DNA of 64,000 nucleotides, from assembly GCA_965224245.1 (NCBI GenBank), contig OZ245046.1, positions 2,144,001-2,208,000 on the forward strand, given 5' to 3'. The stretch comes from Candidatus Eiseniibacteriota bacterium. GTDB taxonomy: Bacteria > Eisenbacteria > RBG-16-71-46 > CAZAMP01. Position numbers and translations under genes: made by a program. Shown here piece after piece: positions 1-64,000 of this stretch; within the stretch, counting starts at the first letter, position 1, and every line of letters starts with the position of its first letter. The notes under the pieces are model-generated. The model did not search any database and was not told the DNA's origin. It saw only the letters and a list, made by a program, of their open reading frames with translations.

Positions 1-2
1 CG

Positions 3-1454
3 TACGACGGGATCGTGTTCATCAACTTCGAGCTGACGAACCTGAGCCGCACCCGCAACGTCTTCGACGTCTACGTGGGTCTCTACACCGAGCTGACCAG
101 CGGCAACAAGGACGCCGCCGATCGGTGGCCGCCGCCGGGCGCGTGGTACGGCACGAAGAACATCGCGTGGGTCGACTCGCTGCGCTATCTGGCCGAGCAG
201 CGCGCGCCGGGGCTGTCGGGCGACCCGTACGAGGTGTCCTCCTGGTGCGGCGCTCAGATGCTGGGCATCTCCACGTCGATCCCGGGGGACGACTCCACGA
301 TCGACGACAAGACGACCACGTTCGTGTGGTGGGAGTGGCAGGACGAGACCCCGGAGACCGATCGGGAGCGATACGAGGTCATGTCCTCGGGCGAGACCAC
401 GCCGACGCAGTTCGACGAGTTCAGCGATCTCGGCGCCGATCCGGTCTCCCTGACCTCGATCGGGCCGTTCTCCACGCTGTCCGCCAACGAGGCCGACACG
501 GTGCGCTTCTCGATCGCGTACATCGGCGGGCTGGACGCCGAGGACCTCAACGACCGAGCGAAGATCGCGCTCGACGCGTACCGCCAGGGCTTCCGCATCC
601 CGAAGCCGCCACCGGCCCCGGACTACCTCGTGGAGCCCGGACCGAACGAGATCACGATCCGCTGGGACGACACGGCCGAGCGCACGCCCGACCCGCAGAC
701 GGGCCTGATCGACTTCGAGGGCTACCGGCTCTATCTGGGCCGATCGTCCGAGTCGACCGCGCTGGATCTCCTGAAGGAGGTCGACGTCGTGGACGACTAC
801 ACGTACTCGCCCGACGCCACGCAGGAGGACATCCGCTTCAACACGGGGCTGGAGTCGGTCCTGTCCGACGATCCGATCATCGTCGTGGACGGCGAGGACA
901 CGCTGCGCTACGTGTACGAGTACGTGATCCGCGACCTCCGTGACGGGTTCAAGTACTGGACGTCGCTGACCGCGTTCGACAAGGGCACGCAGGAGATCGG
1001 TCCCCTGGAGAGCGGCCTGGCGCTGACCCAGCGCCTGTCGATACCGGGATCGAGCCCGGTGCCGGTCGACGACGGGTCGGGGCGCGTGTCGGTGTTTCCG
1101 AACCCGTACCGGGGATCGGCGGCCTGGGACGGCGAGCAGCTCCGCGATCGCTATCTCTGGTTCCGCAATCTGCCCCAGCGGGCGCGCATCCGGATCTACA
1201 CGCTGGGCGGGGATCTCGTGGATTCGTTCGACTTCGACGGCGACACCTACGACGCGCGGGACGTGCGCGGCATCTACGATCCGACCGACCCGCGGAACCC
1301 GGAGATCGATCTCCCCGTCATGTCCGGCGGCATGGCGGCCTGGGACCTGATCACGCGAGACGACCAGGCGATCGCCACCGGACTCTATCTGTTCAGCGTC
1401 GAGGACCTGGCGACCGGCCGCCGGGACCTCGGGAAGTTCCTGGTTCTGAAGTAG
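3..1454 (+). CDS. Exported protein, 5'-truncated; FN3-like domain plus T9SS-like C-terminal domain
   Basis: Frame is open to the window edge. FN3-like segment (EITIRWD...FEGYRLY...KYWTSLTAFD). C-terminus VFPNPY...IRIYTLGGDLV...AWDL...ATGLYLF...GKFLVLK. Confidence 0.75.
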   Translation, partial: YDGIVFINFELTNLSRTRNVFDVYVGLYTELTSGNKDAADRWPPPGAWYGTKNIAWVDSLRYLAEQRAPGLSGDPYEVSSWCGAQMLGISTSIPGDDSTIDDKTTTFVWWEWQDETPETDRERYEVMSSGETTPTQFDEFSDLGADPVSLTSIGPFSTLSANEADTVRFSIAYIGGLDAEDLNDRAKIALDAYRQGFRIPKPPPAPDYLVEPGPNEITIRWDDTAERTPDPQTGLIDFEGYRLYLGRSSESTALDLLKEVDVVDDYTYSPDATQEDIRFNTGLESVLSDDPIIVVDGEDTLRYVYEYVIRDLRDGFKYWTSLTAFDKGTQEIGPLESGLALTQRLSIPGSSPVPVDDGSGRVSVFPNPYRGSAAWDGEQLRDRYLWFRNLPQRARIRIYTLGGDLVDSFDFDGDTYDARDVRGIYDPTDPRNPEIDLPVMSGGMAAWDLITRDDQAIATGLYLFSVEDLATGRRDLGKFLVLK

Positions 1455-1465
1455 GGGTATCGCCG

Positions 1466-2986
1466 ATGGAGTCGAGTCGATCGATTGGAGCCATCGGGGC
1501 GCGCGCGGCTCTCGCGGCGGCCTCGGTGGTGCTGGTCGTGGCCGGCTGCGAGGCCCCCACCGGCTCCCGGGTCGGCAACCTGCCGCCCGAGACGTACCTG
1601 TTCATCAGTGACGCCGAGACCGACACCACGAGCTACGTCGTGGACCTCCACTGGTGGGGATCGGACCCCGACGGCGACGTGGTCGAGTATCAGTTCCGGA
1701 TCGACAGCCTGTGGACTCCCGATCCGACCGATACGTTGACCGCCGACGACCCGCCGTGGGTCCGCACGGTCCGCACCGAGCGGACGTTCACGCTGCCGGT
1801 CGAGGGCACCGGCCGGTCGGCGGTGGTGACGTTCCGCGCCGTCGACGACGCGGGCGCGATCGACCCGATGCCGGTCACCCAGACCTTCCACCTCCGGAAC
1901 CGAAAGCCGACGCTGGAGTTCGGCACAGACCTGGCTCGGCCCACCCGCTCGCTGCCCGCGGTCACGTTCTCGGTGGTCGCCGAGGACCCCGAGGGCGACG
2001 AGACGATCGTCGGCTACCGCGTGTGGTTCGACGGCGAGGACCGGGAGACGGACGCGCGCACGATCCCCGGGCCCGCGGTGGCCCAGATCGCGCTCGGTCC
2101 CGACGACTTCCCGAGCGCCGGCGCGCTGACGATCAACATCGTGGCCGTCGACGACTCGAACACCGAGAGTGACCGGGTGCTCCGGCACACGTGGGACGTC
2201 ATCGACACCGAGGCCAAGCGGGTCCTCATCGTCGATCAGTATCCCGCCGGTGGGCTGTTCGACGCGGACATCGCCGCGTTCTGGCGGAACGTCACCGAGG
2301 CGCGCCTGTCACCGGACGAGATCATCACGTTCGACTACACGGCCGACGGCGGCTTTCGCACGACGGCCGAGGTGGAGCTGAGCTTCTCGGCATTCGAGGC
2401 GGTCATCTGGTACTCGGGGCTCCAGCCGAACAACCTGACCCAGACGCTCCGGCGCATCCAGGAGCTCAGGCGGGCCAGCCAGGCGATGGAGCGATACACC
2501 GCCGGCGGCGGGAACGTGCTCCTGTCGAGCACGTTCGCGTTCGGAAATGCAGTGAACCCGACCGAGGGTGCGGCGTCGGCCGCCTGGGATTCCGCCGCCA
2601 CGTATCGCCTCTTGCGGATCACGCGCGAGTTCACGAACCCTCAGGGCAACACGAACTTCCTGTTGTTCCCGACGATCACGTTCGGCTTTCCGGCCGAGTG
2701 GGCACTCCCGACCACGCATCCGCAGGGACTGCTGAACTACGTGGACTTCCTGGCCGTCCCGACCCGCATGACCCGGCTCATGTGGGTGCCTCCGGGGTCT
2801 CTCAACGTGGGCTTCGACGATGACGGCAACTTCGTCCAGAACGAGGTCGACTACGACTGCGCGTTCCGGATCGACACCGAGGGCGGCGGCGCGTTCGTCA
2901 TCGCCACGCTGCCGCTGTCGCGGCTGAACCCGATCACCTCGGGCGAGACGTTCGTGAACCGGGCGTTCGATGCGTTCGGGCTCTGA
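1466..2986 (+). CDS. Lipoprotein of unknown function (Ig-like N-terminal region, alpha/beta C-terminal domain)
   Basis: Hydrophobic signal ending in lipobox VVAG-C; motifs NLPPETYL, WWGSDPDGDV, FRAVDDAGAID; 11 nt downstream of the previous stop. Confidence 0.7.
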   Translation: MESSRSIGAIGARAALAAASVVLVVAGCEAPTGSRVGNLPPETYLFISDAETDTTSYVVDLHWWGSDPDGDVVEYQFRIDSLWTPDPTDTLTADDPPWVRTVRTERTFTLPVEGTGRSAVVTFRAVDDAGAIDPMPVTQTFHLRNRKPTLEFGTDLARPTRSLPAVTFSVVAEDPEGDETIVGYRVWFDGEDRETDARTIPGPAVAQIALGPDDFPSAGALTINIVAVDDSNTESDRVLRHTWDVIDTEAKRVLIVDQYPAGGLFDADIAAFWRNVTEARLSPDEIITFDYTADGGFRTTAEVELSFSAFEAVIWYSGLQPNNLTQTLRRIQELRRASQAMERYTAGGGNVLLSSTFAFGNAVNPTEGAASAAWDSAATYRLLRITREFTNPQGNTNFLLFPTITFGFPAEWALPTTHPQGLLNYVDFLAVPTRMTRLMWVPPGSLNVGFDDDGNFVQNEVDYDCAFRIDTEGGGAFVIATLPLSRLNPITSGETFVNRAFDAFGL

Positions 2987-3065
2987 GGTCCGAGGCCGCC
3001 CCGCGGCCCGGCCGGGATCCCGGTCGCGCTGACCGGACGGACACCCGCGTCGAGCCCCGCATCTG

Positions 3066-3095
3066 TTGTCGGCTCCGAGGGCCATGTGATAGACT
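3066..3095 (+). promoter_or_regulatory. sigma70-type promoter with extended -10
   Basis: TTGTCG-N18-TAGACT with TGn before the -10 box, in intergenic DNA. Confidence 0.5.
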
Positions 3096-3253
3096 CTGCG
3101 CGCTCGAAACAGACGAGACGCGCGCCGCACCGACAACGCAACTTCGCCATTTACAGCCACTTGCGGCCGTCATCCAGAAACGGAAACAAGGGCGACGGAC
3201 GCCGCAGATCGCGTCGGCGGCCCCGGCACCGCATCCGATCGAAGGAGCCTCTC

Positions 3254-5185
3254 ATGCAGCGAGCCATCGGCTCTCTCGTGTGCGCCGGCGTGGCGTTGAC
3301 CGCGATGGTCGCCCCCGCCGTCGCCGACCTGACCATCTACGACATCCAGGGATACGGAGCTGTGACGCCGGGCAATCCCGTGGACGTCGACGGCGTCGTC
3401 GTCACGGGCATCTACGCGTTCGGGTTCATGGCGCAGGAGCCCGACGAGGATGCCGGGTCGTCGATGTTCGGCCGCACGTACGGCGGGATCTGGGTGTACA
3501 CCGGCGGCGCGCCGGACGTCGAGTTCGGCGATCTCGTGGACCTGGAAGGCGAGTACCAGGAGTTCTTCGACGAGTCCGAGATCGACGTGACGGTGGCCGG
3601 CAGCAGCGTGATGATCGTCGGAACCGCCCCGCAGCCGCCGTACCTTCCGGTCGTCATCACCGACATCAACGACGAGCTCGCCGGTGAGCCGTGGGAGGGC
3701 GTCCTGATCGAGACCACGCAGCCGAACATGGTCTCCACCGATACCCTCAACACCGGCTGCGGCAGCGCCTCCCCGACGCGCTGGGGCGTCTACCAGACCA
3801 GCGCGCCGACCGACTCGCTCTTCGTGCGAAACTCGGTCACCACGCACGAGATCCCGATCCCCGGATCGCCGATCTCGTACCTCCGTGGCCCGATGAGCTT
3901 CCACCGGTGCCTCCGGAAGGTCATTCCCCGGGACAACGACGACATCGGCTACATCGCCGCGCCCAACATCGTCTGGGCGTACTCGACCGGCAACACGTCG
4001 TGCGACATCGTGTTCAGCCGCGACGTCACCCAGGCCAGCGCCGAGGATGTGCTCAACTACTTCTTCGCCTCCGGGGTCGCGGTTCTCGCCGCCGAGCGCG
4101 ACGCGAGCGACTTCAGCGTCGTCCACCTGACGACGTCGACACAGTTCTACGGCATCCAGGACGAGCTGTTCGCGTTCGACATCCAGTCCGAGGGCGGGGC
4201 GGTCATGCCCGCCCCGCAGTCGTTCCAGTTCTTCACCGACGTCCTCGCGATCAGCGACGTCCAGTTCGTCGACGATCCGGTGCAGGGAGCCGACCAGTCC
4301 GAGTTCCTGAACGGCGTCGTCACCTGCGTGGGGGTGGCCACCTCGTCGACCATCGCGGCTCCGACCAGCGACTACTTCTTCGCCGACGCGGCCGGCGCCT
4401 GGAGCGGCATCGCGGTCGATCTGATCGGTGAAGAGGTCGAGATCGGCGACATGGTCATGGTCTCCGGCCGCATCACCGAGTCGTTCGGCCGGACGAACTT
4501 CCAGTACACGGGCTTCGGCCGCTCGGTGAACCTCGGCCCCGGCACGCCGATCGCGCCAACCGCTCTGGCCCCGGGCGACGTGCCGTACCAGGGCGTGCCC
4601 GACTCCGAGCCGTACGAGAGCGTGCTCGTGACCGTGCAGAATGCGGTGCTGGACACCGTTCCCGGCGGCTGGCCGTTCGGCGAGTACTTCATGATCGACA
4701 ACTCGCCGGCCCCCGGTGACTCCGCCATGCTCGACGTCTCCGAGTCGACCGTCTGCTCGGATTTCATGTACATGCCCGCCATCGGTGACGAGGGCGACTT
4801 CACCGGCGTCCTGAACTACTCGTTCTCGAACTACCGCCTCACGCCGCGCTGCGACGACGACATCGACGTGACGGCGGCCGCGGTGGGCATCGTGACCACG
4901 CCCACGGCGCTGGGGCTCGGGAACCACCCGAATCCGTTCAACCCCACCACGACGATCGCCTTCCGGCTCACCGACGCCACGCGAGTCGACCTCGAGGTGT
5001 ACGAGCCGTCGGGCCGCGTCGTCCGGACGCTCATGGCCGGCGTGGACCTCGACGCCGGCGAGCACGAGGTGGCCTGGGACGGAATGGACGACACTGGCCT
5101 GCCGGTGGCCAGCGGGACCTACTTCTACCGCGTGATCGCCGACGGCCGACAGGCGGCCACGCGGACGATGACGCTCCTGAAGTAG
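3254..5185 (+). CDS. Secreted protein with duplicated OB-fold-like modules, Ig-like domain and FlgD/T9SS-like C-terminal domain
   Basis: AAGGAG RBS before ATG 3254; signal peptide ending APAVA; two TIYDIQ/AISDVQ...GD.V...G...E...PRxxDDI modules; C-terminus NHPNPFNPTT...WDG...ASGTYFYR...MTLLK. Confidence 0.75.
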   Translation: MQRAIGSLVCAGVALTAMVAPAVADLTIYDIQGYGAVTPGNPVDVDGVVVTGIYAFGFMAQEPDEDAGSSMFGRTYGGIWVYTGGAPDVEFGDLVDLEGEYQEFFDESEIDVTVAGSSVMIVGTAPQPPYLPVVITDINDELAGEPWEGVLIETTQPNMVSTDTLNTGCGSASPTRWGVYQTSAPTDSLFVRNSVTTHEIPIPGSPISYLRGPMSFHRCLRKVIPRDNDDIGYIAAPNIVWAYSTGNTSCDIVFSRDVTQASAEDVLNYFFASGVAVLAAERDASDFSVVHLTTSTQFYGIQDELFAFDIQSEGGAVMPAPQSFQFFTDVLAISDVQFVDDPVQGADQSEFLNGVVTCVGVATSSTIAAPTSDYFFADAAGAWSGIAVDLIGEEVEIGDMVMVSGRITESFGRTNFQYTGFGRSVNLGPGTPIAPTALAPGDVPYQGVPDSEPYESVLVTVQNAVLDTVPGGWPFGEYFMIDNSPAPGDSAMLDVSESTVCSDFMYMPAIGDEGDFTGVLNYSFSNYRLTPRCDDDIDVTAAAVGIVTTPTALGLGNHPNPFNPTTTIAFRLTDATRVDLEVYEPSGRVVRTLMAGVDLDAGEHEVAWDGMDDTGLPVASGTYFYRVIADGRQAATRTMTLLK

Positions 5186-5302
5186 GCCCGCGACCGAGCG
5201 GCCCGAGCCGCCGCGATACCGAGCGTGTCCCCCGAGCCGGGGGGCACGCTCTTCTCGTGTCCGCCCCCCGGCCGTCTCTGGGGCCCGGCGTCGGCGGAGC
5301 CA

Positions 5303-5332
5303 TTGACGCGCCTCGTTTTCGAAACCTATTCT
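5303..5332 (+). promoter_or_regulatory. sigma70-type promoter for the S8 peptidase
   Basis: TTGACG-N18-TATTCT about 60 nt upstream of the ATG. Confidence 0.6.
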
Positions 5333-5393
5333 CTTCGTGTTTCGAATCCAAGCTGGGCTCCCACCCCGCCACCTCCCGAGAAGGAAGAACGCC

Positions 5394-8300
5394 ATGCGCG
5401 CGTCCCTGGTCGCGGTCACGGTGCTGATGCTGCTCGGCAGCACGACCGCCACCGCCGACGTCTTCACAGACTATCAGCGCCCCCGCTCCAACGACGTCAT
5501 CACGCCGCGCCTCGCCGAGCGCATCGCGAGCGCCCGTCGGCCCGGCGACGTCGAGCGCGTGTGGGTGTATTTTGTGGACAAGGGCATCGGCTCCGACGCC
5601 GAGCTCCGGGCCGCGCTCCCGGCCATCCGCGAGACGTTCTCCGGGGCTGCGCTGGAGCGAATCGACCGCCGCGGCGTCCCGCTCACGATCACGCACGCGC
5701 CGGTGCGCGAGGACTACGTGGCCGGGGTCGAGGCCACGGGCGCCGACGTCCAGCGCACGCTCACGTGGTTCAACGCGGTGGTCGCCGCGGCCACCGGGGC
5801 CGAGATCGATGCGATCGCGGCCCTGCCCTACGTGGCCGCGATCGACGTCGTCCGGGGCAGGACCGTCGTCCCCGACCCGGTCGATCTCCTGGGTCGGGCA
5901 CCCGGACGAACCGATCGGGTCCCGGAGACCGAGCGCGGGCAGGTGGCCAACTTCTACGGTCTGGCGTTCACGCAGTACGACAAGATCCAGGTGGACGAGG
6001 CGCACGCGGCCGGCTACACGGGCAAGGGCGTCCGGATCCTGATGCTCGACTCGGGCTTCGACAAGCGGCACCCCGTCTTCCACGACACCGAGCTGGTTGG
6101 CGAGCACGACTTCGTCCAGGACGACGACGTCACGTGGTCCGAGCCGGACGGCTCGCCGCCCGATCGCCGCTGCGACGACAGTCACGGCACGTCGACCTGG
6201 TCGCTGACCGGCGGCTACTACCCGGGGACGATGGTCGGCGTGGCCTTCGAGGCCGAGTTCGCCGTGGGCCGCACCGAGTACGCGCCGACCGAGACCCACG
6301 GTGAGGAGGACTTCTGGGCCGAGGCCGTGCAGTGGTCGTTCGACGAGGTGGGTGCGGACATCATCAGCTCGTCGCTCGGCTATCGCTACGACTTCGACAG
6401 CGGCGGGGACTACACCTTCGACGACCTCGACGGCAAGACGACCATCGTCGCCCAGGCCGCGAACGTCGCCACCCAGGGCGGCATCCTCGTGGTCAACTCC
6501 GCCGGCAACGAGGGTCGCCGGGGCGCGGGGTCGATCAACTCTCCCTCCGACTCCGACTCGGTGCTCGCGATCGGGGCCATCGACGCCCGGGCCGAGGAGG
6601 AGACGGAGTTCAGCTCCATCGGGCCCGTGGCGCCCGCGTGCGACGGATGTCCCTCACGCATCAAGCCCAACGTGATGGCGCCGGGCATAGAGGTGTACGG
6701 GGCCAACGCCGAGGACTGTGGCTTCTTCGAGGACGAGATCTACAACGGGTTCCTGGCCGGCACGTCGTTCTCGTGCCCGATCACCGCGGGCGCGGCCGCG
6801 CTGATCCTGGAGGCGCATCCGACCTGGACGCCTCATCAGATCCGGAACGCTTTCCAGGAGACCACCCGCGAGAGCCAGGAGGGCATCAACCCGTCCACGA
6901 CCAAGGGCTGGGGCGCGATCCGCGTACTCGATGCGATCGAGTACGACACGCCGAGCGCGCCGGCGCTCCCGATGCCGTTCGATCTGATCTCCCCCGAGCC
7001 GTTCGTGCTGACGGAGACGCCGGCCGCGGCGTCGACGCCGGCCTTCGAGTGGTACCGCTCGCTTCCGGGGCGCGATCCGCGGCAGTCGCAATACACGGTC
7101 GAGGTGGCCACCGACTTCGAGTTCACCGACGTGATCGCCACGATCGATGCGGACGTCGATACCACCGCCAGCGCGGCGGCGCCGATTCCCGAGGGCTTCT
7201 ACTACTGGCGCGTGAAGTCGGCCCCCTCGGCCGCGAGCAGCTTCGTCAGGGAGTCACGCCAGCGCACGCGGTTCCTGATCGACGTCGCGCCGGAGCCCTT
7301 CGCGCTGCTCACGCCGGCCGAGGGCGACACGGTCCGTACGACGCTCCGCCCCACGCTCACGTGGGAGGCCTCGAAGGATACGAGCCCCGGCGACACGCTT
7401 CGCTACGCGGTGACCTACGACACGTCGCCGACGTTCGACGCCCGTCCGAGGACCTTCGGCGGCATCACGAGCACGAGCTTCACGATCCCGGCCGGATCGG
7501 AGCTGGGTGAGAACCGCAAGCACTACTGGAAGGTGTCGGTGAAGGACCGCTTCGGCGCCGCGGCAGGCTCGTCCGTGCAGTCGTTCTTCGTCGCGCCGTT
7601 CCCGCCCGGCCCGTTCACGCTCACGACCCCGGCGGACGGCGACACGGTGTCGACGCTCCGCCCCACGCTCACGTGGACGGCCAGCGTCGATCCCTCGCCC
7701 ACGGACGTGGTTCGCTACCGCATCCTGATGGGATCCTCCCCGACCTCGATGACCGCGCTGCAGTCCAACACGATCCTCGAGACGTCCATCCGCGTTCCGC
7801 TGGATCGACTCGTGGACGACCGCGCCTACTACTGGACCGTCATCGCGGTGGACAGCTTCGGGAACGAGACGGCCGCCTCGGACACGTTCCTCGTCCGGAC
7901 GCTCCTCGGGCCCCAGCCGTTCGCCCTCACGACCCCCGAGGACGGCGCCATCGTGTACCGGAGTCGTCCCACGTTTCGCTGGGACGAGGCCCATCACGAG
8001 CGCGCCGGCGAGACCGTCACCTATCGACTCGAGGTGTCCGACACACCGACGTTCTCGACGCTTCTGGTCGACGTGCCCGACCTGGACACCCCGGTGACCG
8101 TCCTCCGGGAGGATCTGCCCGACGCCGGCACGTTCTACTGGCGCGTTCAGGCCCGCGACTCCGCCGATCGCGCCACGTGGAGCACCGACGTCTTCTCGTT
8201 CGAGAAGCACCCGGCACCCGACGCGTTCGTGGTCTCGTCCGGCCCGAATCCGTTCATTCCGGAGCGTCGGGCGTTCGCGATCACGTACGACGTGCCGGCC

Positions 8301-8519
8301 GAGCTCGGAGGCGCCGTCGTCGACGCCGCCATTCTCGACGTGTCCGGTCGCGTGATCCGCCGTCTCGACCGGACGAGCGCGGCGATCGGAAGCGACCGCG
8401 AGCTCCTCTGGGACGGTCGCGCCGACAACGGATCGCGCGTGCCCGCCGGCGTGTACTACGTGCGGCTGGCGGTGGGACCCCGGGAGACCATCGAGCGCGT
8501 GGTGCTGCTGGCGCGCTGA
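5394..8519 (+). CDS. S8 (subtilisin-like) serine peptidase with four FN3/Ig-like repeats and FlgD/T9SS-like C-terminal domain
   Basis: Signal peptide; triad ILMLDSG / HGTSTWS / GTSFSCP; oxyanion NSAGN; repeated PF.L..P...P...W...Y...YYW.V modules; GPNPF...WDG...VPAGVYYVR. Confidence 0.92.
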   Translation: MRASLVAVTVLMLLGSTTATADVFTDYQRPRSNDVITPRLAERIASARRPGDVERVWVYFVDKGIGSDAELRAALPAIRETFSGAALERIDRRGVPLTITHAPVREDYVAGVEATGADVQRTLTWFNAVVAAATGAEIDAIAALPYVAAIDVVRGRTVVPDPVDLLGRAPGRTDRVPETERGQVANFYGLAFTQYDKIQVDEAHAAGYTGKGVRILMLDSGFDKRHPVFHDTELVGEHDFVQDDDVTWSEPDGSPPDRRCDDSHGTSTWSLTGGYYPGTMVGVAFEAEFAVGRTEYAPTETHGEEDFWAEAVQWSFDEVGADIISSSLGYRYDFDSGGDYTFDDLDGKTTIVAQAANVATQGGILVVNSAGNEGRRGAGSINSPSDSDSVLAIGAIDARAEEETEFSSIGPVAPACDGCPSRIKPNVMAPGIEVYGANAEDCGFFEDEIYNGFLAGTSFSCPITAGAAALILEAHPTWTPHQIRNAFQETTRESQEGINPSTTKGWGAIRVLDAIEYDTPSAPALPMPFDLISPEPFVLTETPAAASTPAFEWYRSLPGRDPRQSQYTVEVATDFEFTDVIATIDADVDTTASAAAPIPEGFYYWRVKSAPSAASSFVRESRQRTRFLIDVAPEPFALLTPAEGDTVRTTLRPTLTWEASKDTSPGDTLRYAVTYDTSPTFDARPRTFGGITSTSFTIPAGSELGENRKHYWKVSVKDRFGAAAGSSVQSFFVAPFPPGPFTLTTPADGDTVSTLRPTLTWTASVDPSPTDVVRYRILMGSSPTSMTALQSNTILETSIRVPLDRLVDDRAYYWTVIAVDSFGNETAASDTFLVRTLLGPQPFALTTPEDGAIVYRSRPTFRWDEAHHERAGETVTYRLEVSDTPTFSTLLVDVPDLDTPVTVLREDLPDAGTFYWRVQARDSADRATWSTDVFSFEKHPAPDAFVVSSGPNPFIPERRAFAITYDVPAELGGAVVDAAILDVSGRVIRRLDRTSAAIGSDRELLWDGRADNGSRVPAGVYYVRLAVGPRETIERVVLLAR

Positions 8520-8537
8520 CGGATCGCCTCGCGGGCG

Positions 8538-10067
8538 CTACGCGGCGACGCGGGGCGGTGACGTCTCGTCGACGTCGACGTCGGCGGCCGGGTCGGTGTA
8601 GACGTCGAGCATGATGGCGGGGAGCGATACCTTCAGGGCGTCGATGACCCCCCCGTCCCAGGTCGTGCCACGCCCCTCCTCCAGGATCGCGAGCGTCTCC
8701 TCGACGGTACACGCTTCCTTGTAGACGCGGCGTGAGAGGATCGCGTCGAACGCATCCGCCACCGAGATGATGCGCGCCGGCATCGGAAGCCGATCGCCCG
8801 GGATGCCGTACGGGCCCGAGCCGTCGATCTTCTCGTGGTGGTAGGCCGCGATCGTGGGGACGTCCCGGAGGTGGTGCGGGAAGCGGATCTTGGCCAGGAT
8901 GTCCTCGGTCAGCGCCGCGTGCTGCGACACCTCGTCGTACTCCTTCGGTGTCAGACGATCGGGCTTGAACAGGAGCTCGTCCCGGATCCCTTGCTTGCCC
9001 AGATCGTGCACCAGCGCCGCCACGCTGACGCGCTCGAGCGTGTCGGCGTCCATGTCCATCGTGGTTGCGACGTGCGTCGCGACCTTCTGGACGCGCACCG
9101 AGTGCTCGGCGCCGGCCTCGTCCTTGAGCGCCAGCGAGTGCAGCAACGCGTGCAACGTGGATCGGAAGCCCAGGCGTTGCTCCTCGACGAGGAGGCGGTT
9201 CTCCAGAACGACTCCGATGTAGGTCGCGCAGTACGTCAGGAGCTCGAGATCGTCCTTCGTGAACGGCGCCCCGTCCGCGGCCCGCTTGTCCACCTGCACC
9301 ACGCCGAATGCCGAGTCGTGTCCGATCAACGGCGCCGTGACCGCGGTCTGGATCCGTGCCGCCACCACGCTGTCGGCACCCGGAAGCTCGGCTTCGGACT
9401 TGCTGAACAGGAGCGCTGTGACGTCCCGGAGCACGGTCTCCACGATGGTCCGGCTGAGCTGGGTCTCGCGGGTCGCCCCGTCCCGGGCGCGGACGACGAA
9501 CGGCTCGAGACGTCCGGTCTCGTCGCTCCGGATGACGATGCACGCGTGCGTGGCCTCCGGGAAGGCCGCGAACAGAAACGACGTCAGGACGGTCCCGAGC
9601 TGGCCGGGATCCCGTCGCACGCCGGTCTGGCGCATGAGATCGAGAAAGAGCGTGGCCAGGTGGGGATCCCCGCCGAGCCGAGCCGGGACGTCGGCGCCGG
9701 ACCGCTTCACCGGTCGCGACATCAGCACCGTGGTGCCGGCCGCGTCCCGGAGCACCGGCTCGTCGTCGGGGCTCACCGAGAGCGTGTACGTGCCCAGACG
9801 AAGCACGTCGCCCCGCGCCAGCTCCCACTCCGCGTTCTGGACCAGCGAGGACGTGTCGTCACGGACCACGATCGTGCCGTTGGTGCTTCCGAGATCGCAG
9901 AAGACGAGCTTTCCGCCCGTGAGCGTCACGACGCCGTGCGCCTTCGACACCCGTCGATCGCTGAGGCAGATGTCGCTCTCGGGCGAGCGGCCGATCGTGA
10001 CCTCGTCCTGAACGAACGTTTGTACCCGACGATCTTGCCGGGGCCCGGTGATGGTGATGCGTATCAT
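8538..10067 (-). CDS. FHA-GAF-HD-GYP family cyclic dinucleotide phosphodiesterase
   Basis: FHA (IGRS...VSKAH...DLGSTNGT), GAF (TAPL...GVVQVD), HD-GYP (EHSVRV, LVHDLGK, HHEKIDGSGPYG, ARIISVADAFDA). Confidence 0.88.
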   Translation of the reverse strand: MIRITITGPRQDRRVQTFVQDEVTIGRSPESDICLSDRRVSKAHGVVTLTGGKLVFCDLGSTNGTIVVRDDTSSLVQNAEWELARGDVLRLGTYTLSVSPDDEPVLRDAAGTTVLMSRPVKRSGADVPARLGGDPHLATLFLDLMRQTGVRRDPGQLGTVLTSFLFAAFPEATHACIVIRSDETGRLEPFVVRARDGATRETQLSRTIVETVLRDVTALLFSKSEAELPGADSVVAARIQTAVTAPLIGHDSAFGVVQVDKRAADGAPFTKDDLELLTYCATYIGVVLENRLLVEEQRLGFRSTLHALLHSLALKDEAGAEHSVRVQKVATHVATTMDMDADTLERVSVAALVHDLGKQGIRDELLFKPDRLTPKEYDEVSQHAALTEDILAKIRFPHHLRDVPTIAAYHHEKIDGSGPYGIPGDRLPMPARIISVADAFDAILSRRVYKEACTVEETLAILEEGRGTTWDGGVIDALKVSLPAIMLDVYTDPAADVDVDETSPPRVAA

Positions 10068-10143
10068 CCTTCTGAATGTCGGATCCGTCGGGGAATCGCC
10101 GCAATCCGGGGATCGCGGCCGGGCGGATTTGAACCGGCTTCGG

Positions 10144-10290
10144 TCAGCGCCGGAAGTCGGGGCGACCGTCGTCGGACCAGCGCGGCTTGAGCCGCCGGCG
10201 CCGGATCTTGCGGGCGGGGCGGGACATGGATCGGATGACGGCCAGCACCACGATCGCGCTCACGAGCAGGATCAGGAACGTCGTCTTCAC
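10144..10290 (-). CDS. Small single-pass membrane protein (48 aa), not in the ORF track
   Basis: GGGGGA then GTG; MKTTFLILLVSAIVVLAVIRSMSRPARKIRRRRLKPRWSDDGRPDFRR; nearly all codons end in G/C; fills an otherwise empty gap. Confidence 0.6.
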   Translation of the reverse strand: MKTTFLILLVSAIVVLAVIRSMSRPARKIRRRRLKPRWSDDGRPDFRR

Positions 10291-10359
10291 GGCGTGTCCC
10301 CCCATCCGGCCGGAGCGATCGAGCCGTCGGTCGGGAGGGCGGCGGACCCGATCACGCGG

Positions 10360-11115
10360 TCAGGCCCGCGTCCCGCGTCCGGTGGAGTCCCCGGGCTCGT
10401 CGTCGTCGAACTTCATCAGCTCGCGATAGTCGATGACCTGGAGCTTTCGTCGCATGCGCCAGCGCCGGTAGCGCTGGAGGAAAGGCGGCATCCGGATTCC
10501 GCGGCGCAGGAGCACGAACCCGATGGCGGCCCCGGCCAGGTGGATCGCGTGAGCGATGCCGTCGGACGAGTCGGGGTTGCCGATCATGTACAGCACCTCG
10601 ACGCCGATCAGCATCGCCACCACGATCGCGGCCCGCATCGGAATGATGAAGAAGAGGAGCACCGTGGCGTTGGCGAACAGGACACCGAACGCCAGGAGAA
10701 GCCCGTAGATCGCGCCCGAGGCACCGACCGTGGGCGTCGCGTCCATCCAGCGGGCGAACGTCCAGACGACCGCGGCCCCCACTCCGGTGATGAAGTAGTA
10801 CTGCAGGAATCGCGCACGCCCCAGCGCCCGCTCCACCGAGCTGCCGAACATGTACAGGTAGAACATGTTGAACAGCAGGTGGACGAAGTCGCCGTGCAGG
10901 AACAGGTATGTACCGAGCTGCCAGATGCGCCCGTGCAGCACGCCCCAGGAGCTCAGCCCGAAGACGTCGACCCAGGCGACCCAGTAGCGGCCGAGAAGGA
11001 TCTTGGTGGCCAGGAACGTCAGGATGTTCGCGAACAGCAGCATCCTGACGCCCGGCGGAACCGGAGTCCCGAAGCCGCCCATTGGTGTTCCCGAGGAGTA
11101 TCGGTAACTGCTCAC
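10360..11115 (-). CDS. Rhomboid family intramembrane serine protease
   Basis: WQLGTYLFLH...HLLFNM, catalytic GASG and AHAIHLAG; multiple TM helices. Confidence 0.92.
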   Translation of the reverse strand: MSSYRYSSGTPMGGFGTPVPPGVRMLLFANILTFLATKILLGRYWVAWVDVFGLSSWGVLHGRIWQLGTYLFLHGDFVHLLFNMFYLYMFGSSVERALGRARFLQYYFITGVGAAVVWTFARWMDATPTVGASGAIYGLLLAFGVLFANATVLLFFIIPMRAAIVVAMLIGVEVLYMIGNPDSSDGIAHAIHLAGAAIGFVLLRRGIRMPPFLQRYRRWRMRRKLQVIDYRELMKFDDDEPGDSTGRGTRA

Positions 11116-11156
11116 GCTGCCTGACCTCTGGGCTCGTTAGGACGTCCGGGCGTCGA

Positions 11157-11588
11157 TCACTTCGTCTCGGCGAGCTTGATCTTCGGAGCCATCGGCTCCT
11201 CGATCTTCGTCGCGACCTCCTTGGCCCCGCCCATCACGCAGTTGCCCTGGAAGAAGGCGCCGTCCTCGATCTTGAACGTGGCCGACTGGACGTCGCCCTC
11301 GAGACGAGAACCCCCGAGGAGCACCACGCGTTCCTTCGACTTGATCTTTCCGACCACGCGGCCGGCGATCTCGGCGCCTCCAGAGTCGATGTCGGCCTTC
11401 ACCACGCCCGTCTTGCCCACCACGAGCGCGTTCGAGACCGAGATCTGGCCCTCCACCTCGCCGTCGATCCGGAGATCGCCGTCGACGCAGAGCTCGCCGG
11501 AAAACCGAGTACCGTCACCGATCACAGTCTCGAGACGCTGCTGGGGGACGTGGCCGCCTTCGTACGACGGGGAATCCTTGCGGAACAT
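11157..11588 (-). CDS. Bactofilin (polymer-forming cytoskeletal protein)
   Basis: TVIGDG..FSGEL...LRIDGEVEG...LEGDV...IEDGAFFQGNC beta-helix pattern; GGAGG RBS. Confidence 0.92.
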   Translation of the reverse strand: MFRKDSPSYEGGHVPQQRLETVIGDGTRFSGELCVDGDLRIDGEVEGQISVSNALVVGKTGVVKADIDSGGAEIAGRVVGKIKSKERVVLLGGSRLEGDVQSATFKIEDGAFFQGNCVMGGAKEVATKIEEPMAPKIKLAETK

Positions 11589-11638
11589 TCAGGCCTCCAT
11601 TCCTGTGTGAGACATCCGTCCCAAGGGGACATACTCGG

Positions 11639-11665
11639 TGTTCGACCATTCACGCCACTTCTTGA
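11639..11665 (-). promoter_or_regulatory. sigma28 (FliA/WhiG)-like promoter upstream of bactofilin
   Basis: TCAAG-N14-GTCGAACA on the minus strand, 50 nt before the start codon. Confidence 0.4.
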
Positions 11666-11785
11666 GGCGCGGGCTGGGAACGGACTGGGGGCCCCGAGAC
11701 GCTGCGTCGCGGGCCTCGGCCGGCGGTCGATCGCGGAACTCGGAGGGCCGGAATCTAGCACGCCGGCCACGGCACCGCCAGCGGT

Positions 11786-13594
11786 CTAGGTCGACTCGGG
11801 AACGCGCAGCACGAGGATGGTCTGGTCGTCCTCGGGGGTCTCGCGCGGGCTGAACGCCTGGACCGCCCGGATCACGGCCTCTCCGATCGCGCGTGCGCTC
11901 ACCGGGCTTCCGGGGTCGTCTCCGGACGGTGCCGACACGGCCCCGCGCACGGCGGCCAGGAGCCGGGGCTCGTCGAACACCTCCTCCTCGTCGTCCGGGG
12001 CGGTCGCCTCGGTGAAGCCGTCGGTGTACATGACCAGCGCGTCCCCGGGATGGAGATCCCGCACCGCGGGCAGATACGTCGCGTCGGGGAACGCCCCCAG
12101 GATCGTGCCCCCGGTGGAGAGCCACTCCACCTCCCCCGACCGGCGAAGCAAGAGCGGCGGGTTGTGCCCGGCGTTCACGAACGTCAATCGCCGGTCGGCG
12201 GTGTTCAGCACCCCGTAGAACGCCGTGACGAAGGCCATGTCGTCCGTGCTGTCGTAGAGCAGGTGATTGAGCTCGCCCATGATCTCGGAGATCCCGTACG
12301 TGTTGCGAACCTCGCTCAGGAGCCCCGCGCGGACCGACGCCATGATCAGCGCGGCCGGCACCCCCTTGCCACTCACGTCGGCCACGACGAGCCCCACGTC
12401 GTTCGGCGAGACCCGGATCACGTCGTGGTAGTCGCCGCTCATCTCGAACGACGTGCGCTGTTCGCCCCACAGCTCGATCCCCGTGACCAGCGGCATGCGG
12501 CGGGGTTGAAACAGACGCTGGATGCGCCGCGCCAGCGCCAGCTCGCCGTCGATGCGCCGCTTCGCCTCGCGGAGCCGTCGCGTTCGTTCGCGGGCGACGG
12601 CCACCGACGCGATCGCCGCGAAGGCCTCGAGACGGTGCAGATCCCGGCGGCCGAACGCGGCGGGCCGGTCGCTCTCGATGTTGAATGCGCCGACCACCGC
12701 GTCGTGGCCCGGCTCGGCCCCGCGAAACGGGACGACCAGCTCCGACCGGGTCTCCGGTCGCGCCGTGACGTAGCTCGGATGCGTGAGCACGTCGTCGACG
12801 AGGACCGGCTTGCCCTCCGCGGCGGCCAGACCGACGAGCCCGCGCCCCAGCTTCAGCGCCAGGCGATGCTGCGCACCGGGCGGGTAGCCCCGGTGCTCGA
12901 GCCACTCGAGGGCGTCCCCCCGCGGGTCCACGAGGTAGATGCCGGCCGCGTCGTAGCGCACGAGCCGCTGGAGCTGATCGAGCAGCCGCTCGAGGAGGGT
13001 CTCGACGTCCATCGCCCGTCCCAGGTCCAGGCTGATCTCGTACAGGAGCTCATTCTCGGCGATCAGGTCGCGGCGTTCGTGATGCAGGAAGGCGTTGGAG
13101 AGCGACATGACGATGTCCTCGCCGACCGCTTCCAGGAACGCGATCGCGTCGGCGTCGAAGGGCTCCCTCCCGGATCGGCGGGAGACCTCGAGGACGCCGC
13201 GCAGGACGCCGGCGTGCACCATCGGGACGACCACCATCGGACCCACCGGGTAGCCGCACTCCGCCGAGTACCGCGGCACGTACGACGGGTCGGTCGAGAG
13301 GTCGCCCAGCACCCGGGGCGCGCGATCGGCGATCACGTCGGCCACGAAGCGGCGCGTGGGGGCGTCCACGACGACGGGATGATCCCAGCGGATCTCGTCG
13401 TAGAGCATGAGGTACGAGCCGGTGCGTCCGTCCTCGGAGAGCCACAGCAGGCTGACCGCGTCGGCATCCACGGTCCGGGTCACGCGCTCGCGGATCGTCC
13501 CCAGGAGATCGGGCAGGTGAGCCACGTCGTTGAAGGCGCGGGCGGCGGCGACCAGGTGAGGGTACAGACCGGGCGAGGGGTCGAAGCCGCTCAT
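11786..13594 (-). CDS. GAF-GAF-PP2C (SpoIIE/RsbU-like) serine phosphatase
   Basis: Two GAF domains; PP2C motifs SGDYHD, VADVSGKGVPAAL, NAGH, YTDG, DDQT. Confidence 0.92.
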   Translation of the reverse strand: MSGFDPSPGLYPHLVAAARAFNDVAHLPDLLGTIRERVTRTVDADAVSLLWLSEDGRTGSYLMLYDEIRWDHPVVVDAPTRRFVADVIADRAPRVLGDLSTDPSYVPRYSAECGYPVGPMVVVPMVHAGVLRGVLEVSRRSGREPFDADAIAFLEAVGEDIVMSLSNAFLHHERRDLIAENELLYEISLDLGRAMDVETLLERLLDQLQRLVRYDAAGIYLVDPRGDALEWLEHRGYPPGAQHRLALKLGRGLVGLAAAEGKPVLVDDVLTHPSYVTARPETRSELVVPFRGAEPGHDAVVGAFNIESDRPAAFGRRDLHRLEAFAAIASVAVARERTRRLREAKRRIDGELALARRIQRLFQPRRMPLVTGIELWGEQRTSFEMSGDYHDVIRVSPNDVGLVVADVSGKGVPAALIMASVRAGLLSEVRNTYGISEIMGELNHLLYDSTDDMAFVTAFYGVLNTADRRLTFVNAGHNPPLLLRRSGEVEWLSTGGTILGAFPDATYLPAVRDLHPGDALVMYTDGFTEATAPDDEEEVFDEPRLLAAVRGAVSAPSGDDPGSPVSARAIGEAVIRAVQAFSPRETPEDDQTILVLRVPEST

Positions 13595-15165
13595 GACGCG
13601 TCCCCGATCGTCCCGTGCACGACCACCCCACCGCGCAGCGTGGCGCGAAGCGGGGCGGCGAGGATGGCCGCCGGCTCGTCCGATCGCGTGTCCACGACCA
13701 CGAGGTCCGCGGGGAGCCCGTCGTCGATGCGACCGCCGTGGCGACCGGTCACCGCGCGACCGGCCGCCGTGTAGGCCCGGACCGCATCGGCCAGCGTCAG
13801 GCGTTCGGCCGGGTTGGGATGCGCGATCGCGCCGGTCAGCCCGAACGCGGGTCCCATCGGCATCGAGTCCGACCCGAACGCCAGGGGGACCCCCGCCCGC
13901 ACCATCGATGCGAACGCGTTCGTGGCGGCCGCTCGCGCGGGCCCGAGCCGGATCTCGTAGAGACCTCCCGGCCCGGCCCAGCGGGCGACGAAGTTGGGCT
14001 GCATCGACGCGAGCACGCCCAGAGCGGCCATACGCTCACGTTGCGCGGGATGGGTCAGCTCGACGTGCTCGAGCCGATCGCCGGGACGGACGCCCGCGTC
14101 CTCGAGGGCATCCAGGGCCCGCGTGACCGCCGCGTCGCCGATCACGTGCGTGGCGCATGGCAGCCCCGCGGCGTGGACCGTCCGATAGGCCCGGGCCAGA
14201 TCCTCGCGCGACCACAGGAGCTGACCGCACCGGGGCTCTCGGGGCGACGACGGCGCGGTGCCGGACGACGCGCCGTCCAGGTACGGGCGCTCGAGCGCGG
14301 CCGTGCGCGCCCCGATCGAGCCGTCCAGGAAGAACTTCACCCCCGCCACGCGCACCGACCCGTCTGCGCTGGGCTCGAGGTCGGCCGCCGTCGCGGAGCG
14401 GAAGTGCGCGTACCGGAGGTAGGCATCGACGTCCAGTGCGGCGGGTCGGCGCGCTCGGGCGCGCGTGTCGGCCCAGGCGCGAAGCGCCCGCAGCTCTGGC
14501 AGGCGCACGAAGTCGTGCACACAGCTGACGCCGCTGCGTTCGGCATGCGCGAGCGCCGCATCCAGCGCCCGCGGTGCCTCGGCGTCCAGACCCGGCAGCC
14601 GGGTCGTGACGCCCATCGCCGCCTCCTCCACCAGACGTCCCGTCGGCGGATCGACGTCCGAACCCGCCGGCAGCAGCGCGAGCGCGGCCGAGTTCACGAC
14701 CGCCGTGTGGGTGCACGCCCGCCGGGCCACGATCGGACGGTCCGTCGACAGCCGATCCAGATCCTCGCGCTCGAGCGGCCGGGGATCGTCCACCCAGTCG
14801 GACTCGTCCCATCCCTCGGCCACGAGGGTCTCGGGAAGATCGGCCTCCGCCAGCGCGGCATCGAGACGCGCCAGGGTCTCGCGCCGCGACCGGGCCCCGC
14901 CCAGGTCGGGCCGGACGGCCAGCTCCCCGATCCACTGGAAGTGCGCGTGAGCGTCGCAGAACGCCGGCAGCACCAGGCGATGGGCCAGCGGGCGTCGGGG
15001 CACGTCGGTCGGGACGTGGCCGCCGTCCGGCGGCCCCACGGCCCGGATCACGCCTCCGTCGATCCAGAGGCTCCGCTCGAGGATGCGCCCGGAGTCCTGG
15101 AGCACGCGCGCACCGGTGAGCACGGTGCAGAGGACGGCGGTCACGGAGTGGTGCGCGTCCGGCAT
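13591..15165 (-). CDS. Amidohydrolase 3 family (YtcJ-like) metallohydrolase
   Basis: PAFCDAHAH, GVKFFLDGSIGARTAAL, HVIGD, RLEH, FGSD; ATGA overlap with the next gene. Confidence 0.88.
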   Translation of the reverse strand: MPDAHHSVTAVLCTVLTGARVLQDSGRILERSLWIDGGVIRAVGPPDGGHVPTDVPRRPLAHRLVLPAFCDAHAHFQWIGELAVRPDLGGARSRRETLARLDAALAEADLPETLVAEGWDESDWVDDPRPLEREDLDRLSTDRPIVARRACTHTAVVNSAALALLPAGSDVDPPTGRLVEEAAMGVTTRLPGLDAEAPRALDAALAHAERSGVSCVHDFVRLPELRALRAWADTRARARRPAALDVDAYLRYAHFRSATAADLEPSADGSVRVAGVKFFLDGSIGARTAALERPYLDGASSGTAPSSPREPRCGQLLWSREDLARAYRTVHAAGLPCATHVIGDAAVTRALDALEDAGVRPGDRLEHVELTHPAQRERMAALGVLASMQPNFVARWAGPGGLYEIRLGPARAAATNAFASMVRAGVPLAFGSDSMPMGPAFGLTGAIAHPNPAERLTLADAVRAYTAAGRAVTGRHGGRIDDGLPADLVVVDTRSDEPAAILAAPLRATLRGGVVVHGTIGDAS

Positions 15166-15214
15166 GCGGCCGGTGCGGACGGCACGGACCCCACGACCCG
15201 CTGGGGGCCGGAGG

Positions 15215-15556
15215 TCAGACCCAGTACAGGATGCGTCCGCAGTTCTCGCACAGGAGGAGGCTCTCGGTGTTCTCGTCCGTGCGGACGGCGGACGTGGGGA
15301 GACCCATGAAGCAGCCCAGGCAGCTCTTGCCCTGCACGGGAACCACGGCCGACACGTAGTCGTACCGCTTGGCGACCCGCTCGTAGATGCCCAGGTCGCC
15401 CTCGTCGATCTCCGCCGCGAGCTTGTTCCGACTCTCGATGAGCTGGTCCAGCTTGTCGATCCGGAAGCCCAGCTTCTCCTCGTGACCCAGACGGACCTCG
15501 CGGATCATGATGTCGAGGTTCTGCAGGCTGACGAGCATCTCGTGGCGTCGATTCAT
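15215..15556 (-). CDS. Short C4-type zinc-ribbon protein (DUF164-like)
   Basis: LQNLD short coiled coil, then YER...AVVPV...CLGC...CENCGRILY. Confidence 0.85.
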   Translation of the reverse strand: MNRRHEMLVSLQNLDIMIREVRLGHEEKLGFRIDKLDQLIESRNKLAAEIDEGDLGIYERVAKRYDYVSAVVPVQGKSCLGCFMGLPTSAVRTDENTESLLLCENCGRILYWV

Positions 15557-16023
15557 GCCTGTCCTCGGAGCACCCCGATCACGTCGTCGAACGTCTCGGC
15601 CTTCAGGAGCGCCGTCCGGTTCTCGTCGTTCTTCAGGATCTCCACCAGCTTCCCCAGGAACGGCAGGTATCGGTTTGCACGATCGTTGGGCGGCGCCAGG
15701 ATCAGAAAGAACAGCGTGACCGGCTCACCGTCCACGGCATCGAAGCCGACGCCCCTGGCCGACCGCGCGAACAGCACGCTCATGTCCGACACGGCGAGCG
15801 AGCGACCATGCGGGATGGCGACGCCGCTGCCGATACCGGTGGATCCGAGCGCTTCCCGCTGCCGGAGCATCTCGAGCACGAGATCGCCGTCCCGGGTCCC
15901 GCCGGCCTTGACCAGTGCAGCGGTCAGCTCCTTCAGGACGCCGTCCTTGGATCGGGCTTTGAGCTTGGGGATGAAGTAATCGGGGCGAAAGAACTCGGTC
16001 ACGTCGAGCGCCGTCTTCGGCAT
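15553..16023 (-). CDS. ptsN: PTS EIIA (fructose/nitrogen-regulatory type)
   Basis: REALGSTGIGSGVAIPHGR with the phospho-His; FDAVDGEPV. Confidence 0.85.
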   Translation of the reverse strand: MPKTALDVTEFFRPDYFIPKLKARSKDGVLKELTAALVKAGGTRDGDLVLEMLRQREALGSTGIGSGVAIPHGRSLAVSDMSVLFARSARGVGFDAVDGEPVTLFFLILAPPNDRANRYLPFLGKLVEILKNDENRTALLKAETFDDVIGVLRGQA

Positions 16024-16053
16024 CCGGAGCTACTCCTGGCACGAGAGAGGGCG

Positions 16054-16082
16054 AGAATACCAACCGGATCGACTTCGGACAA
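16054..16082 (-). promoter_or_regulatory. sigma70-type promoter for the ptsN unit
   Basis: TTGTCC-N17-TATTCT with TGn extension. Confidence 0.6.
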
Positions 16083-16117
16083 CCACCCGGCGACCGACCG
16101 GGCGGGCGGTGCCCCGC

Positions 16118-16894
16118 TCAGAGCTCGGCGACCGCGTCGGCCGGCACCCAGCCCTTGAGATCGGACCCGAGCGCGATCTCCCGCCAGCGTCCGAGCTCGC
16201 GCGCGACCCGCACCTCGGTGCCGGCGTGCAGCGTGAACACGGTTCGGCTGTCGTCGCCCGGCTCGTTGGTGACGTCCAGCTCGGGGACCAGCACCACGGC
16301 GGACGGTCCACCCCCGGCGTCGATCGCGCGCCGGAGCCCGAGCGACCCCACGAGCACGACACAGGCCACGCCGAGGGTCCAGAAGAGCGCGCCGCGTCCG
16401 CGGCGCCATCCGGGCAGGAGCAGTGCCACGACCGCCGCGATGCCCAGTGCCCAGTACGCGCCCAGCGCGAGTGTCCAGACCGCCGGCTCGGGCAGGATCG
16501 AGACCGCCGAGACCACCGCGCCGAGCATCCGCGATCCCTCGCGCTCGGGGGCGGCATCGGCGGTGAGGCCGCGTGCGAACTCGAGGTTCGCGCGGATGTC
16601 CGCATCCCAGGGATCCAGCTGCTCGGCCTTCGCGTAGGCCCAGACCGCTCGCCCCACATCGTCGCGCCGGAGGGCCGCGTTGCCGAGGTTGAAGTAGACC
16701 TCCGGGGCCACGGCGCCGAGGTCCAGGATCGCCTCGTATGCCTGTGCCGCGCCCGCGTAGTCCTCTGCCTGATAGAGCCGGTTGCCCTGCTCGAAGAGCG
16801 CCAGCGCGTCGGGCGGTGACCCGGTGGCGTCGGCGTACCCGGCCGACGCGAGGATCGCGAGCATCAGCCGGGCGCGGGTCCACCGTCGGGTCAT
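16118..16894 (-). CDS. batE: BatE-like TPR + TM + SH3 protein
   Basis: TPR (YFNLGNA...DIRANL), two TM helices, SH3b-like FTLHAGTEV...KGWVP. Confidence 0.85.
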   Translation of the reverse strand: MTRRWTRARLMLAILASAGYADATGSPPDALALFEQGNRLYQAEDYAGAAQAYEAILDLGAVAPEVYFNLGNAALRRDDVGRAVWAYAKAEQLDPWDADIRANLEFARGLTADAAPEREGSRMLGAVVSAVSILPEPAVWTLALGAYWALGIAAVVALLLPGWRRGRGALFWTLGVACVVLVGSLGLRRAIDAGGGPSAVVLVPELDVTNEPGDDSRTVFTLHAGTEVRVARELGRWREIALGSDLKGWVPADAVAEL

Positions 16895-18660
16895 GCCGGC
16901 GCCCCCGCGCTCCGAGAGCGAGCCAGCGCCTCGACCAGCTCCCGTGCCTCGCGGGCCAGGGGATCGAGCCCGCCACTCGCCGCCATCGGCGCAAATCGTT
17001 TCATGTCACATTGATCCCCGAATGATCTCACCCGTTTCACGAGGTCGGGGTCCACCCCCTCGGCCTCGAGCGCCGCGACGGCCTCCCGCGCGGTCAGCGT
17101 GCTCGACGGCGAATCCAGCCGATCGGCCAGGAAGCCGCCGACGGCGTTCCAGAGCGCCGACGCATCGTCCTCGGTGAGCGCCCGATCGATGGATGCCTGG
17201 GCCCGCACGAGCGCGCCGCGCCGCCGCCGGCCCGTGACGTCGCCCTCGAGTCGCTCGCGCCGGCGCCGCCACACGAACGCACCGGCCACGCCCAGAGCCG
17301 GAAGGAGGTGGATCCAGGCGGTCGCGCGGAGCCCGCTGCCGGCGTCGCCGGCGGTACGGAACCGCGGCGCGTCGGTCCGGATGAAGCGCAGGTCATCGTG
17401 CAGGAGCTCCACGGTTCCCTTCCCGATCGCGCCGAAGCGATCCCCGCCGCCGGTCCCCGGACGCACCGTCACCGGGAACGGCCCCGCGGTGAGCGTGCGG
17501 TAGGCGGCGCGATCGGCGTCGAAGTAGGTGAAGCGAACCTCGGGGATCTCCAGCTCGCCGGCCACCAGTGGCACGAAGGCGCGCTCGATCACACGCGTCC
17601 CGCCGAGCCGCCCCCGCATCAGCTGGGGCTCGGTCACGCTCGAGGCATCGAACACGCGAAACCGCGACGTCTCCGGCACCGCGACCGCCTCCCCGCTGCC
17701 GAGGTTGCCCTGGCCGGCGATGCGGATGGTCAACGTGACCGGGTCGTTCTGATCGACGGTGTCGGTGTCGAGGGTCGCCGACATGTCGAACGATCCCACG
17801 GCGCCGGCGAACGACGGGTCGTCGGTCGGGGGCAGCGGCCGAACCGTGATCTCGAGCGGCTCGCTCGTGACCACGACGCTCCGACGCTCGCGAAATCCCC
17901 CGAAGAACGAGAACCGGTCGCGCCGGCGGCCGGAGGGCACCGACGCCTCGAGCCGCGCGGAGCCGATCGCCTTTCGACCCTCCCCCAGGGGAAACAACGC
18001 GTACCGGAAGCGCTGCACGTTGTACCGCACGCCCTCGAAGACCTCGGTGTCGGGCTCGCGATCGGGCAGCCGCTCGGTGATGAACCCGGTCGTCGGTGGG
18101 GGCTGGTAGTCGCTGTCGAAGATCGTGCCCCGGTAGTAGCACGACACGGTCAGGAGAACCTGCTCACCCTCGTACACGTCGTCGCTGTCGACGGTGGCCA
18201 CGAGGAACAACGTGTCGGGGGCGTCGTCGTCGCGAGCCGTGGGCGAGGACCGTCCCGCGCGTCGCTCCTCGACGGTGATCGTGAAGGGCTCGGTCCGGTA
18301 CACGGTGCCGTCGACGGTCACCGCGATCGACGGCACCGTCAGCTCACCTGCCGCGCGCGGCACCAGCGTGTACCGGTACTGGAACGACGCGTCCATCTGC
18401 CCGTTGACGATCCGCGTCTGCTGGGACGTGCCGCTGGAGAAGACGTCGCACGCCTGGTGCAGCGCGTCGGGCAGCTCGGGGGTCCGCTGGCGATTCGGCG
18501 TGCCCTCGATGTCGATCGTCAGCACGAACCCCTCCCCCACGGTCGCCGTGCGACGATCGGCGGAGGCGGAGACGTCGATCGCCGCCCGCGAGACCGACGC
18601 GACCAGCGCCAGGGATGCGATCGCGACCCGGGTCGCGACCGAGACGTGTCGAGAGCTCAC
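16891..18660 (-). CDS. batD: BatD family protein
   Basis: Signal peptide; IVNG, VYEGEQV, GAVGSF, GQGNL, FTYFD motifs; C-terminal TM; bat operon context. Confidence 0.88.
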   Translation of the reverse strand: MSSRHVSVATRVAIASLALVASVSRAAIDVSASADRRTATVGEGFVLTIDIEGTPNRQRTPELPDALHQACDVFSSGTSQQTRIVNGQMDASFQYRYTLVPRAAGELTVPSIAVTVDGTVYRTEPFTITVEERRAGRSSPTARDDDAPDTLFLVATVDSDDVYEGEQVLLTVSCYYRGTIFDSDYQPPPTTGFITERLPDREPDTEVFEGVRYNVQRFRYALFPLGEGRKAIGSARLEASVPSGRRRDRFSFFGGFRERRSVVVTSEPLEITVRPLPPTDDPSFAGAVGSFDMSATLDTDTVDQNDPVTLTIRIAGQGNLGSGEAVAVPETSRFRVFDASSVTEPQLMRGRLGGTRVIERAFVPLVAGELEIPEVRFTYFDADRAAYRTLTAGPFPVTVRPGTGGGDRFGAIGKGTVELLHDDLRFIRTDAPRFRTAGDAGSGLRATAWIHLLPALGVAGAFVWRRRRERLEGDVTGRRRRGALVRAQASIDRALTEDDASALWNAVGGFLADRLDSPSSTLTAREAVAALEAEGVDPDLVKRVRSFGDQCDMKRFAPMAASGGLDPLAREARELVEALARSRSAGAPA

Positions 18661-18662
18661 CG

Positions 18663-20582
18663 CTACCAGTCCTTTTCCACCGGAACCCGGCTGCGTCGCG
18701 CCTCCAGCAGCTGGCGCAGGTGTTCCCGCTCGGCTTCCTCGAGCTTGTCGAGCTCCCGGCGGGCTTCCTCGGGCGAGATACGCGCCTCTTCGGGCTGCGG
18801 TTCCTCGCCCTGGGAGGCGTCACCCCCCTGCGGCGTCTGCTGCTCGTCCGGGCTCGCGTCCGGAGGCGTCGACCCGTCGTCGGGCGGCTCCTGCCCGGAG
18901 TCCTGGGAGTCGTCGGGGTCGTCGGAATCGGGCGGAGGCTGATCCGGCGACGGTCCCTCGTCGGGCGGCTGCTGACCCTCCTGGCCTCGATCCTGGTCCT
19001 GATCCTGCTGCTGATCCTGCGGCTGCTGCTCGGGAGACGACGAGGAGTCGGGCTCCTGCGACTCGAGCATCCGCTGGACCAGCTCGAGGTTGTAGCGTGC
19101 CTCGGCATTGCCGGGGTCGCCGCGCAGCACGTCCTTGAAGATGCGCTCAGCCTCGGCGAGGTTGTCGAGCTCCGCCTGCGCGTTGCCGGCGTTGTAGAGC
19201 GCCGAGGACGTCAGGGCGGCGTCGCCCGCCCGGGCCGCGCGCTGCCAGTCGCCGATCGCCTCGGCGAGCGCGGCCGAGTCCGGTGCGCCGGCGCGAAACC
19301 GGGCGTTGGCCAGGTTGTAGGAAAGCTCGGGGCGCGCATCCCCGGACACGATGGCCTCGCGATAGCCGCTGGCGGCGGCGGCGTAGTCGCCGGCCTCGTA
19401 CGCCCGGGCGGCCTCGATCGCCTCGCGCGACCACCGCTCGGCCGCAGCCGCCCCGGTCCCGAGCACCGTCGTGCACAGCACCAGCAGGCCGACGGCGGTG
19501 GTCGCGACGGCGCGTCCGTCCGGGCCGCTCCCGCGCGGGGGCGCCGGGCCGCCGCGCGTCGCCCGGGACCCCGCGGATCGACGGCGGCGCGCCGCGTCCC
19601 CGATCAGCAGCTCGAGCGCGAGCAGGAGCACCGCCGGTGCCAGGAAGACGACGTACCGATCGTCGTACAGCTTGAACATGCCGGCCTCGAACGCCTTCTC
19701 CTCCAGGTCGGCCAGGAGGTCGGCCACGTAGTCGACCCCCTCGGCGCCGCGTCCCACGGGGATGTACGCGCCGCCGGTCTCGACGGCGATTCGCTCCAGC
19801 AGCGCCTCGTCGAGTCGTGACATGACGACGCGCCCCTCCCGATCGGACTTGTACGAGCGCCCGCCACGCTCGTCCACGATCGGGATGGGCTCGCCCTCGA
19901 CGCGGCCCATGCCCAGCGCGTAGACGCGGACACCGGCACGCGACGTCTCCTCGATGGCGGCGTCGACGTCTCCCTCGTGGCTCTCGCCGTCGGTGATCAG
20001 GAGGATCGCCCTGGCGTCGGAGCGGTCGTCGTCGTCGAAGCACTCGCGCGCGCGTGTCAGCGCGTCGGCGAGGGCCGTCCCCGGCCGAGCGAGCATACCG
20101 GGCTCGACCACGTCGAGCATCAACCGGATGGCCGAATAGTCGACCGTGAGCGGTGATTGCACGACGGCCTCGCCGGCGAACACGACCAGCCCGACCCGAT
20201 CCCCCTCGAGGCGCTGGAGGAGATCCTTCACGTCCTGACGCGCCCGGGCCAGGCGGCTGGGCTTGATGTCCTCGGCGGTCATGCTCAGTGACACATCGAG
20301 CGCCACGACGATGTCGACGCCCTTCTGTGAGACGTTGACCCAGTCCAGAGCCGACTGCGGTCTCGCCGCGGCCAGGGTCAGCAGCGCAACCGCTCCCAGG
20401 AGGGCCGTGCGCCGGAGCGCCGGCCACGCTCCCGTCGAGCGCGGACCGAGGCGGCCCAGGACGCCCGCGTCGCCCAGCTCGGCCAGCAGGGTCCGGCGTC
20501 GCGCCCGCGCCCACAGGAACACCGCGACCAGGAGCGGCACCGCCAGGAGAAGCCATCTCACTTCGGGATAGGCGAATCGCAC
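18663..20582 (-). CDS. BatB-BatC fusion (VWA + TM + TPR + Q/D-rich linker)
   Basis: MIDAS DVSLS, LITDGE; TPRs (YNLAN, YNAGN, ARYNLEL); ends EKDW like BatC. Confidence 0.85.
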   Translation of the reverse strand: MRFAYPEVRWLLLAVPLLVAVFLWARARRRTLLAELGDAGVLGRLGPRSTGAWPALRRTALLGAVALLTLAAARPQSALDWVNVSQKGVDIVVALDVSLSMTAEDIKPSRLARARQDVKDLLQRLEGDRVGLVVFAGEAVVQSPLTVDYSAIRLMLDVVEPGMLARPGTALADALTRARECFDDDDRSDARAILLITDGESHEGDVDAAIEETSRAGVRVYALGMGRVEGEPIPIVDERGGRSYKSDREGRVVMSRLDEALLERIAVETGGAYIPVGRGAEGVDYVADLLADLEEKAFEAGMFKLYDDRYVVFLAPAVLLLALELLIGDAARRRRSAGSRATRGGPAPPRGSGPDGRAVATTAVGLLVLCTTVLGTGAAAAERWSREAIEAARAYEAGDYAAAASGYREAIVSGDARPELSYNLANARFRAGAPDSAALAEAIGDWQRAARAGDAALTSSALYNAGNAQAELDNLAEAERIFKDVLRGDPGNAEARYNLELVQRMLESQEPDSSSSPEQQPQDQQQDQDQDRGQEGQQPPDEGPSPDQPPPDSDDPDDSQDSGQEPPDDGSTPPDASPDEQQTPQGGDASQGEEPQPEEARISPEEARRELDKLEEAEREHLRQLLEARRSRVPVEKDW

Positions 20583-20585
20583 GGC

Positions 20586-21587
20586 TCACTCCCAGGTTCG
20601 GAGGCAGACGGTCTGCCCCGCGATCAGCTCCACGAGAAGCACGAGCAACGCCAGGAGCGCGAGGGTCGGGCCGACCTCCGAGTAGCGGACGTAGACCTCG
20701 GTCTCGATCTCGGTCTTCTCCATCTCGCTGATCCGATCGTAGATCCGCCCCAGCGCCTCGGGATCGGTGGCCCGGAAGTACAGACCGCCGGACGTCGTGG
20801 CCACGTCGGTGAGCGTCTCCTCGTCGAGCTTGCTCTCGTAGTAGACGTATCGCTTGCGACCGAACGCGTCGATCTCGGGGAACGGGACCTTCTCCTTCTC
20901 GGATCCTACACCGATCGTGTAGACGCGGATCCCGAGCGACTTGCAGAGCTCGGCGGCGGTCGCCGGATCCACCGCACCGGCGTTGTTGATCCCGTCGGTC
21001 AACAGGATCACGACCTTGCTCTCGGCCTCGGAGTCCTTCAGGCGATTGGCGGCGGTGGCGATGGCCATCCCGATCGCGGTGGCGTTCGGGTCGCCGACGT
21101 CCTCGAACCGGACGTTCCGCACCAGCCCGGCCAGGACACCGTAGTCGCGGGTCAGGGGACACTTCGTGAACGCGTCCCCCGCGAAGATGACGAGCCCGAT
21201 GCGGTCGCCGGTCCGGCCCATGACGAAGTCGGCGGCTCGCTCCTTGGCCACGTGGAGGCGATTCTCGGGCTGAAAGTCCTCGGCCCGCATCGAGCCCGAG
21301 ACGTCCAGCGCCAGGACGATGTCGATGGCGTCGCCCACGAGCTGCTCCTCGCGCTCACCGAACTGCGGTCGCGCGAGCGCGATGATCCCCAGCCCGATCG
21401 CCGTCGCGCGGAGCCAGGGAAGCGCGCGGTGGAGGCGCACCCGCACGCTGATGCCCACGCGCGCCAGATCGGAGACGCCGGGGTAGGTGATGCGGCTCCG
21501 ATGACGCTCACGTGCCGGGCGCGTCGCGGCGTAGAGGAGCAAGAGGACCGGCAGCGCCAGGAGCACGAGCGGATACGCGAACCTCAC
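20586..21587 (-). CDS. batA: BatA VWA-domain protein
   Basis: GTG start with GGAGG RBS; LARPQ, DVSGSM, TAIG, LLTDG, IRVYTIGVG, YFRATD. Confidence 0.9.
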   Translation of the reverse strand: MRFAYPLVLLALPVLLLLYAATRPARERHRSRITYPGVSDLARVGISVRVRLHRALPWLRATAIGLGIIALARPQFGEREEQLVGDAIDIVLALDVSGSMRAEDFQPENRLHVAKERAADFVMGRTGDRIGLVIFAGDAFTKCPLTRDYGVLAGLVRNVRFEDVGDPNATAIGMAIATAANRLKDSEAESKVVILLTDGINNAGAVDPATAAELCKSLGIRVYTIGVGSEKEKVPFPEIDAFGRKRYVYYESKLDEETLTDVATTSGGLYFRATDPEALGRIYDRISEMEKTEIETEVYVRYSEVGPTLALLALLVLLVELIAGQTVCLRTWE

Positions 21588-22609
21588 GGGCGCCTCCCCT
21601 GTTCGGCCCATGGCCGTGGCGCGTGACCGTCCGCGCTCGGCCCCGCCGGCGGCGACGACCGCACCGACGTCACGGTCGCCGTGGTGAGCGTCACGAACGC
21701 CCTGGCCGCCGCGAGGTCGCGAGAGGGCACGTCGGTGGCGGGAACGGCCTTCGCGAACTTCACCGCGTCTCCCTCGTGGAGCACGCCCCGGAGCGACAGG
21801 ACGGCCTGATCGGGTGCCTGGGCCTGGCGCAGTGCGGCCAGCGTCTCGCTCGTGGTCAGGTCCGGGGCGTCGACGCCGTAGCGCTCGGCCACGTAGTGAC
21901 GCAGGATGTCGGTGAGCTCGGTGTAGAACGCCTTCCACGGTCCCATCCGGGCCAGGTCGGAAGCCGCCAGACGCGACAGCGCGGCCAGCGCCCGCTCGTG
22001 CGCCGGGGCCGGCGGAGTCGCCGGCAGGATCGGCGCCCGACCCCGACGACGCCACCACGCGGTGATGAGCGCGGCCAGCGCCAGCGCGGCCGCCGCCGCC
22101 ACGATCCACGGCCAGCGACGTGCGGGCGGTCGGATGGGCACGGCCTCCCGGATCGGCAGGAGTGACTCGGCATCGGCGGGGACCGTGGAGAGGACGGTCA
22201 CGGTCAGGCTCTCGCTCACCGCCACGCACAGGTCGCCCGCCGCCCTGGCCGCGAAGCGCAATGGGGCGACGCGATGCCGCCCCACGGCGAACGCCGCGGC
22301 ATCGATCACGACGTGCGCGGTGTCCCCCCGGTCGAGCGCGCGCTCGATGCCCGTGACCTCGATCGGGCCGAGCTCGGCGAGCGGCGTGATCATCTCGATG
22401 GCCTCCAGCCCGGGATGAACCAGCTCCGCGTCGACCCGGAACGGCTGTCCCATCAGGAGCGAATCGGCGTGCACGCGGACGACGACCGGAACCACGACCG
22501 TGTCCGGGACCGACTCCGCCGCCTCCTGGGCTCCCGTCGCCGAGCCGGCGTGGAGGACCGCGAGGATCACCGCCGCCCGGGCCGCGTCACGAGCGCTCCC
22601 GATCGCCAT
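21584..22609 (-). CDS. Bat-operon membrane protein (DUF4381-like)
   Basis: Signal peptide, Ig-like region, single TM, then FYTELTDILRHY...TTSE...DAVKFAK. Confidence 0.75.
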   Translation of the reverse strand: MAIGSARDAARAAVILAVLHAGSATGAQEAAESVPDTVVVPVVVRVHADSLLMGQPFRVDAELVHPGLEAIEMITPLAELGPIEVTGIERALDRGDTAHVVIDAAAFAVGRHRVAPLRFAARAAGDLCVAVSESLTVTVLSTVPADAESLLPIREAVPIRPPARRWPWIVAAAAALALAALITAWWRRRGRAPILPATPPAPAHERALAALSRLAASDLARMGPWKAFYTELTDILRHYVAERYGVDAPDLTTSETLAALRQAQAPDQAVLSLRGVLHEGDAVKFAKAVPATDVPSRDLAAARAFVTLTTATVTSVRSSPPAGPSADGHAPRPWAEQGRRP

Positions 22610-23531
22610 CAGCGTCGCCGCCTCTGATCCCTGGCGCGGAAGAAGTCGTGCATCGGACGAACGTAGTCACCGGTGGTGTCGATGCGGATGTGATCCACTC
22701 CCGCCGAGCGAAGCGTCTCGGTGAGCCGCGCCCGGCGCTCGGCCCGGAGCGCCTGGTACGCCGCGCGCACGGCGGGGTCGCCGAGGTCGAGGGTCGCGCG
22801 CTCGCCCGACTCGGGGTCGACGCCCTCGACGAGCCCATCTCCGCGGAGCGCGAGCTCGAACGGGTCAAGCACCTCGATCGCGATCACGTCGTGACGCCGG
22901 GCCAGCACCGACAGCGGCTGGCGAAACCCGGTGTCCTGAAAGTCCGAGATCACGAAGATGACGGCCCCTCGCTTGTGAACGCGCGCGGCGAACTCCAGGG
23001 CGGCGCCGATGTCGGTCCCCCTGCCCTCCGGCTCGAAGAACAGGATGTCGCGGACCAGGCGGAGCACGTGGGAGCGTCCCTTGCGCGCCGGGATGTAGCT
23101 CTCGACGCGATCGGTGAACGGGATCAGCCCCACCTTGTCCTTGTTCCGCACCGCGCTCATGGCCAGCACGGCGGTGATCTCGGCCGAGGTCTGTCCCTTG
23201 GTGCGCGCCGCCAGCCCGAAATCGGTGGAGCCGGAGAGATCCACGACGAACGTCACCGTGAGCTCGCGCTCCTCGACGTATCCCTTCACGTACGGCTCGC
23301 CCTGCCGGGCGGTGACGTTCCAGTCGATGGAGCGAACGTCGTCTCCGGGGACGTACTGCCGCACCTCGTCGAACTCCATGCCGCGTCCCTTGAACGCGGA
23401 GTGGTACTCGCCCTGGAAGAGGTTCTGCACCATCCGTCGCGTGCGGATCTCGATCCGCCGGACCTGGGCGACGACGTCGCGGGGAAGCGGCAATCGCTCG
23501 CGGCCGGCCCCCGTTCGCGCGCCGGGAGACA

Positions 23532-23532
<1 letters not shown>
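22609..23532 (-). CDS. DUF58 domain protein
   Basis: YHSAFKGRGMEFDEVRQYVPGDDVRSIDWNVTAR, EERE, ISDF; start overlaps the moxR stop. Confidence 0.92.
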
Positions 23533-24518
<986 letters not shown>

Positions 24519-24705
24519 GAGCCCTCCTTGCCTCCCGGTTCCATGCGCCGAGACGGGGCTCGGCCCTCGCCACGGCGTCACCGCCGGGCGCTCAACGACC
24601 GTAGCTGAGATCTTCGGAAATGACGGCCTGCCGGGCTGAACCGGCGCCCCCTCGGGGACGTCCCGCGCATCGCGCGACCTCGGCGGCCCAAACTCGGGAC
24701 ACGAG

Positions 24706-24734
24706 ACCATACCGACACGCCGGTGACGAGACAA
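24706..24734 (-). promoter_or_regulatory. sigma70-type promoter for the moxR-bat operon
   Basis: TTGTCT-N17-TATGGT on the minus strand. Confidence 0.5.
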
Positions 24735-24967
24735 GCGCCAAGCCGGCGCGCGACGGGTCGGCCCTGTTCGTGTACACGCGAGACCCCGGTCCAGATCCAC
24801 CGGAGCCTCGGTTCGTCCGAGCCACCGCCGTGCGATCGGCCGGAGCGGACCGCAGCCGACCGCACGCCCATCCGACGAACATAGATGATCCGGAGGTCCC
24901 GGATGCCCGATCCGGCTGGCCAGCGCGTCGCGTCCACGAACACCATCAGCGGGAGTCCGAGCGCGAG

Positions 24968-26671
24968 ATGTTCTCACGCACCCACGTTCCGACCGCCATC
25001 GCCGGCACCGCCGCGCTCGTCTCGGGCCTGGGCGCCTGGCTGGTGACCGAGCTGGGGACCGTGCCCGCCGGGGCCGTCACCGAGCTGATCGGCGCCGCCG
25101 CCACGACCGCCAGCCTCGACTCCCCCGACTTCGCCGACGCCCTGTACGGCGTCGTCCGGCGCTCCGACGCGCGCGCCGCGGCGGTCATCGACGCCGAGGG
25201 ACGGATCACCCACCACACCGACTCGAAGCGGATCGGGCACTGGGTGCCTCCGAGCACCGCCCGCGTCGGCGATGCGATCGCCCAGACCGTGTTCGGCGAG
25301 CGGGGACCGACCACGATCGTCCGGATCGGGGTCGACCAGCGCGAGCTGGTGGTCCTGGGTGCGGCTCCCCACTCGCTCGCCCGCATCCTGCCGTTCCTGC
25401 TCCTGGCCGTGGCCACGGGCGCGATCGCGTGGGGGGTCGGCGCGCGGACCAATCGGGCGCTCGAGGGGACCGAGAGCGAGCTCGATCCGATCCGCCGGGC
25501 CCTGGTCGCCGACGGCACGTTCCCTGAGCGGGGGGATCTGGACGGCGACCAGATCGCCGATCTCGTGGTCGAGGCGCTCGAGTCGTCCGAGTCGCTGCAT
25601 CTGGAGTGCCGGACGCTGGAGTTCGAACGCAACCGGCGCCAGCAGGTTCTGGACAGCCTGCCCGACGGCGTCGTCATGACCGACAACATCGGCGACGTGA
25701 CGTACGTCAATCGCGCGGGTGCGGCGCTGATGAGCGTCCGGGCCGAGGACGCGATCGGACAGCCGTTCGGGGCGCTGAACGCCGCGCTGGCGTCGGCGGC
25801 GGCCAGCGCCCAGCGGACGGGGCGGGCCGTGCTCTCGACCGGAGAGGAGCCCGCGCGGCGCCATCTCCTCCTGAGACGCGTGCACCTCGTCGCGGACGGA
25901 AGCCCGACCGGAACGCTCTACTCCGTCCGCGACGTCACGCAGCAGCACGCGGCCGAGCGCGCCCAGGCCGAGTTCGTCTCCCAGCTCTCTCACGAGCTGA
26001 AGGCGCCGCTGAACACGATCGTGACCTACGTGGACGCGCTCGCCGACAGCGAGCTCCTGGACGAGAACGAACGCGGCCAGTACTTCAACACGCTCTCCAG
26101 CGAAGCTCAGCGCATGGGACGGCTGATCTCGAACCTGCTGCAGATCTCCCGCATCGAGCTGGGCAACCTCTCGGCGAAGTTCGCGTTCGTCAAGTCGTCC
26201 ACGCTGATCCGCAATCTCGCCGAGTCGTTCACGTCCCAGGCCGAGGGACTCGGGCACACGCTGCGCGTCAACGTGCCGAGTAACCTCCCTCCGCTCTACG
26301 GAGACAAGGACCTCCTGAGCGTCGCGATCTCGAACCTCGTGTCGAATGCGATCAAGTACACACCGCCCGGGGGTGACATCGAGGTCACCGCCGCGGTCGA
26401 CGTGGAGGGCCTCGTCATTCGCGTTCGCGACTCGGGGATCGGCATCCCCGACGACGAGCTGGATCGGGTCTTCGAGCGATTCCATCGCTCCGAGCAGCCC
26501 GAGGTCCGCGAGGTCGGTGGCACCGGGCTGGGCCTGTCCCTGGTGCGGGAGATCGTCCAGCTGCACGAGGGACGCGTCCGCGTCGAGAGCACGATCGGTC
26601 AGGGCAGCGAGTTCATCATCGAGCTGCCCATCCGCGAGGTGGGGGAACGTCTGGACCTGGCGGCCGCGTAG
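24968..26671 (+). CDS. Membrane sensor histidine kinase (2 TM, PAS, HisKA, HATPase)
   Basis: H-box SHELKAPL, N-box NLVSNAIKY, DSGIG, GTGLGL; PAS LDSLPDGVV...YVNRA. Confidence 0.92.
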   Translation: MFSRTHVPTAIAGTAALVSGLGAWLVTELGTVPAGAVTELIGAAATTASLDSPDFADALYGVVRRSDARAAAVIDAEGRITHHTDSKRIGHWVPPSTARVGDAIAQTVFGERGPTTIVRIGVDQRELVVLGAAPHSLARILPFLLLAVATGAIAWGVGARTNRALEGTESELDPIRRALVADGTFPERGDLDGDQIADLVVEALESSESLHLECRTLEFERNRRQQVLDSLPDGVVMTDNIGDVTYVNRAGAALMSVRAEDAIGQPFGALNAALASAAASAQRTGRAVLSTGEEPARRHLLLRRVHLVADGSPTGTLYSVRDVTQQHAAERAQAEFVSQLSHELKAPLNTIVTYVDALADSELLDENERGQYFNTLSSEAQRMGRLISNLLQISRIELGNLSAKFAFVKSSTLIRNLAESFTSQAEGLGHTLRVNVPSNLPPLYGDKDLLSVAISNLVSNAIKYTPPGGDIEVTAAVDVEGLVIRVRDSGIGIPDDELDRVFERFHRSEQPEVREVGGTGLGLSLVREIVQLHEGRVRVESTIGQGSEFIIELPIREVGERLDLAAA

Positions 26672-26692
26672 CCGTCGCCCGGGGAGGAACCG

Positions 26693-27085
26693 GTGTCACA
26701 CATCTTGATCGTCGACGACGATCCCGCCGTCGCACGCGTGCTGGCGATGATGTTCGAGAGATCCGGATACCGGGTCGACGTGGCCAACGACGGCCAGGAG
26801 GCGCTCGAACGCCTCGGTCGGATCCGCGCGGACGCGATGATCTGCGACATCAACATGCCGCGCCTCAGCGGGCGTGAGCTCTGCATCACGCTGTGGCGAG
26901 ACGGCCCCTACCTCCCGCGATGCGTCTGCATCGTGACGTCCTCGACGAACCTCGAGGAGCGAGACTGGCTGGATGAGATGCCGGGAGTCGAGCTGGTCGA
27001 GAAGCCGGTCAGCCCCCGTGCGCTTCTCGGACGCGTGGGCGAACGACTGGCCAGCCTCGAAGGGGAGAAGGAATCGGCGGCATGA
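26693..27085 (+). CDS. Single-domain response regulator (CheY-like)
   Basis: ILIVDDD, ICDINMP, IVTS, EKP; no output domain. Confidence 0.92.
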   Translation: MSHILIVDDDPAVARVLAMMFERSGYRVDVANDGQEALERLGRIRADAMICDINMPRLSGRELCITLWRDGPYLPRCVCIVTSSTNLEERDWLDEMPGVELVEKPVSPRALLGRVGERLASLEGEKESAA

Positions 27086-28485
27086 ACGCCTCGCAGGCCA
27101 GGTTCGCGGAGTGGGCCCGAACGTCGGCGCTTCCGTTGTTCGACGAGATCGCGAGATCGGTGCCGTCGCTGGCGCTCCGGGCGTCCGACGGCACCCTCGT
27201 TCGCGGACGCGACGGCGTTCAGCCGGAAGCATCGGCGATCCGGATCGCCATCGAGACTCGGGGCAACGTGCTCGGAACGCTCGCATCCGAGGAGACCGTC
27301 CACGCGTCGCTGGTCGAGGTCCTCGCGTCCGAGCTCACGCGCCGTTTCACCACCGAGACCGATCTCGAGGACGTCCTGGAGACGCTGGCCCAGTGCTACG
27401 AGGAGCTCAACCTCCTCTACCGGCTGGCCAGCTCGGTCCAGACCGAGGACGACTTCGCGTCGGACTGCCGGATCCTCCTCGGCGAGACCGTGGACACACT
27501 CGACGAGCGCAGTGTCGTCCTCATGCTACGGGACGGCGGGCACGACTTCGTCGAGACGGCCGCGTCCGGCGGCCGCGAGGTGTCGGACGCGGTCCGCGCG
27601 GTGGGCCGCAACCGCGAGCTGCTCGATCAGGTGCGATCCGCACCGGCCCCCGAGGAGAAGGGCTCCCGGTCGGTGCGCATCGCGGGCGCGAGCCCGTTCG
27701 GACGGACGATCCTGCCCTACCTGGCGGTACCGGTGTACGACCGCGACGGGATCGGCGGTGCCGTCGTGGCCGTTCACGGCCTCGACGAGCCCCCGATCGA
27801 GTCGGGCGAGATGAAGCTCCTGGAGTGTCTGGCCGCGAAGCTGTCCAGCACGCTGATCCACCGCCAGCTCCAGAACGAGCTCAAGGACATGCTGTTCAAC
27901 ACCGTCCGCTGCCTCGTGGCCGCCATCGAGGCCAAGGACGCGTACACGCGCGGGCACTCCGAACGCGTGTACGAGCTCTCGATCGAGCTGGGTCGTCGGC
28001 TCGGCCTCTCGCCGGCCGATCTTCAGACGTTGACCTGGTCGTCGCTCCTGCACGACATCGGAAAGATCGCGATCCCCGGGGAGATCCTCGCGAAACCCGG
28101 CCGGCTGACCGACGAAGAGTTCGAGATCATCAAGACCCATCCCGAGCGCGGGTGCGTCGTGCTGGAGCCGATTCCTCAGCTGCGCGCGGTGCTGCCGGGG
28201 ATCCGGCACCACCACGAGCGCGTCGACGGCCGCGGATACCCCGACGGGCTGGCCGGAGCGGAGATCCCGCTTCTGGCCCGGATCATCGCCGTCGCCGACA
28301 CCTACGATGCGATGGTCTCGACGCGGGCGTACCGGAAGCCCCGGAGCTTCGAGTTCGCGGTCGACGAGGTCCGCCGCTCGGCCGGCACGCAGCTCGATCC
28401 GACGATCGTGGACGCGTTCCTGGAGCTGATCGACGCAGGGCGTGTCGGTCCCGGGGTCGAGCCGGTGGCCCGGGACGCGGCATAG
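27082..28485 (+). CDS. GAF-like + HD-GYP cyclic di-GMP phosphodiesterase
   Basis: EAKDAYTRGHSERV, LHDIGK, HHHERVDGRGYPDGL, IIAVADTYDAM...RAYR; ATGA overlap with the receiver gene. Confidence 0.92.
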   Translation: MNASQARFAEWARTSALPLFDEIARSVPSLALRASDGTLVRGRDGVQPEASAIRIAIETRGNVLGTLASEETVHASLVEVLASELTRRFTTETDLEDVLETLAQCYEELNLLYRLASSVQTEDDFASDCRILLGETVDTLDERSVVLMLRDGGHDFVETAASGGREVSDAVRAVGRNRELLDQVRSAPAPEEKGSRSVRIAGASPFGRTILPYLAVPVYDRDGIGGAVVAVHGLDEPPIESGEMKLLECLAAKLSSTLIHRQLQNELKDMLFNTVRCLVAAIEAKDAYTRGHSERVYELSIELGRRLGLSPADLQTLTWSSLLHDIGKIAIPGEILAKPGRLTDEEFEIIKTHPERGCVVLEPIPQLRAVLPGIRHHHERVDGRGYPDGLAGAEIPLLARIIAVADTYDAMVSTRAYRKPRSFEFAVDEVRRSAGTQLDPTIVDAFLELIDAGRVGPGVEPVARDAA

Positions 28486-28518
28486 GCACGGCTCGGACAC
28501 CGGAGTCAGGGGGCGCAG

Positions 28519-28857
28519 GTGCTGAACGTCAAGATCACGCGGCTGGGCGTCGCGACCTATCTCGCGCCCGACTTCCCGCTGATCGACGAGCGCCTCTCGT
28601 CGCTCCGCGAGGCGGCCGCGACGGTTCGGGAGTCCGGGGCCTCCGACCTCGTCGTGAACCTCGAGCACGTCTCGGTCCTGGACAGCGCGTCGCTGGAGTT
28701 TCTGATCGACCTGCACACGGAGCTCCGTCAGGCCGGGGGCACGCTCAAGCTCGCGGCCGCCGACGAGCTGTGTCAGGACATCCTGGCCGCCACCCGTGTG
28801 GACAAGACGATCCCCGTCTTCGACGACCTCGAGGCCGTGGGGCGGAGCTACCTGTGA
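28519..28857 (+). CDS. STAS domain protein (anti-anti-sigma-like)
   Basis: LVVNLEHVSVLDSASLEFL...GGTLKL; 112 aa. Confidence 0.85.
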   Translation: MLNVKITRLGVATYLAPDFPLIDERLSSLREAAATVRESGASDLVVNLEHVSVLDSASLEFLIDLHTELRQAGGTLKLAAADELCQDILAATRVDKTIPVFDDLEAVGRSYL

Positions 28858-30560
28858 GCACGATCCGTACGCGCCGCCTGCCGCTCGGCGATCAGCTGGT
28901 GGCGCGCGCCGTCATCACGCCCGAGCAGCGCGACGAGGCGCTCGCACTCCACGCGTCCAGCGGTCGCCGGCTGGGCGAGATCGTCACCGAGAAAGGGTGG
29001 GCGACCGAGGCCGACGTCGTGCGCTGCCTGGCCGAGCTTCGCGACCTGCCGTTCGTCCGTCTCCGCCAGGGGCTCGTGGATCGCCGGATCGTCGAGATCC
29101 TGCCCCGGGAGAAGGCCGAGACCCACGACGTGCTGCCGCTCTTCCGGATCCACAACCGACTGTTCCTCGCCACCGCCGACCCGCAGAAGGTCTTCGTCAC
29201 CGACCTCGTCGAGAAGCTGACCGGCTGCCACGTCGAGCTGGTGGTCACGCTCCGCGAGGACATCCGGACCATGCTCGCCGACGCCTACGGCCAGACGGAC
29301 GCGCCCCTCGACGACTTCGTTCCCGGACTCGACGAGGCCGACGTCCAGCTGGTCATGCCCGAGCTCGAGGGCGGCATCGACGACATCGCCGAGCTCGCGG
29401 GCGAGAGCCCCACCATCAACCTCGTGAACCTGATCATCTTCAAGGCGATCAAGGAGCGGGCCAGCGACATCCACATCGAGCCCGAGCGCTTGTTCTTCCG
29501 GGTTCGCTACCGCATCGACGGCATGCTGTACGAGGTGATGAAGCACCGGATCGAGCTGCACTCGGCCGTGGTGTCCCGGCTCAAGATCATGGCCAACCTG
29601 GACATCGCCGAGCGTCGCCTGCCGCAGGACGGGCGCATCCAGGTGCTCGCCCAGGGCCGCTCGGTCGATCTGCGGTTCTCGTCTCTCCCCAGCGTCAGCG
29701 GCGAGAAGATCGTGCTGCGGGTGCTGGACAAGGAATCGGTAAGCCTGGACCTGGCAGAGCTCGGGTTCTCGGGCCAGACGCTGAGTACGTTCCGGGCGCT
29801 TCTTCACAAGCCGCACGGGCTGGTCCTGGTGACCGGGCCCACCGGAAGCGGCAAGACGACGACGCTGTACGCCGGGCTCCGCCATCTGAACTCGCTCGAG
29901 ACGAACATCGTGACGATCGAGGACCCCGTCGAGTACCAGTTCGAGATCATCAACCAGAACCAGGTCCGCGAGGACATCGGACTCACCTACGCGCGAATCC
30001 TCAAGCACGTGCTCCGTCAGGACCCGGACGTCGTCATGGTCGGCGAGATCCGGGACGCCGAGACCGCGCAGATCGCGGTTCAGGCCGCCCTCACCGGGCA
30101 CCTGGTGCTCTCGACGCTGCACACCAACGACGCGGCGAGCGCGATGTCGCGCCTGCTCGACATGGGGGTCGAGTCGTATCTCCTCGCGTCCTCGCTCGTG
30201 GGCGTGCTCGCCCAGCGGCTGGTCCGGACGCTGTGTCCGGCCTGCTCGCTTCCCTACTACCCGTCCCCGGCGGAGCTGACGCTGCTCGGCACCACGAGCG
30301 ATCAGTCGCCGCAGCTCCGGCGCGGAAAGGGATGCTCGGAGTGCTACGACTCGGGCTACCGGGGACGCGCGGGCATCTACGAGCTCTTGACCGTGGACCG
30401 GGCGCTCCAGGACCTGCTCCTGGCCAGCCCCACGCTGGACGACATCCGGACCTATCAGCATGACCAGGACCTCGGGACGCTCCGCGCCGAGGGGATCCGG
30501 AAGATCCTCGAGGGACGGACGACGATCGAGGAGGTCACGCGCGCGGTCCTGATCGACTGA
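28854..30560 (+). CDS. PilB/GspE assembly ATPase with N-terminal MshEN-like domain
   Basis: GTGA overlap with STAS; ASDIHIEP, PQDGR, GPTGSGKTTTLY, LRQDPD, GEIRD, AALTGH, tetra-Cys CPAC/CSEC; N-terminal PLGDQL...RLGEIV..KG. Confidence 0.93.
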   Translation: MSTIRTRRLPLGDQLVARAVITPEQRDEALALHASSGRRLGEIVTEKGWATEADVVRCLAELRDLPFVRLRQGLVDRRIVEILPREKAETHDVLPLFRIHNRLFLATADPQKVFVTDLVEKLTGCHVELVVTLREDIRTMLADAYGQTDAPLDDFVPGLDEADVQLVMPELEGGIDDIAELAGESPTINLVNLIIFKAIKERASDIHIEPERLFFRVRYRIDGMLYEVMKHRIELHSAVVSRLKIMANLDIAERRLPQDGRIQVLAQGRSVDLRFSSLPSVSGEKIVLRVLDKESVSLDLAELGFSGQTLSTFRALLHKPHGLVLVTGPTGSGKTTTLYAGLRHLNSLETNIVTIEDPVEYQFEIINQNQVREDIGLTYARILKHVLRQDPDVVMVGEIRDAETAQIAVQAALTGHLVLSTLHTNDAASAMSRLLDMGVESYLLASSLVGVLAQRLVRTLCPACSLPYYPSPAELTLLGTTSDQSPQLRRGKGCSECYDSGYRGRAGIYELLTVDRALQDLLLASPTLDDIRTYQHDQDLGTLRAEGIRKILEGRTTIEEVTRAVLID

Positions 30561-30570
30561 GAGGATTCCG

Positions 30571-31707
30571 ATGGCCGTCGACGTCGCCAAGCTCCAGCTC
30601 GTCGAGCCCGACCCGAACGAGCCCGATCCCGCGCCGAGCCGCTCCCGCTCGATCACCTTGCCGTGGCTGAAACCGACCGTCTCCTCGGACGAGCTGGGCA
30701 TCTTCTGCCGGCAGCTCGCGCTGCTGCTGGAGACCGGAAACGCACTGGTACCGTCGATCGCCGCTCTGGGCGGGAAGCTCGACGGACTCCTGGGGACCAT
30801 CCTGCGTGACGTCCACGCGCGTCTGGAGGAGGGACACAGCTTCTCGGAGTGTCTCTCGAAGCATCCGGGGACGTTCGATCCCCTGTTCGTCAACATCGTG
30901 CGCGCCGGCGAGGCCACCGGAGAGCTCCGGCAGAGCCTCGAGCGCCTGGCGTCGGTCCTCGAGACGCGGACCCAGCTTCACCGAAGGCTCCGCGAGGCCA
31001 TGACCTACCCGATCGTCCTCCTGGTGGTCATGGTGCTCGTGCTGACCTTCATGTCGATCTTCGTCCTGCCCCGTTTCGATCGCATGTTCGCGGACATGGG
31101 CGCCGAGCTCCCGCTGGTGACGAGGCTCCTTCTCGGGTTCGACCGCTTTATCGGCTCAAGCTGGCCAATTCTCGGTCCGATATCACTAGTGGCCGCGTTT
31201 CCGGTTCGGAAGCTGTGGCGGTCGAAGCGGATGTGCAGCTGGCGCGACGACATGAAGCTGCGACTCCCGATCGTGGGGAAGCTGTACACCGAGTCGTACC
31301 TGTTCCAGATGTTCATGAGCCTCGGTCTCCTGATCGGGACCCGTGTCCCGCTCTTGGACGCGATCCGGATCACCCGGGGATCGGTGGCGAACGTGCATTT
31401 CGAGCAGTTCTTCGATCGTCTCGCGGAGAGCGCGGAGGATGGTCTGGGTCTGGCGAACGCGTTCGCCGAGTCGAGCATCCTCCCCGATGCGGTGAAGCTG
31501 ATGATCGCGACCGGGGAGTCGTCCGGATCGCTGCACGTCGTGATGACACGACTCAGTCAGCGATACCGGGACGAGCTGGAGAGCGACATCCGCCGTCTCA
31601 GCTCCGCGATCGAGCCGGTGATGCTGGTCGTGATGGGGATCTTGGTGGGAGTCGTCGCGATCGCGCTGGTTGTGCCGCTGTTCAGGCTGTCACAAGCCGT
31701 GCACTAG
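30571..31707 (+). CDS. PilC/GspF platform protein
   Basis: FCRQLALLLETG, AGEATGEL, AMTYP, TGESSGSL, IEPVMLV. Confidence 0.92.
   Translation: MAVDVAKLQLVEPDPNEPDPAPSRSRSITLPWLKPTVSSDELGIFCRQLALLLETGNALVPSIAALGGKLDGLLGTILRDVHARLEEGHSFSECLSKHPGTFDPLFVNIVRAGEATGELRQSLERLASVLETRTQLHRRLREAMTYPIVLLVVMVLVLTFMSIFVLPRFDRMFADMGAELPLVTRLLLGFDRFIGSSWPILGPISLVAAFPVRKLWRSKRMCSWRDDMKLRLPIVGKLYTESYLFQMFMSLGLLIGTRVPLLDAIRITRGSVANVHFEQFFDRLAESAEDGLGLANAFAESSILPDAVKLMIATGESSGSLHVVMTRLSQRYRDELESDIRRLSSAIEPVMLVVMGILVGVVAIALVVPLFRLSQAVH
31156..31183 (+). promoter_or_regulatory. sigma28-like internal promoter within pilC, upstream of the pilin genes
   Basis: TCAAG-N15-TCCGATAT inside a patch of rare A/T-ending codons. 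Confidence 0.5.
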
Positions 31708-31737
31708 TCGACGGCGAACTGAGTCGACGGCGAACTG
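31706..31737 (+). repeat. Perfect 16-bp tandem direct repeat, 2 copies
   Basis: AGTCGACGGCGAACTG at 31706-31721 and 31722-31737. Confidence 0.9.
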
Positions 31738-31779
31738 CGAATGCGTCGACATGACGTCCTACGTAAGGAGTGGGTCGAG

Positions 31780-32298
31780 ATGCGGAACTTGCTAGGCAAT
31801 CGCTCGGGCTTCACGCTCGTCGAGCTTCTGATCGTCGTGATCATCCTGGGGGTGCTGGCCGCGGTCGCGATCCCCCAGTTCACGACGAGCACCGAGGACG
31901 CGCGGGTGGCGTCGCTCGACACCAACCTGAGCCAGGTGCGTAACGCCATCGAGCTCTACTACCACCAGCACAACAATGCGTACCCCGGCGCCATCAAGAC
32001 CGACGGCAGCGGACCGGTCATCGATGCCGCGGAAGCGGCGGCGGCGTTCGTGGCCCAGCTCACGCAGTACACCTCGGTGACCGGCGCGGTCTCCACGACG
32101 CGTGACGCCACGTACAAGTACGGTCCGTACCTGAAGGTCGGGATGCCGGAGAACCCGTTCAACGACCTCTCCACCGTGCTGTGCGACATCGCGACGACCG
32201 ACATCTCGGCCGTCGCCAGCGACGGCACGACCGGCTGGAAGTTCTACACCGAGACCGGGCGACTGTTGGCCAACGACGGCGCGCACGACTCGCACTGA
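31780..32298 (+). CDS. Probable major type IV pilin / GspG-like pseudopilin
   Basis: AAGGAG RBS; class III signal RSG|FTLVELLIVVIILGVLAAVAIP; YGPYL...PENPFN. Confidence 0.88.
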   Translation: MRNLLGNRSGFTLVELLIVVIILGVLAAVAIPQFTTSTEDARVASLDTNLSQVRNAIELYYHQHNNAYPGAIKTDGSGPVIDAAEAAAAFVAQLTQYTSVTGAVSTTRDATYKYGPYLKVGMPENPFNDLSTVLCDIATTDISAVASDGTTGWKFYTETGRLLANDGAHDSH

Positions 32299-32320
32299 CC
32301 GATCGGGACACGCGCGTCGG

Positions 32321-32824
32321 ATGACCCACGCGAACGGCGAGCGGCCGGGGCACCTCGGGGCGGACGGCTTCACGCTGACCGAGGTGCTCTTCGTCGTCGG
32401 CGTGCTCGGCATCCTGGCCGTCGTGGCCGTGACCGTCTTCGGGAGCGCACACACGGACGTGTCTCTCGAGGAGGCTGCCGAGCGGCTGGGTGCCGACATT
32501 GAGTACGCACGCGATCGGGCCGTGGCGAGGGGTCATGCGCAGGTCCTTCGCTTTTCCGATTCCGGACGGCGCTACGAGATCGCGGACGCGAAGGGAACCC
32601 TGATGCACCCCGTCTCCCGAGACGCGTTCCAGGTCGGGATATCGGAGCTGGTCGGAGGACACCCGATAACCGTGTCGATCAGCGGCCTCCCCGGCGACAG
32701 CCTGTCCTTCGACACCGACGGGCTCCCCAGCGCCGGGGGCACGATCGACATCGAGAGCGGATCGTCGCGATGGCGGGTCGAGGTCGCCAAGTCGACGGGC
32801 CGAGTGACGGTCGGTCGAATGTAG
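32321..32824 (+). CDS. Minor pilin (FimT/GspH-like)
   Basis: DG|FTLTEVLFVV; LGADIEYARDRAV; FDTDGLP...STGRV. Confidence 0.85.
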   Translation: MTHANGERPGHLGADGFTLTEVLFVVGVLGILAVVAVTVFGSAHTDVSLEEAAERLGADIEYARDRAVARGHAQVLRFSDSGRRYEIADAKGTLMHPVSRDAFQVGISELVGGHPITVSISGLPGDSLSFDTDGLPSAGGTIDIESGSSRWRVEVAKSTGRVTVGRM

Positions 32825-32845
32825 CGCGCATCCAGGACGGCGAAG

Positions 32846-33952
32846 ATGGTGGTGATGTTCGCGGAGCGACCTCGAAATGGCTTCACGCTCGTCGAGCTCC
32901 TCTTGGCCGCGAGCATCACGGCGATCCTCGTTCTGGGTGTCGTGTCGGTCCTCCGGACGAGCATCTGGTTGACCGACGCCGTGGATGCCGACCGCGATCT
33001 CCAGGAGACGGCGCGACTCCTCACCACGCGCCTCGGAGCCGACCTCCGGGCCACGACGATCGTCGCCTCCACGAGCCGCGCGCTCACGCTCGTCGAGTCC
33101 GCCTCCGGCGACACCATCCGCTGGCAGTGGTCGGGCACGGCCGGTGATCCGATCACCCGCCGGGTGGGCACGGGCGCGCTCGTGGCCCTCGCCGACGCGG
33201 CGGACGGCGTCGTCTTCACGTCCACCAGCCTCCAGCGCACGGTGGACTCGGAGATCGTCCAGGAGGCCGTCTCGGACACGCTGGCGGCCTCGTTCACGTC
33301 CGCCGACTGGTCGGCCCTGGTGGACTCCACCGCGTGTGCGTACGACACGCCGCGCACCTACCGGATCGATGGACAGAGCTGGGCGGCCGAGGAGTTCCTG
33401 ACCCCACGCTCGATGACGGCGATCACCGAGGCCAAGCTGCGCATGGCCTCGATCGGCAGCCTGCGCCCGGCGGTGGATCTCCTGGTCGAGATCCGCCGGA
33501 GCTCCGCCTCGATCGACCAGCCCGGGGCGCTCTACGCGGAGGGCACGCTCTCCCGGATGACCGTCGGCGGGACGTGGGCCGATGTCCCGGTGACCTTCAC
33601 GCCGGTGGACGACGCTCCGCTCGGGTTTCAGGAGCCGCTCTGGCTCGTGTGCCGCGGCAAAGGCACGGCGCTCGACTACGCCGGCAGCGTGCAGGTGACG
33701 CAGCTCACCGGATGCGGCCACGGAGAGCACCCGAGCGACTCGAACTGGTTCCGGGAGACGAGCGACTCGGGCGCCTCCTGGTCGGCCCGCAACCGCGACG
33801 TCGAGATGACCTTCTCGGTCCGCGGCCAGTACACGACACCGTCGGTCGTCGACACCACCGAGACGCTGACCCACACGACCGGCGTCGGCTACGACATCCA
33901 GCTGAGCGAGGGGGAACATGCCGTTCGGCGTGCCGGATACATCGCTCAGTGA
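32846..33952 (+). CDS. Large minor pilin (PilW/GspJ-like) with inserted beta-rich domain
   Basis: NG|FTLVELLLA; RLGADLR; 368 aa. Confidence 0.78.
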   Translation: MVVMFAERPRNGFTLVELLLAASITAILVLGVVSVLRTSIWLTDAVDADRDLQETARLLTTRLGADLRATTIVASTSRALTLVESASGDTIRWQWSGTAGDPITRRVGTGALVALADAADGVVFTSTSLQRTVDSEIVQEAVSDTLAASFTSADWSALVDSTACAYDTPRTYRIDGQSWAAEEFLTPRSMTAITEAKLRMASIGSLRPAVDLLVEIRRSSASIDQPGALYAEGTLSRMTVGGTWADVPVTFTPVDDAPLGFQEPLWLVCRGKGTALDYAGSVQVTQLTGCGHGEHPSDSNWFRETSDSGASWSARNRDVEMTFSVRGQYTTPSVVDTTETLTHTTGVGYDIQLSEGEHAVRRAGYIAQ

Positions 33953-33953
33953 G

Positions 33954-35195
33954 GTGCCACGGGGAACCCGAGGCAGCATTCTCGTGACGACGGTGCTCTT
34001 GACCTGTCTCGTCACGACCGTCCTCACCGCAGCCGCCTACCGCACGAGCCTCCGGGTCCGGGCCCGGCACGAGGAGAACGACGGCGCGTCGGCCCGCGCC
34101 TACGCGGTGGGCGCCCTCGAGGCGGGCGTTCGACGGGCCGCGGATCTCGGCGACTGGCGCAACACCATCACGACCGACACCTGGGTCGGCGACTACCCCT
34201 TCGGCGACGGCGCGTTCTTCATCCGGGCGTCCGATCCGACCGACGGCATCGTCCTCGCGAACGGGGTCGGCGGCTCCGCATCGACCGATACGCTGCTGAT
34301 GGAGGCCCGCGCGACCTGCGGGGACGTCGAACGCGCGGTGGCCGCACGCTACGTCCCCCTGCCCCATCCGGCGACCGCGTCGGCGATCTTCGCCGACGAC
34401 CTGGTGACGCTCCAGGGCGGTCGCATCGAGGGCGACGTGCGCGCGAACTCCCACGTGACCGATCCCACCGGTACCGCCGTCGTCGTCGGCGACATCACGA
34501 CGGTGACCGGAAGCACGGTCTCTCCGATCCTCGACGATGGGGACACCGACGTCTTCTACGAGGCGAGCAAGCTCGTGCCGCCGTACGTGACGCCGGCGTG
34601 GTTTCAGGCCGTCGGGGAGGAGATCACGTTGCCCGCCGACGGGGGTCTCCGCAACGTGACCATCACGCCGGAGTCGAACCCGTACGGATCCCCGAACCCC
34701 GAGGGCATCTACTGGATCGACGGCGGCGGCGGGACCATCACCCTGGAGCAGACCGTCATCGTGGCCTGCCTGGCCATCGTGAACGTCAGCGACGTTCTCG
34801 TCCGGGAGGATCTGTTCAGCACGTCGGATCCCGGAACGAGCTTCTATCTTCGTTCGCCCGAGCCGGAACGGCTACCGGCGCTCGTCGTCGACGGCCGCAT
34901 CGACATGGCGATCCACGGCGGTGAGCCGCTGTCCTACGAGCTCGGTGGCCAGACGCACTACGTGACCTCGGAGATCGTCGGCGTGATCTACGCCTCCGAT
35001 CGCTTCCGGGGCCCGCAGAAGAACGGCAGCGGATCGCTCGAGATGTCGGGCGCGATCATCGCGTCCGAGGTGCAGATCTGGTCGACCGACTTCACGCTCA
35101 GACACGACCCCGCCCTGAACACCTCGGCCCTGGTCGAGCTCGAGAGCAGCGAGCTCCGGCCCGTGCCGGGGACCCTGCAGGATACGACGCCATGA
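33954..35195 (+). CDS. PilX/GspK-like minor pilin with large C-terminal domain
   Basis: RG|SILVTTVLL without Glu5; ARAYAVGALEAG; start chosen at the GTG just after the previous stop. Confidence 0.7.
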   Translation: MPRGTRGSILVTTVLLTCLVTTVLTAAAYRTSLRVRARHEENDGASARAYAVGALEAGVRRAADLGDWRNTITTDTWVGDYPFGDGAFFIRASDPTDGIVLANGVGGSASTDTLLMEARATCGDVERAVAARYVPLPHPATASAIFADDLVTLQGGRIEGDVRANSHVTDPTGTAVVVGDITTVTGSTVSPILDDGDTDVFYEASKLVPPYVTPAWFQAVGEEITLPADGGLRNVTITPESNPYGSPNPEGIYWIDGGGGTITLEQTVIVACLAIVNVSDVLVREDLFSTSDPGTSFYLRSPEPERLPALVVDGRIDMAIHGGEPLSYELGGQTHYVTSEIVGVIYASDRFRGPQKNGSGSLEMSGAIIASEVQIWSTDFTLRHDPALNTSALVELESSELRPVPGTLQDTTP

Positions 35196-35740
35196 GCCCG
35201 CACGTCCCGAGACCGGGCGGAGGGGGCCCGGGCGATGCCGGCCTGACCCTGATCGAGGCCGTCACCACGACGGTGATCGCGCTGGTGCTGGCGGCGGCGG
35301 TCGGCACGGCGGCTCACGTGATCCTGAGCGCCGACGAGGACGCGAACACGCAGACGATCGTCGGCGAGATCGGGCTCGCGCTTCTGGAGGAGGCGCTGAC
35401 CCTGCCATTCGAGGATCCGGAGGCTCCGAGCGCGACGCTCGGGCCGGAGGCGGGCGAGTTTCCGACCGTGTCGCGCGCGCTCTTCGACGACGTCGACGAC
35501 TACGCGGCCTGGGACGGCACCGCCACGCTTCAGACCAAGGACGGCAAGCCGATCGCGTCGCCCTATCGCCGTCGCGTGGACGTGACCTACGTGACCCCGG
35601 ACTCGTTCACGGTGACGTCGCTCACGCCGACCAACCACAAGCGTGTCCTGGTCACGGTCACCGACACGCTCGGCGTCGAGCAAGAACACTTTCAGGCGCT
35701 ACGTGCGCGGGGAGGTCGCGTTGTCGACGTCCCGTTCTGA
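35192..35740 (+). CDS. Minor pilin (PilV/GspI/MshD-like)
   Basis: AG|LTLIEAV; FDDVDDY; KRVLVTV; ATGA overlap. Confidence 0.8.
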   Translation: MSPHVPRPGGGGPGDAGLTLIEAVTTTVIALVLAAAVGTAAHVILSADEDANTQTIVGEIGLALLEEALTLPFEDPEAPSATLGPEAGEFPTVSRALFDDVDDYAAWDGTATLQTKDGKPIASPYRRRVDVTYVTPDSFTVTSLTPTNHKRVLVTVTDTLGVEQEHFQALRARGGRVVDVPF

Positions 35741-36779
35741 TCCGGCTCCCGAGGCCCGCTCTCGACAGGCCGGAGATCTCGGGCGACTCGGGCGCGGAGC
35801 GCTGGCTCTCCGGCAGCTGGCCGCCGCGGTGGGCATCGCCGACCGGTCTCGTCTCGTGGGAATGGAGCTCAGCGAGAGCTGGATACGGCTGGCCGAGCAG
35901 GTCGACGGCTGCTGGCACTGCCATCACATCGTCGTCGACGAGTCCGGCCACGCGCGCGATCCGCGTCCCGCCGCGCGGCGCGCTCGACGCGAGGGTGGGG
36001 CGGTGCTGGCGTCTCCGACGCTGGACATCTTCCCGATGACCATCCCGTCGCACTCCGATCGCCCCGTGGACGCGCTCGTCGTGGAGCACGCACAGGGCCG
36101 CCTCCGCTACCCGCTGGCCGATGCCGTTCTGGACTACGCGCGGATCCCGACGCGCTTCCGTCGCCCGGGCGAGTCGGGACTCGCGGTGCTGGTGTACGCG
36201 GCGGAGCGCGAGCGGGTCGACGCGCTCCTGGACGCCGCCCAGAGCGTGGGCCTCGACGTCTCCGAGCTGACGTCGCCGGCGATCGCGTTCGCATCGCGGC
36301 TGTCGGCGCACGACCGGGCGCCGCGGCTTTTGATCGCGACCTCGGAGACGACGACCTCCATCGCGGTCGTGGCGGAAGCCCACGTGCTGTTCGAGCGCCT
36401 TCTGCCCATCGGCGAACGGGACGTGCTGGCCCGGGTGTCCAAGGTCCTGGAGATCAACACCCGCCAGAGCCGGCGGCTCCTGCGCGAGAAGCGACGGGAC
36501 GCGATGACCGGCGCGCTCCGCGACATCCTCGGGCCCACCCAGATCGAGCTCACGCGAGAGGCGCTGGGCTGCCTGGACTACTGCACCAGCTTCCTCCATC
36601 ACCCGTCGATCGCCGAGGTGATCCTGACCGGCCCCCTGGGGATCGTCGACGGCCTCGCCGAGGCGATCGGCGACGGGCTTTCGCTGCCCGTGATCGCCCG
36701 CGCGGGCGCCGAGGACGTGGCGCCCGAGTACGACGCCGCGGTCGCGGCCGCGCTCGCGTCGAGGGAGGCTCGGGCGTGA
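35721..36779 (+). CDS. pilM: PilM-like actin-fold assembly protein
   Basis: GGAGG then TTG; VGMELSESWIRL, VLDY, VILTG; position before pilN/pilO; divergent. Confidence 0.7.
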   Translation: MSTSRSDPAPEARSRQAGDLGRLGRGALALRQLAAAVGIADRSRLVGMELSESWIRLAEQVDGCWHCHHIVVDESGHARDPRPAARRARREGGAVLASPTLDIFPMTIPSHSDRPVDALVVEHAQGRLRYPLADAVLDYARIPTRFRRPGESGLAVLVYAAERERVDALLDAAQSVGLDVSELTSPAIAFASRLSAHDRAPRLLIATSETTTSIAVVAEAHVLFERLLPIGERDVLARVSKVLEINTRQSRRLLREKRRDAMTGALRDILGPTQIELTREALGCLDYCTSFLHHPSIAEVILTGPLGIVDGLAEAIGDGLSLPVIARAGAEDVAPEYDAAVAAALASREARA

Positions 36780-37354
36780 GCGGGATCAACCTCGTCCCCA
36801 GCGAGCGGCTGCAGCGCCGGGCGGCCGAACGACGGTTCGTGGCCTGGGGTCGCGCGATCGCGATCGTCGTGCTGGTCCTCGTCCTCGCCCATCTCGGGGT
36901 CCGGAAGCTGGCCTCGGACGCCGACGGGCGTGTCGCGGCGTTGCGCCAGCGCTACGCGCTCCTCACGGAGGACATCCGCCTGGCCGAAAACCTGATCAAG
37001 GAACGCGATCGCCTGCTTCGCCGAAAGGCGGCCATCGCCGAGATCTCGAGCGAGCCGCGCGCGACCGAGTTCCTGGAGACCACGGGCCACGCGTTGACGC
37101 CCCAGGCGCATCTCAGCCTCCTCCAGCTGGCCCGCGAGCGGGACGCGGTGGAGGCCGCGCTGACCGGAGACGCGACGCTGGTCGTGCGCGGGGTGGCACC
37201 CGACATCGGGGAGGTCGGTTTGATCCTGCGTCAGATGCGCATGGCGACGCTGTTCTCGGACGTCACGTTCATCGGCTCGGGCGAGCGCGGGCGTGGCGGG
37301 CGCGACGGAATCGCGTTCGAGCTGGCCTGTCGTTCGGAGCGGGAGATCCCATGA
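36776..37354 (+). CDS. pilN: PilN-like protein
   Basis: N-terminal INLVP motif, TM, coiled coil, VRGVA...FELAC. Confidence 0.82.
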   Translation: MSGINLVPSERLQRRAAERRFVAWGRAIAIVVLVLVLAHLGVRKLASDADGRVAALRQRYALLTEDIRLAENLIKERDRLLRRKAAIAEISSEPRATEFLETTGHALTPQAHLSLLQLARERDAVEAALTGDATLVVRGVAPDIGEVGLILRQMRMATLFSDVTFIGSGERGRGGRDGIAFELACRSEREIP

Positions 37355-37896
37355 CGCTCGAGACGAGACGGATCGATCAGATGGGCGCGGGCGTGGCGAT
37401 CCTCCTCGTCGCCGCGTTCGCGGTGCTCACGTGGGTGAGCGGCATCACCCCGCTCCGCGAGGCGGCGTACGCCGAGCACACGCTCGAGCAGGCGGTGGCC
37501 ATCCTCCACGACGCCGAGGCCGGTCTGTCGGGCCTGGACGACGAGATCGCCGACGTGAGCGCCGCCCTCGCCGCGAGCGAGGCGGCCCTGCCGGCGTCAC
37601 TCGACCTGGAGGGGTTCCTAGCCTACGTGCAGACGCTGGCCGCCGGGAACGCCGTTCGCATCGAGACCCTGACGCCCGGCGCCGGCCACGACCGGGCCCT
37701 CTACCACGAGCGGCGGGTCACGATGCGGCTCGTGGGACACTTTCTGGACGTCTACCGGTTCCTGCGCGCGCTCGAGGACGGCCAGCGGCTCGCGCTCGTG
37801 GACCACCTGAACCTGGTCGGATCCCCGAGCACGTCCGAGTGCGCGGCCGACCTCGAGATCGTCCTCTACACCTCGCCGGAAGGACCGACCTCGTGA
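37351..37896 (+). CDS. pilO: PilO-like protein
   Basis: TM, coiled coil, ALP, GHFLDVYRFLRALE..RL. Confidence 0.82.
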   Translation: MTLETRRIDQMGAGVAILLVAAFAVLTWVSGITPLREAAYAEHTLEQAVAILHDAEAGLSGLDDEIADVSAALAASEAALPASLDLEGFLAYVQTLAAGNAVRIETLTPGAGHDRALYHERRVTMRLVGHFLDVYRFLRALEDGQRLALVDHLNLVGSPSTSECAADLEIVLYTSPEGPTS

Positions 37897-38420
37897 CCGC
37901 GCCCGCGACGCCCGCCGCCGTACCGGTGGCCCGGAAGCCGTTCCTGATCGGCGGCGCGGCGACCGCCCTGCTGATCGCGGTCCTCGCGCTGCCCGAGCGG
38001 CAGGACGCGGCCGGATCGGTGACCGGGGATCCCGCGGGCGAGGCGCAGGAGATCTATCAGGCCTTCGTCGAGAAGGTGACGCAGTCCTCGCGCCTGCCCG
38101 AGGCCACCTCCCGAACGCGGCCCGAGCTGCCGCCTCTCACGCGGGACATCTTCAGCTCGGTCGCGCCCCCCCCGCCGGCGGCCGCCGCGGCCGAGCCGTC
38201 GGTCGCGGGCGACGCGCCCGACGCCGAGACGGAGCCCGAGCCGCGCTACCAGGGAACCTATCGCGAGGCCGGACGGCGCTTCGTCTTCCTCGACGGGCTC
38301 CGCATCGCGGTCGGCGACTCGGTCGGGACCCGGTGGGTCGTCGACGCCGACGCGACGCACGTCACCCTCTGGAGCGAGGCCGAGGGATACACCCGCATCG
38401 AACGGAGTCCGGGACGATGA
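37893..38420 (+). CDS. PilP/GspC-like or MshK-like membrane-anchored protein
   Basis: GTGA overlap; TM, RDIF, Pro/Ala linker, small beta domain (YQGT...VGDSVG...VTL); lies between pilO and the secretin. Confidence 0.55.
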   Translation: MTAPATPAAVPVARKPFLIGGAATALLIAVLALPERQDAAGSVTGDPAGEAQEIYQAFVEKVTQSSRLPEATSRTRPELPPLTRDIFSSVAPPPPAAAAAEPSVAGDAPDAETEPEPRYQGTYREAGRRFVFLDGLRIAVGDSVGTRWVVDADATHVTLWSEAEGYTRIERSPGR

Positions 38421-39997
38421 CGCCAGCGTGCCTTCGAACACCGGCGGTTCCCACTCGTGGCGGGATCGTCGCAATCGGTCCGGCGACCGTGCGGCTCGGG
38501 CGGCTCGTTCCCGTCCTGGTCGCGCTCGGAGTGCTGCTGTCGACCGGAAGCGGGACGGTCTCGGCAACCGAGCGCCCGGCGGTCGATCGGGCGCCGGATC
38601 CGATCCCCTCCAGCGTCGAGGCCCCGGTGAGCATCTCGATCACCGACGTTCCGCTGAAGACACTCGTCCAGATGTGGTCACGCGAGCGGGGCGTCAACAT
38701 CGTCTGCGCCGACGACGCCGGCGGCACCGTCAGCCTGGAGCTGACCAGCGTCCCGTTCGACGACGCCCTGCGCGCGGCGGCCGGCATCGCCGGCTTCGAG
38801 GTGATCAAGCGGGGTACGATCTACTACCTGCGCGCCACCGGCGACGATGCCGACGGCTCGAGCGAGCTCCTCGACGCGAGATCCTATCGCCTGAACTTCG
38901 CGAACCCGGCCGAGCTCGAGCCGGTGGTGACCGACATGCTGAGCCCCTGGGGCTCCGCGACCAGCTACCACCCCATGCGCGCGATCGTGGTCGAGGACAT
39001 CCCCTGGGTGCTCGAGCGCATCGCCGGCGTCGTCGAGGCCCTCGACCAGCCGCCGCGGCAGGTTCTGATCGACGCGAAGGTGCTCGAGGCACGCCTGGCG
39101 GACAACTCCTCGATCGGGATCGACTGGAGCGCGGTCTTCGGCGGCGACGACGAGGGCGTCGTCGGACAGTCCGGCTTCGCCGGCTCGACCGGCGAGACGT
39201 TCTTCGTGAGCTGGGACGACGTCGACGTGTCCGCCGCGCTGGACGCGGTGGAGGGCGTCGACGAGCTCCGGAGCCTCGCGAGCCCGCAGCTCCTCGTGAC
39301 CGACGGACAGGAGGCCCGGCTCATCATCGGCGGGCAGCTCGGATTCCGGGTCCGGAGCACCGTCGAGAGCACGGTCTTCGAGTCGGTCGAGTTCCTCGAC
39401 GTCGGCACCCAGCTCATCGTGACCCCGACGATCACCGACCACGGCTGGGTGCAGCTGGCCATCCACCCCGAGATCTCCGACGGCCAGATCCAGGAAGGGC
39501 TGCCGTCGAAGACGACCGCCGAGGTCACGACTACGGTGCTCCTGCGTGACGGTCAGACGATCCTGATCGGGGGGCTCATGCGCGATCGCGACGAGCGGAC
39601 GCGCCGGGGGATTCCCCTCCTGCGCTCGCTGCCGCTCATCGGGGCCCTCTTCGGCCGGACCACGTCTTCGAGCACGCGCAACGAGATCATCACGCTGATC
39701 CGGGTGCGGATCGTGCCGCTCGGCAGCACGCCCCCGATCGACGCGCACGCGCTCCTGGACGACGCGGAGCTCGGTGGGCCGGGCACCGGAGAGGAGCCCG
39801 ACGCCGGCGAAGAACGCGACCCGGGCGGGGACCCCGGCGCCGGCGCGAACTCGGGCAGGCCGCCCGACATCGGCGCGGAGCCCGATGCCGGCGGCGAGGC
39901 CGATGCCGGCAGCGAGGCCGATGCCGGCGGGGAGGCCGAAACCGGCGGCGAGACGCCATCCCCGCCGGAGATGCCGGGAGACGGCTCACCGCTCTGA
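38417..39997 (+). CDS. Secretin (PilQ/GspD family), compact
   Basis: LDQPPRQVLIDAKVLE, GIDW, ASPQL, DGQTILIGGL, GIPLLRSLPLIGALF; ATGA overlap. Confidence 0.92.
   Translation: MTPACLRTPAVPTRGGIVAIGPATVRLGRLVPVLVALGVLLSTGSGTVSATERPAVDRAPDPIPSSVEAPVSISITDVPLKTLVQMWSRERGVNIVCADDAGGTVSLELTSVPFDDALRAAAGIAGFEVIKRGTIYYLRATGDDADGSSELLDARSYRLNFANPAELEPVVTDMLSPWGSATSYHPMRAIVVEDIPWVLERIAGVVEALDQPPRQVLIDAKVLEARLADNSSIGIDWSAVFGGDDEGVVGQSGFAGSTGETFFVSWDDVDVSAALDAVEGVDELRSLASPQLLVTDGQEARLIIGGQLGFRVRSTVESTVFESVEFLDVGTQLIVTPTITDHGWVQLAIHPEISDGQIQEGLPSKTTAEVTTTVLLRDGQTILIGGLMRDRDERTRRGIPLLRSLPLIGALFGRTTSSSTRNEIITLIRVRIVPLGSTPPIDAHALLDDAELGGPGTGEEPDAGEERDPGGDPGAGANSGRPPDIGAEPDAGGEADAGSEADAGGEAETGGETPSPPEMPGDGSPL
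39878..39952 (+). repeat. 18-bp tandem repeat, about 4 imperfect copies, in the secretin tail
   Basis: GAG(G/C)CCGATGCCGGC(G/A)GC units encoding EPDAGG-EADAGS-EADAGG-EAETGG. Confidence 0.8.
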
Positions 39998-40080
39998 TCA
40001 CGCCCGCGTCCCTCCCCGAGACGCGGCGGTCCGGCGACGCCCAGCGGCGCCGGCGCCGCGGATGACCCCGCGGGCGACGC

Positions 40081-41529
40081 TCAGACCGCGGTCTCGGCCA
40101 CCCGCATCAGGTTCTCCGCGAACGTTCGCCCGTAAGAGGCATGTCCGAGAACCGATTCCAGGAGTCGCGCCCCGATCGCGGCGCTCTCCGCCGGCGGCAT
40201 GCAGAACCCCATCTGCGAGAACGCCGCTCGCCGCCGGGCCACCTCGTCGGCCACGTCCCGGTCGCGTATCACGACGTCGGCCACGAGCTCCGCGAGGGGT
40301 CCGAAGTCGTCCTCGCGCATCCCGAAGCGCGTCATCTCCTGGACGCCGATCCGGATGCCGGACGACTCGACGAAGCTCGTGTCGTCGGGCAGCGCCTGGT
40401 AGTTCACGACGACGTTGTTGCGCTCGAGCCGATGCGCGATCTCCTCGCCGATGCCGTGTGCCCGCACGCGGACGATCACCTGGTGGGTCTCGGTGAAGTC
40501 GTCCGCGGGATCGCCCTCGACCGCCAGCCCGGCGCCCGCGAGCGCACGCGCGAACGCCTTGGCGTTGGCGCGCACCTGACGCTGATAGGGCTCCTTGAAC
40601 GCGTTCATCTCGTACGACGCCGCCAGCAGGCCCAGGAGCGTGCCGAGGTGATGGTTCGAGGTGGAGCCCGGGAAGGCGCGGCTCCGGATCTCGATCCAGA
40701 GCTTCCTGAGAGGGTGTCCCTTTGGCAGGTTGGCCGCGATCACCCCGCGCTGAGGCCCGAAGAACGTCTTGTGCGTGGAGCCGGTGACGAGATCCGCGCC
40801 GTCCTGGAACGGGGTCTGGAATGCCCCGTACAGACCCAGCACGTGCGCCATGTCGAACATCAGGACCGGGCGACGATCCTCGCCCCATCCGGCCACCGCC
40901 TCGGCGACCTCCCGCACCGGCTCGGGGTACAGGAACATGCTCTTGCCGAAGATCATCAGGTTGGGGCGCACGTCGTCCAGCATGTCGATGAGCGCCGAGA
41001 CGTCGGTCCGGTACGGGTTGTCGGACCGGATCGGGAAGTTCGTGACCTGCTCCTTGCCGGTGTCGGAGTCGAGGTTCACGAAGTTGAAGAGCGCACCCAT
41101 CGGCTGGGCCGACAGGTGCCCCCCCTTGTTCAGGTCGTTGTTCATGACCCGGGGGATGCGCGTGGCGGGGTCGCCGGACGACTTGGCCAGGTGCTTGACC
41201 ATGGCCTTGAAGACAATCTCGTTGGACATCTGCCCCGAGATGGGCCTGAGCTCCACCTCCGAGCACCCGAAGTACGTGCGGAGCTGGGCGGCGCACTCCT
41301 GCTCCACCTCGCGGATGAAGTCGACGCCCTGGTAGTAGTAGATCTCGTTGCCCTTCTGCGAGCGATGCTCGGCGTATCGCCCGGCGGGATCGGCGATCTC
41401 GAACATCTTCACCAGCAGGCTCGGTGACTGCTCGGAGGGAATCAGGTTGAAGCACCGGCGCTGGCGCCAGAGGTTGTTCGCCACGGCCCGATCGGCCAGC
41501 GATGCGAGCTGGTCATGCAGTTCCGACAC
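40081..41529 (-). CDS. glyA: Serine hydroxymethyltransferase family enzyme, divergent type
   Basis: NLIPSE, YYQG, GGHLS, DMAHVLGL, PLP-lysine GSTHKTFFGPQRG, SGIRIG. Confidence 0.82.
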   Translation of the reverse strand: MSELHDQLASLADRAVANNLWRQRRCFNLIPSEQSPSLLVKMFEIADPAGRYAEHRSQKGNEIYYYQGVDFIREVEQECAAQLRTYFGCSEVELRPISGQMSNEIVFKAMVKHLAKSSGDPATRIPRVMNNDLNKGGHLSAQPMGALFNFVNLDSDTGKEQVTNFPIRSDNPYRTDVSALIDMLDDVRPNLMIFGKSMFLYPEPVREVAEAVAGWGEDRRPVLMFDMAHVLGLYGAFQTPFQDGADLVTGSTHKTFFGPQRGVIAANLPKGHPLRKLWIEIRSRAFPGSTSNHHLGTLLGLLAASYEMNAFKEPYQRQVRANAKAFARALAGAGLAVEGDPADDFTETHQVIVRVRAHGIGEEIAHRLERNNVVVNYQALPDDTSFVESSGIRIGVQEMTRFGMREDDFGPLAELVADVVIRDRDVADEVARRRAAFSQMGFCMPPAESAAIGARLLESVLGHASYGRTFAENLMRVAETAV

Positions 41530-41532
41530 GGT

Positions 41533-42120
41533 TCACTCTCCTTCGCGGTCCGCATCTTCGCGGCCTGCGTCCCCGCGGCCTGTGTCCCCGCGGCCTGCGT
41601 CCCCGCGGCCCGCGTCCTCGCGGCGCGCGTCGCGGGCGGCCTGGTTGATCGCCTCGCGGATCGCGGGATAGGCCCGCTTCAGGTGGCGTTCGATGATCGC
41701 GTAGGCGCGGCGGTAGTCGTTCACGTCCCCGCCGATCGGATCGAAGATCGTCAGATCCAGCGCGCCACCGGACTCCAGGTCGAGATTGTAGCCACCCAGG
41801 GGGTGCGTCTTGTGCTCGGCACCGGGCGCGATGCGGAGCACCTCGTAGATGTGATCGGCCTCCATCGTCAGCACGAGGTCCGCGCGTTCGATGAGGTCGC
41901 GATGCAAGAGCCGCGCACGGTGACCGGACGTGTCGATGCCGTTCTCGGCCGCCACGCTCACGCCCAGCGGCGAGGCCGGGGCACCGTCGTTCGCGTACGT
42001 GCCCGACGAGGACACCTCGACCCCGGTGACCATGTCGCGCTCCAGCCACCACCGCAGCATCCCCTCGGCGAGCGGACTTCGGCAGACGTTGCCGGTGCAG
42101 ATGAACAGGACGTGAAACAT
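41533..42120 (-). CDS. Low molecular weight protein phosphatase
   Basis: P-loop CTGNVCRSPLAEG, SSGT, DLVLTM, DPIG. Confidence 0.92.
   Translation of the reverse strand: MFHVLFICTGNVCRSPLAEGMLRWWLERDMVTGVEVSSSGTYANDGAPASPLGVSVAAENGIDTSGHRARLLHRDLIERADLVLTMEADHIYEVLRIAPGAEHKTHPLGGYNLDLESGGALDLTIFDPIGGDVNDYRRAYAIIERHLKRAYPAIREAINQAARDARREDAGRGDAGRGDTGRGDAGREDADREGE
41544..41631. repeat. 15-bp tandem repeat, about 5-6 imperfect copies, in the phosphatase 3' end
   Basis: Unit CGCGGCCTGCGTCCC on +; encodes ...REDAGRGDAGRGDTGRGDAGREDA on -. Confidence 0.85.
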
Positions 42121-42231
42121 CGATGTCCTCCCCGCCTGGCGCTCAGCCCGGCGGCGATTTGCGAACGTCGGTCGTCGTCGAAATCAGGCGCGGAGCCGGA
42201 CCGCGTCCGCGGCGCGAGCCCCTCCCCGGCC

Positions 42232-42714
42232 TCAGACTCGCTGCCCGTCGGCCATGCGCGCCTTCAGCGCCGCGAGCCGGTCGGCGAGCGCCGCGTCGGA
42301 CAGGGCCAGGATCTGGGCGGCGAGGATGCCCGCGTTCTTCGCCCCGGCCTTTCCGATCGCGACCGTGGCCACCGGCACCCCGGGCGGCATCTGCGCGATC
42401 GACAGGAGCGAGTCCATGCCGGACAGCGGGGATCCGTCGATCGGAACGCCGATCACGGGCAACGTCGTCAGCGCGGCCACCGCCCCCGGCAGCGCGGCCG
42501 CCATGCCCGCCCCCGCCACGAAGACCCGGATGCCGCGATCCGGAGCGCCCCGCACGAATTCGGTGACCTTATCCGGTGTCCGATGGGCAGATGCAACGAG
42601 CATCTCATGCCCGATCTCCAGCGATTCGAGGATGGCGGCGGTCGCCTCCATCGTGGTCCGGTCGGACTCCGATCCGAACACGATGGCGACCTTCGGGGAA
42701 CGAGATGTGGACAT
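42232..42714 (-). CDS. purE: N5-CAIR mutase / AIR carboxylase
   Basis: GSESD, SAHRTP, AGAGMAAALPG, PVIGVP, QMPPGVPVATV. Confidence 0.93.
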   Translation of the reverse strand: MSTSRSPKVAIVFGSESDRTTMEATAAILESLEIGHEMLVASAHRTPDKVTEFVRGAPDRGIRVFVAGAGMAAALPGAVAALTTLPVIGVPIDGSPLSGMDSLLSIAQMPPGVPVATVAIGKAGAKNAGILAAQILALSDAALADRLAALKARMADGQRV

Positions 42715-42759
42715 GGATCTTCCGTTGGAAAGGGCCGGCGTCGAGTTGGCGAACGCGTG

Positions 42760-42788
42760 AGTCTAGGAGCCGTCCGGACCGAAAGCAA
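42760..42788 (-). promoter_or_regulatory. sigma70-type promoter for purE
   Basis: TTGCTT-N17-TAGACT. Confidence 0.6.
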
Positions 42789-42814
42789 GCGCCCCGGCCA
42801 CCACCCCGGCCGAG

Positions 42815-44104
42815 TCAGCTTCGCCGGGGATCGATCACGTAGCGCGTCGAGAGCGGCGATCGGAGCACGTAGCCGACGGCTCCGGGCGGGAGCCCGTCGG
42901 CGATCGAGCCCAGCGCGTCCGCCAGCGTGACCTCGCGACGCACCCCGATGCGCCGGCACACGTCGGCGGGGAGCTCGGTGACGAGACGGACGTCCAGACG
43001 TTCGGCCTGCCGCCGCCACGACAGCGCGGTGTGCGCGTTCAGGGTGTACTCGGCACGCATCGCCTCGGCGATCTCGCTCACGGACCGCCCGTCGAACCAG
43101 CGGAGGAACGTCTCCGACCCGATCCCCTCCGGACACGCCGCGACCAGGATCAGGCGCGCGCCATCCTCCAGCACCGGCGCCAGATGAACCAGGGCCTTGT
43201 GGGTCTGCACGAGATCGATGTCTCGCGGGTGGCCGCCAGCGTCCGCCACGACGACGGTCGCGCAGGCCGCGAGGTGCGTGGCGTGGACCCGCGCGTAGTC
43301 GTCGCAAGCGCGCGCGTGGGATTCGACCAGATCCCCGCAGCGGACGTCCTCGATGCCACCGGTGGCGTCGGTGAGCACGTGCACGCCGAACACCGGCACC
43401 GGCAACAGCGCGGCCGCCTCCAGCGCGTCCAGGTGGATCGGATTGCCGGCGAGCCTTCCGGGCGCGCAGGCCGCGGCGAGGCTCTCGCCGCTCGACTCCG
43501 AGAGGATCAGGCGGTGGTTCTGGCGAATGGACTCGTAGCCGCCGAGTCCGGGAAAGATGGCCTTCCGTCCGCCCGAGAACCCGGCGAAGTAGTGATAGGA
43601 GACGCCGCCCACCGCGACGATCCGATCCTGCTCCGGAAGCTCCCGGTGAAGCGTCACGTCGGTCCCTCGCGAGGTGCGCCCCATCGGGACGAGGGACGCC
43701 GGATCGCGCGCGTCGTGCAGCCGGATGCTCGCGCGGGCCGCAAACGCCGCCGGCAGATGATCGGTGACGACCGAGGCGTCCCCCGGACGATGCGTGCCGC
43801 CGCCGACGAAGATCGTGACCTGCGCGTCCGGGACGACCCGGTCCAGCGCGTGCGCGAGCGCGGGAAGGACGCGCTCGAGACCGGCCGGTCGTGTCCGGTC
43901 GGGCACGACGACACCGACGCGCGAGGCTCCGGCCAGGAAGCGGTCGAGCGGCTCGGCGCCCTCGGGTGACGCGAATCGCGCGAGGGGATCGACGGGCCCC
44001 CTCCCGCCGGCCGGCGGGTCGGGCACCGGCCGCCAGTCGATCCCCGGGGGCAGCTCGGCGTGGAGAACGGACGCGCCGTAGCGGAGCGTCGCCGGCGCGC
44101 TCAC
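42815..44104 (-). CDS. larA: Nickel-pincer-dependent lactate racemase family (LarA homologue)
   Basis: PDRTRP, GTHR, HYFAGFSGGRKAIFPG, IRQNH, GNPIH, ACPEG; GTGA overlap with purD. Confidence 0.88.
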   Translation of the reverse strand: MSAPATLRYGASVLHAELPPGIDWRPVPDPPAGGRGPVDPLARFASPEGAEPLDRFLAGASRVGVVVPDRTRPAGLERVLPALAHALDRVVPDAQVTIFVGGGTHRPGDASVVTDHLPAAFAARASIRLHDARDPASLVPMGRTSRGTDVTLHRELPEQDRIVAVGGVSYHYFAGFSGGRKAIFPGLGGYESIRQNHRLILSESSGESLAAACAPGRLAGNPIHLDALEAAALLPVPVFGVHVLTDATGGIEDVRCGDLVESHARACDDYARVHATHLAACATVVVADAGGHPRDIDLVQTHKALVHLAPVLEDGARLILVAACPEGIGSETFLRWFDGRSVSEIAEAMRAEYTLNAHTALSWRRQAERLDVRLVTELPADVCRRIGVRREVTLADALGSIADGLPPGAVGYVLRSPLSTRYVIDPRRS

Positions 44105-45372
44105 ACGGCCTCGAGCGCCTTGGCGGCGATGTCGCGCCGGGCGTGCTTGCCGGCGAAGGCGATCCGGTCGGCCGCGTCGTAGGCGCGATCGCGGGCCGCC
44201 TCGATCGTGGGGCCCAGCGCGGTCACCGCCAGCACACGACCGCCCGCCGTGGAGAGCACTCCGTCCGATCCGCGAGCGGTGCCGGCATGAAACACGAGGA
44301 CGTCGTCCGCGGCCACCGCCTCGTGGCCGGAGATCGGAACGCCGGTCTCGTACGATCCGGGATAGCCGCCGGACGCGAGCACCACCGACACCGCGGCGCC
44401 GTCGCGGGCCACGCGGGCCGTCGGATCCAGCTCGCCGCGGGCCGCCGACATCAGGAGCCCCAGCGCCCCATCGGCGTGGAGCGGCAGCACGACCTCGGTC
44501 TCGGGATCGCCGAAGCGGCAGTTGAACTCGACGACACGCGGTCCGTCGTCGGTGACCATGAGACCGGCGTAGAGACAGCCCTGCATCGGAAAGCCCTCGG
44601 CCGCCATGCCCGCGATCGTCGGCTCCAGGATGCGGCGGCGGACCTCGGACTCGAACGTCGCGTCCGTGCGGTGCCACGGCGCGTAGGCGCCCATGCCACC
44701 GGTGTTGGGGCCACGATCCCCGTCGAACACCGGCTTGTGATCCTGAGACGGCGTCCAGGACACGATGCGGTGGCCGTCGGTGATGCCGAACACGCTCACC
44801 TCTTCACCGACCAGGCACTCCTCGATCAGCACCCGGCGTCCCGCATCGCCGAACACGCCGCCGTCCAGCATCGAGGTGAGGGCCGTCTCGGCCGTCCGGC
44901 GATCGTGACACACCACGACGCCCTTTCCCGCGGCCAGTCCGTCGGCCTTGATCACGCAGGGCAGGCCCACCTCGTCCAGATGCGCGAGCGCCGGACCCAG
45001 TGCGTCGAACGAGGCGAACCGGGCCCCGGGGATGCCGTGACGGACCATGAACTCGCGCGCGAAGCGCTTGCTCGACTCCATCCGCGCGGCCGCCCTCGAG
45101 GGACCGAACACGGCGAATCCGTCGGCCCGCACGCGATCGGCGACCCCGGCGGCCAGCGGCGCCTCGGGGCCGATCAGGACCATGTCGGCTCCGACGTCGC
45201 CGGCCACCTCGGAGACACGATCCGCGTCGGTGGGCGCTCCGGTCCGACAGTCACCGATCGCGGCCAGGCCGGGATTCCCCGGCATCGAGACCACCCTGGC
45301 ACCGTCCCTCGCGCACGCCCATCCGAGGGCGTGCTCGCGGGCCCCGCTCCCGACGATCAACACGGTGTGCAT
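44101..45372 (-). CDS. purD: Phosphoribosylamine-glycine ligase
   Basis: GSGAREHAL, KADGLAAGKGV, QDHK, GPNTGGMGAY, EFNCRFGDPE, FHAGT. Confidence 0.96.
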   Translation of the reverse strand: MHTVLIVGSGAREHALGWACARDGARVVSMPGNPGLAAIGDCRTGAPTDADRVSEVAGDVGADMVLIGPEAPLAAGVADRVRADGFAVFGPSRAAARMESSKRFAREFMVRHGIPGARFASFDALGPALAHLDEVGLPCVIKADGLAAGKGVVVCHDRRTAETALTSMLDGGVFGDAGRRVLIEECLVGEEVSVFGITDGHRIVSWTPSQDHKPVFDGDRGPNTGGMGAYAPWHRTDATFESEVRRRILEPTIAGMAAEGFPMQGCLYAGLMVTDDGPRVVEFNCRFGDPETEVVLPLHADGALGLLMSAARGELDPTARVARDGAAVSVVLASGGYPGSYETGVPISGHEAVAADDVLVFHAGTARGSDGVLSTAGGRVLAVTALGPTIEAARDRAYDAADRIAFAGKHARRDIAAKALEAV

Positions 45373-45425
45373 GTCCGGGCCCCCGCCGGTCCCGATCGCC
45401 GGACGCGCCGCGACCGGGTCCGGTG

Positions 45426-45608
45426 TCACTCGAGCCGCTCGGCTCGAAACCACTCCAGCGCCGACCCGTCGCTCTGGAACGCGATCTGGATCGGCCGACA
45501 GCATACCTCGCAGTCCTCGACGTACTCGGCGCGCCCCTCGCCGAGATCGAGGACCATCGAGATCGTCTCCCAGCAGCTCGGGCATCGAAAGGCGTGCTCG
45601 ACGGTCAC
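45426..45608 (-). CDS. CPXCG motif cysteine-rich small protein
   Basis: CPSCWE...YVEDCEVCCRPI; 60 aa; GTGA overlap with pcrA. Confidence 0.85.
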   Translation of the reverse strand: MTVEHAFRCPSCWETISMVLDLGEGRAEYVEDCEVCCRPIQIAFQSDGSALEWFRAERLE

Positions 45609-47893
45609 GCCCCGGTGTCGTCCTCGGCGTCGAGGAACTTCGCGACGATCTTGCGCGTCATCTGCCCCATGAATCGCACCTCGCACTTCGCGCTCTCGCC
45701 GGTCCCGTCCTGCTTCAGGACGACCCCGCGGCCGTACTTCGCGTGCCACACGATTCGCCCCTCGAGGCCGGGCTGAACCCGATCGTCGTTCACGTCGATC
45801 GACGGCTCCTCGTACGTGACCGGCACCGACGCGGACGCCGGCGGGCGATGGCGCCGCACCGCGCCGTGCGCGGTGTCCGATGCGCCGGAGCCGCCCGTGA
45901 ACGGCGTGGTGCGCCGGGCGCGCTTCACCCGCGCCGAGAAGCGTCCGCTGGACAGCCCGAGCCCGAACGGGTCCTGTTTGCGCAGGAGGGTCTCGGGAAT
46001 CTCGTCCACGAAGCGCGAGGGCGTGGCCGCTTCGAACCGGTTCATCCGGCGGCGTTCGATGGCCGCACTGACGAAGGCCTGGTGCCTGGCCCGGGTGAGC
46101 GCGACGTAGAACAGTCGGCGCTCTTCCTCGACGTCCTCGGGCGAATCGAGCGACGAGCCGTGTGGAAACAGCCCCTCTTCGAGGCCCGCCACGAACACGA
46201 CGTCAAACTCGAGGCCCTTCGCGTTGTGCACGGTCATCAGGGTCAGGCAGTCCTCGCCGGGATCCCAGGCGTCCAGATCGGTGCGGAGCGCGGACTCCTC
46301 CAGGTACGCGCGGAAGCCCGGCGTCTCGGCCCGGAGCGCGAAGTGCTCGGCGCTGGAGACCAGCTCCTCGACGTGCTCGCGGCGTGAGGCCGACTCGGCC
46401 CCCTGGTCCACGAGTCCCTCCCAAAGGCCGCTCTCGCGCACGACGAACTCCAGGACCTCGTTCGCCGCGACGGTCTCGTCGAAGGCCTGGATCCGGGAGA
46501 TCAGGTCGCCGAAGCGGCGGAGCTCCTCGGCGGCCTTCCCGCTGACCGACGCGGCCACCGGCGCCTCGACGCACGCCCGGACGATGTCACCTTCGAAAGC
46601 CGCGGCCTCCCGGAGCACGCGCTCCAGCGAGACCTTGCCGATGCCGCGCCTGGGAACCCCCACCGCCCGCTCGAACGCGATCGCGTCCAGCGGATTGGCC
46701 GCGAGCTTGAGGTAGGCGATCACGTCCTTGACCTCGCGACGCTGGAAGAACGCCACTCCGCCCACGATGCGATACGGGATGCGGTGGCGCAGGCACACCT
46801 CTTCGAGCGGCCGGGACTGGGCGTTGGTGCGGTAGAGCACCGCGATGTCCCAGTACGAGACGTTCTCGTGCCGGTTGAGCTCGCGCGCCTTGCGAATGAC
46901 CTCCTCGGCCTCGCGCTCCTCATCGGGGGCGACGGTCAGGGTGACCAGATCGCCCGCCGGGTTCTCGGTCCAGAGCGTCTTGGGCTTTCGTCCCTCGTTG
47001 TGCGCCACGACCGCGTTGGCCGCGGAGAGGATGTTGCCGGTCGAGCGGTAGTTCTGCTCGAGCCGGAGCACGGTGGCGTCGGGGTACACCGACTCGAAGT
47101 CGAGGATGTTGGTGATGTCAGCGCCGCGCCATCCGTAGATGGACTGATCGTCGTCGCCCACCACGGTCAGGTTGCGGTGGTGGCTCGCCAGGGCGCTCGT
47201 GAGCTCGAACTGGACCTTGTTCGTGTCCTGGTACTCGTCCACCAGAACGTACCGGAAGCGGCGCGCGAACGCCTCCCCCACCTCGTCGACCTCGGTCAAC
47301 AGGCGGAGCGCCCGCACCAGGAGGTCGTCGAAGTCGAGCGCGCCCTTCTCTGCGAGCTCGGACTCGTACGCGGCGTACAGGTCGGCCAGGAGATCGTCCC
47401 AGCGCGTCTGGGCCGACGCGCGGAGCTCGGCCGGCGTCACCAGCGATCCCTTGGCCGACGAGATGCGCTCCAGCACCGCCCGCGGCCGGAACTCCTGATC
47501 GCTGAGGTTGTGCGCCCGGACGACGCGCTTGACCACGGTGATCGAGTCGTCGCGATCGTAGATCGAGAAGCCACGGCGGAGCCCGGCCGCCTCGGCGTGC
47601 TGCCGGAGGATGCGCACGCAGGTCGCGTGGAACGTGCCGATCCACAGGCCGGTGGTGGCGCCGCCGAGGAGCCGCGCGATGCGCTCGGCCATCTCCGAGG
47701 CCGCCTTGTTCGTGAACGTGAACGCGAGGATCGCGTGACGGGGAACGGATCGATTCTCGATGAGATGCGCGACCTTGTGCGTGAGCACCCGCGTTTTGCC
47801 GCTGCCGGCGCCAGCGAGGATCAGGAGCGGCCCCTCGGCCGTCTCCACGGCGCGGCGCTGGACGTCGTTCAGCGTGGACAGCTCGATCGTCAT
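45605..47893 (-). CDS. pcrA: UvrD/PcrA DNA helicase
   Basis: AGAGSGKT, TFTNKAA, DEYQDTN, VGDDDQSIYGWRGA, EQNYRS, HNAKGLEF, EERRLFYVALTRA; C-terminal Tudor-like domain. Confidence 0.95.
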   Translation of the reverse strand: MTIELSTLNDVQRRAVETAEGPLLILAGAGSGKTRVLTHKVAHLIENRSVPRHAILAFTFTNKAASEMAERIARLLGGATTGLWIGTFHATCVRILRQHAEAAGLRRGFSIYDRDDSITVVKRVVRAHNLSDQEFRPRAVLERISSAKGSLVTPAELRASAQTRWDDLLADLYAAYESELAEKGALDFDDLLVRALRLLTEVDEVGEAFARRFRYVLVDEYQDTNKVQFELTSALASHHRNLTVVGDDDQSIYGWRGADITNILDFESVYPDATVLRLEQNYRSTGNILSAANAVVAHNEGRKPKTLWTENPAGDLVTLTVAPDEEREAEEVIRKARELNRHENVSYWDIAVLYRTNAQSRPLEEVCLRHRIPYRIVGGVAFFQRREVKDVIAYLKLAANPLDAIAFERAVGVPRRGIGKVSLERVLREAAAFEGDIVRACVEAPVAASVSGKAAEELRRFGDLISRIQAFDETVAANEVLEFVVRESGLWEGLVDQGAESASRREHVEELVSSAEHFALRAETPGFRAYLEESALRTDLDAWDPGEDCLTLMTVHNAKGLEFDVVFVAGLEEGLFPHGSSLDSPEDVEEERRLFYVALTRARHQAFVSAAIERRRMNRFEAATPSRFVDEIPETLLRKQDPFGLGLSSGRFSARVKRARRTTPFTGGSGASDTAHGAVRRHRPPASASVPVTYEEPSIDVNDDRVQPGLEGRIVWHAKYGRGVVLKQDGTGESAKCEVRFMGQMTRKIVAKFLDAEDDTGA

Positions 47894-47980
47894 CGGGAGA
47901 ACGCTCCGGTGCGCGGGGGTCGGGACGACGGGATCGGCGACACGAGAGGGGCCGGATGGCGGGACATCAATGCTCCGGGG

Positions 47981-50900
47981 TCAGTACTCGAAGTTGAGAC
48001 GAAGATCCAGATTGTAGCGCCCGCCGACGTCGCCCGACGTCCCGACCTCTTCACGGAGGACACCGCCGGACAGCACGACGATGCGCGACAGACGCGCCTC
48101 GATCGAGAGCTCTTGATCGGGATTGCGCGAGACGCCGGTAGTATAGCCAATGGTCAGTTCGTCGCTAAGGCTTTTGACGATTCGGAACTGCCGCGCCTCC
48201 TCGCCCGTGATGACCTCGACGTAGTCGACGTACGGAAACAGATAGGCGAGGTCCTGCGTCAGGAGCTTCAGCAGAATGTCCGCGGTGGGCTCGAGTCCGC
48301 CGGCCGCGTCGCCGCTGCCCACGTAGCGACCGATGGTCAGGTACTCGATGATCTCGGACTGGCTCAGCCCCAGATCGTCGGGCTCGGTGCGGAGCTCGAT
48401 CACCGGTTCCTGGAGCGTGCCCGTCACCCTCGCGATGATCTTCGTGTTGACCGCGTCGTAGCCGCGTTCGCGGGCGTACGCGCCCCCCAGCTTCGTCTCG
48501 GCCTCGATGTCCAGCTCGGGGTTCACGCCGTCCAGCTCCAGGAAGTTGAGCTCGCCACGCGTGATGCGGAACTGGTTGCCGTACACGGTCGCGCTGCCCT
48601 CGAGCACGTGGAGCTGTCCGCCCAGACGGAGGGCCTCGGGATAGTTGCGCACCTGCAGCTCGCCATCACCCATCAGGATGTTCGTCGAGGTCCGAAGCTC
48701 GTTCGTGTTCACGTAGATGCGCCCGACCTCCACGTCGATGTCGTAGAGCGCGGGGATCTCATCGGGCGTGATCTCGCGCCGGACGGGCGTCCACTGGAAG
48801 ATCTCCGCCTGGCGAAGCTGCGCGATGCCGTCCACCCGGGGCAGGAGCCGCCCCGCGGTCAGCGAATCGGGGCTCACGTTGAGGACCCCGTCCACGAGAC
48901 CCACCATGCCGCCCTCGACGAACGAGAAGTCGGTCACGTCCACCTGGAACCGGTACTCCGAGGGCGAGCGAAAGCGCCCGGTGGCGCGCACGACGCCATC
49001 CCGGCCCGCGTAGCCCACGGCCTCGCTCACGAGGAGCCCCGAGCTGGCCAGGTTGATCGTCGCGGTCACGTCACGGATCGTCTCGGTCCGGCCGAACCAG
49101 CGGGCCTCACCCCCCGCGAGAAGGAACCGTCCCTCGGCGTCGGGCTGCCCGGGCGTGCCCTCGATCGTGCCCGATCCCGTGAGCGTCCCCTTGGCCACGA
49201 TGAGCTCCGGGAACACGAACGACAGCAGCCATGCCGGAGATTCGGCCAGATCGATCGACACGAGCATCGGGCGATCCAGGAGCGCCACACGGCCCGCGGC
49301 CAGGTCCACCGAGCAGGGCAGGAAGCCCGAGACCTGGGCGTGGCGGCCATCGGCGGTGACGTCGCAGCGGCTGATGGTCAGAAGGTTGTCGTCGTACACG
49401 CCGGCCAGCGTCGTGGCCTCGATCATCAGGTCGTCACCGACCCCGAGGGGTCCGGTGTCCAGCTCGGCGCGCATGGTCGGGTCGGACAGCGGACCGGTCA
49501 CCGACAGCCACCCCGAGGCACGGCCCGCGACGTCACGCCAGAGATCGAGCGAGCGCTCGATCACGACGATCTCTCCCTCGTCGGGCTCGGGCTCGACGAC
49601 CTCGGGCCGGACCAGGGCGCGTACCCGCCCCGGAAGACGCGTGTCCAGCCCGGTCCCCTCGATCTCGAGCGACACGCGGGTGTCCGGACGCACGAGGGCG
49701 CCGCGGGGATCGGGCGAGAAGAGCCCGCGGACCGGGCTCGACTCCGCGTGCAGCACGCCGTGACCGGCGAGCCGCCCGTCCCCGATCGTCACCGTGGCCG
49801 ACGACACGCGGAGCGAGTCGGCGGCGCCGTCCCATGCGACGCGGAGCTCGTCCAGGACGAGCTCGTCGAGCGCGACGTCACGAACCGTCGCCTCGCCGGA
49901 GAACCGCGGCGTCTCGGGATCGTCGACGTAGACCAGCGACACGTCGGCGGGCGCTCCCGACGCCCCCGGCAACGTCGGCAGGGTGACCACGTCCAGGAGC
50001 GGCACCCCCCGGGCGTCGACGTCGATCCGCGGCGATCGCCCGTCCGGCTCGGTCCGGATGCGAAGATCCACGGCCCCTCCCGCCAGCACCAGGTGCGCCG
50101 GTCCCAGCGACCAGGCCCCGTTCGAGCCGATCGCCAGCGGCGCGGGCTCCCGGAGCGACGTCGTGGCGAACGGCAGCGTCCCCTCGAACGCGAGGACCTG
50201 CCCGGACAGGCCCTCCGGCACGGCCACCAGGCGACCTCGGGCCGTGAACGTCGAGTCGCTCCGGACGAGCCGGACCGTGTGTACGTCGATCGTGTCCGAG
50301 ACGGATGCCCGCCCCTCGAGCGACTCGAACGTCCACGCGGAGAGGTGGCCCGACTCCGCCTGAAACGACAGCTCCGCATCGAAGGGCACGAGACGGCCGG
50401 CGACGTCGGGCACGACCACCCGCTCCAGACCGAGACTCCCGAACGCGAAGCCCTGGACGAGCGCCTCGCCGGCGAACGACGGGGTGAGCACGTCGCCGGT
50501 GATGGTGCCCCCGAACGTGGCATACCCCGACAGCTCGTCGGAGCGGGTGAGCGGCGCGAAGAGCGCGAGCGGCACGCGCACGCCGGCCACCGCGACGTCA
50601 CACGTGCGCTCGGGCAGGATGTCGCCCGAGGCCCGCCAGCGCGCACCCGCCTGACGCACGGCCATCGACTCGATGCGCACCGTGTCGCCCGGAATCAGGG
50701 TGAGCTCGGCTTCGAGGGAATCGAACGGCACCCCCAGGTACGTCGACGGCCCCAGCGCGGCGCGCACGTTCATCGTGGGGAACGGTGCCTCGTAGTCCAC
50801 GCCCTCCAGTCGCACGTGTCCGTTGAATCGATGCTCGTGCAGGACGACCAGCGTGTCCTGGATCGGCACGTCGGTCAGATCCACGTTCTCGATGTCGATC

Positions 50901-52020
50901 TCGGCCAGGTAGCCGAACGGGGGCTGGAGATCGATGTCCAGCGCCCCCGAGACGCGCGCACCCATCGCGTCGGCCGCCATGTCCGTGGACCAGAAGCGCT
51001 CGAGATTCACGTATCCGGAGCCGCGGAGCCGATCGATCGGGTCACCGTTCAGGACGCCCTCGAGATCCCAGGACAGCTGGGCCGCGCCGGGAACGCTGGC
51101 CACGGTCATCGTTCCCCGGAGCTGGCCCTCTCCCAGCACGTCCCCGAGCTCGACGATCTTCCACGCGTCGGCGGTCTCCACGTGACGCAGCTCGACCGAG
51201 AATCCGACGTCGAGCTCGCCGGCCACCGACACGTACCCGCGGCCCTCGAGGAGACTCTCGCCGATCTCGGCCCTCAGACCGCGGAACCGGATCCGGTCGT
51301 CGGCCAGCACCCCACGGCCGGTCAGCGTGCGCGGCTCCGCGTCGACCACCGGCACGCGGCCGCCGCTACGGGCGATGATCAGGTGGATCCCGCTCGCGTC
51401 GGTGAAGACGCGCCCGTCGAGCGCATAGCGGGACGTCAGCGAATCCACGCGACCCTCGGGGTTTCGCAGCGTCACCGTGGCCGCGGCGATGCTGAGGGAA
51501 TCGATCCCGTAGTCGCGCGGTCCCGGCCGCGAGACCGTCTTTCGCTCCGGGGCACGCCACGGCAACCGGAGTCCGCCGCCCTCGTTCTCGACCAGAGCGA
51601 CGTGGATCGAGTCGATCGCCAGCTCTCGCAGGCGAAGCTCGCCACGCAGTCCCCAGGTGACCGGGTAGCGCAGCCGGATCTCGTTGGCGGCGAGCACGGT
51701 GTCACCGCCGGCGTGCGTGAGCCGCACGTCTGCGAGGATGATCTCGTGCAGCGGGCTCCCGACGATGTCGCCGATCCGAATCGAATGCGCCTCGTCGAAC
51801 ACCTCGTCACTGAGCCTGACCGACACGTACCGCGCCAGGTACTCACTCTCGTACTTCCAGAAGAACGCGGCGAGGGCGATCGACAGGAGCAGCAGCGCCC
51901 CGAACACGATCGCCGAGAAGCGCAGGAGACGCAGGACGAAGATCAGCCCCGAGGCGCGCCGGCGTGCGGGGGGCTCGCCGACTGGATCGGCGGTCTTTTC
52001 GTCGTGGTCCGATGGCCCGG

Positions 52021-52024
<4 letters not shown>
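47981..52024 (-). CDS. tamB: TamB / AsmA-like translocation and assembly module protein
   Basis: N-terminal TM, long beta-taco-like repeats, DUF490-like C-terminus (GELNF...NPELDIEA...TGTLQEP...DLRLNFEY); TTG start overlapping the Omp85 stop. Confidence 0.85.
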
Positions 52025-54499
<2,475 letters not shown>

Positions 54500-55875
54500 C
54501 GCTCGGGGCCTCCACCGGGTCCACCTGCTGCTCGGCACGCTGTCGCTGGACGAGCTTGCGTCCGTCGTTCGCCACCGCGTACGTCATGAGCGCCAACAGG
54601 AACACCATCCCCACCCGGTAGATGGCCACGTGCACGCGCGGGGCCAGCGGCCGCCGGCTCACGCCCTCCACCAGCGCGATCGCGATGTGTCCGCCGTCGA
54701 GCACCGGGATGGGCAGGAGGTTCATCACCATCAGCGCCACGGACACGAGCATCAGCCAGCGCAGGAGGTCGGTCCGGCTCCGCTGCGCCTGCGTCGCCGA
54801 CATCTGCATGATCGCGATCGGTCCGGCCAGGTTGTCCCCGATGTTCTGGGGACGCGAGAAGATCTTGGGCAGCTGCGAGACGAAGAGGCCGGTCATGCGC
54901 ATCGCATAGTCGGTGCCGCGCGGGATGGCCTCGGCGAGCCCGAACCGCTCGACCCCGGTCTCGTAGGTGACCGGGGCGATTCCCACGCGGCCCACGCCGT
55001 CCTCGTCCGCCGGGGTCATCGCGCGCTGGAATCGCTGCCCGTCGCGCTCGTACACCACCAGGATCTCCTGGCCCGGTCGAGCGGACACGACGTCGACGAG
55101 GTCCCACCAGTCGCGAATCGGCGTGTCATCGATGCTCACGATCACGTCGCCCTCGCGAAGCCCGCCCTGGTAGGCTGGATACCCGACGGTGAGCTCGCCC
55201 ACCTCGGCCGGGATCTCGGGGACCAGCGCCTCATCGAGCGCGGACACGCGGGCCGGCGGGACGACGATGTCCTGCGTGCGGGCGTCGGACTCCACCCGCA
55301 GCGTCAGGCCCCGCTTCGCGTCCCTCGCGGCCACGACCGCCTGGCGCACGTCGTGCCAGTACGTGACCGGCTCGCCGTCCGCCGCCGTGATGCGCTCTCC
55401 CTGAACGAAGCCCAGATCGGCGATGGGGCTCGTGTCGGCGATCCGTCCCACGACGTTCGGCTGGAGCGGAAACTCGATGCCGGTGGCATAGAGCAGGATG
55501 CCGCAGACCACGGTCATCACGAGGTTGGCCAGCGGACCGGCCACCGCGATGAACGCCCGCTCGTACCATCGCCGGGAGAGGAACTCGTCGGATCGCCCGC
55601 TGCGCTCCTCCTCGATGTTGTCGCCGGCCATCTTCACGTAGCCGCCCAGAGGCAGGAGGCTCAGGCGATAGTCGGTGTCCCCGCGGCGGACTCCGTACAC
55701 GCGCGGGCCGAAGCCGAGGCTGAACACCGAGACGCGAACGCCGACGAGGCGCGCGGCCACGAAGTGCCCGAGCTCGTGCACGAACACGATGATGCCGAGC
55801 ACCATCACGCCGAGCACGATCATCTGCAGAAGTCCGGTCACGTCCATCGTCGAGTCGTCTCCGTCCCCGGGCGCG

Positions 55876-57054
55876 TCAGCGGCCCCTCCGAGTGACCGCG
55901 GCGCGCGCGTGGTCGCGAGCCCAGGCGTCGGCCTCGGCGATCGCATCGAGGTCGAGGGGCCAGCCCCGGTCGTAGTGGTCGAGCGCGTCCGAGACTACCA
56001 TCGGAATCTCCGTAAAGCGAATGCGGCCGCCGAGATACCCCTCGACGGCCACCTCGTCGGCGGCATTCAGGACCGCCGGCGCGACCCCTCCGGCCCGCAG
56101 CGATGCCTCCGCCAGCGCCAGGCACGGAAACCGCTCGCGATCGGGGGCCTCGAACGTCAGTTCGGCCGCTTCGGCCAGATCCAGCGGCGCGAACCGCCTC
56201 GGCGGCGCATCCGGCCACGACAGCACGAAGTCGATCGGGAGTCGCATGTCGGGCCGGCTCAGGTGCGCGATCTGCGAGCCGTCCGAGAGCGTCACGAGCG
56301 CGTGAACGATCGACTGGGGATGCACGACGACGTCGATGTCGTCGGGCGCCACGCCGAAGAGCCAGTGCGCCTCGATCACCTCGAGACCCTTGTTCATGAG
56401 CGTCGCGCTGTCCACGGTGATCCGGGGTCCCATGTCCCAGGTGGGATGGGCCAGCGCCGCCGCCGGATCGAGCGCGTCGACCTCGGTCAGCGAGCGCGCG
56501 CGAAACGGTCCGCCGGATGCGGTCAGGACCAGCCGGTGGACCGAGCCCGGCGGTCGACCGAGTAAACACTGGAAGAGCGAGCAGTGTTCCGAGTCGATGG
56601 GCACGATCTGAACGCCGCGATCGCGCGCCCGGGCGGTCACGATCTCCCCACCCACGACCAGCGTCTCCTTGTTCGCCAGTGCCAGGGTGCGCCTCTCGTC
56701 GATCGCGGCGAGGCTCGGACCGAGCCCGGCCGCCCCGACCACGGCGTTCACGAGCACGTCGGCTCCGGGCCATCGCGCGAGCTCCTCGACACGGTCGGCA
56801 CCGTCGAGCACGCGAACCGGGTGGTCACGGAGCCGGGCCGCGAGCGCGCGGTTGGCCTCGTCGTCGGCCAGGCACACCGCCTCGGGGCCGAGCTCGCGCG
56901 CCGCGCGCTCCAGCGCATCCACGCGACGGTGCGCCATCATGGCCACGATCTCGAAGCGGTCGGGGCGATGGCGCACGACGTCCAGCACGCTCTCGCCGAT
57001 GGACCCGGTGGCACCGCAGAGCACGATGCGCTTCGCGGGAACCGGGCCGCTCAC
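55876..57054 (-). CDS. dxr: 1-deoxy-D-xylulose-5-phosphate reductoisomerase
   Basis: GATGSIG, LANKE, PIDSEH, LTASGGPFR, HPTWDMG, NKGLEVIEA. Confidence 0.96.
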   Translation of the reverse strand: MSGPVPAKRIVLCGATGSIGESVLDVVRHRPDRFEIVAMMAHRRVDALERAARELGPEAVCLADDEANRALAARLRDHPVRVLDGADRVEELARWPGADVLVNAVVGAAGLGPSLAAIDERRTLALANKETLVVGGEIVTARARDRGVQIVPIDSEHCSLFQCLLGRPPGSVHRLVLTASGGPFRARSLTEVDALDPAAALAHPTWDMGPRITVDSATLMNKGLEVIEAHWLFGVAPDDIDVVVHPQSIVHALVTLSDGSQIAHLSRPDMRLPIDFVLSWPDAPPRRFAPLDLAEAAELTFEAPDRERFPCLALAEASLRAGGVAPAVLNAADEVAVEGYLGGRIRFTEIPMVVSDALDHYDRGWPLDLDAIAEADAWARDHARAAVTRRGR

Positions 57055-57890
57055 GGTGCGCGATCCACGACGATCCGGAACAGATAGTAAGCCGTGGGGG
57101 CGGTCAACAGCATCCCGTCGAAGCGGTCCAGCATGCCCCCGTGACCGGGGATGAGCCGCGACGTGTCCTTGATCCCGGCCTGGCGCTTGAACAGCGACTC
57201 CACGAGATCCCCCACCTGACACACGATGCCGAGGATGGCGCCGAGGAGGACGATCGTCGACCGCGAGGTCGGGAGCCCGAAGATCGCGTGAGCGAGGACC
57301 GCCGCCAGCACCGACGCGATCAGCCCCCCCGCCGCGCCCTCGAGGCTCTTGTTGGGGCTGACCATCGGCCAGGGCCGGTGCCGTCCGATCGCGCGTCCGA
57401 CGGCGTACGCCCCGGTGTCGCAGGCCCACGTCATCAGAAACACCGTCAGCACGGCGTCGGCGCCGGCCGCGCCGAGGGGCTCGGCACGCATCAGCACCAG
57501 GTGGCCCAGGAGCAGCGAGACGTACACGATTCCGAAGAGCCCGTACGCGACTCGGGCCAGCGAGGCGTCGGCTCGTCGATAGAGACCGTTCATGACCAGC
57601 AGCACGGTCGCGATGGCCAGGATGGGGCTCACGCAGTCGGCCCCGAACCGGTGCAGGGCCAGCGGGACCAGAAACGACGTCCCCACCAGGCTCGGCGTGG
57701 GCAGGGCGACGCCCGCCCGCCGGACCAGGTGCGCGTACTCCCAGGTTCCGATCGCCGCGAGCACCGCGATCAGCCCGGCGAAGACCCAGCCCCCCAGGAT
57801 CGCGGCCCCGACGAGCGTGGGCACGAACAGCACGCCGGTCGCGGTGCGGCGCGCGAGGGAGCTGGACGCCGGCGCCTGGTCGGTCGACAC
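57051..57890 (-). CDS. cdsA: Phosphatidate cytidylyltransferase
   Basis: DTGAY, SPNKSLEG, GDLVESLFKR..GIKD...IPGHGGMLDRFD. Confidence 0.95.
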   Translation of the reverse strand: MSTDQAPASSSLARRTATGVLFVPTLVGAAILGGWVFAGLIAVLAAIGTWEYAHLVRRAGVALPTPSLVGTSFLVPLALHRFGADCVSPILAIATVLLVMNGLYRRADASLARVAYGLFGIVYVSLLLGHLVLMRAEPLGAAGADAVLTVFLMTWACDTGAYAVGRAIGRHRPWPMVSPNKSLEGAAGGLIASVLAAVLAHAIFGLPTSRSTIVLLGAILGIVCQVGDLVESLFKRQAGIKDTSRLIPGHGGMLDRFDGMLLTAPTAYYLFRIVVDRAP

Positions 57891-57900
57891 GGCCAGTGCC

Positions 57901-58728
57901 TCAGTCGATCCGGCCAAATCGACGATCCCGACTCTGATAGTCGATCAGTGCCTCGTAGAAGTCGACCTCGTCGAAGTCGGGCCACAGCACGTCGGTGATG
58001 TGGATCTCGGCGTACGCGAGCTGCCACAACAGGAAGTTGGAGATGCGCTTCTCGCCGCTGGTGCGGATCAGGAGATCCGGATCGGGGAGGTCGCGCGTGT
58101 AGAGCGCGTCGGCGAGCATGCGCTCGTCCACGTCGGATGGCTGGAGCGCGCCCTCGGCCACGCGCGTGCAGAGCGCCCGGGTGGCGTCCACGAGCTCGCT
58201 CCGGCCGCTGTACGAGAGGGCCAGGTTGATCACCAGGCCGTCGTTGGAGGACAGGAACGCGATCGTCTCGTCCAGCGCGGCCCGCACGCCGGCCGGCAGG
58301 TCGTCCAGGCGTCCGATGGCCGTCAGACGCACGTTGTTGGCGTTCAGCTCGTCGCGCTCTGCCAGAAGGGTCTCTTCGAGGAATCGCATCAGCGCCCGCA
58401 CCTCGGCCCGCGGGCGATCCCAGTTCTCGGTCGAGAAGGTGTACAGCGTGACCAGCTCGAGCCCGAGCCGCACACCCGCCTCGACCACCGCGCGCACCGG
58501 GCGGCGCCCGGCGCGATGTCCGTGCAGGCGTGCCAGCCCCTGCTTCTTCGCCCAGCGCCCGTTGCCGTCCATGATGATGGCGACGTGACGCGGGAGATTG
58601 CCCGCGGCCACGATCCGCGTCGCGAGCGCCTCCGGATCGACGTCGGCGCGCGGGCCGTCGGCCCCGGCCGCCTCGGGTTCGACCGCGGAGGCGGCTTCGC
58701 GCCCGCTGTGGCCGCTTGGGAACGCCAC
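57901..58728 (-). CDS. uppS: Undecaprenyl diphosphate synthase
   Basis: HVAIIMDGNGRWA, FSTENW, DLLIRTSGEKRISNFLLWQ, RRFG. Confidence 0.96.
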   Translation of the reverse strand: MAFPSGHSGREAASAVEPEAAGADGPRADVDPEALATRIVAAGNLPRHVAIIMDGNGRWAKKQGLARLHGHRAGRRPVRAVVEAGVRLGLELVTLYTFSTENWDRPRAEVRALMRFLEETLLAERDELNANNVRLTAIGRLDDLPAGVRAALDETIAFLSSNDGLVINLALSYSGRSELVDATRALCTRVAEGALQPSDVDERMLADALYTRDLPDPDLLIRTSGEKRISNFLLWQLAYAEIHITDVLWPDFDEVDFYEALIDYQSRDRRFGRID

Positions 58729-58730
58729 GC

Positions 58731-59291
58731 TCAGATCTCCAGGATTTCGGCTTCTTTCGCCTTCAGAATCTCGTCGATGTCCTTGACGTTCGTGTCGGTC
58801 AGCTTCTGGATCTCGTCGTTGAGCCGATGCGCCTCGTCCTCGGAGACGTCCTTGTCGTTCGCCGCCTTCTTGACCTGATCGTTGGCCTCTCGACGGAGCT
58901 GACGCAGCGCCACGCGCGACTGCTCGCCGATGTGCTTGGCCTTCTTGACCAGCTCCTTGCGGCGCTCCTCGGTCAACGGCGGGATGGGGACGCGAACCAC
59001 GACGCCGTCGTCGGTGGGGTTCAGCCCGAGCCCGGCGGACTGGATGGCCTTGGACACCGCGCGGACCATGTTCTTCTCCCAGGGCTGAACCACGATCAGG
59101 CGGGCCTCGGGGACGTTGATCGACGCGACCTGCTGCACGGGCACCATCGAGCCGTAGTACTCTACCTGGACCGGATCCAGCAGCGATGCGGACGCCTTGC
59201 CGGCGCGCAGCCCCGAGAGCTCGCGCTCGAGCGCCGAGAGGGTCTTCTTCATCTTCTCCCGGGTTTCCTTTAGCACGCTGTCCGCGCTCAT
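58731..59291 (-). CDS. frr: Ribosome recycling factor
   Basis: LRAGKAS, EYYG, LGLNP, PPLTEERRKEL. Confidence 0.96.
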   Translation of the reverse strand: MSADSVLKETREKMKKTLSALERELSGLRAGKASASLLDPVQVEYYGSMVPVQQVASINVPEARLIVVQPWEKNMVRAVSKAIQSAGLGLNPTDDGVVVRVPIPPLTEERRKELVKKAKHIGEQSRVALRQLRREANDQVKKAANDKDVSEDEAHRLNDEIQKLTDTNVKDIDEILKAKEAEILEI

Positions 59292-59295
59292 CGTG

Positions 59296-60048
59296 TCACT
59301 CTCCTCCTCGGGGTGTGGACGCCATCGACTCCGCGTCCCCCACCCACGTGCAAAGGGCCTCGCCCGTCACCGCGTTGGCGAAGTTGCCCGGCTCGGTGAT
59401 CCTGAACACGACGATCGGAAGGCCGTTGTCCATGCAGAGCGCCACCGCGGTGGCGTCCATGACCTGCAGGTTGTCGTCCAGGACACGTCGGAAGCTGAGC
59501 CGATCGTATCGCGTGGCGGCCGGGTCTTCCATCGGATCGGCGCTGTAGACGCCGTCGACCTTGGTGCCCTTCAGGAGGACGTCGGCCCCCAGCTCGACCG
59601 CGCGGAGCGCCGCGGCACTGTCGGTGGTGAAGTAGGGGTTGCCGGTGCCGGCGGCCGAGATCACCACCCGGCCCTTTTCCAGATGCCGGACCGCACGCCG
59701 CCGGATGTAGGGCTCGCAGATCTGCGGCATCTCGATCGCCGACATCACCCGCGTGGGCATGCCCGCGTGCTCGAGACGATCCTGCAATGCCAGCGCGTTG
59801 ATCACCGTGCCCAGCATGCCCATGTTGTCGCCGGTCACGCGCTCGACGCCCCGGGACGTTCCGGACATGCCACGGAAGATGTTGCCCCCGCCGATGACGA
59901 TGACCACCTCGACCCCGAGTGCGTGCACCGCGGAGACGTCCGCCGCGATGGACTCGAGCACCTGGGGATCGAACCCGAATCCGCGGGAGCCGGCAAGGAT
60001 CTCGCCGGAGGCCTTGAGGACGACACGTCGATAGAGAGGTTCGGCCAC
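59296..60048 (-). CDS. pyrH: UMP kinase
   Basis: [38 protein letters not shown] before GTG. Confidence 0.96.
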
Positions 60049-60216
60049 GCTGCATCTCCTCGAACGTCGAGTCGTCACGCCCGCGGGCGGCCGGTCGTCG
60101 CGTGGCCGCGCACTCACGTGGTCATGCATCGACCGGGGCTCGTGGAGGGATCCACGAACCGGCGGGCGACGTGTACACGCGACCCGGGATCGCGACGACC
60201 CCGGGCACCGAGACGA

Positions 60217-60810
60217 CTACCGACCGAGCTCGTAGCGGACGAAGCGTCGGATCTTCATGTTCTCGCCGACCTTGGCGATCAGCGCCGTCAGGTGGTCCCC
60301 CACGGTGAGCTTGGGCTCCTTGACGAAGGGCTGATCGATCAGGCACACCTCGGAATACCACTTCTCCATCATGCCGTCGACAATCTTGTCGAGAACGTTC
60401 TCGGGCTTGCCCATCTCGCGGGCCTGCGCGAGGAAGAGCTCGCGTTCCCTCTCCACGCGCTCGGGCGTGAGGTCCTCACGCGAGACGACCTCGGGCGACG
60501 CCGCCGCGATGTGCATGCAGACGTCCTTGACGAACTGCCCGAACTCGTCGTTGCGGGCCGAGAAGTCGGTCTCGCAGTTGACCTCGAGCATGACGCCGAT
60601 CTTGTCCCCGGGGTGAATGTAGGTGCCGACCCGGCCCTCGGCGGTCTCACGGCCCGCCTTCTTCGCGGCCTTCGCGATGCCCTTCTTCCGAAGCGCGTCC
60701 GCCGCGGCCTGCATGTCGCCGCCGGTCTCGGTGAGCGCTGTCTTGCAGTCCATCATGCCCGCGCCGGTCATGTCTCGCAGCGCTTTGACTTCTTTGGCGC
60801 TGATCGTCAT
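60217..60810 (-). CDS. tsf: Elongation factor Ts, short form (197 aa)
   Basis: LRDMTGAGMMDCK, EVNCETDF, MHIAA, GENMKIRRF. Confidence 0.95.
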   Translation of the reverse strand: MTISAKEVKALRDMTGAGMMDCKTALTETGGDMQAAADALRKKGIAKAAKKAGRETAEGRVGTYIHPGDKIGVMLEVNCETDFSARNDEFGQFVKDVCMHIAAASPEVVSREDLTPERVERERELFLAQAREMGKPENVLDKIVDGMMEKWYSEVCLIDQPFVKEPKLTVGDHLTALIAKVGENMKIRRFVRYELGR

Positions 60811-60949
60811 CGGTCGTGTGCTCCCTTGAGGTCTACTCGTCGACGCACCGGTATCGGGCGCCTGGCGTCGTTCGGATACAGAAGCGGCGCACGCGTGCGC
60901 CGCCGTCTCACTCGAATTCCAGGGGGGCGGGCGCGAGGCCCGGCCCGGT

Positions 60950-61705
60950 CTACGACTGAACCGGTGCCGTCGCCGCCGGCGCCTCGGGCGTCGCCGCGGC
61001 CTCGTCGTCGCCCGCCTTCTGCTTCTCTTTCTGCGACTCGAGGACCACGTCCGCCACGGCGTGCGCGAAGAGGCGAATGGAGCGCAGCGCATCGTCGTTG
61101 CCCGGGATCGGGTAGTCGATCACGTCGGGATCGGAGTTCGTATCGACGATGCCGATGATCGGAATGCCCAGGCGGTTGGCCTCGGAGACGGCGATCTTCT
61201 CGCGCCGGGTGTCGACGACGAAGACGGCGGCCGGGAGCGTGGACATGTTCTTGATGCCGGAGAAGATCTTCTCGAGCCGCGCCTGCTCCTTGGCGAGCCG
61301 CACCTGCTCCTTCTTCACGCGGCCCTGGAACTCGCCGCTCTCGAACCCCTTGTCGATGTCCTTGAGCCGATTGATGCTCGTGACCACGGTGCGGAAGTTG
61401 GTCAGCATGCCGCCGAGCCAGCGCTCGGTGACGTAGTGCTGGCCGCAGCGGGCCGCTTCTTCCTGGATGATCGACTTGGCCTGGGTCTTCGTGCCCACGA
61501 ACAGCACCGGCTTGCCGCCGGCGACGAGCTTGCGCAGCTCGGCCAGCGCGTGCTCCAGGCACACCTGGGTGCGCCTGAGGTTGATGATGTGGACCTTGTT
61601 CCGGGAGCCGAAGATGTAGCGCTTCATCTTCGGGTTCCAGCGCTGGGTCTGGTGCCCGAAGTGAACGCCCGCATCGAGCAGGTCGCGCAGCGTGATCTGA
61701 CTCAT
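60950..61705 (-). CDS. rpsB: 30S ribosomal protein S2
   Basis: [39 protein letters not shown]. Confidence 0.97.
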
Positions 61706-61714
61706 GTCACTTCC

Positions 61715-61830
61715 TTCGTGTTTGGTTGTGCCACCGCCCCGCTCATCCCCCGGCCTCCAACCGCACCGGTCGCGGACACACCGCGCCAGAAAAAGCGGCA
61801 CCGAGGAGGCGAGGTCCCGGAGCGTGTGGG
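61715..61830 (-). ncRNA. rpsB leader (t44/S2-binding autoregulatory RNA)
   Basis: Minus strand CCACACGC...CGGTGCC...GGATGAGC.GGGCGGTGG..CAACC directly upstream of rpsB, resembling the S2 leader layout; not checked against a covariance model. Confidence 0.55.
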
Positions 61831-61839
61831 GTCGTCGGT

Positions 61840-62235
61840 CTAGCGCTTGGAGAACTGGAAGCGCTTGCGCGCCTTCGGCTGCCCAGGCTTCTTTCGCTCG
61901 GTCACGCGCGGATCGCGGGTCAACAGGCCGTCTTCACGGAGCTGTCCCTTGAGCTCGGGCTCCGCCTTGGCCAGCGCGCGCGCGATACCCAGGCGCGTTG
62001 CGCCGGCCTGACCGGCCTTGCCGCCGCCGTCGACGCGAACCGTCACGTCGTACTGCTCGGTGCGCTCGGTCAGCGTGAGGCCGCGCTCGGCCAGCATGAC
62101 CAGCGTGTCGCGTGTGAAGTACGCCAACGCGCCGAGGCCGTTGACGGTCATCTTGCCCGATCCCGGCTTGATTCGGACGCGTGCCGTGGCTTCACGCCGT
62201 CGGCCCATCGCCCACGTTTCTTCTCGAGCACTCAA
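61840..62235 (-). CDS. rpsI: 30S ribosomal protein S9
   Basis: [43 protein letters not shown]. Confidence 0.97.
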
Positions 62236-62249
62236 CGCTCGGTGTCCCC

Positions 62250-62708
62250 CTACCGGTCACGTCCCGCGAGCACACGCCCTTGGGAGCCCAGCTCGTGCAC
62301 GATGGGCTTCTGCGCATCGTGCTGGTTTTCGTACGGTCCGTCGTAGATCTTCAGCTTCGTGATCATCTGGCGACCGAGCCTCGTCTTGGGCAGCATGCCG
62401 CGGACGGCCAGCCGCACGACGTCCTCGGACTTCATGCGCGAGATCGGCGTCAGGCTCTCGCCGCCGGGGTAGCCCGAGTGGCGGAAGTAGGTCTTCTGGG
62501 AGGCCTTGTTGCCGGTCAGCTTCACGCGCGAGGCGTTCACCACGATGACGTGGTCGCCGCAATCGACGTGCGACGTGTAGTGCGGCTTCCACTTGCCACG
62601 CAAGACGGAGGCCACTTCGGACGCCAGTCGACCGAGCGGCTGCCCCTCGGCGTCGACGACGTACCAGGATCTCACGATGTCGGACGTCTTGGCGGAAACG
62701 GTTCTCAT
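62250..62708 (-). CDS. rplM: 50S ribosomal protein L13
   Basis: WYVVDA..LGRLA, LRGKWKP.YT.HVDCGD, HSGYPGG, GMLPK. Confidence 0.97.
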
Positions 62709-62808
62709 TGCGGTTCTTTCCTCGTCTCGGCCGGCGGTGGGAGCGCCCGCGGCTCCGCCGCGCGCCGGCGCGCGCGTTCGTGTTCGACCATGAAAGCAAA
62801 GGGTGGGG

Positions 62809-62837
62809 AGTGTAGGGCCGAGCCGGGATCGGGTCAA
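62809..62837 (-). promoter_or_regulatory. sigma70-type promoter for rplM-rpsI
   Basis: TTGACC-N17-TACACT. Confidence 0.7.
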
Positions 62838-62961
62838 GCCCCAAGATGAGGCCGCGCGGGGGCTTGCGTCCGCCCGTGGGGACCCGCCGGTCCCCTCTCT
62901 GGCACCCCTGAGGGCCCCGTGGACGATCGACCGCTCGGGGGCGCCTCCCGGGTTTCGGCGG

Positions 62962-63999
62962 TCAGCCGCCCGGCCGCGGCGGGGACGGGCGTGGGGCCGC
63001 GGCCCTCGCCAGATCGGAGTACGGGGGCCTGAACACCCCGCGTTCGGTGATGATGGCGGTGATCAGGGAGGCCGGGGTGACGTCGAACGCCGGGTTGTAG
63101 ACGTCCACGGCCGACGGGGTGCTCGCGGAGCCCGCGAAGCGACGGACCTCGTCGGCCCCCCGCTCCTCGATGACGATGTCGGCCCCCGTGAGCGTGGTGG
63201 GATCGATCGTCGTGCCCGGCGCCACGACGTAGAACGGGACCCCGGCCTCGCGGGCCGCGAGCGCCACCGCATAGCTCCCTATCTTGTTGGCGGTGTCCCC
63301 GTTGGCGGCGATCCGATCCGCGCCGATGAGGACCGCGTCCACGTCCTGGGTCAGGAGCGCCCACGCGGCCGCCCCGTCGGCGAGAACCCGGACGGGGATG
63401 CCGGCCTTCTCGAGCTCCCAGGCCGTCAGCCGGCCACCCTGGAGCAAGGGGCGTGTCTCGTCCGCCAGCACCTCGGGGTCCTGGCCGCTCTCCTTGGCCG
63501 CGTACACCACGCCGAGGGCGGTCCCGAGGCCTCCCGTGGCCAGCCCGCCGGTGTTGCAGTGGGTCAGCACCCGGGGATGGTCGGGCAGGAGCGCCGCCCC
63601 GTGCCGCCCCATCGCGCGGCTCATCTCCAGGTCCTCGGCCAGGATGGCGTCCGCCTCGCCGACGAGCGCATCGACCAGGGTGGCCGGATCGTCGTGGGTC
63701 TCCAGGCGATGCGTGATCCGATCGAGCGCCCAGAACAGGTTGACGGCGGTGGGGCGCGCCGTCCGGAGCTGGCGCGCGCCCCGCCGAGCGGCCTCCCGGC
63801 CCCCGTCGCCCTCGTCGCGGCCCAGCCACGCCGCGAGCACCACGCCGTAGGCCGCGGTGATTCCGATCGCCGGCGCGCCGCGCACGCGCAGCATCCGGAT
63901 GGCCTCATGCACGGCGTCGACGGTTCGCAGCTCCAGGAAGCGCTCCTCGGCGGGCAGGAGCGTCTGGTCGACCAGGCGCACCGCACCGTCGCGCCAGCG
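62962..63999 (-). CDS. mtnA: Methylthioribose-1-phosphate isomerase, 5'-truncated
   Basis: [69 protein letters not shown]. Confidence 0.95.
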
Positions 64000-64000
64000 T

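Follow-up and report, generated by a model that had tools for sequence, protein, structure and literature searches.

Why do four signalling proteins at this locus end in the same dipeptide, Ala-Ala, and does that ending mark them for degradation? The window, the whole stretch of 64,000 nucleotides analysed here, encodes a histidine kinase, a stand-alone receiver and an HD-GYP phosphodiesterase in one operon, together with a second HD-GYP-type protein, and all four end in -AA. A sequence-only reading of the window had taken this ending for a ClpXP-type degron, through which the phosphorelay and both phosphodiesterases would be cleared by timed proteolysis.

Ala-Ala termini in the window

Of the 55 genes that overlap the window, as predicted by a codon-usage gene caller, four end in -AA (4/55); they are exactly those named in the sequence-only reading, and the translations agree. 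The first, on the forward strand at 24968..26671, was identified from its translation, Pfam domains and codon context as a PAS-HisKA-HATPase_c histidine kinase. Its start is given with some uncertainty, the longest ORF reaching back to 24620; the two terminal alanine codons occupy 26663-26668 and are followed by a TAG stop, which brings the gene to its end at 26671. It is followed on the same strand by a stand-alone receiver (response regulator) at 26693..27085, recognised from its translation and a Pfam Response_reg match (E 6e-19). The last codon of the receiver (GCA) and its TGA stop overlap the ATG of the downstream HD-GYP gene (ATGA), and the codon is therefore constrained, as the sequence-only reading had cautioned. 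A single-sequence AlphaFold model of this receiver was poor (mean pLDDT 66), with the last helix running to the end of the chain. The downstream gene (27082..28485, forward strand) encodes an HD-GYP (HD_5) c-di-GMP phosphodiesterase (Pfam HD_5, E 3.5e-43) in which both the HD and the GYP motifs are readable in the translation and -AA closes a tail of roughly 13 residues past the domain. The fourth protein, encoded on the reverse strand at 8538..10067, is of the FHA-GAF-HD-GYP type according to its translation and its Pfam FHA and HD_5 matches (E 7.5e-32 for HD_5); it has the HD motif, and GPY instead of the canonical GYP.

Within the window the ending is restricted to signalling proteins, since none of the 47 other genes carries it (0/47). 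It would be false to say that all signalling proteins here have it: four signalling genes end otherwise, namely those for a GAF-SpoIIE phosphatase (11786-13594), a PTS EIIA-2 protein (15553-16023), a STAS protein (28519-28857) and an LMW phosphatase (41533-42120), each assigned by Pfam and inspected for its tail. At the genome-wide rate, at least four -AA genes among 55 would be found with p = 0.014. That all four belong to the eight signalling genes of the window has a hypergeometric p of 2e-4, for a grouping made post hoc. Downstream of the kinase-receiver-HD-GYP operon lies a filament cluster (28519..39997, forward strand; STAS, T2SSE ATPase, T2SSF, pseudopilins, PilM/PilO-like proteins and secretin, from Pfam matches and tails), and -AA ends none of its genes. 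An Rfam scan of the window returned no match.

Enrichment across the genome and conservation in relatives

Genome-wide, 84 of 4963 genes (1.69%) end in -AA. The signalling set was defined from domain maps as the 112 genes with a receiver, HATPase_c, HD-GYP (HD_5) or GGDEF domain, and 21 of these carry the ending, compared with 62 of 4745 others (odds ratio 17.4, p 4.7e-17). The link between -AA and signalling proteins that had been read from the window alone is thus a property of the genome, and with the four window genes removed it was still present (17/108 signalling genes, p 5.7e-13). Alanine is in excess at the last two positions of the 112-gene set only, with frequencies of 38% at -1, 28% at -2 and 13% at -3 over a background of 10-12%. 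Among the 21 tagged proteins, five different types of domain stand last, and the tag is therefore not inherited with any one domain. It is also found genome-wide on 3/11 T2SSE pilus ATPases and on one of the two PilM proteins. The main pilus cluster, which lies elsewhere in the genome, contains a tagged pair of kinase and regulator. Overall, no more than roughly a fifth to a third of the members of these families are tagged. Ser/Thr kinases and PP2C phosphatases, though signalling proteins too, have -AA in just 1/106. In the other 4745 genes, the 62 cases observed compare with 55 expected from composition, and there is no depletion.

The ending is conserved in relatives. In two relatives (L054 and L055), the syntenic orthologues of kinase, receiver and HD-GYP protein carry -AA without exception, and the ending is also present on all four orthologues of the FHA-GAF-HD-GYP protein found among 40 relatives (4/4). 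For all four window proteins the orthologues keep -AA while the remaining tail differs, and the ending is retained at 45-50% identity. A phylum-level draw consisted entirely of genomes of the same class (30/30), and the relatives' counts thus cover that class. Among these same-class relatives, -AA was found in 12/29 best HD-GYP homologues, on tails of varying length, in 9/27 and 7/23 HATPase_c kinases (16/50 together) and in 3/26 receivers, all of these being counts across phylogenetically non-independent genomes. As a control, ABC ATPases (ABC_tran) of the same relatives had -AA in 0/28. Outside the lineage, the ending was absent from HD-GYP homologues of other phyla (0/80, all distant homologues, 36 of them at a GC of at least 0.62), and two of 30 HATPase_c kinases from five high-GC outgroup genomes carried it.

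The tails and their candidate reader

The residues ahead of the dipeptide show a preference of their own. Arg stands at -4 in 9/21 tagged tails of this genome and in 13/39 AA tails of relatives, over a background of 0.13, and position -3 is hydrophobic in 4/21 tails (background 0.28) and polar or charged in 10/21. As a set, the 21 tails do not have ssrA-like upstream residues (non-polar, with Leu at -3), and are enriched for Arg at -4 instead. All five tagged kinases whose last domain is HATPase_c (5/5) have their -AA at a distance of 9-14 residues from the end of that Pfam domain. The idea that tagged kinases have longer tails was rejected (median 10 residues in tagged and 9 in untagged kinases, p 0.32). 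For E. coli, PMC10862746 reports a screen in which Arg at -4 favoured ClpXP tags; it also describes polar or Gly/Ser residues ahead of Ala-Ala as giving weak tags, and Ala-Ala alone as insufficient.

The genome encodes a candidate reader of such tails. The organism's own tmRNA tag is ANSHEMALAA, ending in ALAA. A clpP-clpX operon and a second clpP gene are present, and ClpX scores 611 bits to TIGR00382. Its GYVG, ITRDV and GGRKH loops are intact, identical to those of the solved ClpX 9ndj_F, and contain the six ssrA-reading residues named in PMC7652416. The SspB adaptor (PF04386) was not found in the genome, which is 97% complete.

A ClpXP-type degron is the best reading of the -AA ends, and a reasonable one on sequence grounds, because of the enrichment and the orthologue conservation, backed by the ALAA end of the tag and by a ClpXP whose loops are intact. 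The part of the sequence-only reading that called the ending a degron is partly supported; the untagged Ser/Thr kinases and PP2C phosphatases and the undepleted -AA elsewhere in the proteome count against it. On balance, we think the four -AA ends are probably local cases of a selected, lineage-wide end-tag, presumably read by ClpXP or a like protease to give short lifetimes. The tag would consist of Ala-Ala-COOH, often R-x-A-A-COOH, on short variable tails of cytoplasmic His-Asp proteins, c-di-GMP enzymes and type IV pilus motors, and it may be read in the way that the organism's own ssrA tag is, by ClpXP or another ssrA-reading AAA+ protease. The predicted effect is a short or conditionally controlled lifetime for low-copy regulators, through which the signalling state would be cleared. 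This suggests that the tagged signalling proteins are built to be short-lived. The absence of depletion among other proteins argues against a strong autonomous degron, and -AA alone is unlikely to act as one here. With polar residues in place of Leu ahead of it, and with other proteins showing no avoidance of -AA, the tag is probably weak alone and would require context, an adaptor or an exposed tail.

The closest likeness is to the tmRNA (ssrA) tag and the natural ssrA-like 'C-motif 1' ClpX degrons, which also present a free Ala-Ala-COOH on a short tail, and the organism's ClpX keeps the loops for reading it. Unlike the ssrA tag, the ending described here is gene-encoded and occurs across whole families, on between a fifth and a third of their members, and the residues before -AA are mostly polar or charged, with Arg at -4, whereas ssrA has Leu at -3. 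In Caulobacter, degradation of CtrA is gated by the CpdR, RcdA and PopA adaptors; CpdR has the same architecture as the operon's stand-alone receiver, the likeness being one of architecture. CtrA is itself a response regulator whose C-terminal Ala-Ala serves as a degradation signal read by ClpXP, and the ctrADD allele is stabilised (PMC12421884). It resembles the tagged regulators here in being a two-component protein with an Ala-Ala end, but it is a single regulator, while the kinases, regulators and c-di-GMP enzymes concerned here number in the dozens and are unrelated. In Mycobacterium tuberculosis a C-terminal degron is carried by a few membrane anti-sigma factors and exposed after cleavage. 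This degron is reported to be ssrA-like and read by ClpX (bioRxiv 10.1101/491043); like the ending described here it is on signalling proteins, but it is no family-wide terminal dipeptide. The Streptomyces sigma factor sigma-AntA has -AA in 67/71 orthologues, is degraded by ClpXP and is stable after an AA-to-DD change, as set out in PMC7142297. The logic from conservation to degron is the same as ours, although sigma-AntA, a lone orphan ECF sigma factor, belongs to a single pathway and the pattern here is proteome-scale.

Alternative explanations and meaning of the tag

The same C-termini might instead be a docking motif, in which Ala-Ala-COOH, often as R-x-A-A, would be bound by a non-proteolytic partner (a scaffold, a localisation factor or a peptide-binding domain) that brings signalling and pilus proteins together, and would be no degradation signal at all. 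Docking would accommodate a motif that is selected and lineage-specific, that other proteins do not avoid, that marks a functionally coherent set (two-component proteins, c-di-GMP enzymes, pilus ATPases and PilM), and in which the preference for Arg at -4 and polar residues at -3 departs from the Leu found in the organism's ssrA tag. Nevertheless, we consider it unlikely. The analysis turned up no candidate non-proteolytic partner, and the well-studied readers of free Ala-Ala-COOH in the bacterial cytoplasm are, according to PMC7652416 and PMC10862746, all AAA+ proteases; the preference for Arg at -4 is moreover favourable for E. coli ClpXP as well (PMC10862746).

It is quite improbable, in our judgement, that the tag is a degron read by a protease other than ClpXP, such as FtsH (for membrane kinases), ClpAP or Lon. 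Many of the tagged proteins are likely to be membrane-bound sensor kinases. According to PMC10862746, the ssrA tag can be recognised by four of the five ATP-dependent proteases of E. coli, but only ClpXP recognised short C-terminal tags robustly in the screen.

We strongly doubt the further proposal of the sequence-only reading, that timed proteolysis of the phosphorelay and the two phosphodiesterases serves the neighbouring filament as a dedicated c-di-GMP switch or life-stage timer. The arrangement of the locus invites it: the kinase-receiver-HD-GYP operon lies directly upstream of the T2SS/T4P-like cluster, its three termini are co-conserved in two relatives, and pilus ATPases, PilM and the kinase/regulator pair of the main pilus cluster are tagged elsewhere. 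The tag is nonetheless spread over the genome (21/112 genes) and the lineage, the adjacent filament ATPase and structural genes do not carry it, a search of the 97%-complete genome found no SspB, and the sequence says nothing on timing or cell cycle.

Chance, high-GC composition, gene overlap or another DNA-level effect can hardly be entertained, for although alanine makes up 11.6% of residues, -AA is somewhat commoner in genes with a 4-nt overlap (19/618, against 65/4345 genes) and the receiver's last codon is constrained by its ATGA overlap, the enrichment (p 5e-17) is limited to the last two positions, orthologues keep -AA at 45-50% identity, GC-matched controls are low (ABC_tran 0/28, high-GC outgroup HD-GYP 0/36, outgroup kinases 2/30), which rules out composition as the cause, and 17/21 tagged genes have no stop/start overlap, which rules out overlap. 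The tagged genes also vary in their terminal alanine codons (GCC, GCG, GCA) and stops (TGA or TAG).

Returning to the ClpXP-type degron, a broader and distinctly tentative version of it is that, throughout the lineage, between a fifth and a third of kinases, regulators, c-di-GMP enzymes and pilus ATPases carry R-x-A-A-COOH, and that ClpXP as their one reader could erase or reset the whole sensory and surface-behaviour network at once. Regulated proteolysis of signalling proteins would then operate at the scale of the proteome, compared with the one-substrate cases so far. For such a reset, ClpXP might be gated by some adaptor, or by ssrA-tagged products competing for it during translational stress.

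A family-wide -AA pattern of this kind was undescribed in the full text searched, which covers a minority of subscription journals. For individual regulators, CtrA and sigma-AntA among them, Ala-Ala degrons are already known; the family-wide, lineage-conserved version would be something different. The pattern supplies a list of candidate ClpXP substrates for a lineage that has been little studied, and an -AA excess in kinases is a simple sequence marker by which similar programmes may be sought elsewhere. If the degron reading is true, protein lifetime would be a designed, shared parameter of a bacterial signalling network.

Ala-Ala termini in the window

The source genome is 6.9 Mb with 69% GC, and the window lies at C1:2144001-2208000 (C1 being the contig that holds it). 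Genes were called by scoring codons as log-odds, with long high-GC3 ORFs as the training set, and then making a greedy non-overlapping choice; this gave 4963 genes genome-wide, 55 of which overlap the window. The sequence-only reading had counted four CDS out of 55 ending in C-terminal Ala-Ala (-AA, hereafter the tag), and our independent gene calling and translation returned the same 55 genes and the same four, with these four termini verified by translation. By Pfam, these encode a PAS-HisKA-HATPase_c kinase (stop at 26671), a stand-alone receiver (27085), an HD_5 (HD-GYP) protein (28485) and an FHA + HD_5 protein (8538-10067, minus strand). Genome-wide, 84 of the 4963 genes carry the tag, a rate at which at least four of 55 has p = 0.014. 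Four further signalling genes in the window (GAF-SpoIIE, PTS EIIA-2, STAS and LMW phosphatase) are untagged.

The kinase, receiver and HD-GYP genes form one operon immediately upstream of a filament cluster containing STAS, T2SSE ATPase, T2SSF, pseudopilins, PilM/PilO-like genes and a secretin (Pfam), none of which ends in -AA. The kinase could start at ATG 24620 (683 aa) or at 24968 (567 aa, the choice of our gene caller); the 116 additional residues of the longer ORF (24620-24968) are rich in Arg, Pro and Ala and have no Pfam match. In the FHA-GAF-HD_5 protein, GPY replaces the GYP of the HD-GYP signature downstream of the HHExxDG motif. Between the two tagged loci lies a complete Bat-type operon (MoxR, DUF58, BatA, VWA, BatD, TPR; 15215-24518, minus strand), with a bactofilin (11157-11588) and a rhomboid gene (10360-11043) nearby (Pfam). 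GC skew falls to -0.195 across the Omp85/RseP region (52001-56000) and AT skew to -0.133 across the ribosomal-protein region (60001-64000), each much stronger than in the rest of the window.

Enrichment across the source genome

Pfam families were mapped by whole-genome profile search and the frame of each match was read to its stop, so that termini are independent of the gene caller; rows under the curated cut-off (2 of 55 for receivers, 1 of 100 for Pkinase) were left out. The tag was found on 10 of 52 receiver genes, 10 of 59 HATPase_c, 2 of 8 HD_5, 3 of 7 GGDEF, 0 of 8 SpoIIE and 1 of 99 Pkinase genes. The genome-wide enrichment in signalling proteins that had been proposed as a check was indeed present: among distinct genes, the tag ends 21 of the 112 in the two-component/c-di-GMP set, against 62 of the 4745 that belong to none of the six families (Fisher p 4.7e-17, odds ratio 17.4). 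The excess persists, at 17 of 108 (p 5.7e-13), once the four window genes behind the hypothesis are excluded. Genes with Ser/Thr kinase or PP2C domains only were tagged in 1 of 106 cases; the genome has about 100 Ser/Thr kinases. No EAL domain was matched in the Pfam search of this 97%-complete genome, and HD-GYP proteins therefore appear to be its sole c-di-GMP phosphodiesterases (8 HD_5 and 7 GGDEF genes).

The Ala excess in the two-component/c-di-GMP set is position-specific: Ala occupies the last position (-1) in 38% of these proteins and the preceding one (-2) in 28%, falling to 13% at -3, where the background is 10-12%. Composition does not account for this, the AA dipeptide making up 1.4% of positions within proteins and 1.5% over the last 30 residues. 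Descent of one shared domain is likewise rejected: tagged proteins terminate in HATPase_c, receiver, an NtrC-type DNA-binding end, GGDEF or HD_5, and their tails are unrelated except for the final two residues. At the nucleotide level, both Ala codons vary (GCC, GCG, GCA) and the stops are TGA or TAG; of the 21 tagged genes, just 4 have a 4-nt stop/start overlap. We regard it as very probable that -AA is a real, selected motif. Separately, the last residue is Arg in 1076 of 4963 called proteins (22%), far above the Arg frequency at -2 to -10.

Non-signalling genes carry the tag 62 times, versus 55 expected from composition. A Pfam scan covered 58 of these 62 after redundancy was removed: a Mutator-family transposase present in four identical copies was scanned once, and so was a near-identical pair of DnaB-like genes. 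Among the scanned proteins were three T2SSE ATPases (a PilB and two PilT-like), PilM, a DUF4388 protein, seven glycosyltransferases, Wzy_C, DegT, four small HTH regulators and housekeeping examples such as transketolase, YidC, COX1 and AcrB. In families defined by phmmer, the tag ends 3 of 11 T2SSE ATPases, 1 of 2 PilM proteins and 4 of 37 GT4 enzymes. In the main type IV pilus cluster (C1:2531303-2543368, outside the window), PilM, an NtrC-type regulator, a kinase and PilB are tagged and the PilT in between is not.

Tagged genes were also recorded at other loci. At C1:3809496-3816387, which looks like an exopolysaccharide locus, five genes end in -AA (DUF2334, two GT4 glycosyltransferases, a 449-aa unannotated protein and a PHP-domain protein), four of them adjacent and the fifth past a 1.5-kb gap. 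In the cluster at C1:5305269-5309066, an HD-GYP protein and one PilT-like ATPase end VA; a second PilT-like ATPase ends AA, as does the sole tagged Ser/Thr kinase among 99. The 369-aa tagged transposase is present in four identical copies (C1:909590, 916655 and 4106955, and C10:1329 on a further contig), which raise the background count slightly.

Conservation and lineage range

Relatives comprised one genome of the same family, all others being of the same class. The syntenic kinase, receiver and HD-GYP were found at 47-59% identity in the same-family relative (L054) and in a second related genome (L055), and each of the three carries the tag in either genome. The FHA-GAF-HD-GYP protein had a match at E 1e-60 or better in 4 of 40 relatives, each tagged on an otherwise different tail; conservation of the termini in orthologues, the second proposed check, thus held. 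The best HD-GYP homologue per genome was tagged in 12 of 29 non-self loci, with tails extending 13 to 41 residues past the aligned region.

For top-scoring HATPase_c loci in 12 relatives from 12 families, 27 were usable (30 minus two own-genome and one run-off), of which 9 ended in -AA and 11 in any -A. A second draw of one top locus each from further genomes left 23 (30 minus five repeats, one from the unpublished genome G044 and one run-off), with 7 and 13, respectively. Receivers of the 12 relatives gave 3 and 5 of 26 (30 minus three own-genome and one run-off), and ABC_tran, the negative control in the same relatives, 0 and 3 of 28 (30 minus two own-genome). Outgroup HD-GYP homologues, from many other phyla by record title, gave 0 and 5 of 80 loci, all usable, 36 of them with GC of at least 0.62; HATPase_c from five high-GC outgroup genomes, reached via those records, gave 2 and 7 of 30, again all usable. 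Pooled in-lineage kinases (16/50) exceeded ABC_tran (p 3e-4) and outgroup kinases (p 0.012), p-values that overstate the comparison because relatives are not independent. The direction of the excess was consistent across families f1, f5, f6, f7, f9, f10, f12, f14, f15 and f17. The phylum-level draw yielded genomes of the same class only, and the in-lineage counts apply within that one class. We found no description of a lineage-wide -AA excess on two-component proteins in a literature search that left most subscription journals outside.

A candidate reader of the terminus

The terminal Ala-Ala-COO- is described as the most important element of the ssrA tag (PMC7652416). The source genome encodes one tmRNA with the tag ANSHEMALAA (ARAGORN), a clpP-clpX operon (C1:865269-867164) and one further clpP gene; SspB was not found in this 97%-complete assembly. 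Its ClpX aligned to the solved ClpX 9ndj_F (E 5.5e-159) with GYVG, ITRDV and GGRKH unchanged. By hand count on the alignment, with a one-residue offset, these correspond to Tyr153, Val154, Thr199, Val202, Arg228 and His230, reported as critical for reading Ala-Ala-COO- of ssrA (PMC7652416). A 334-aa protein at C1:5899247-5900251, itself ending in -AA, combines AAA_2 with ClpB_D2-small, lacks a zinc-binding N-terminus and is unmatched by the ClpX model.

In an E. coli screen of random C-terminal tags, Ala-Ala ended 91% of the top 100 and was necessary, not sufficient; the screen favoured Leu upstream and either Ala or Arg as the second residue of the 5-mer, and tags were weak when polar or Gly/Ser residues preceded Ala-Ala (PMC10862746). 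For sigma-AntA, 67 of 71 orthologues retain Ala-Ala, and ClpXP degrades the protein but spares its Asp-Asp version (PMC7142297), and a ctrADD allele of CtrA has been described (PMC12421884). Among our tagged two-component tails, Arg stands at -4 in 9 of 21 from the source genome (background 0.13, binomial p 7e-4) and in 13 of 39 from relatives (background 0.13, p 9e-4), the latter being all -AA tails available; just 4 of the 21 have a hydrophobic residue at -3. The 90-tail set yields no -AA rate, as it is non-random and includes receiver loci only when tagged.

We lean slightly towards a ClpXP-type protease as the reader of this motif. The tag would then act as an ssrA-like degron, recognised by ClpXP or a related AAA+ protease, and such a degron is probably weak or conditional, given the polar residues that precede the dipeptide and the lack of any avoidance of -AA in other proteins. 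The idea of a timer dedicated to the filament at the operon locus was not sustained: many signalling units in the genome bear the tag, this operon being just one, and the adjoining filament genes are untagged. The data show Ala-Ala as a selected, lineage-specific motif at the protein level, borne at the terminus of His-Asp, c-di-GMP and pilus-motor proteins.
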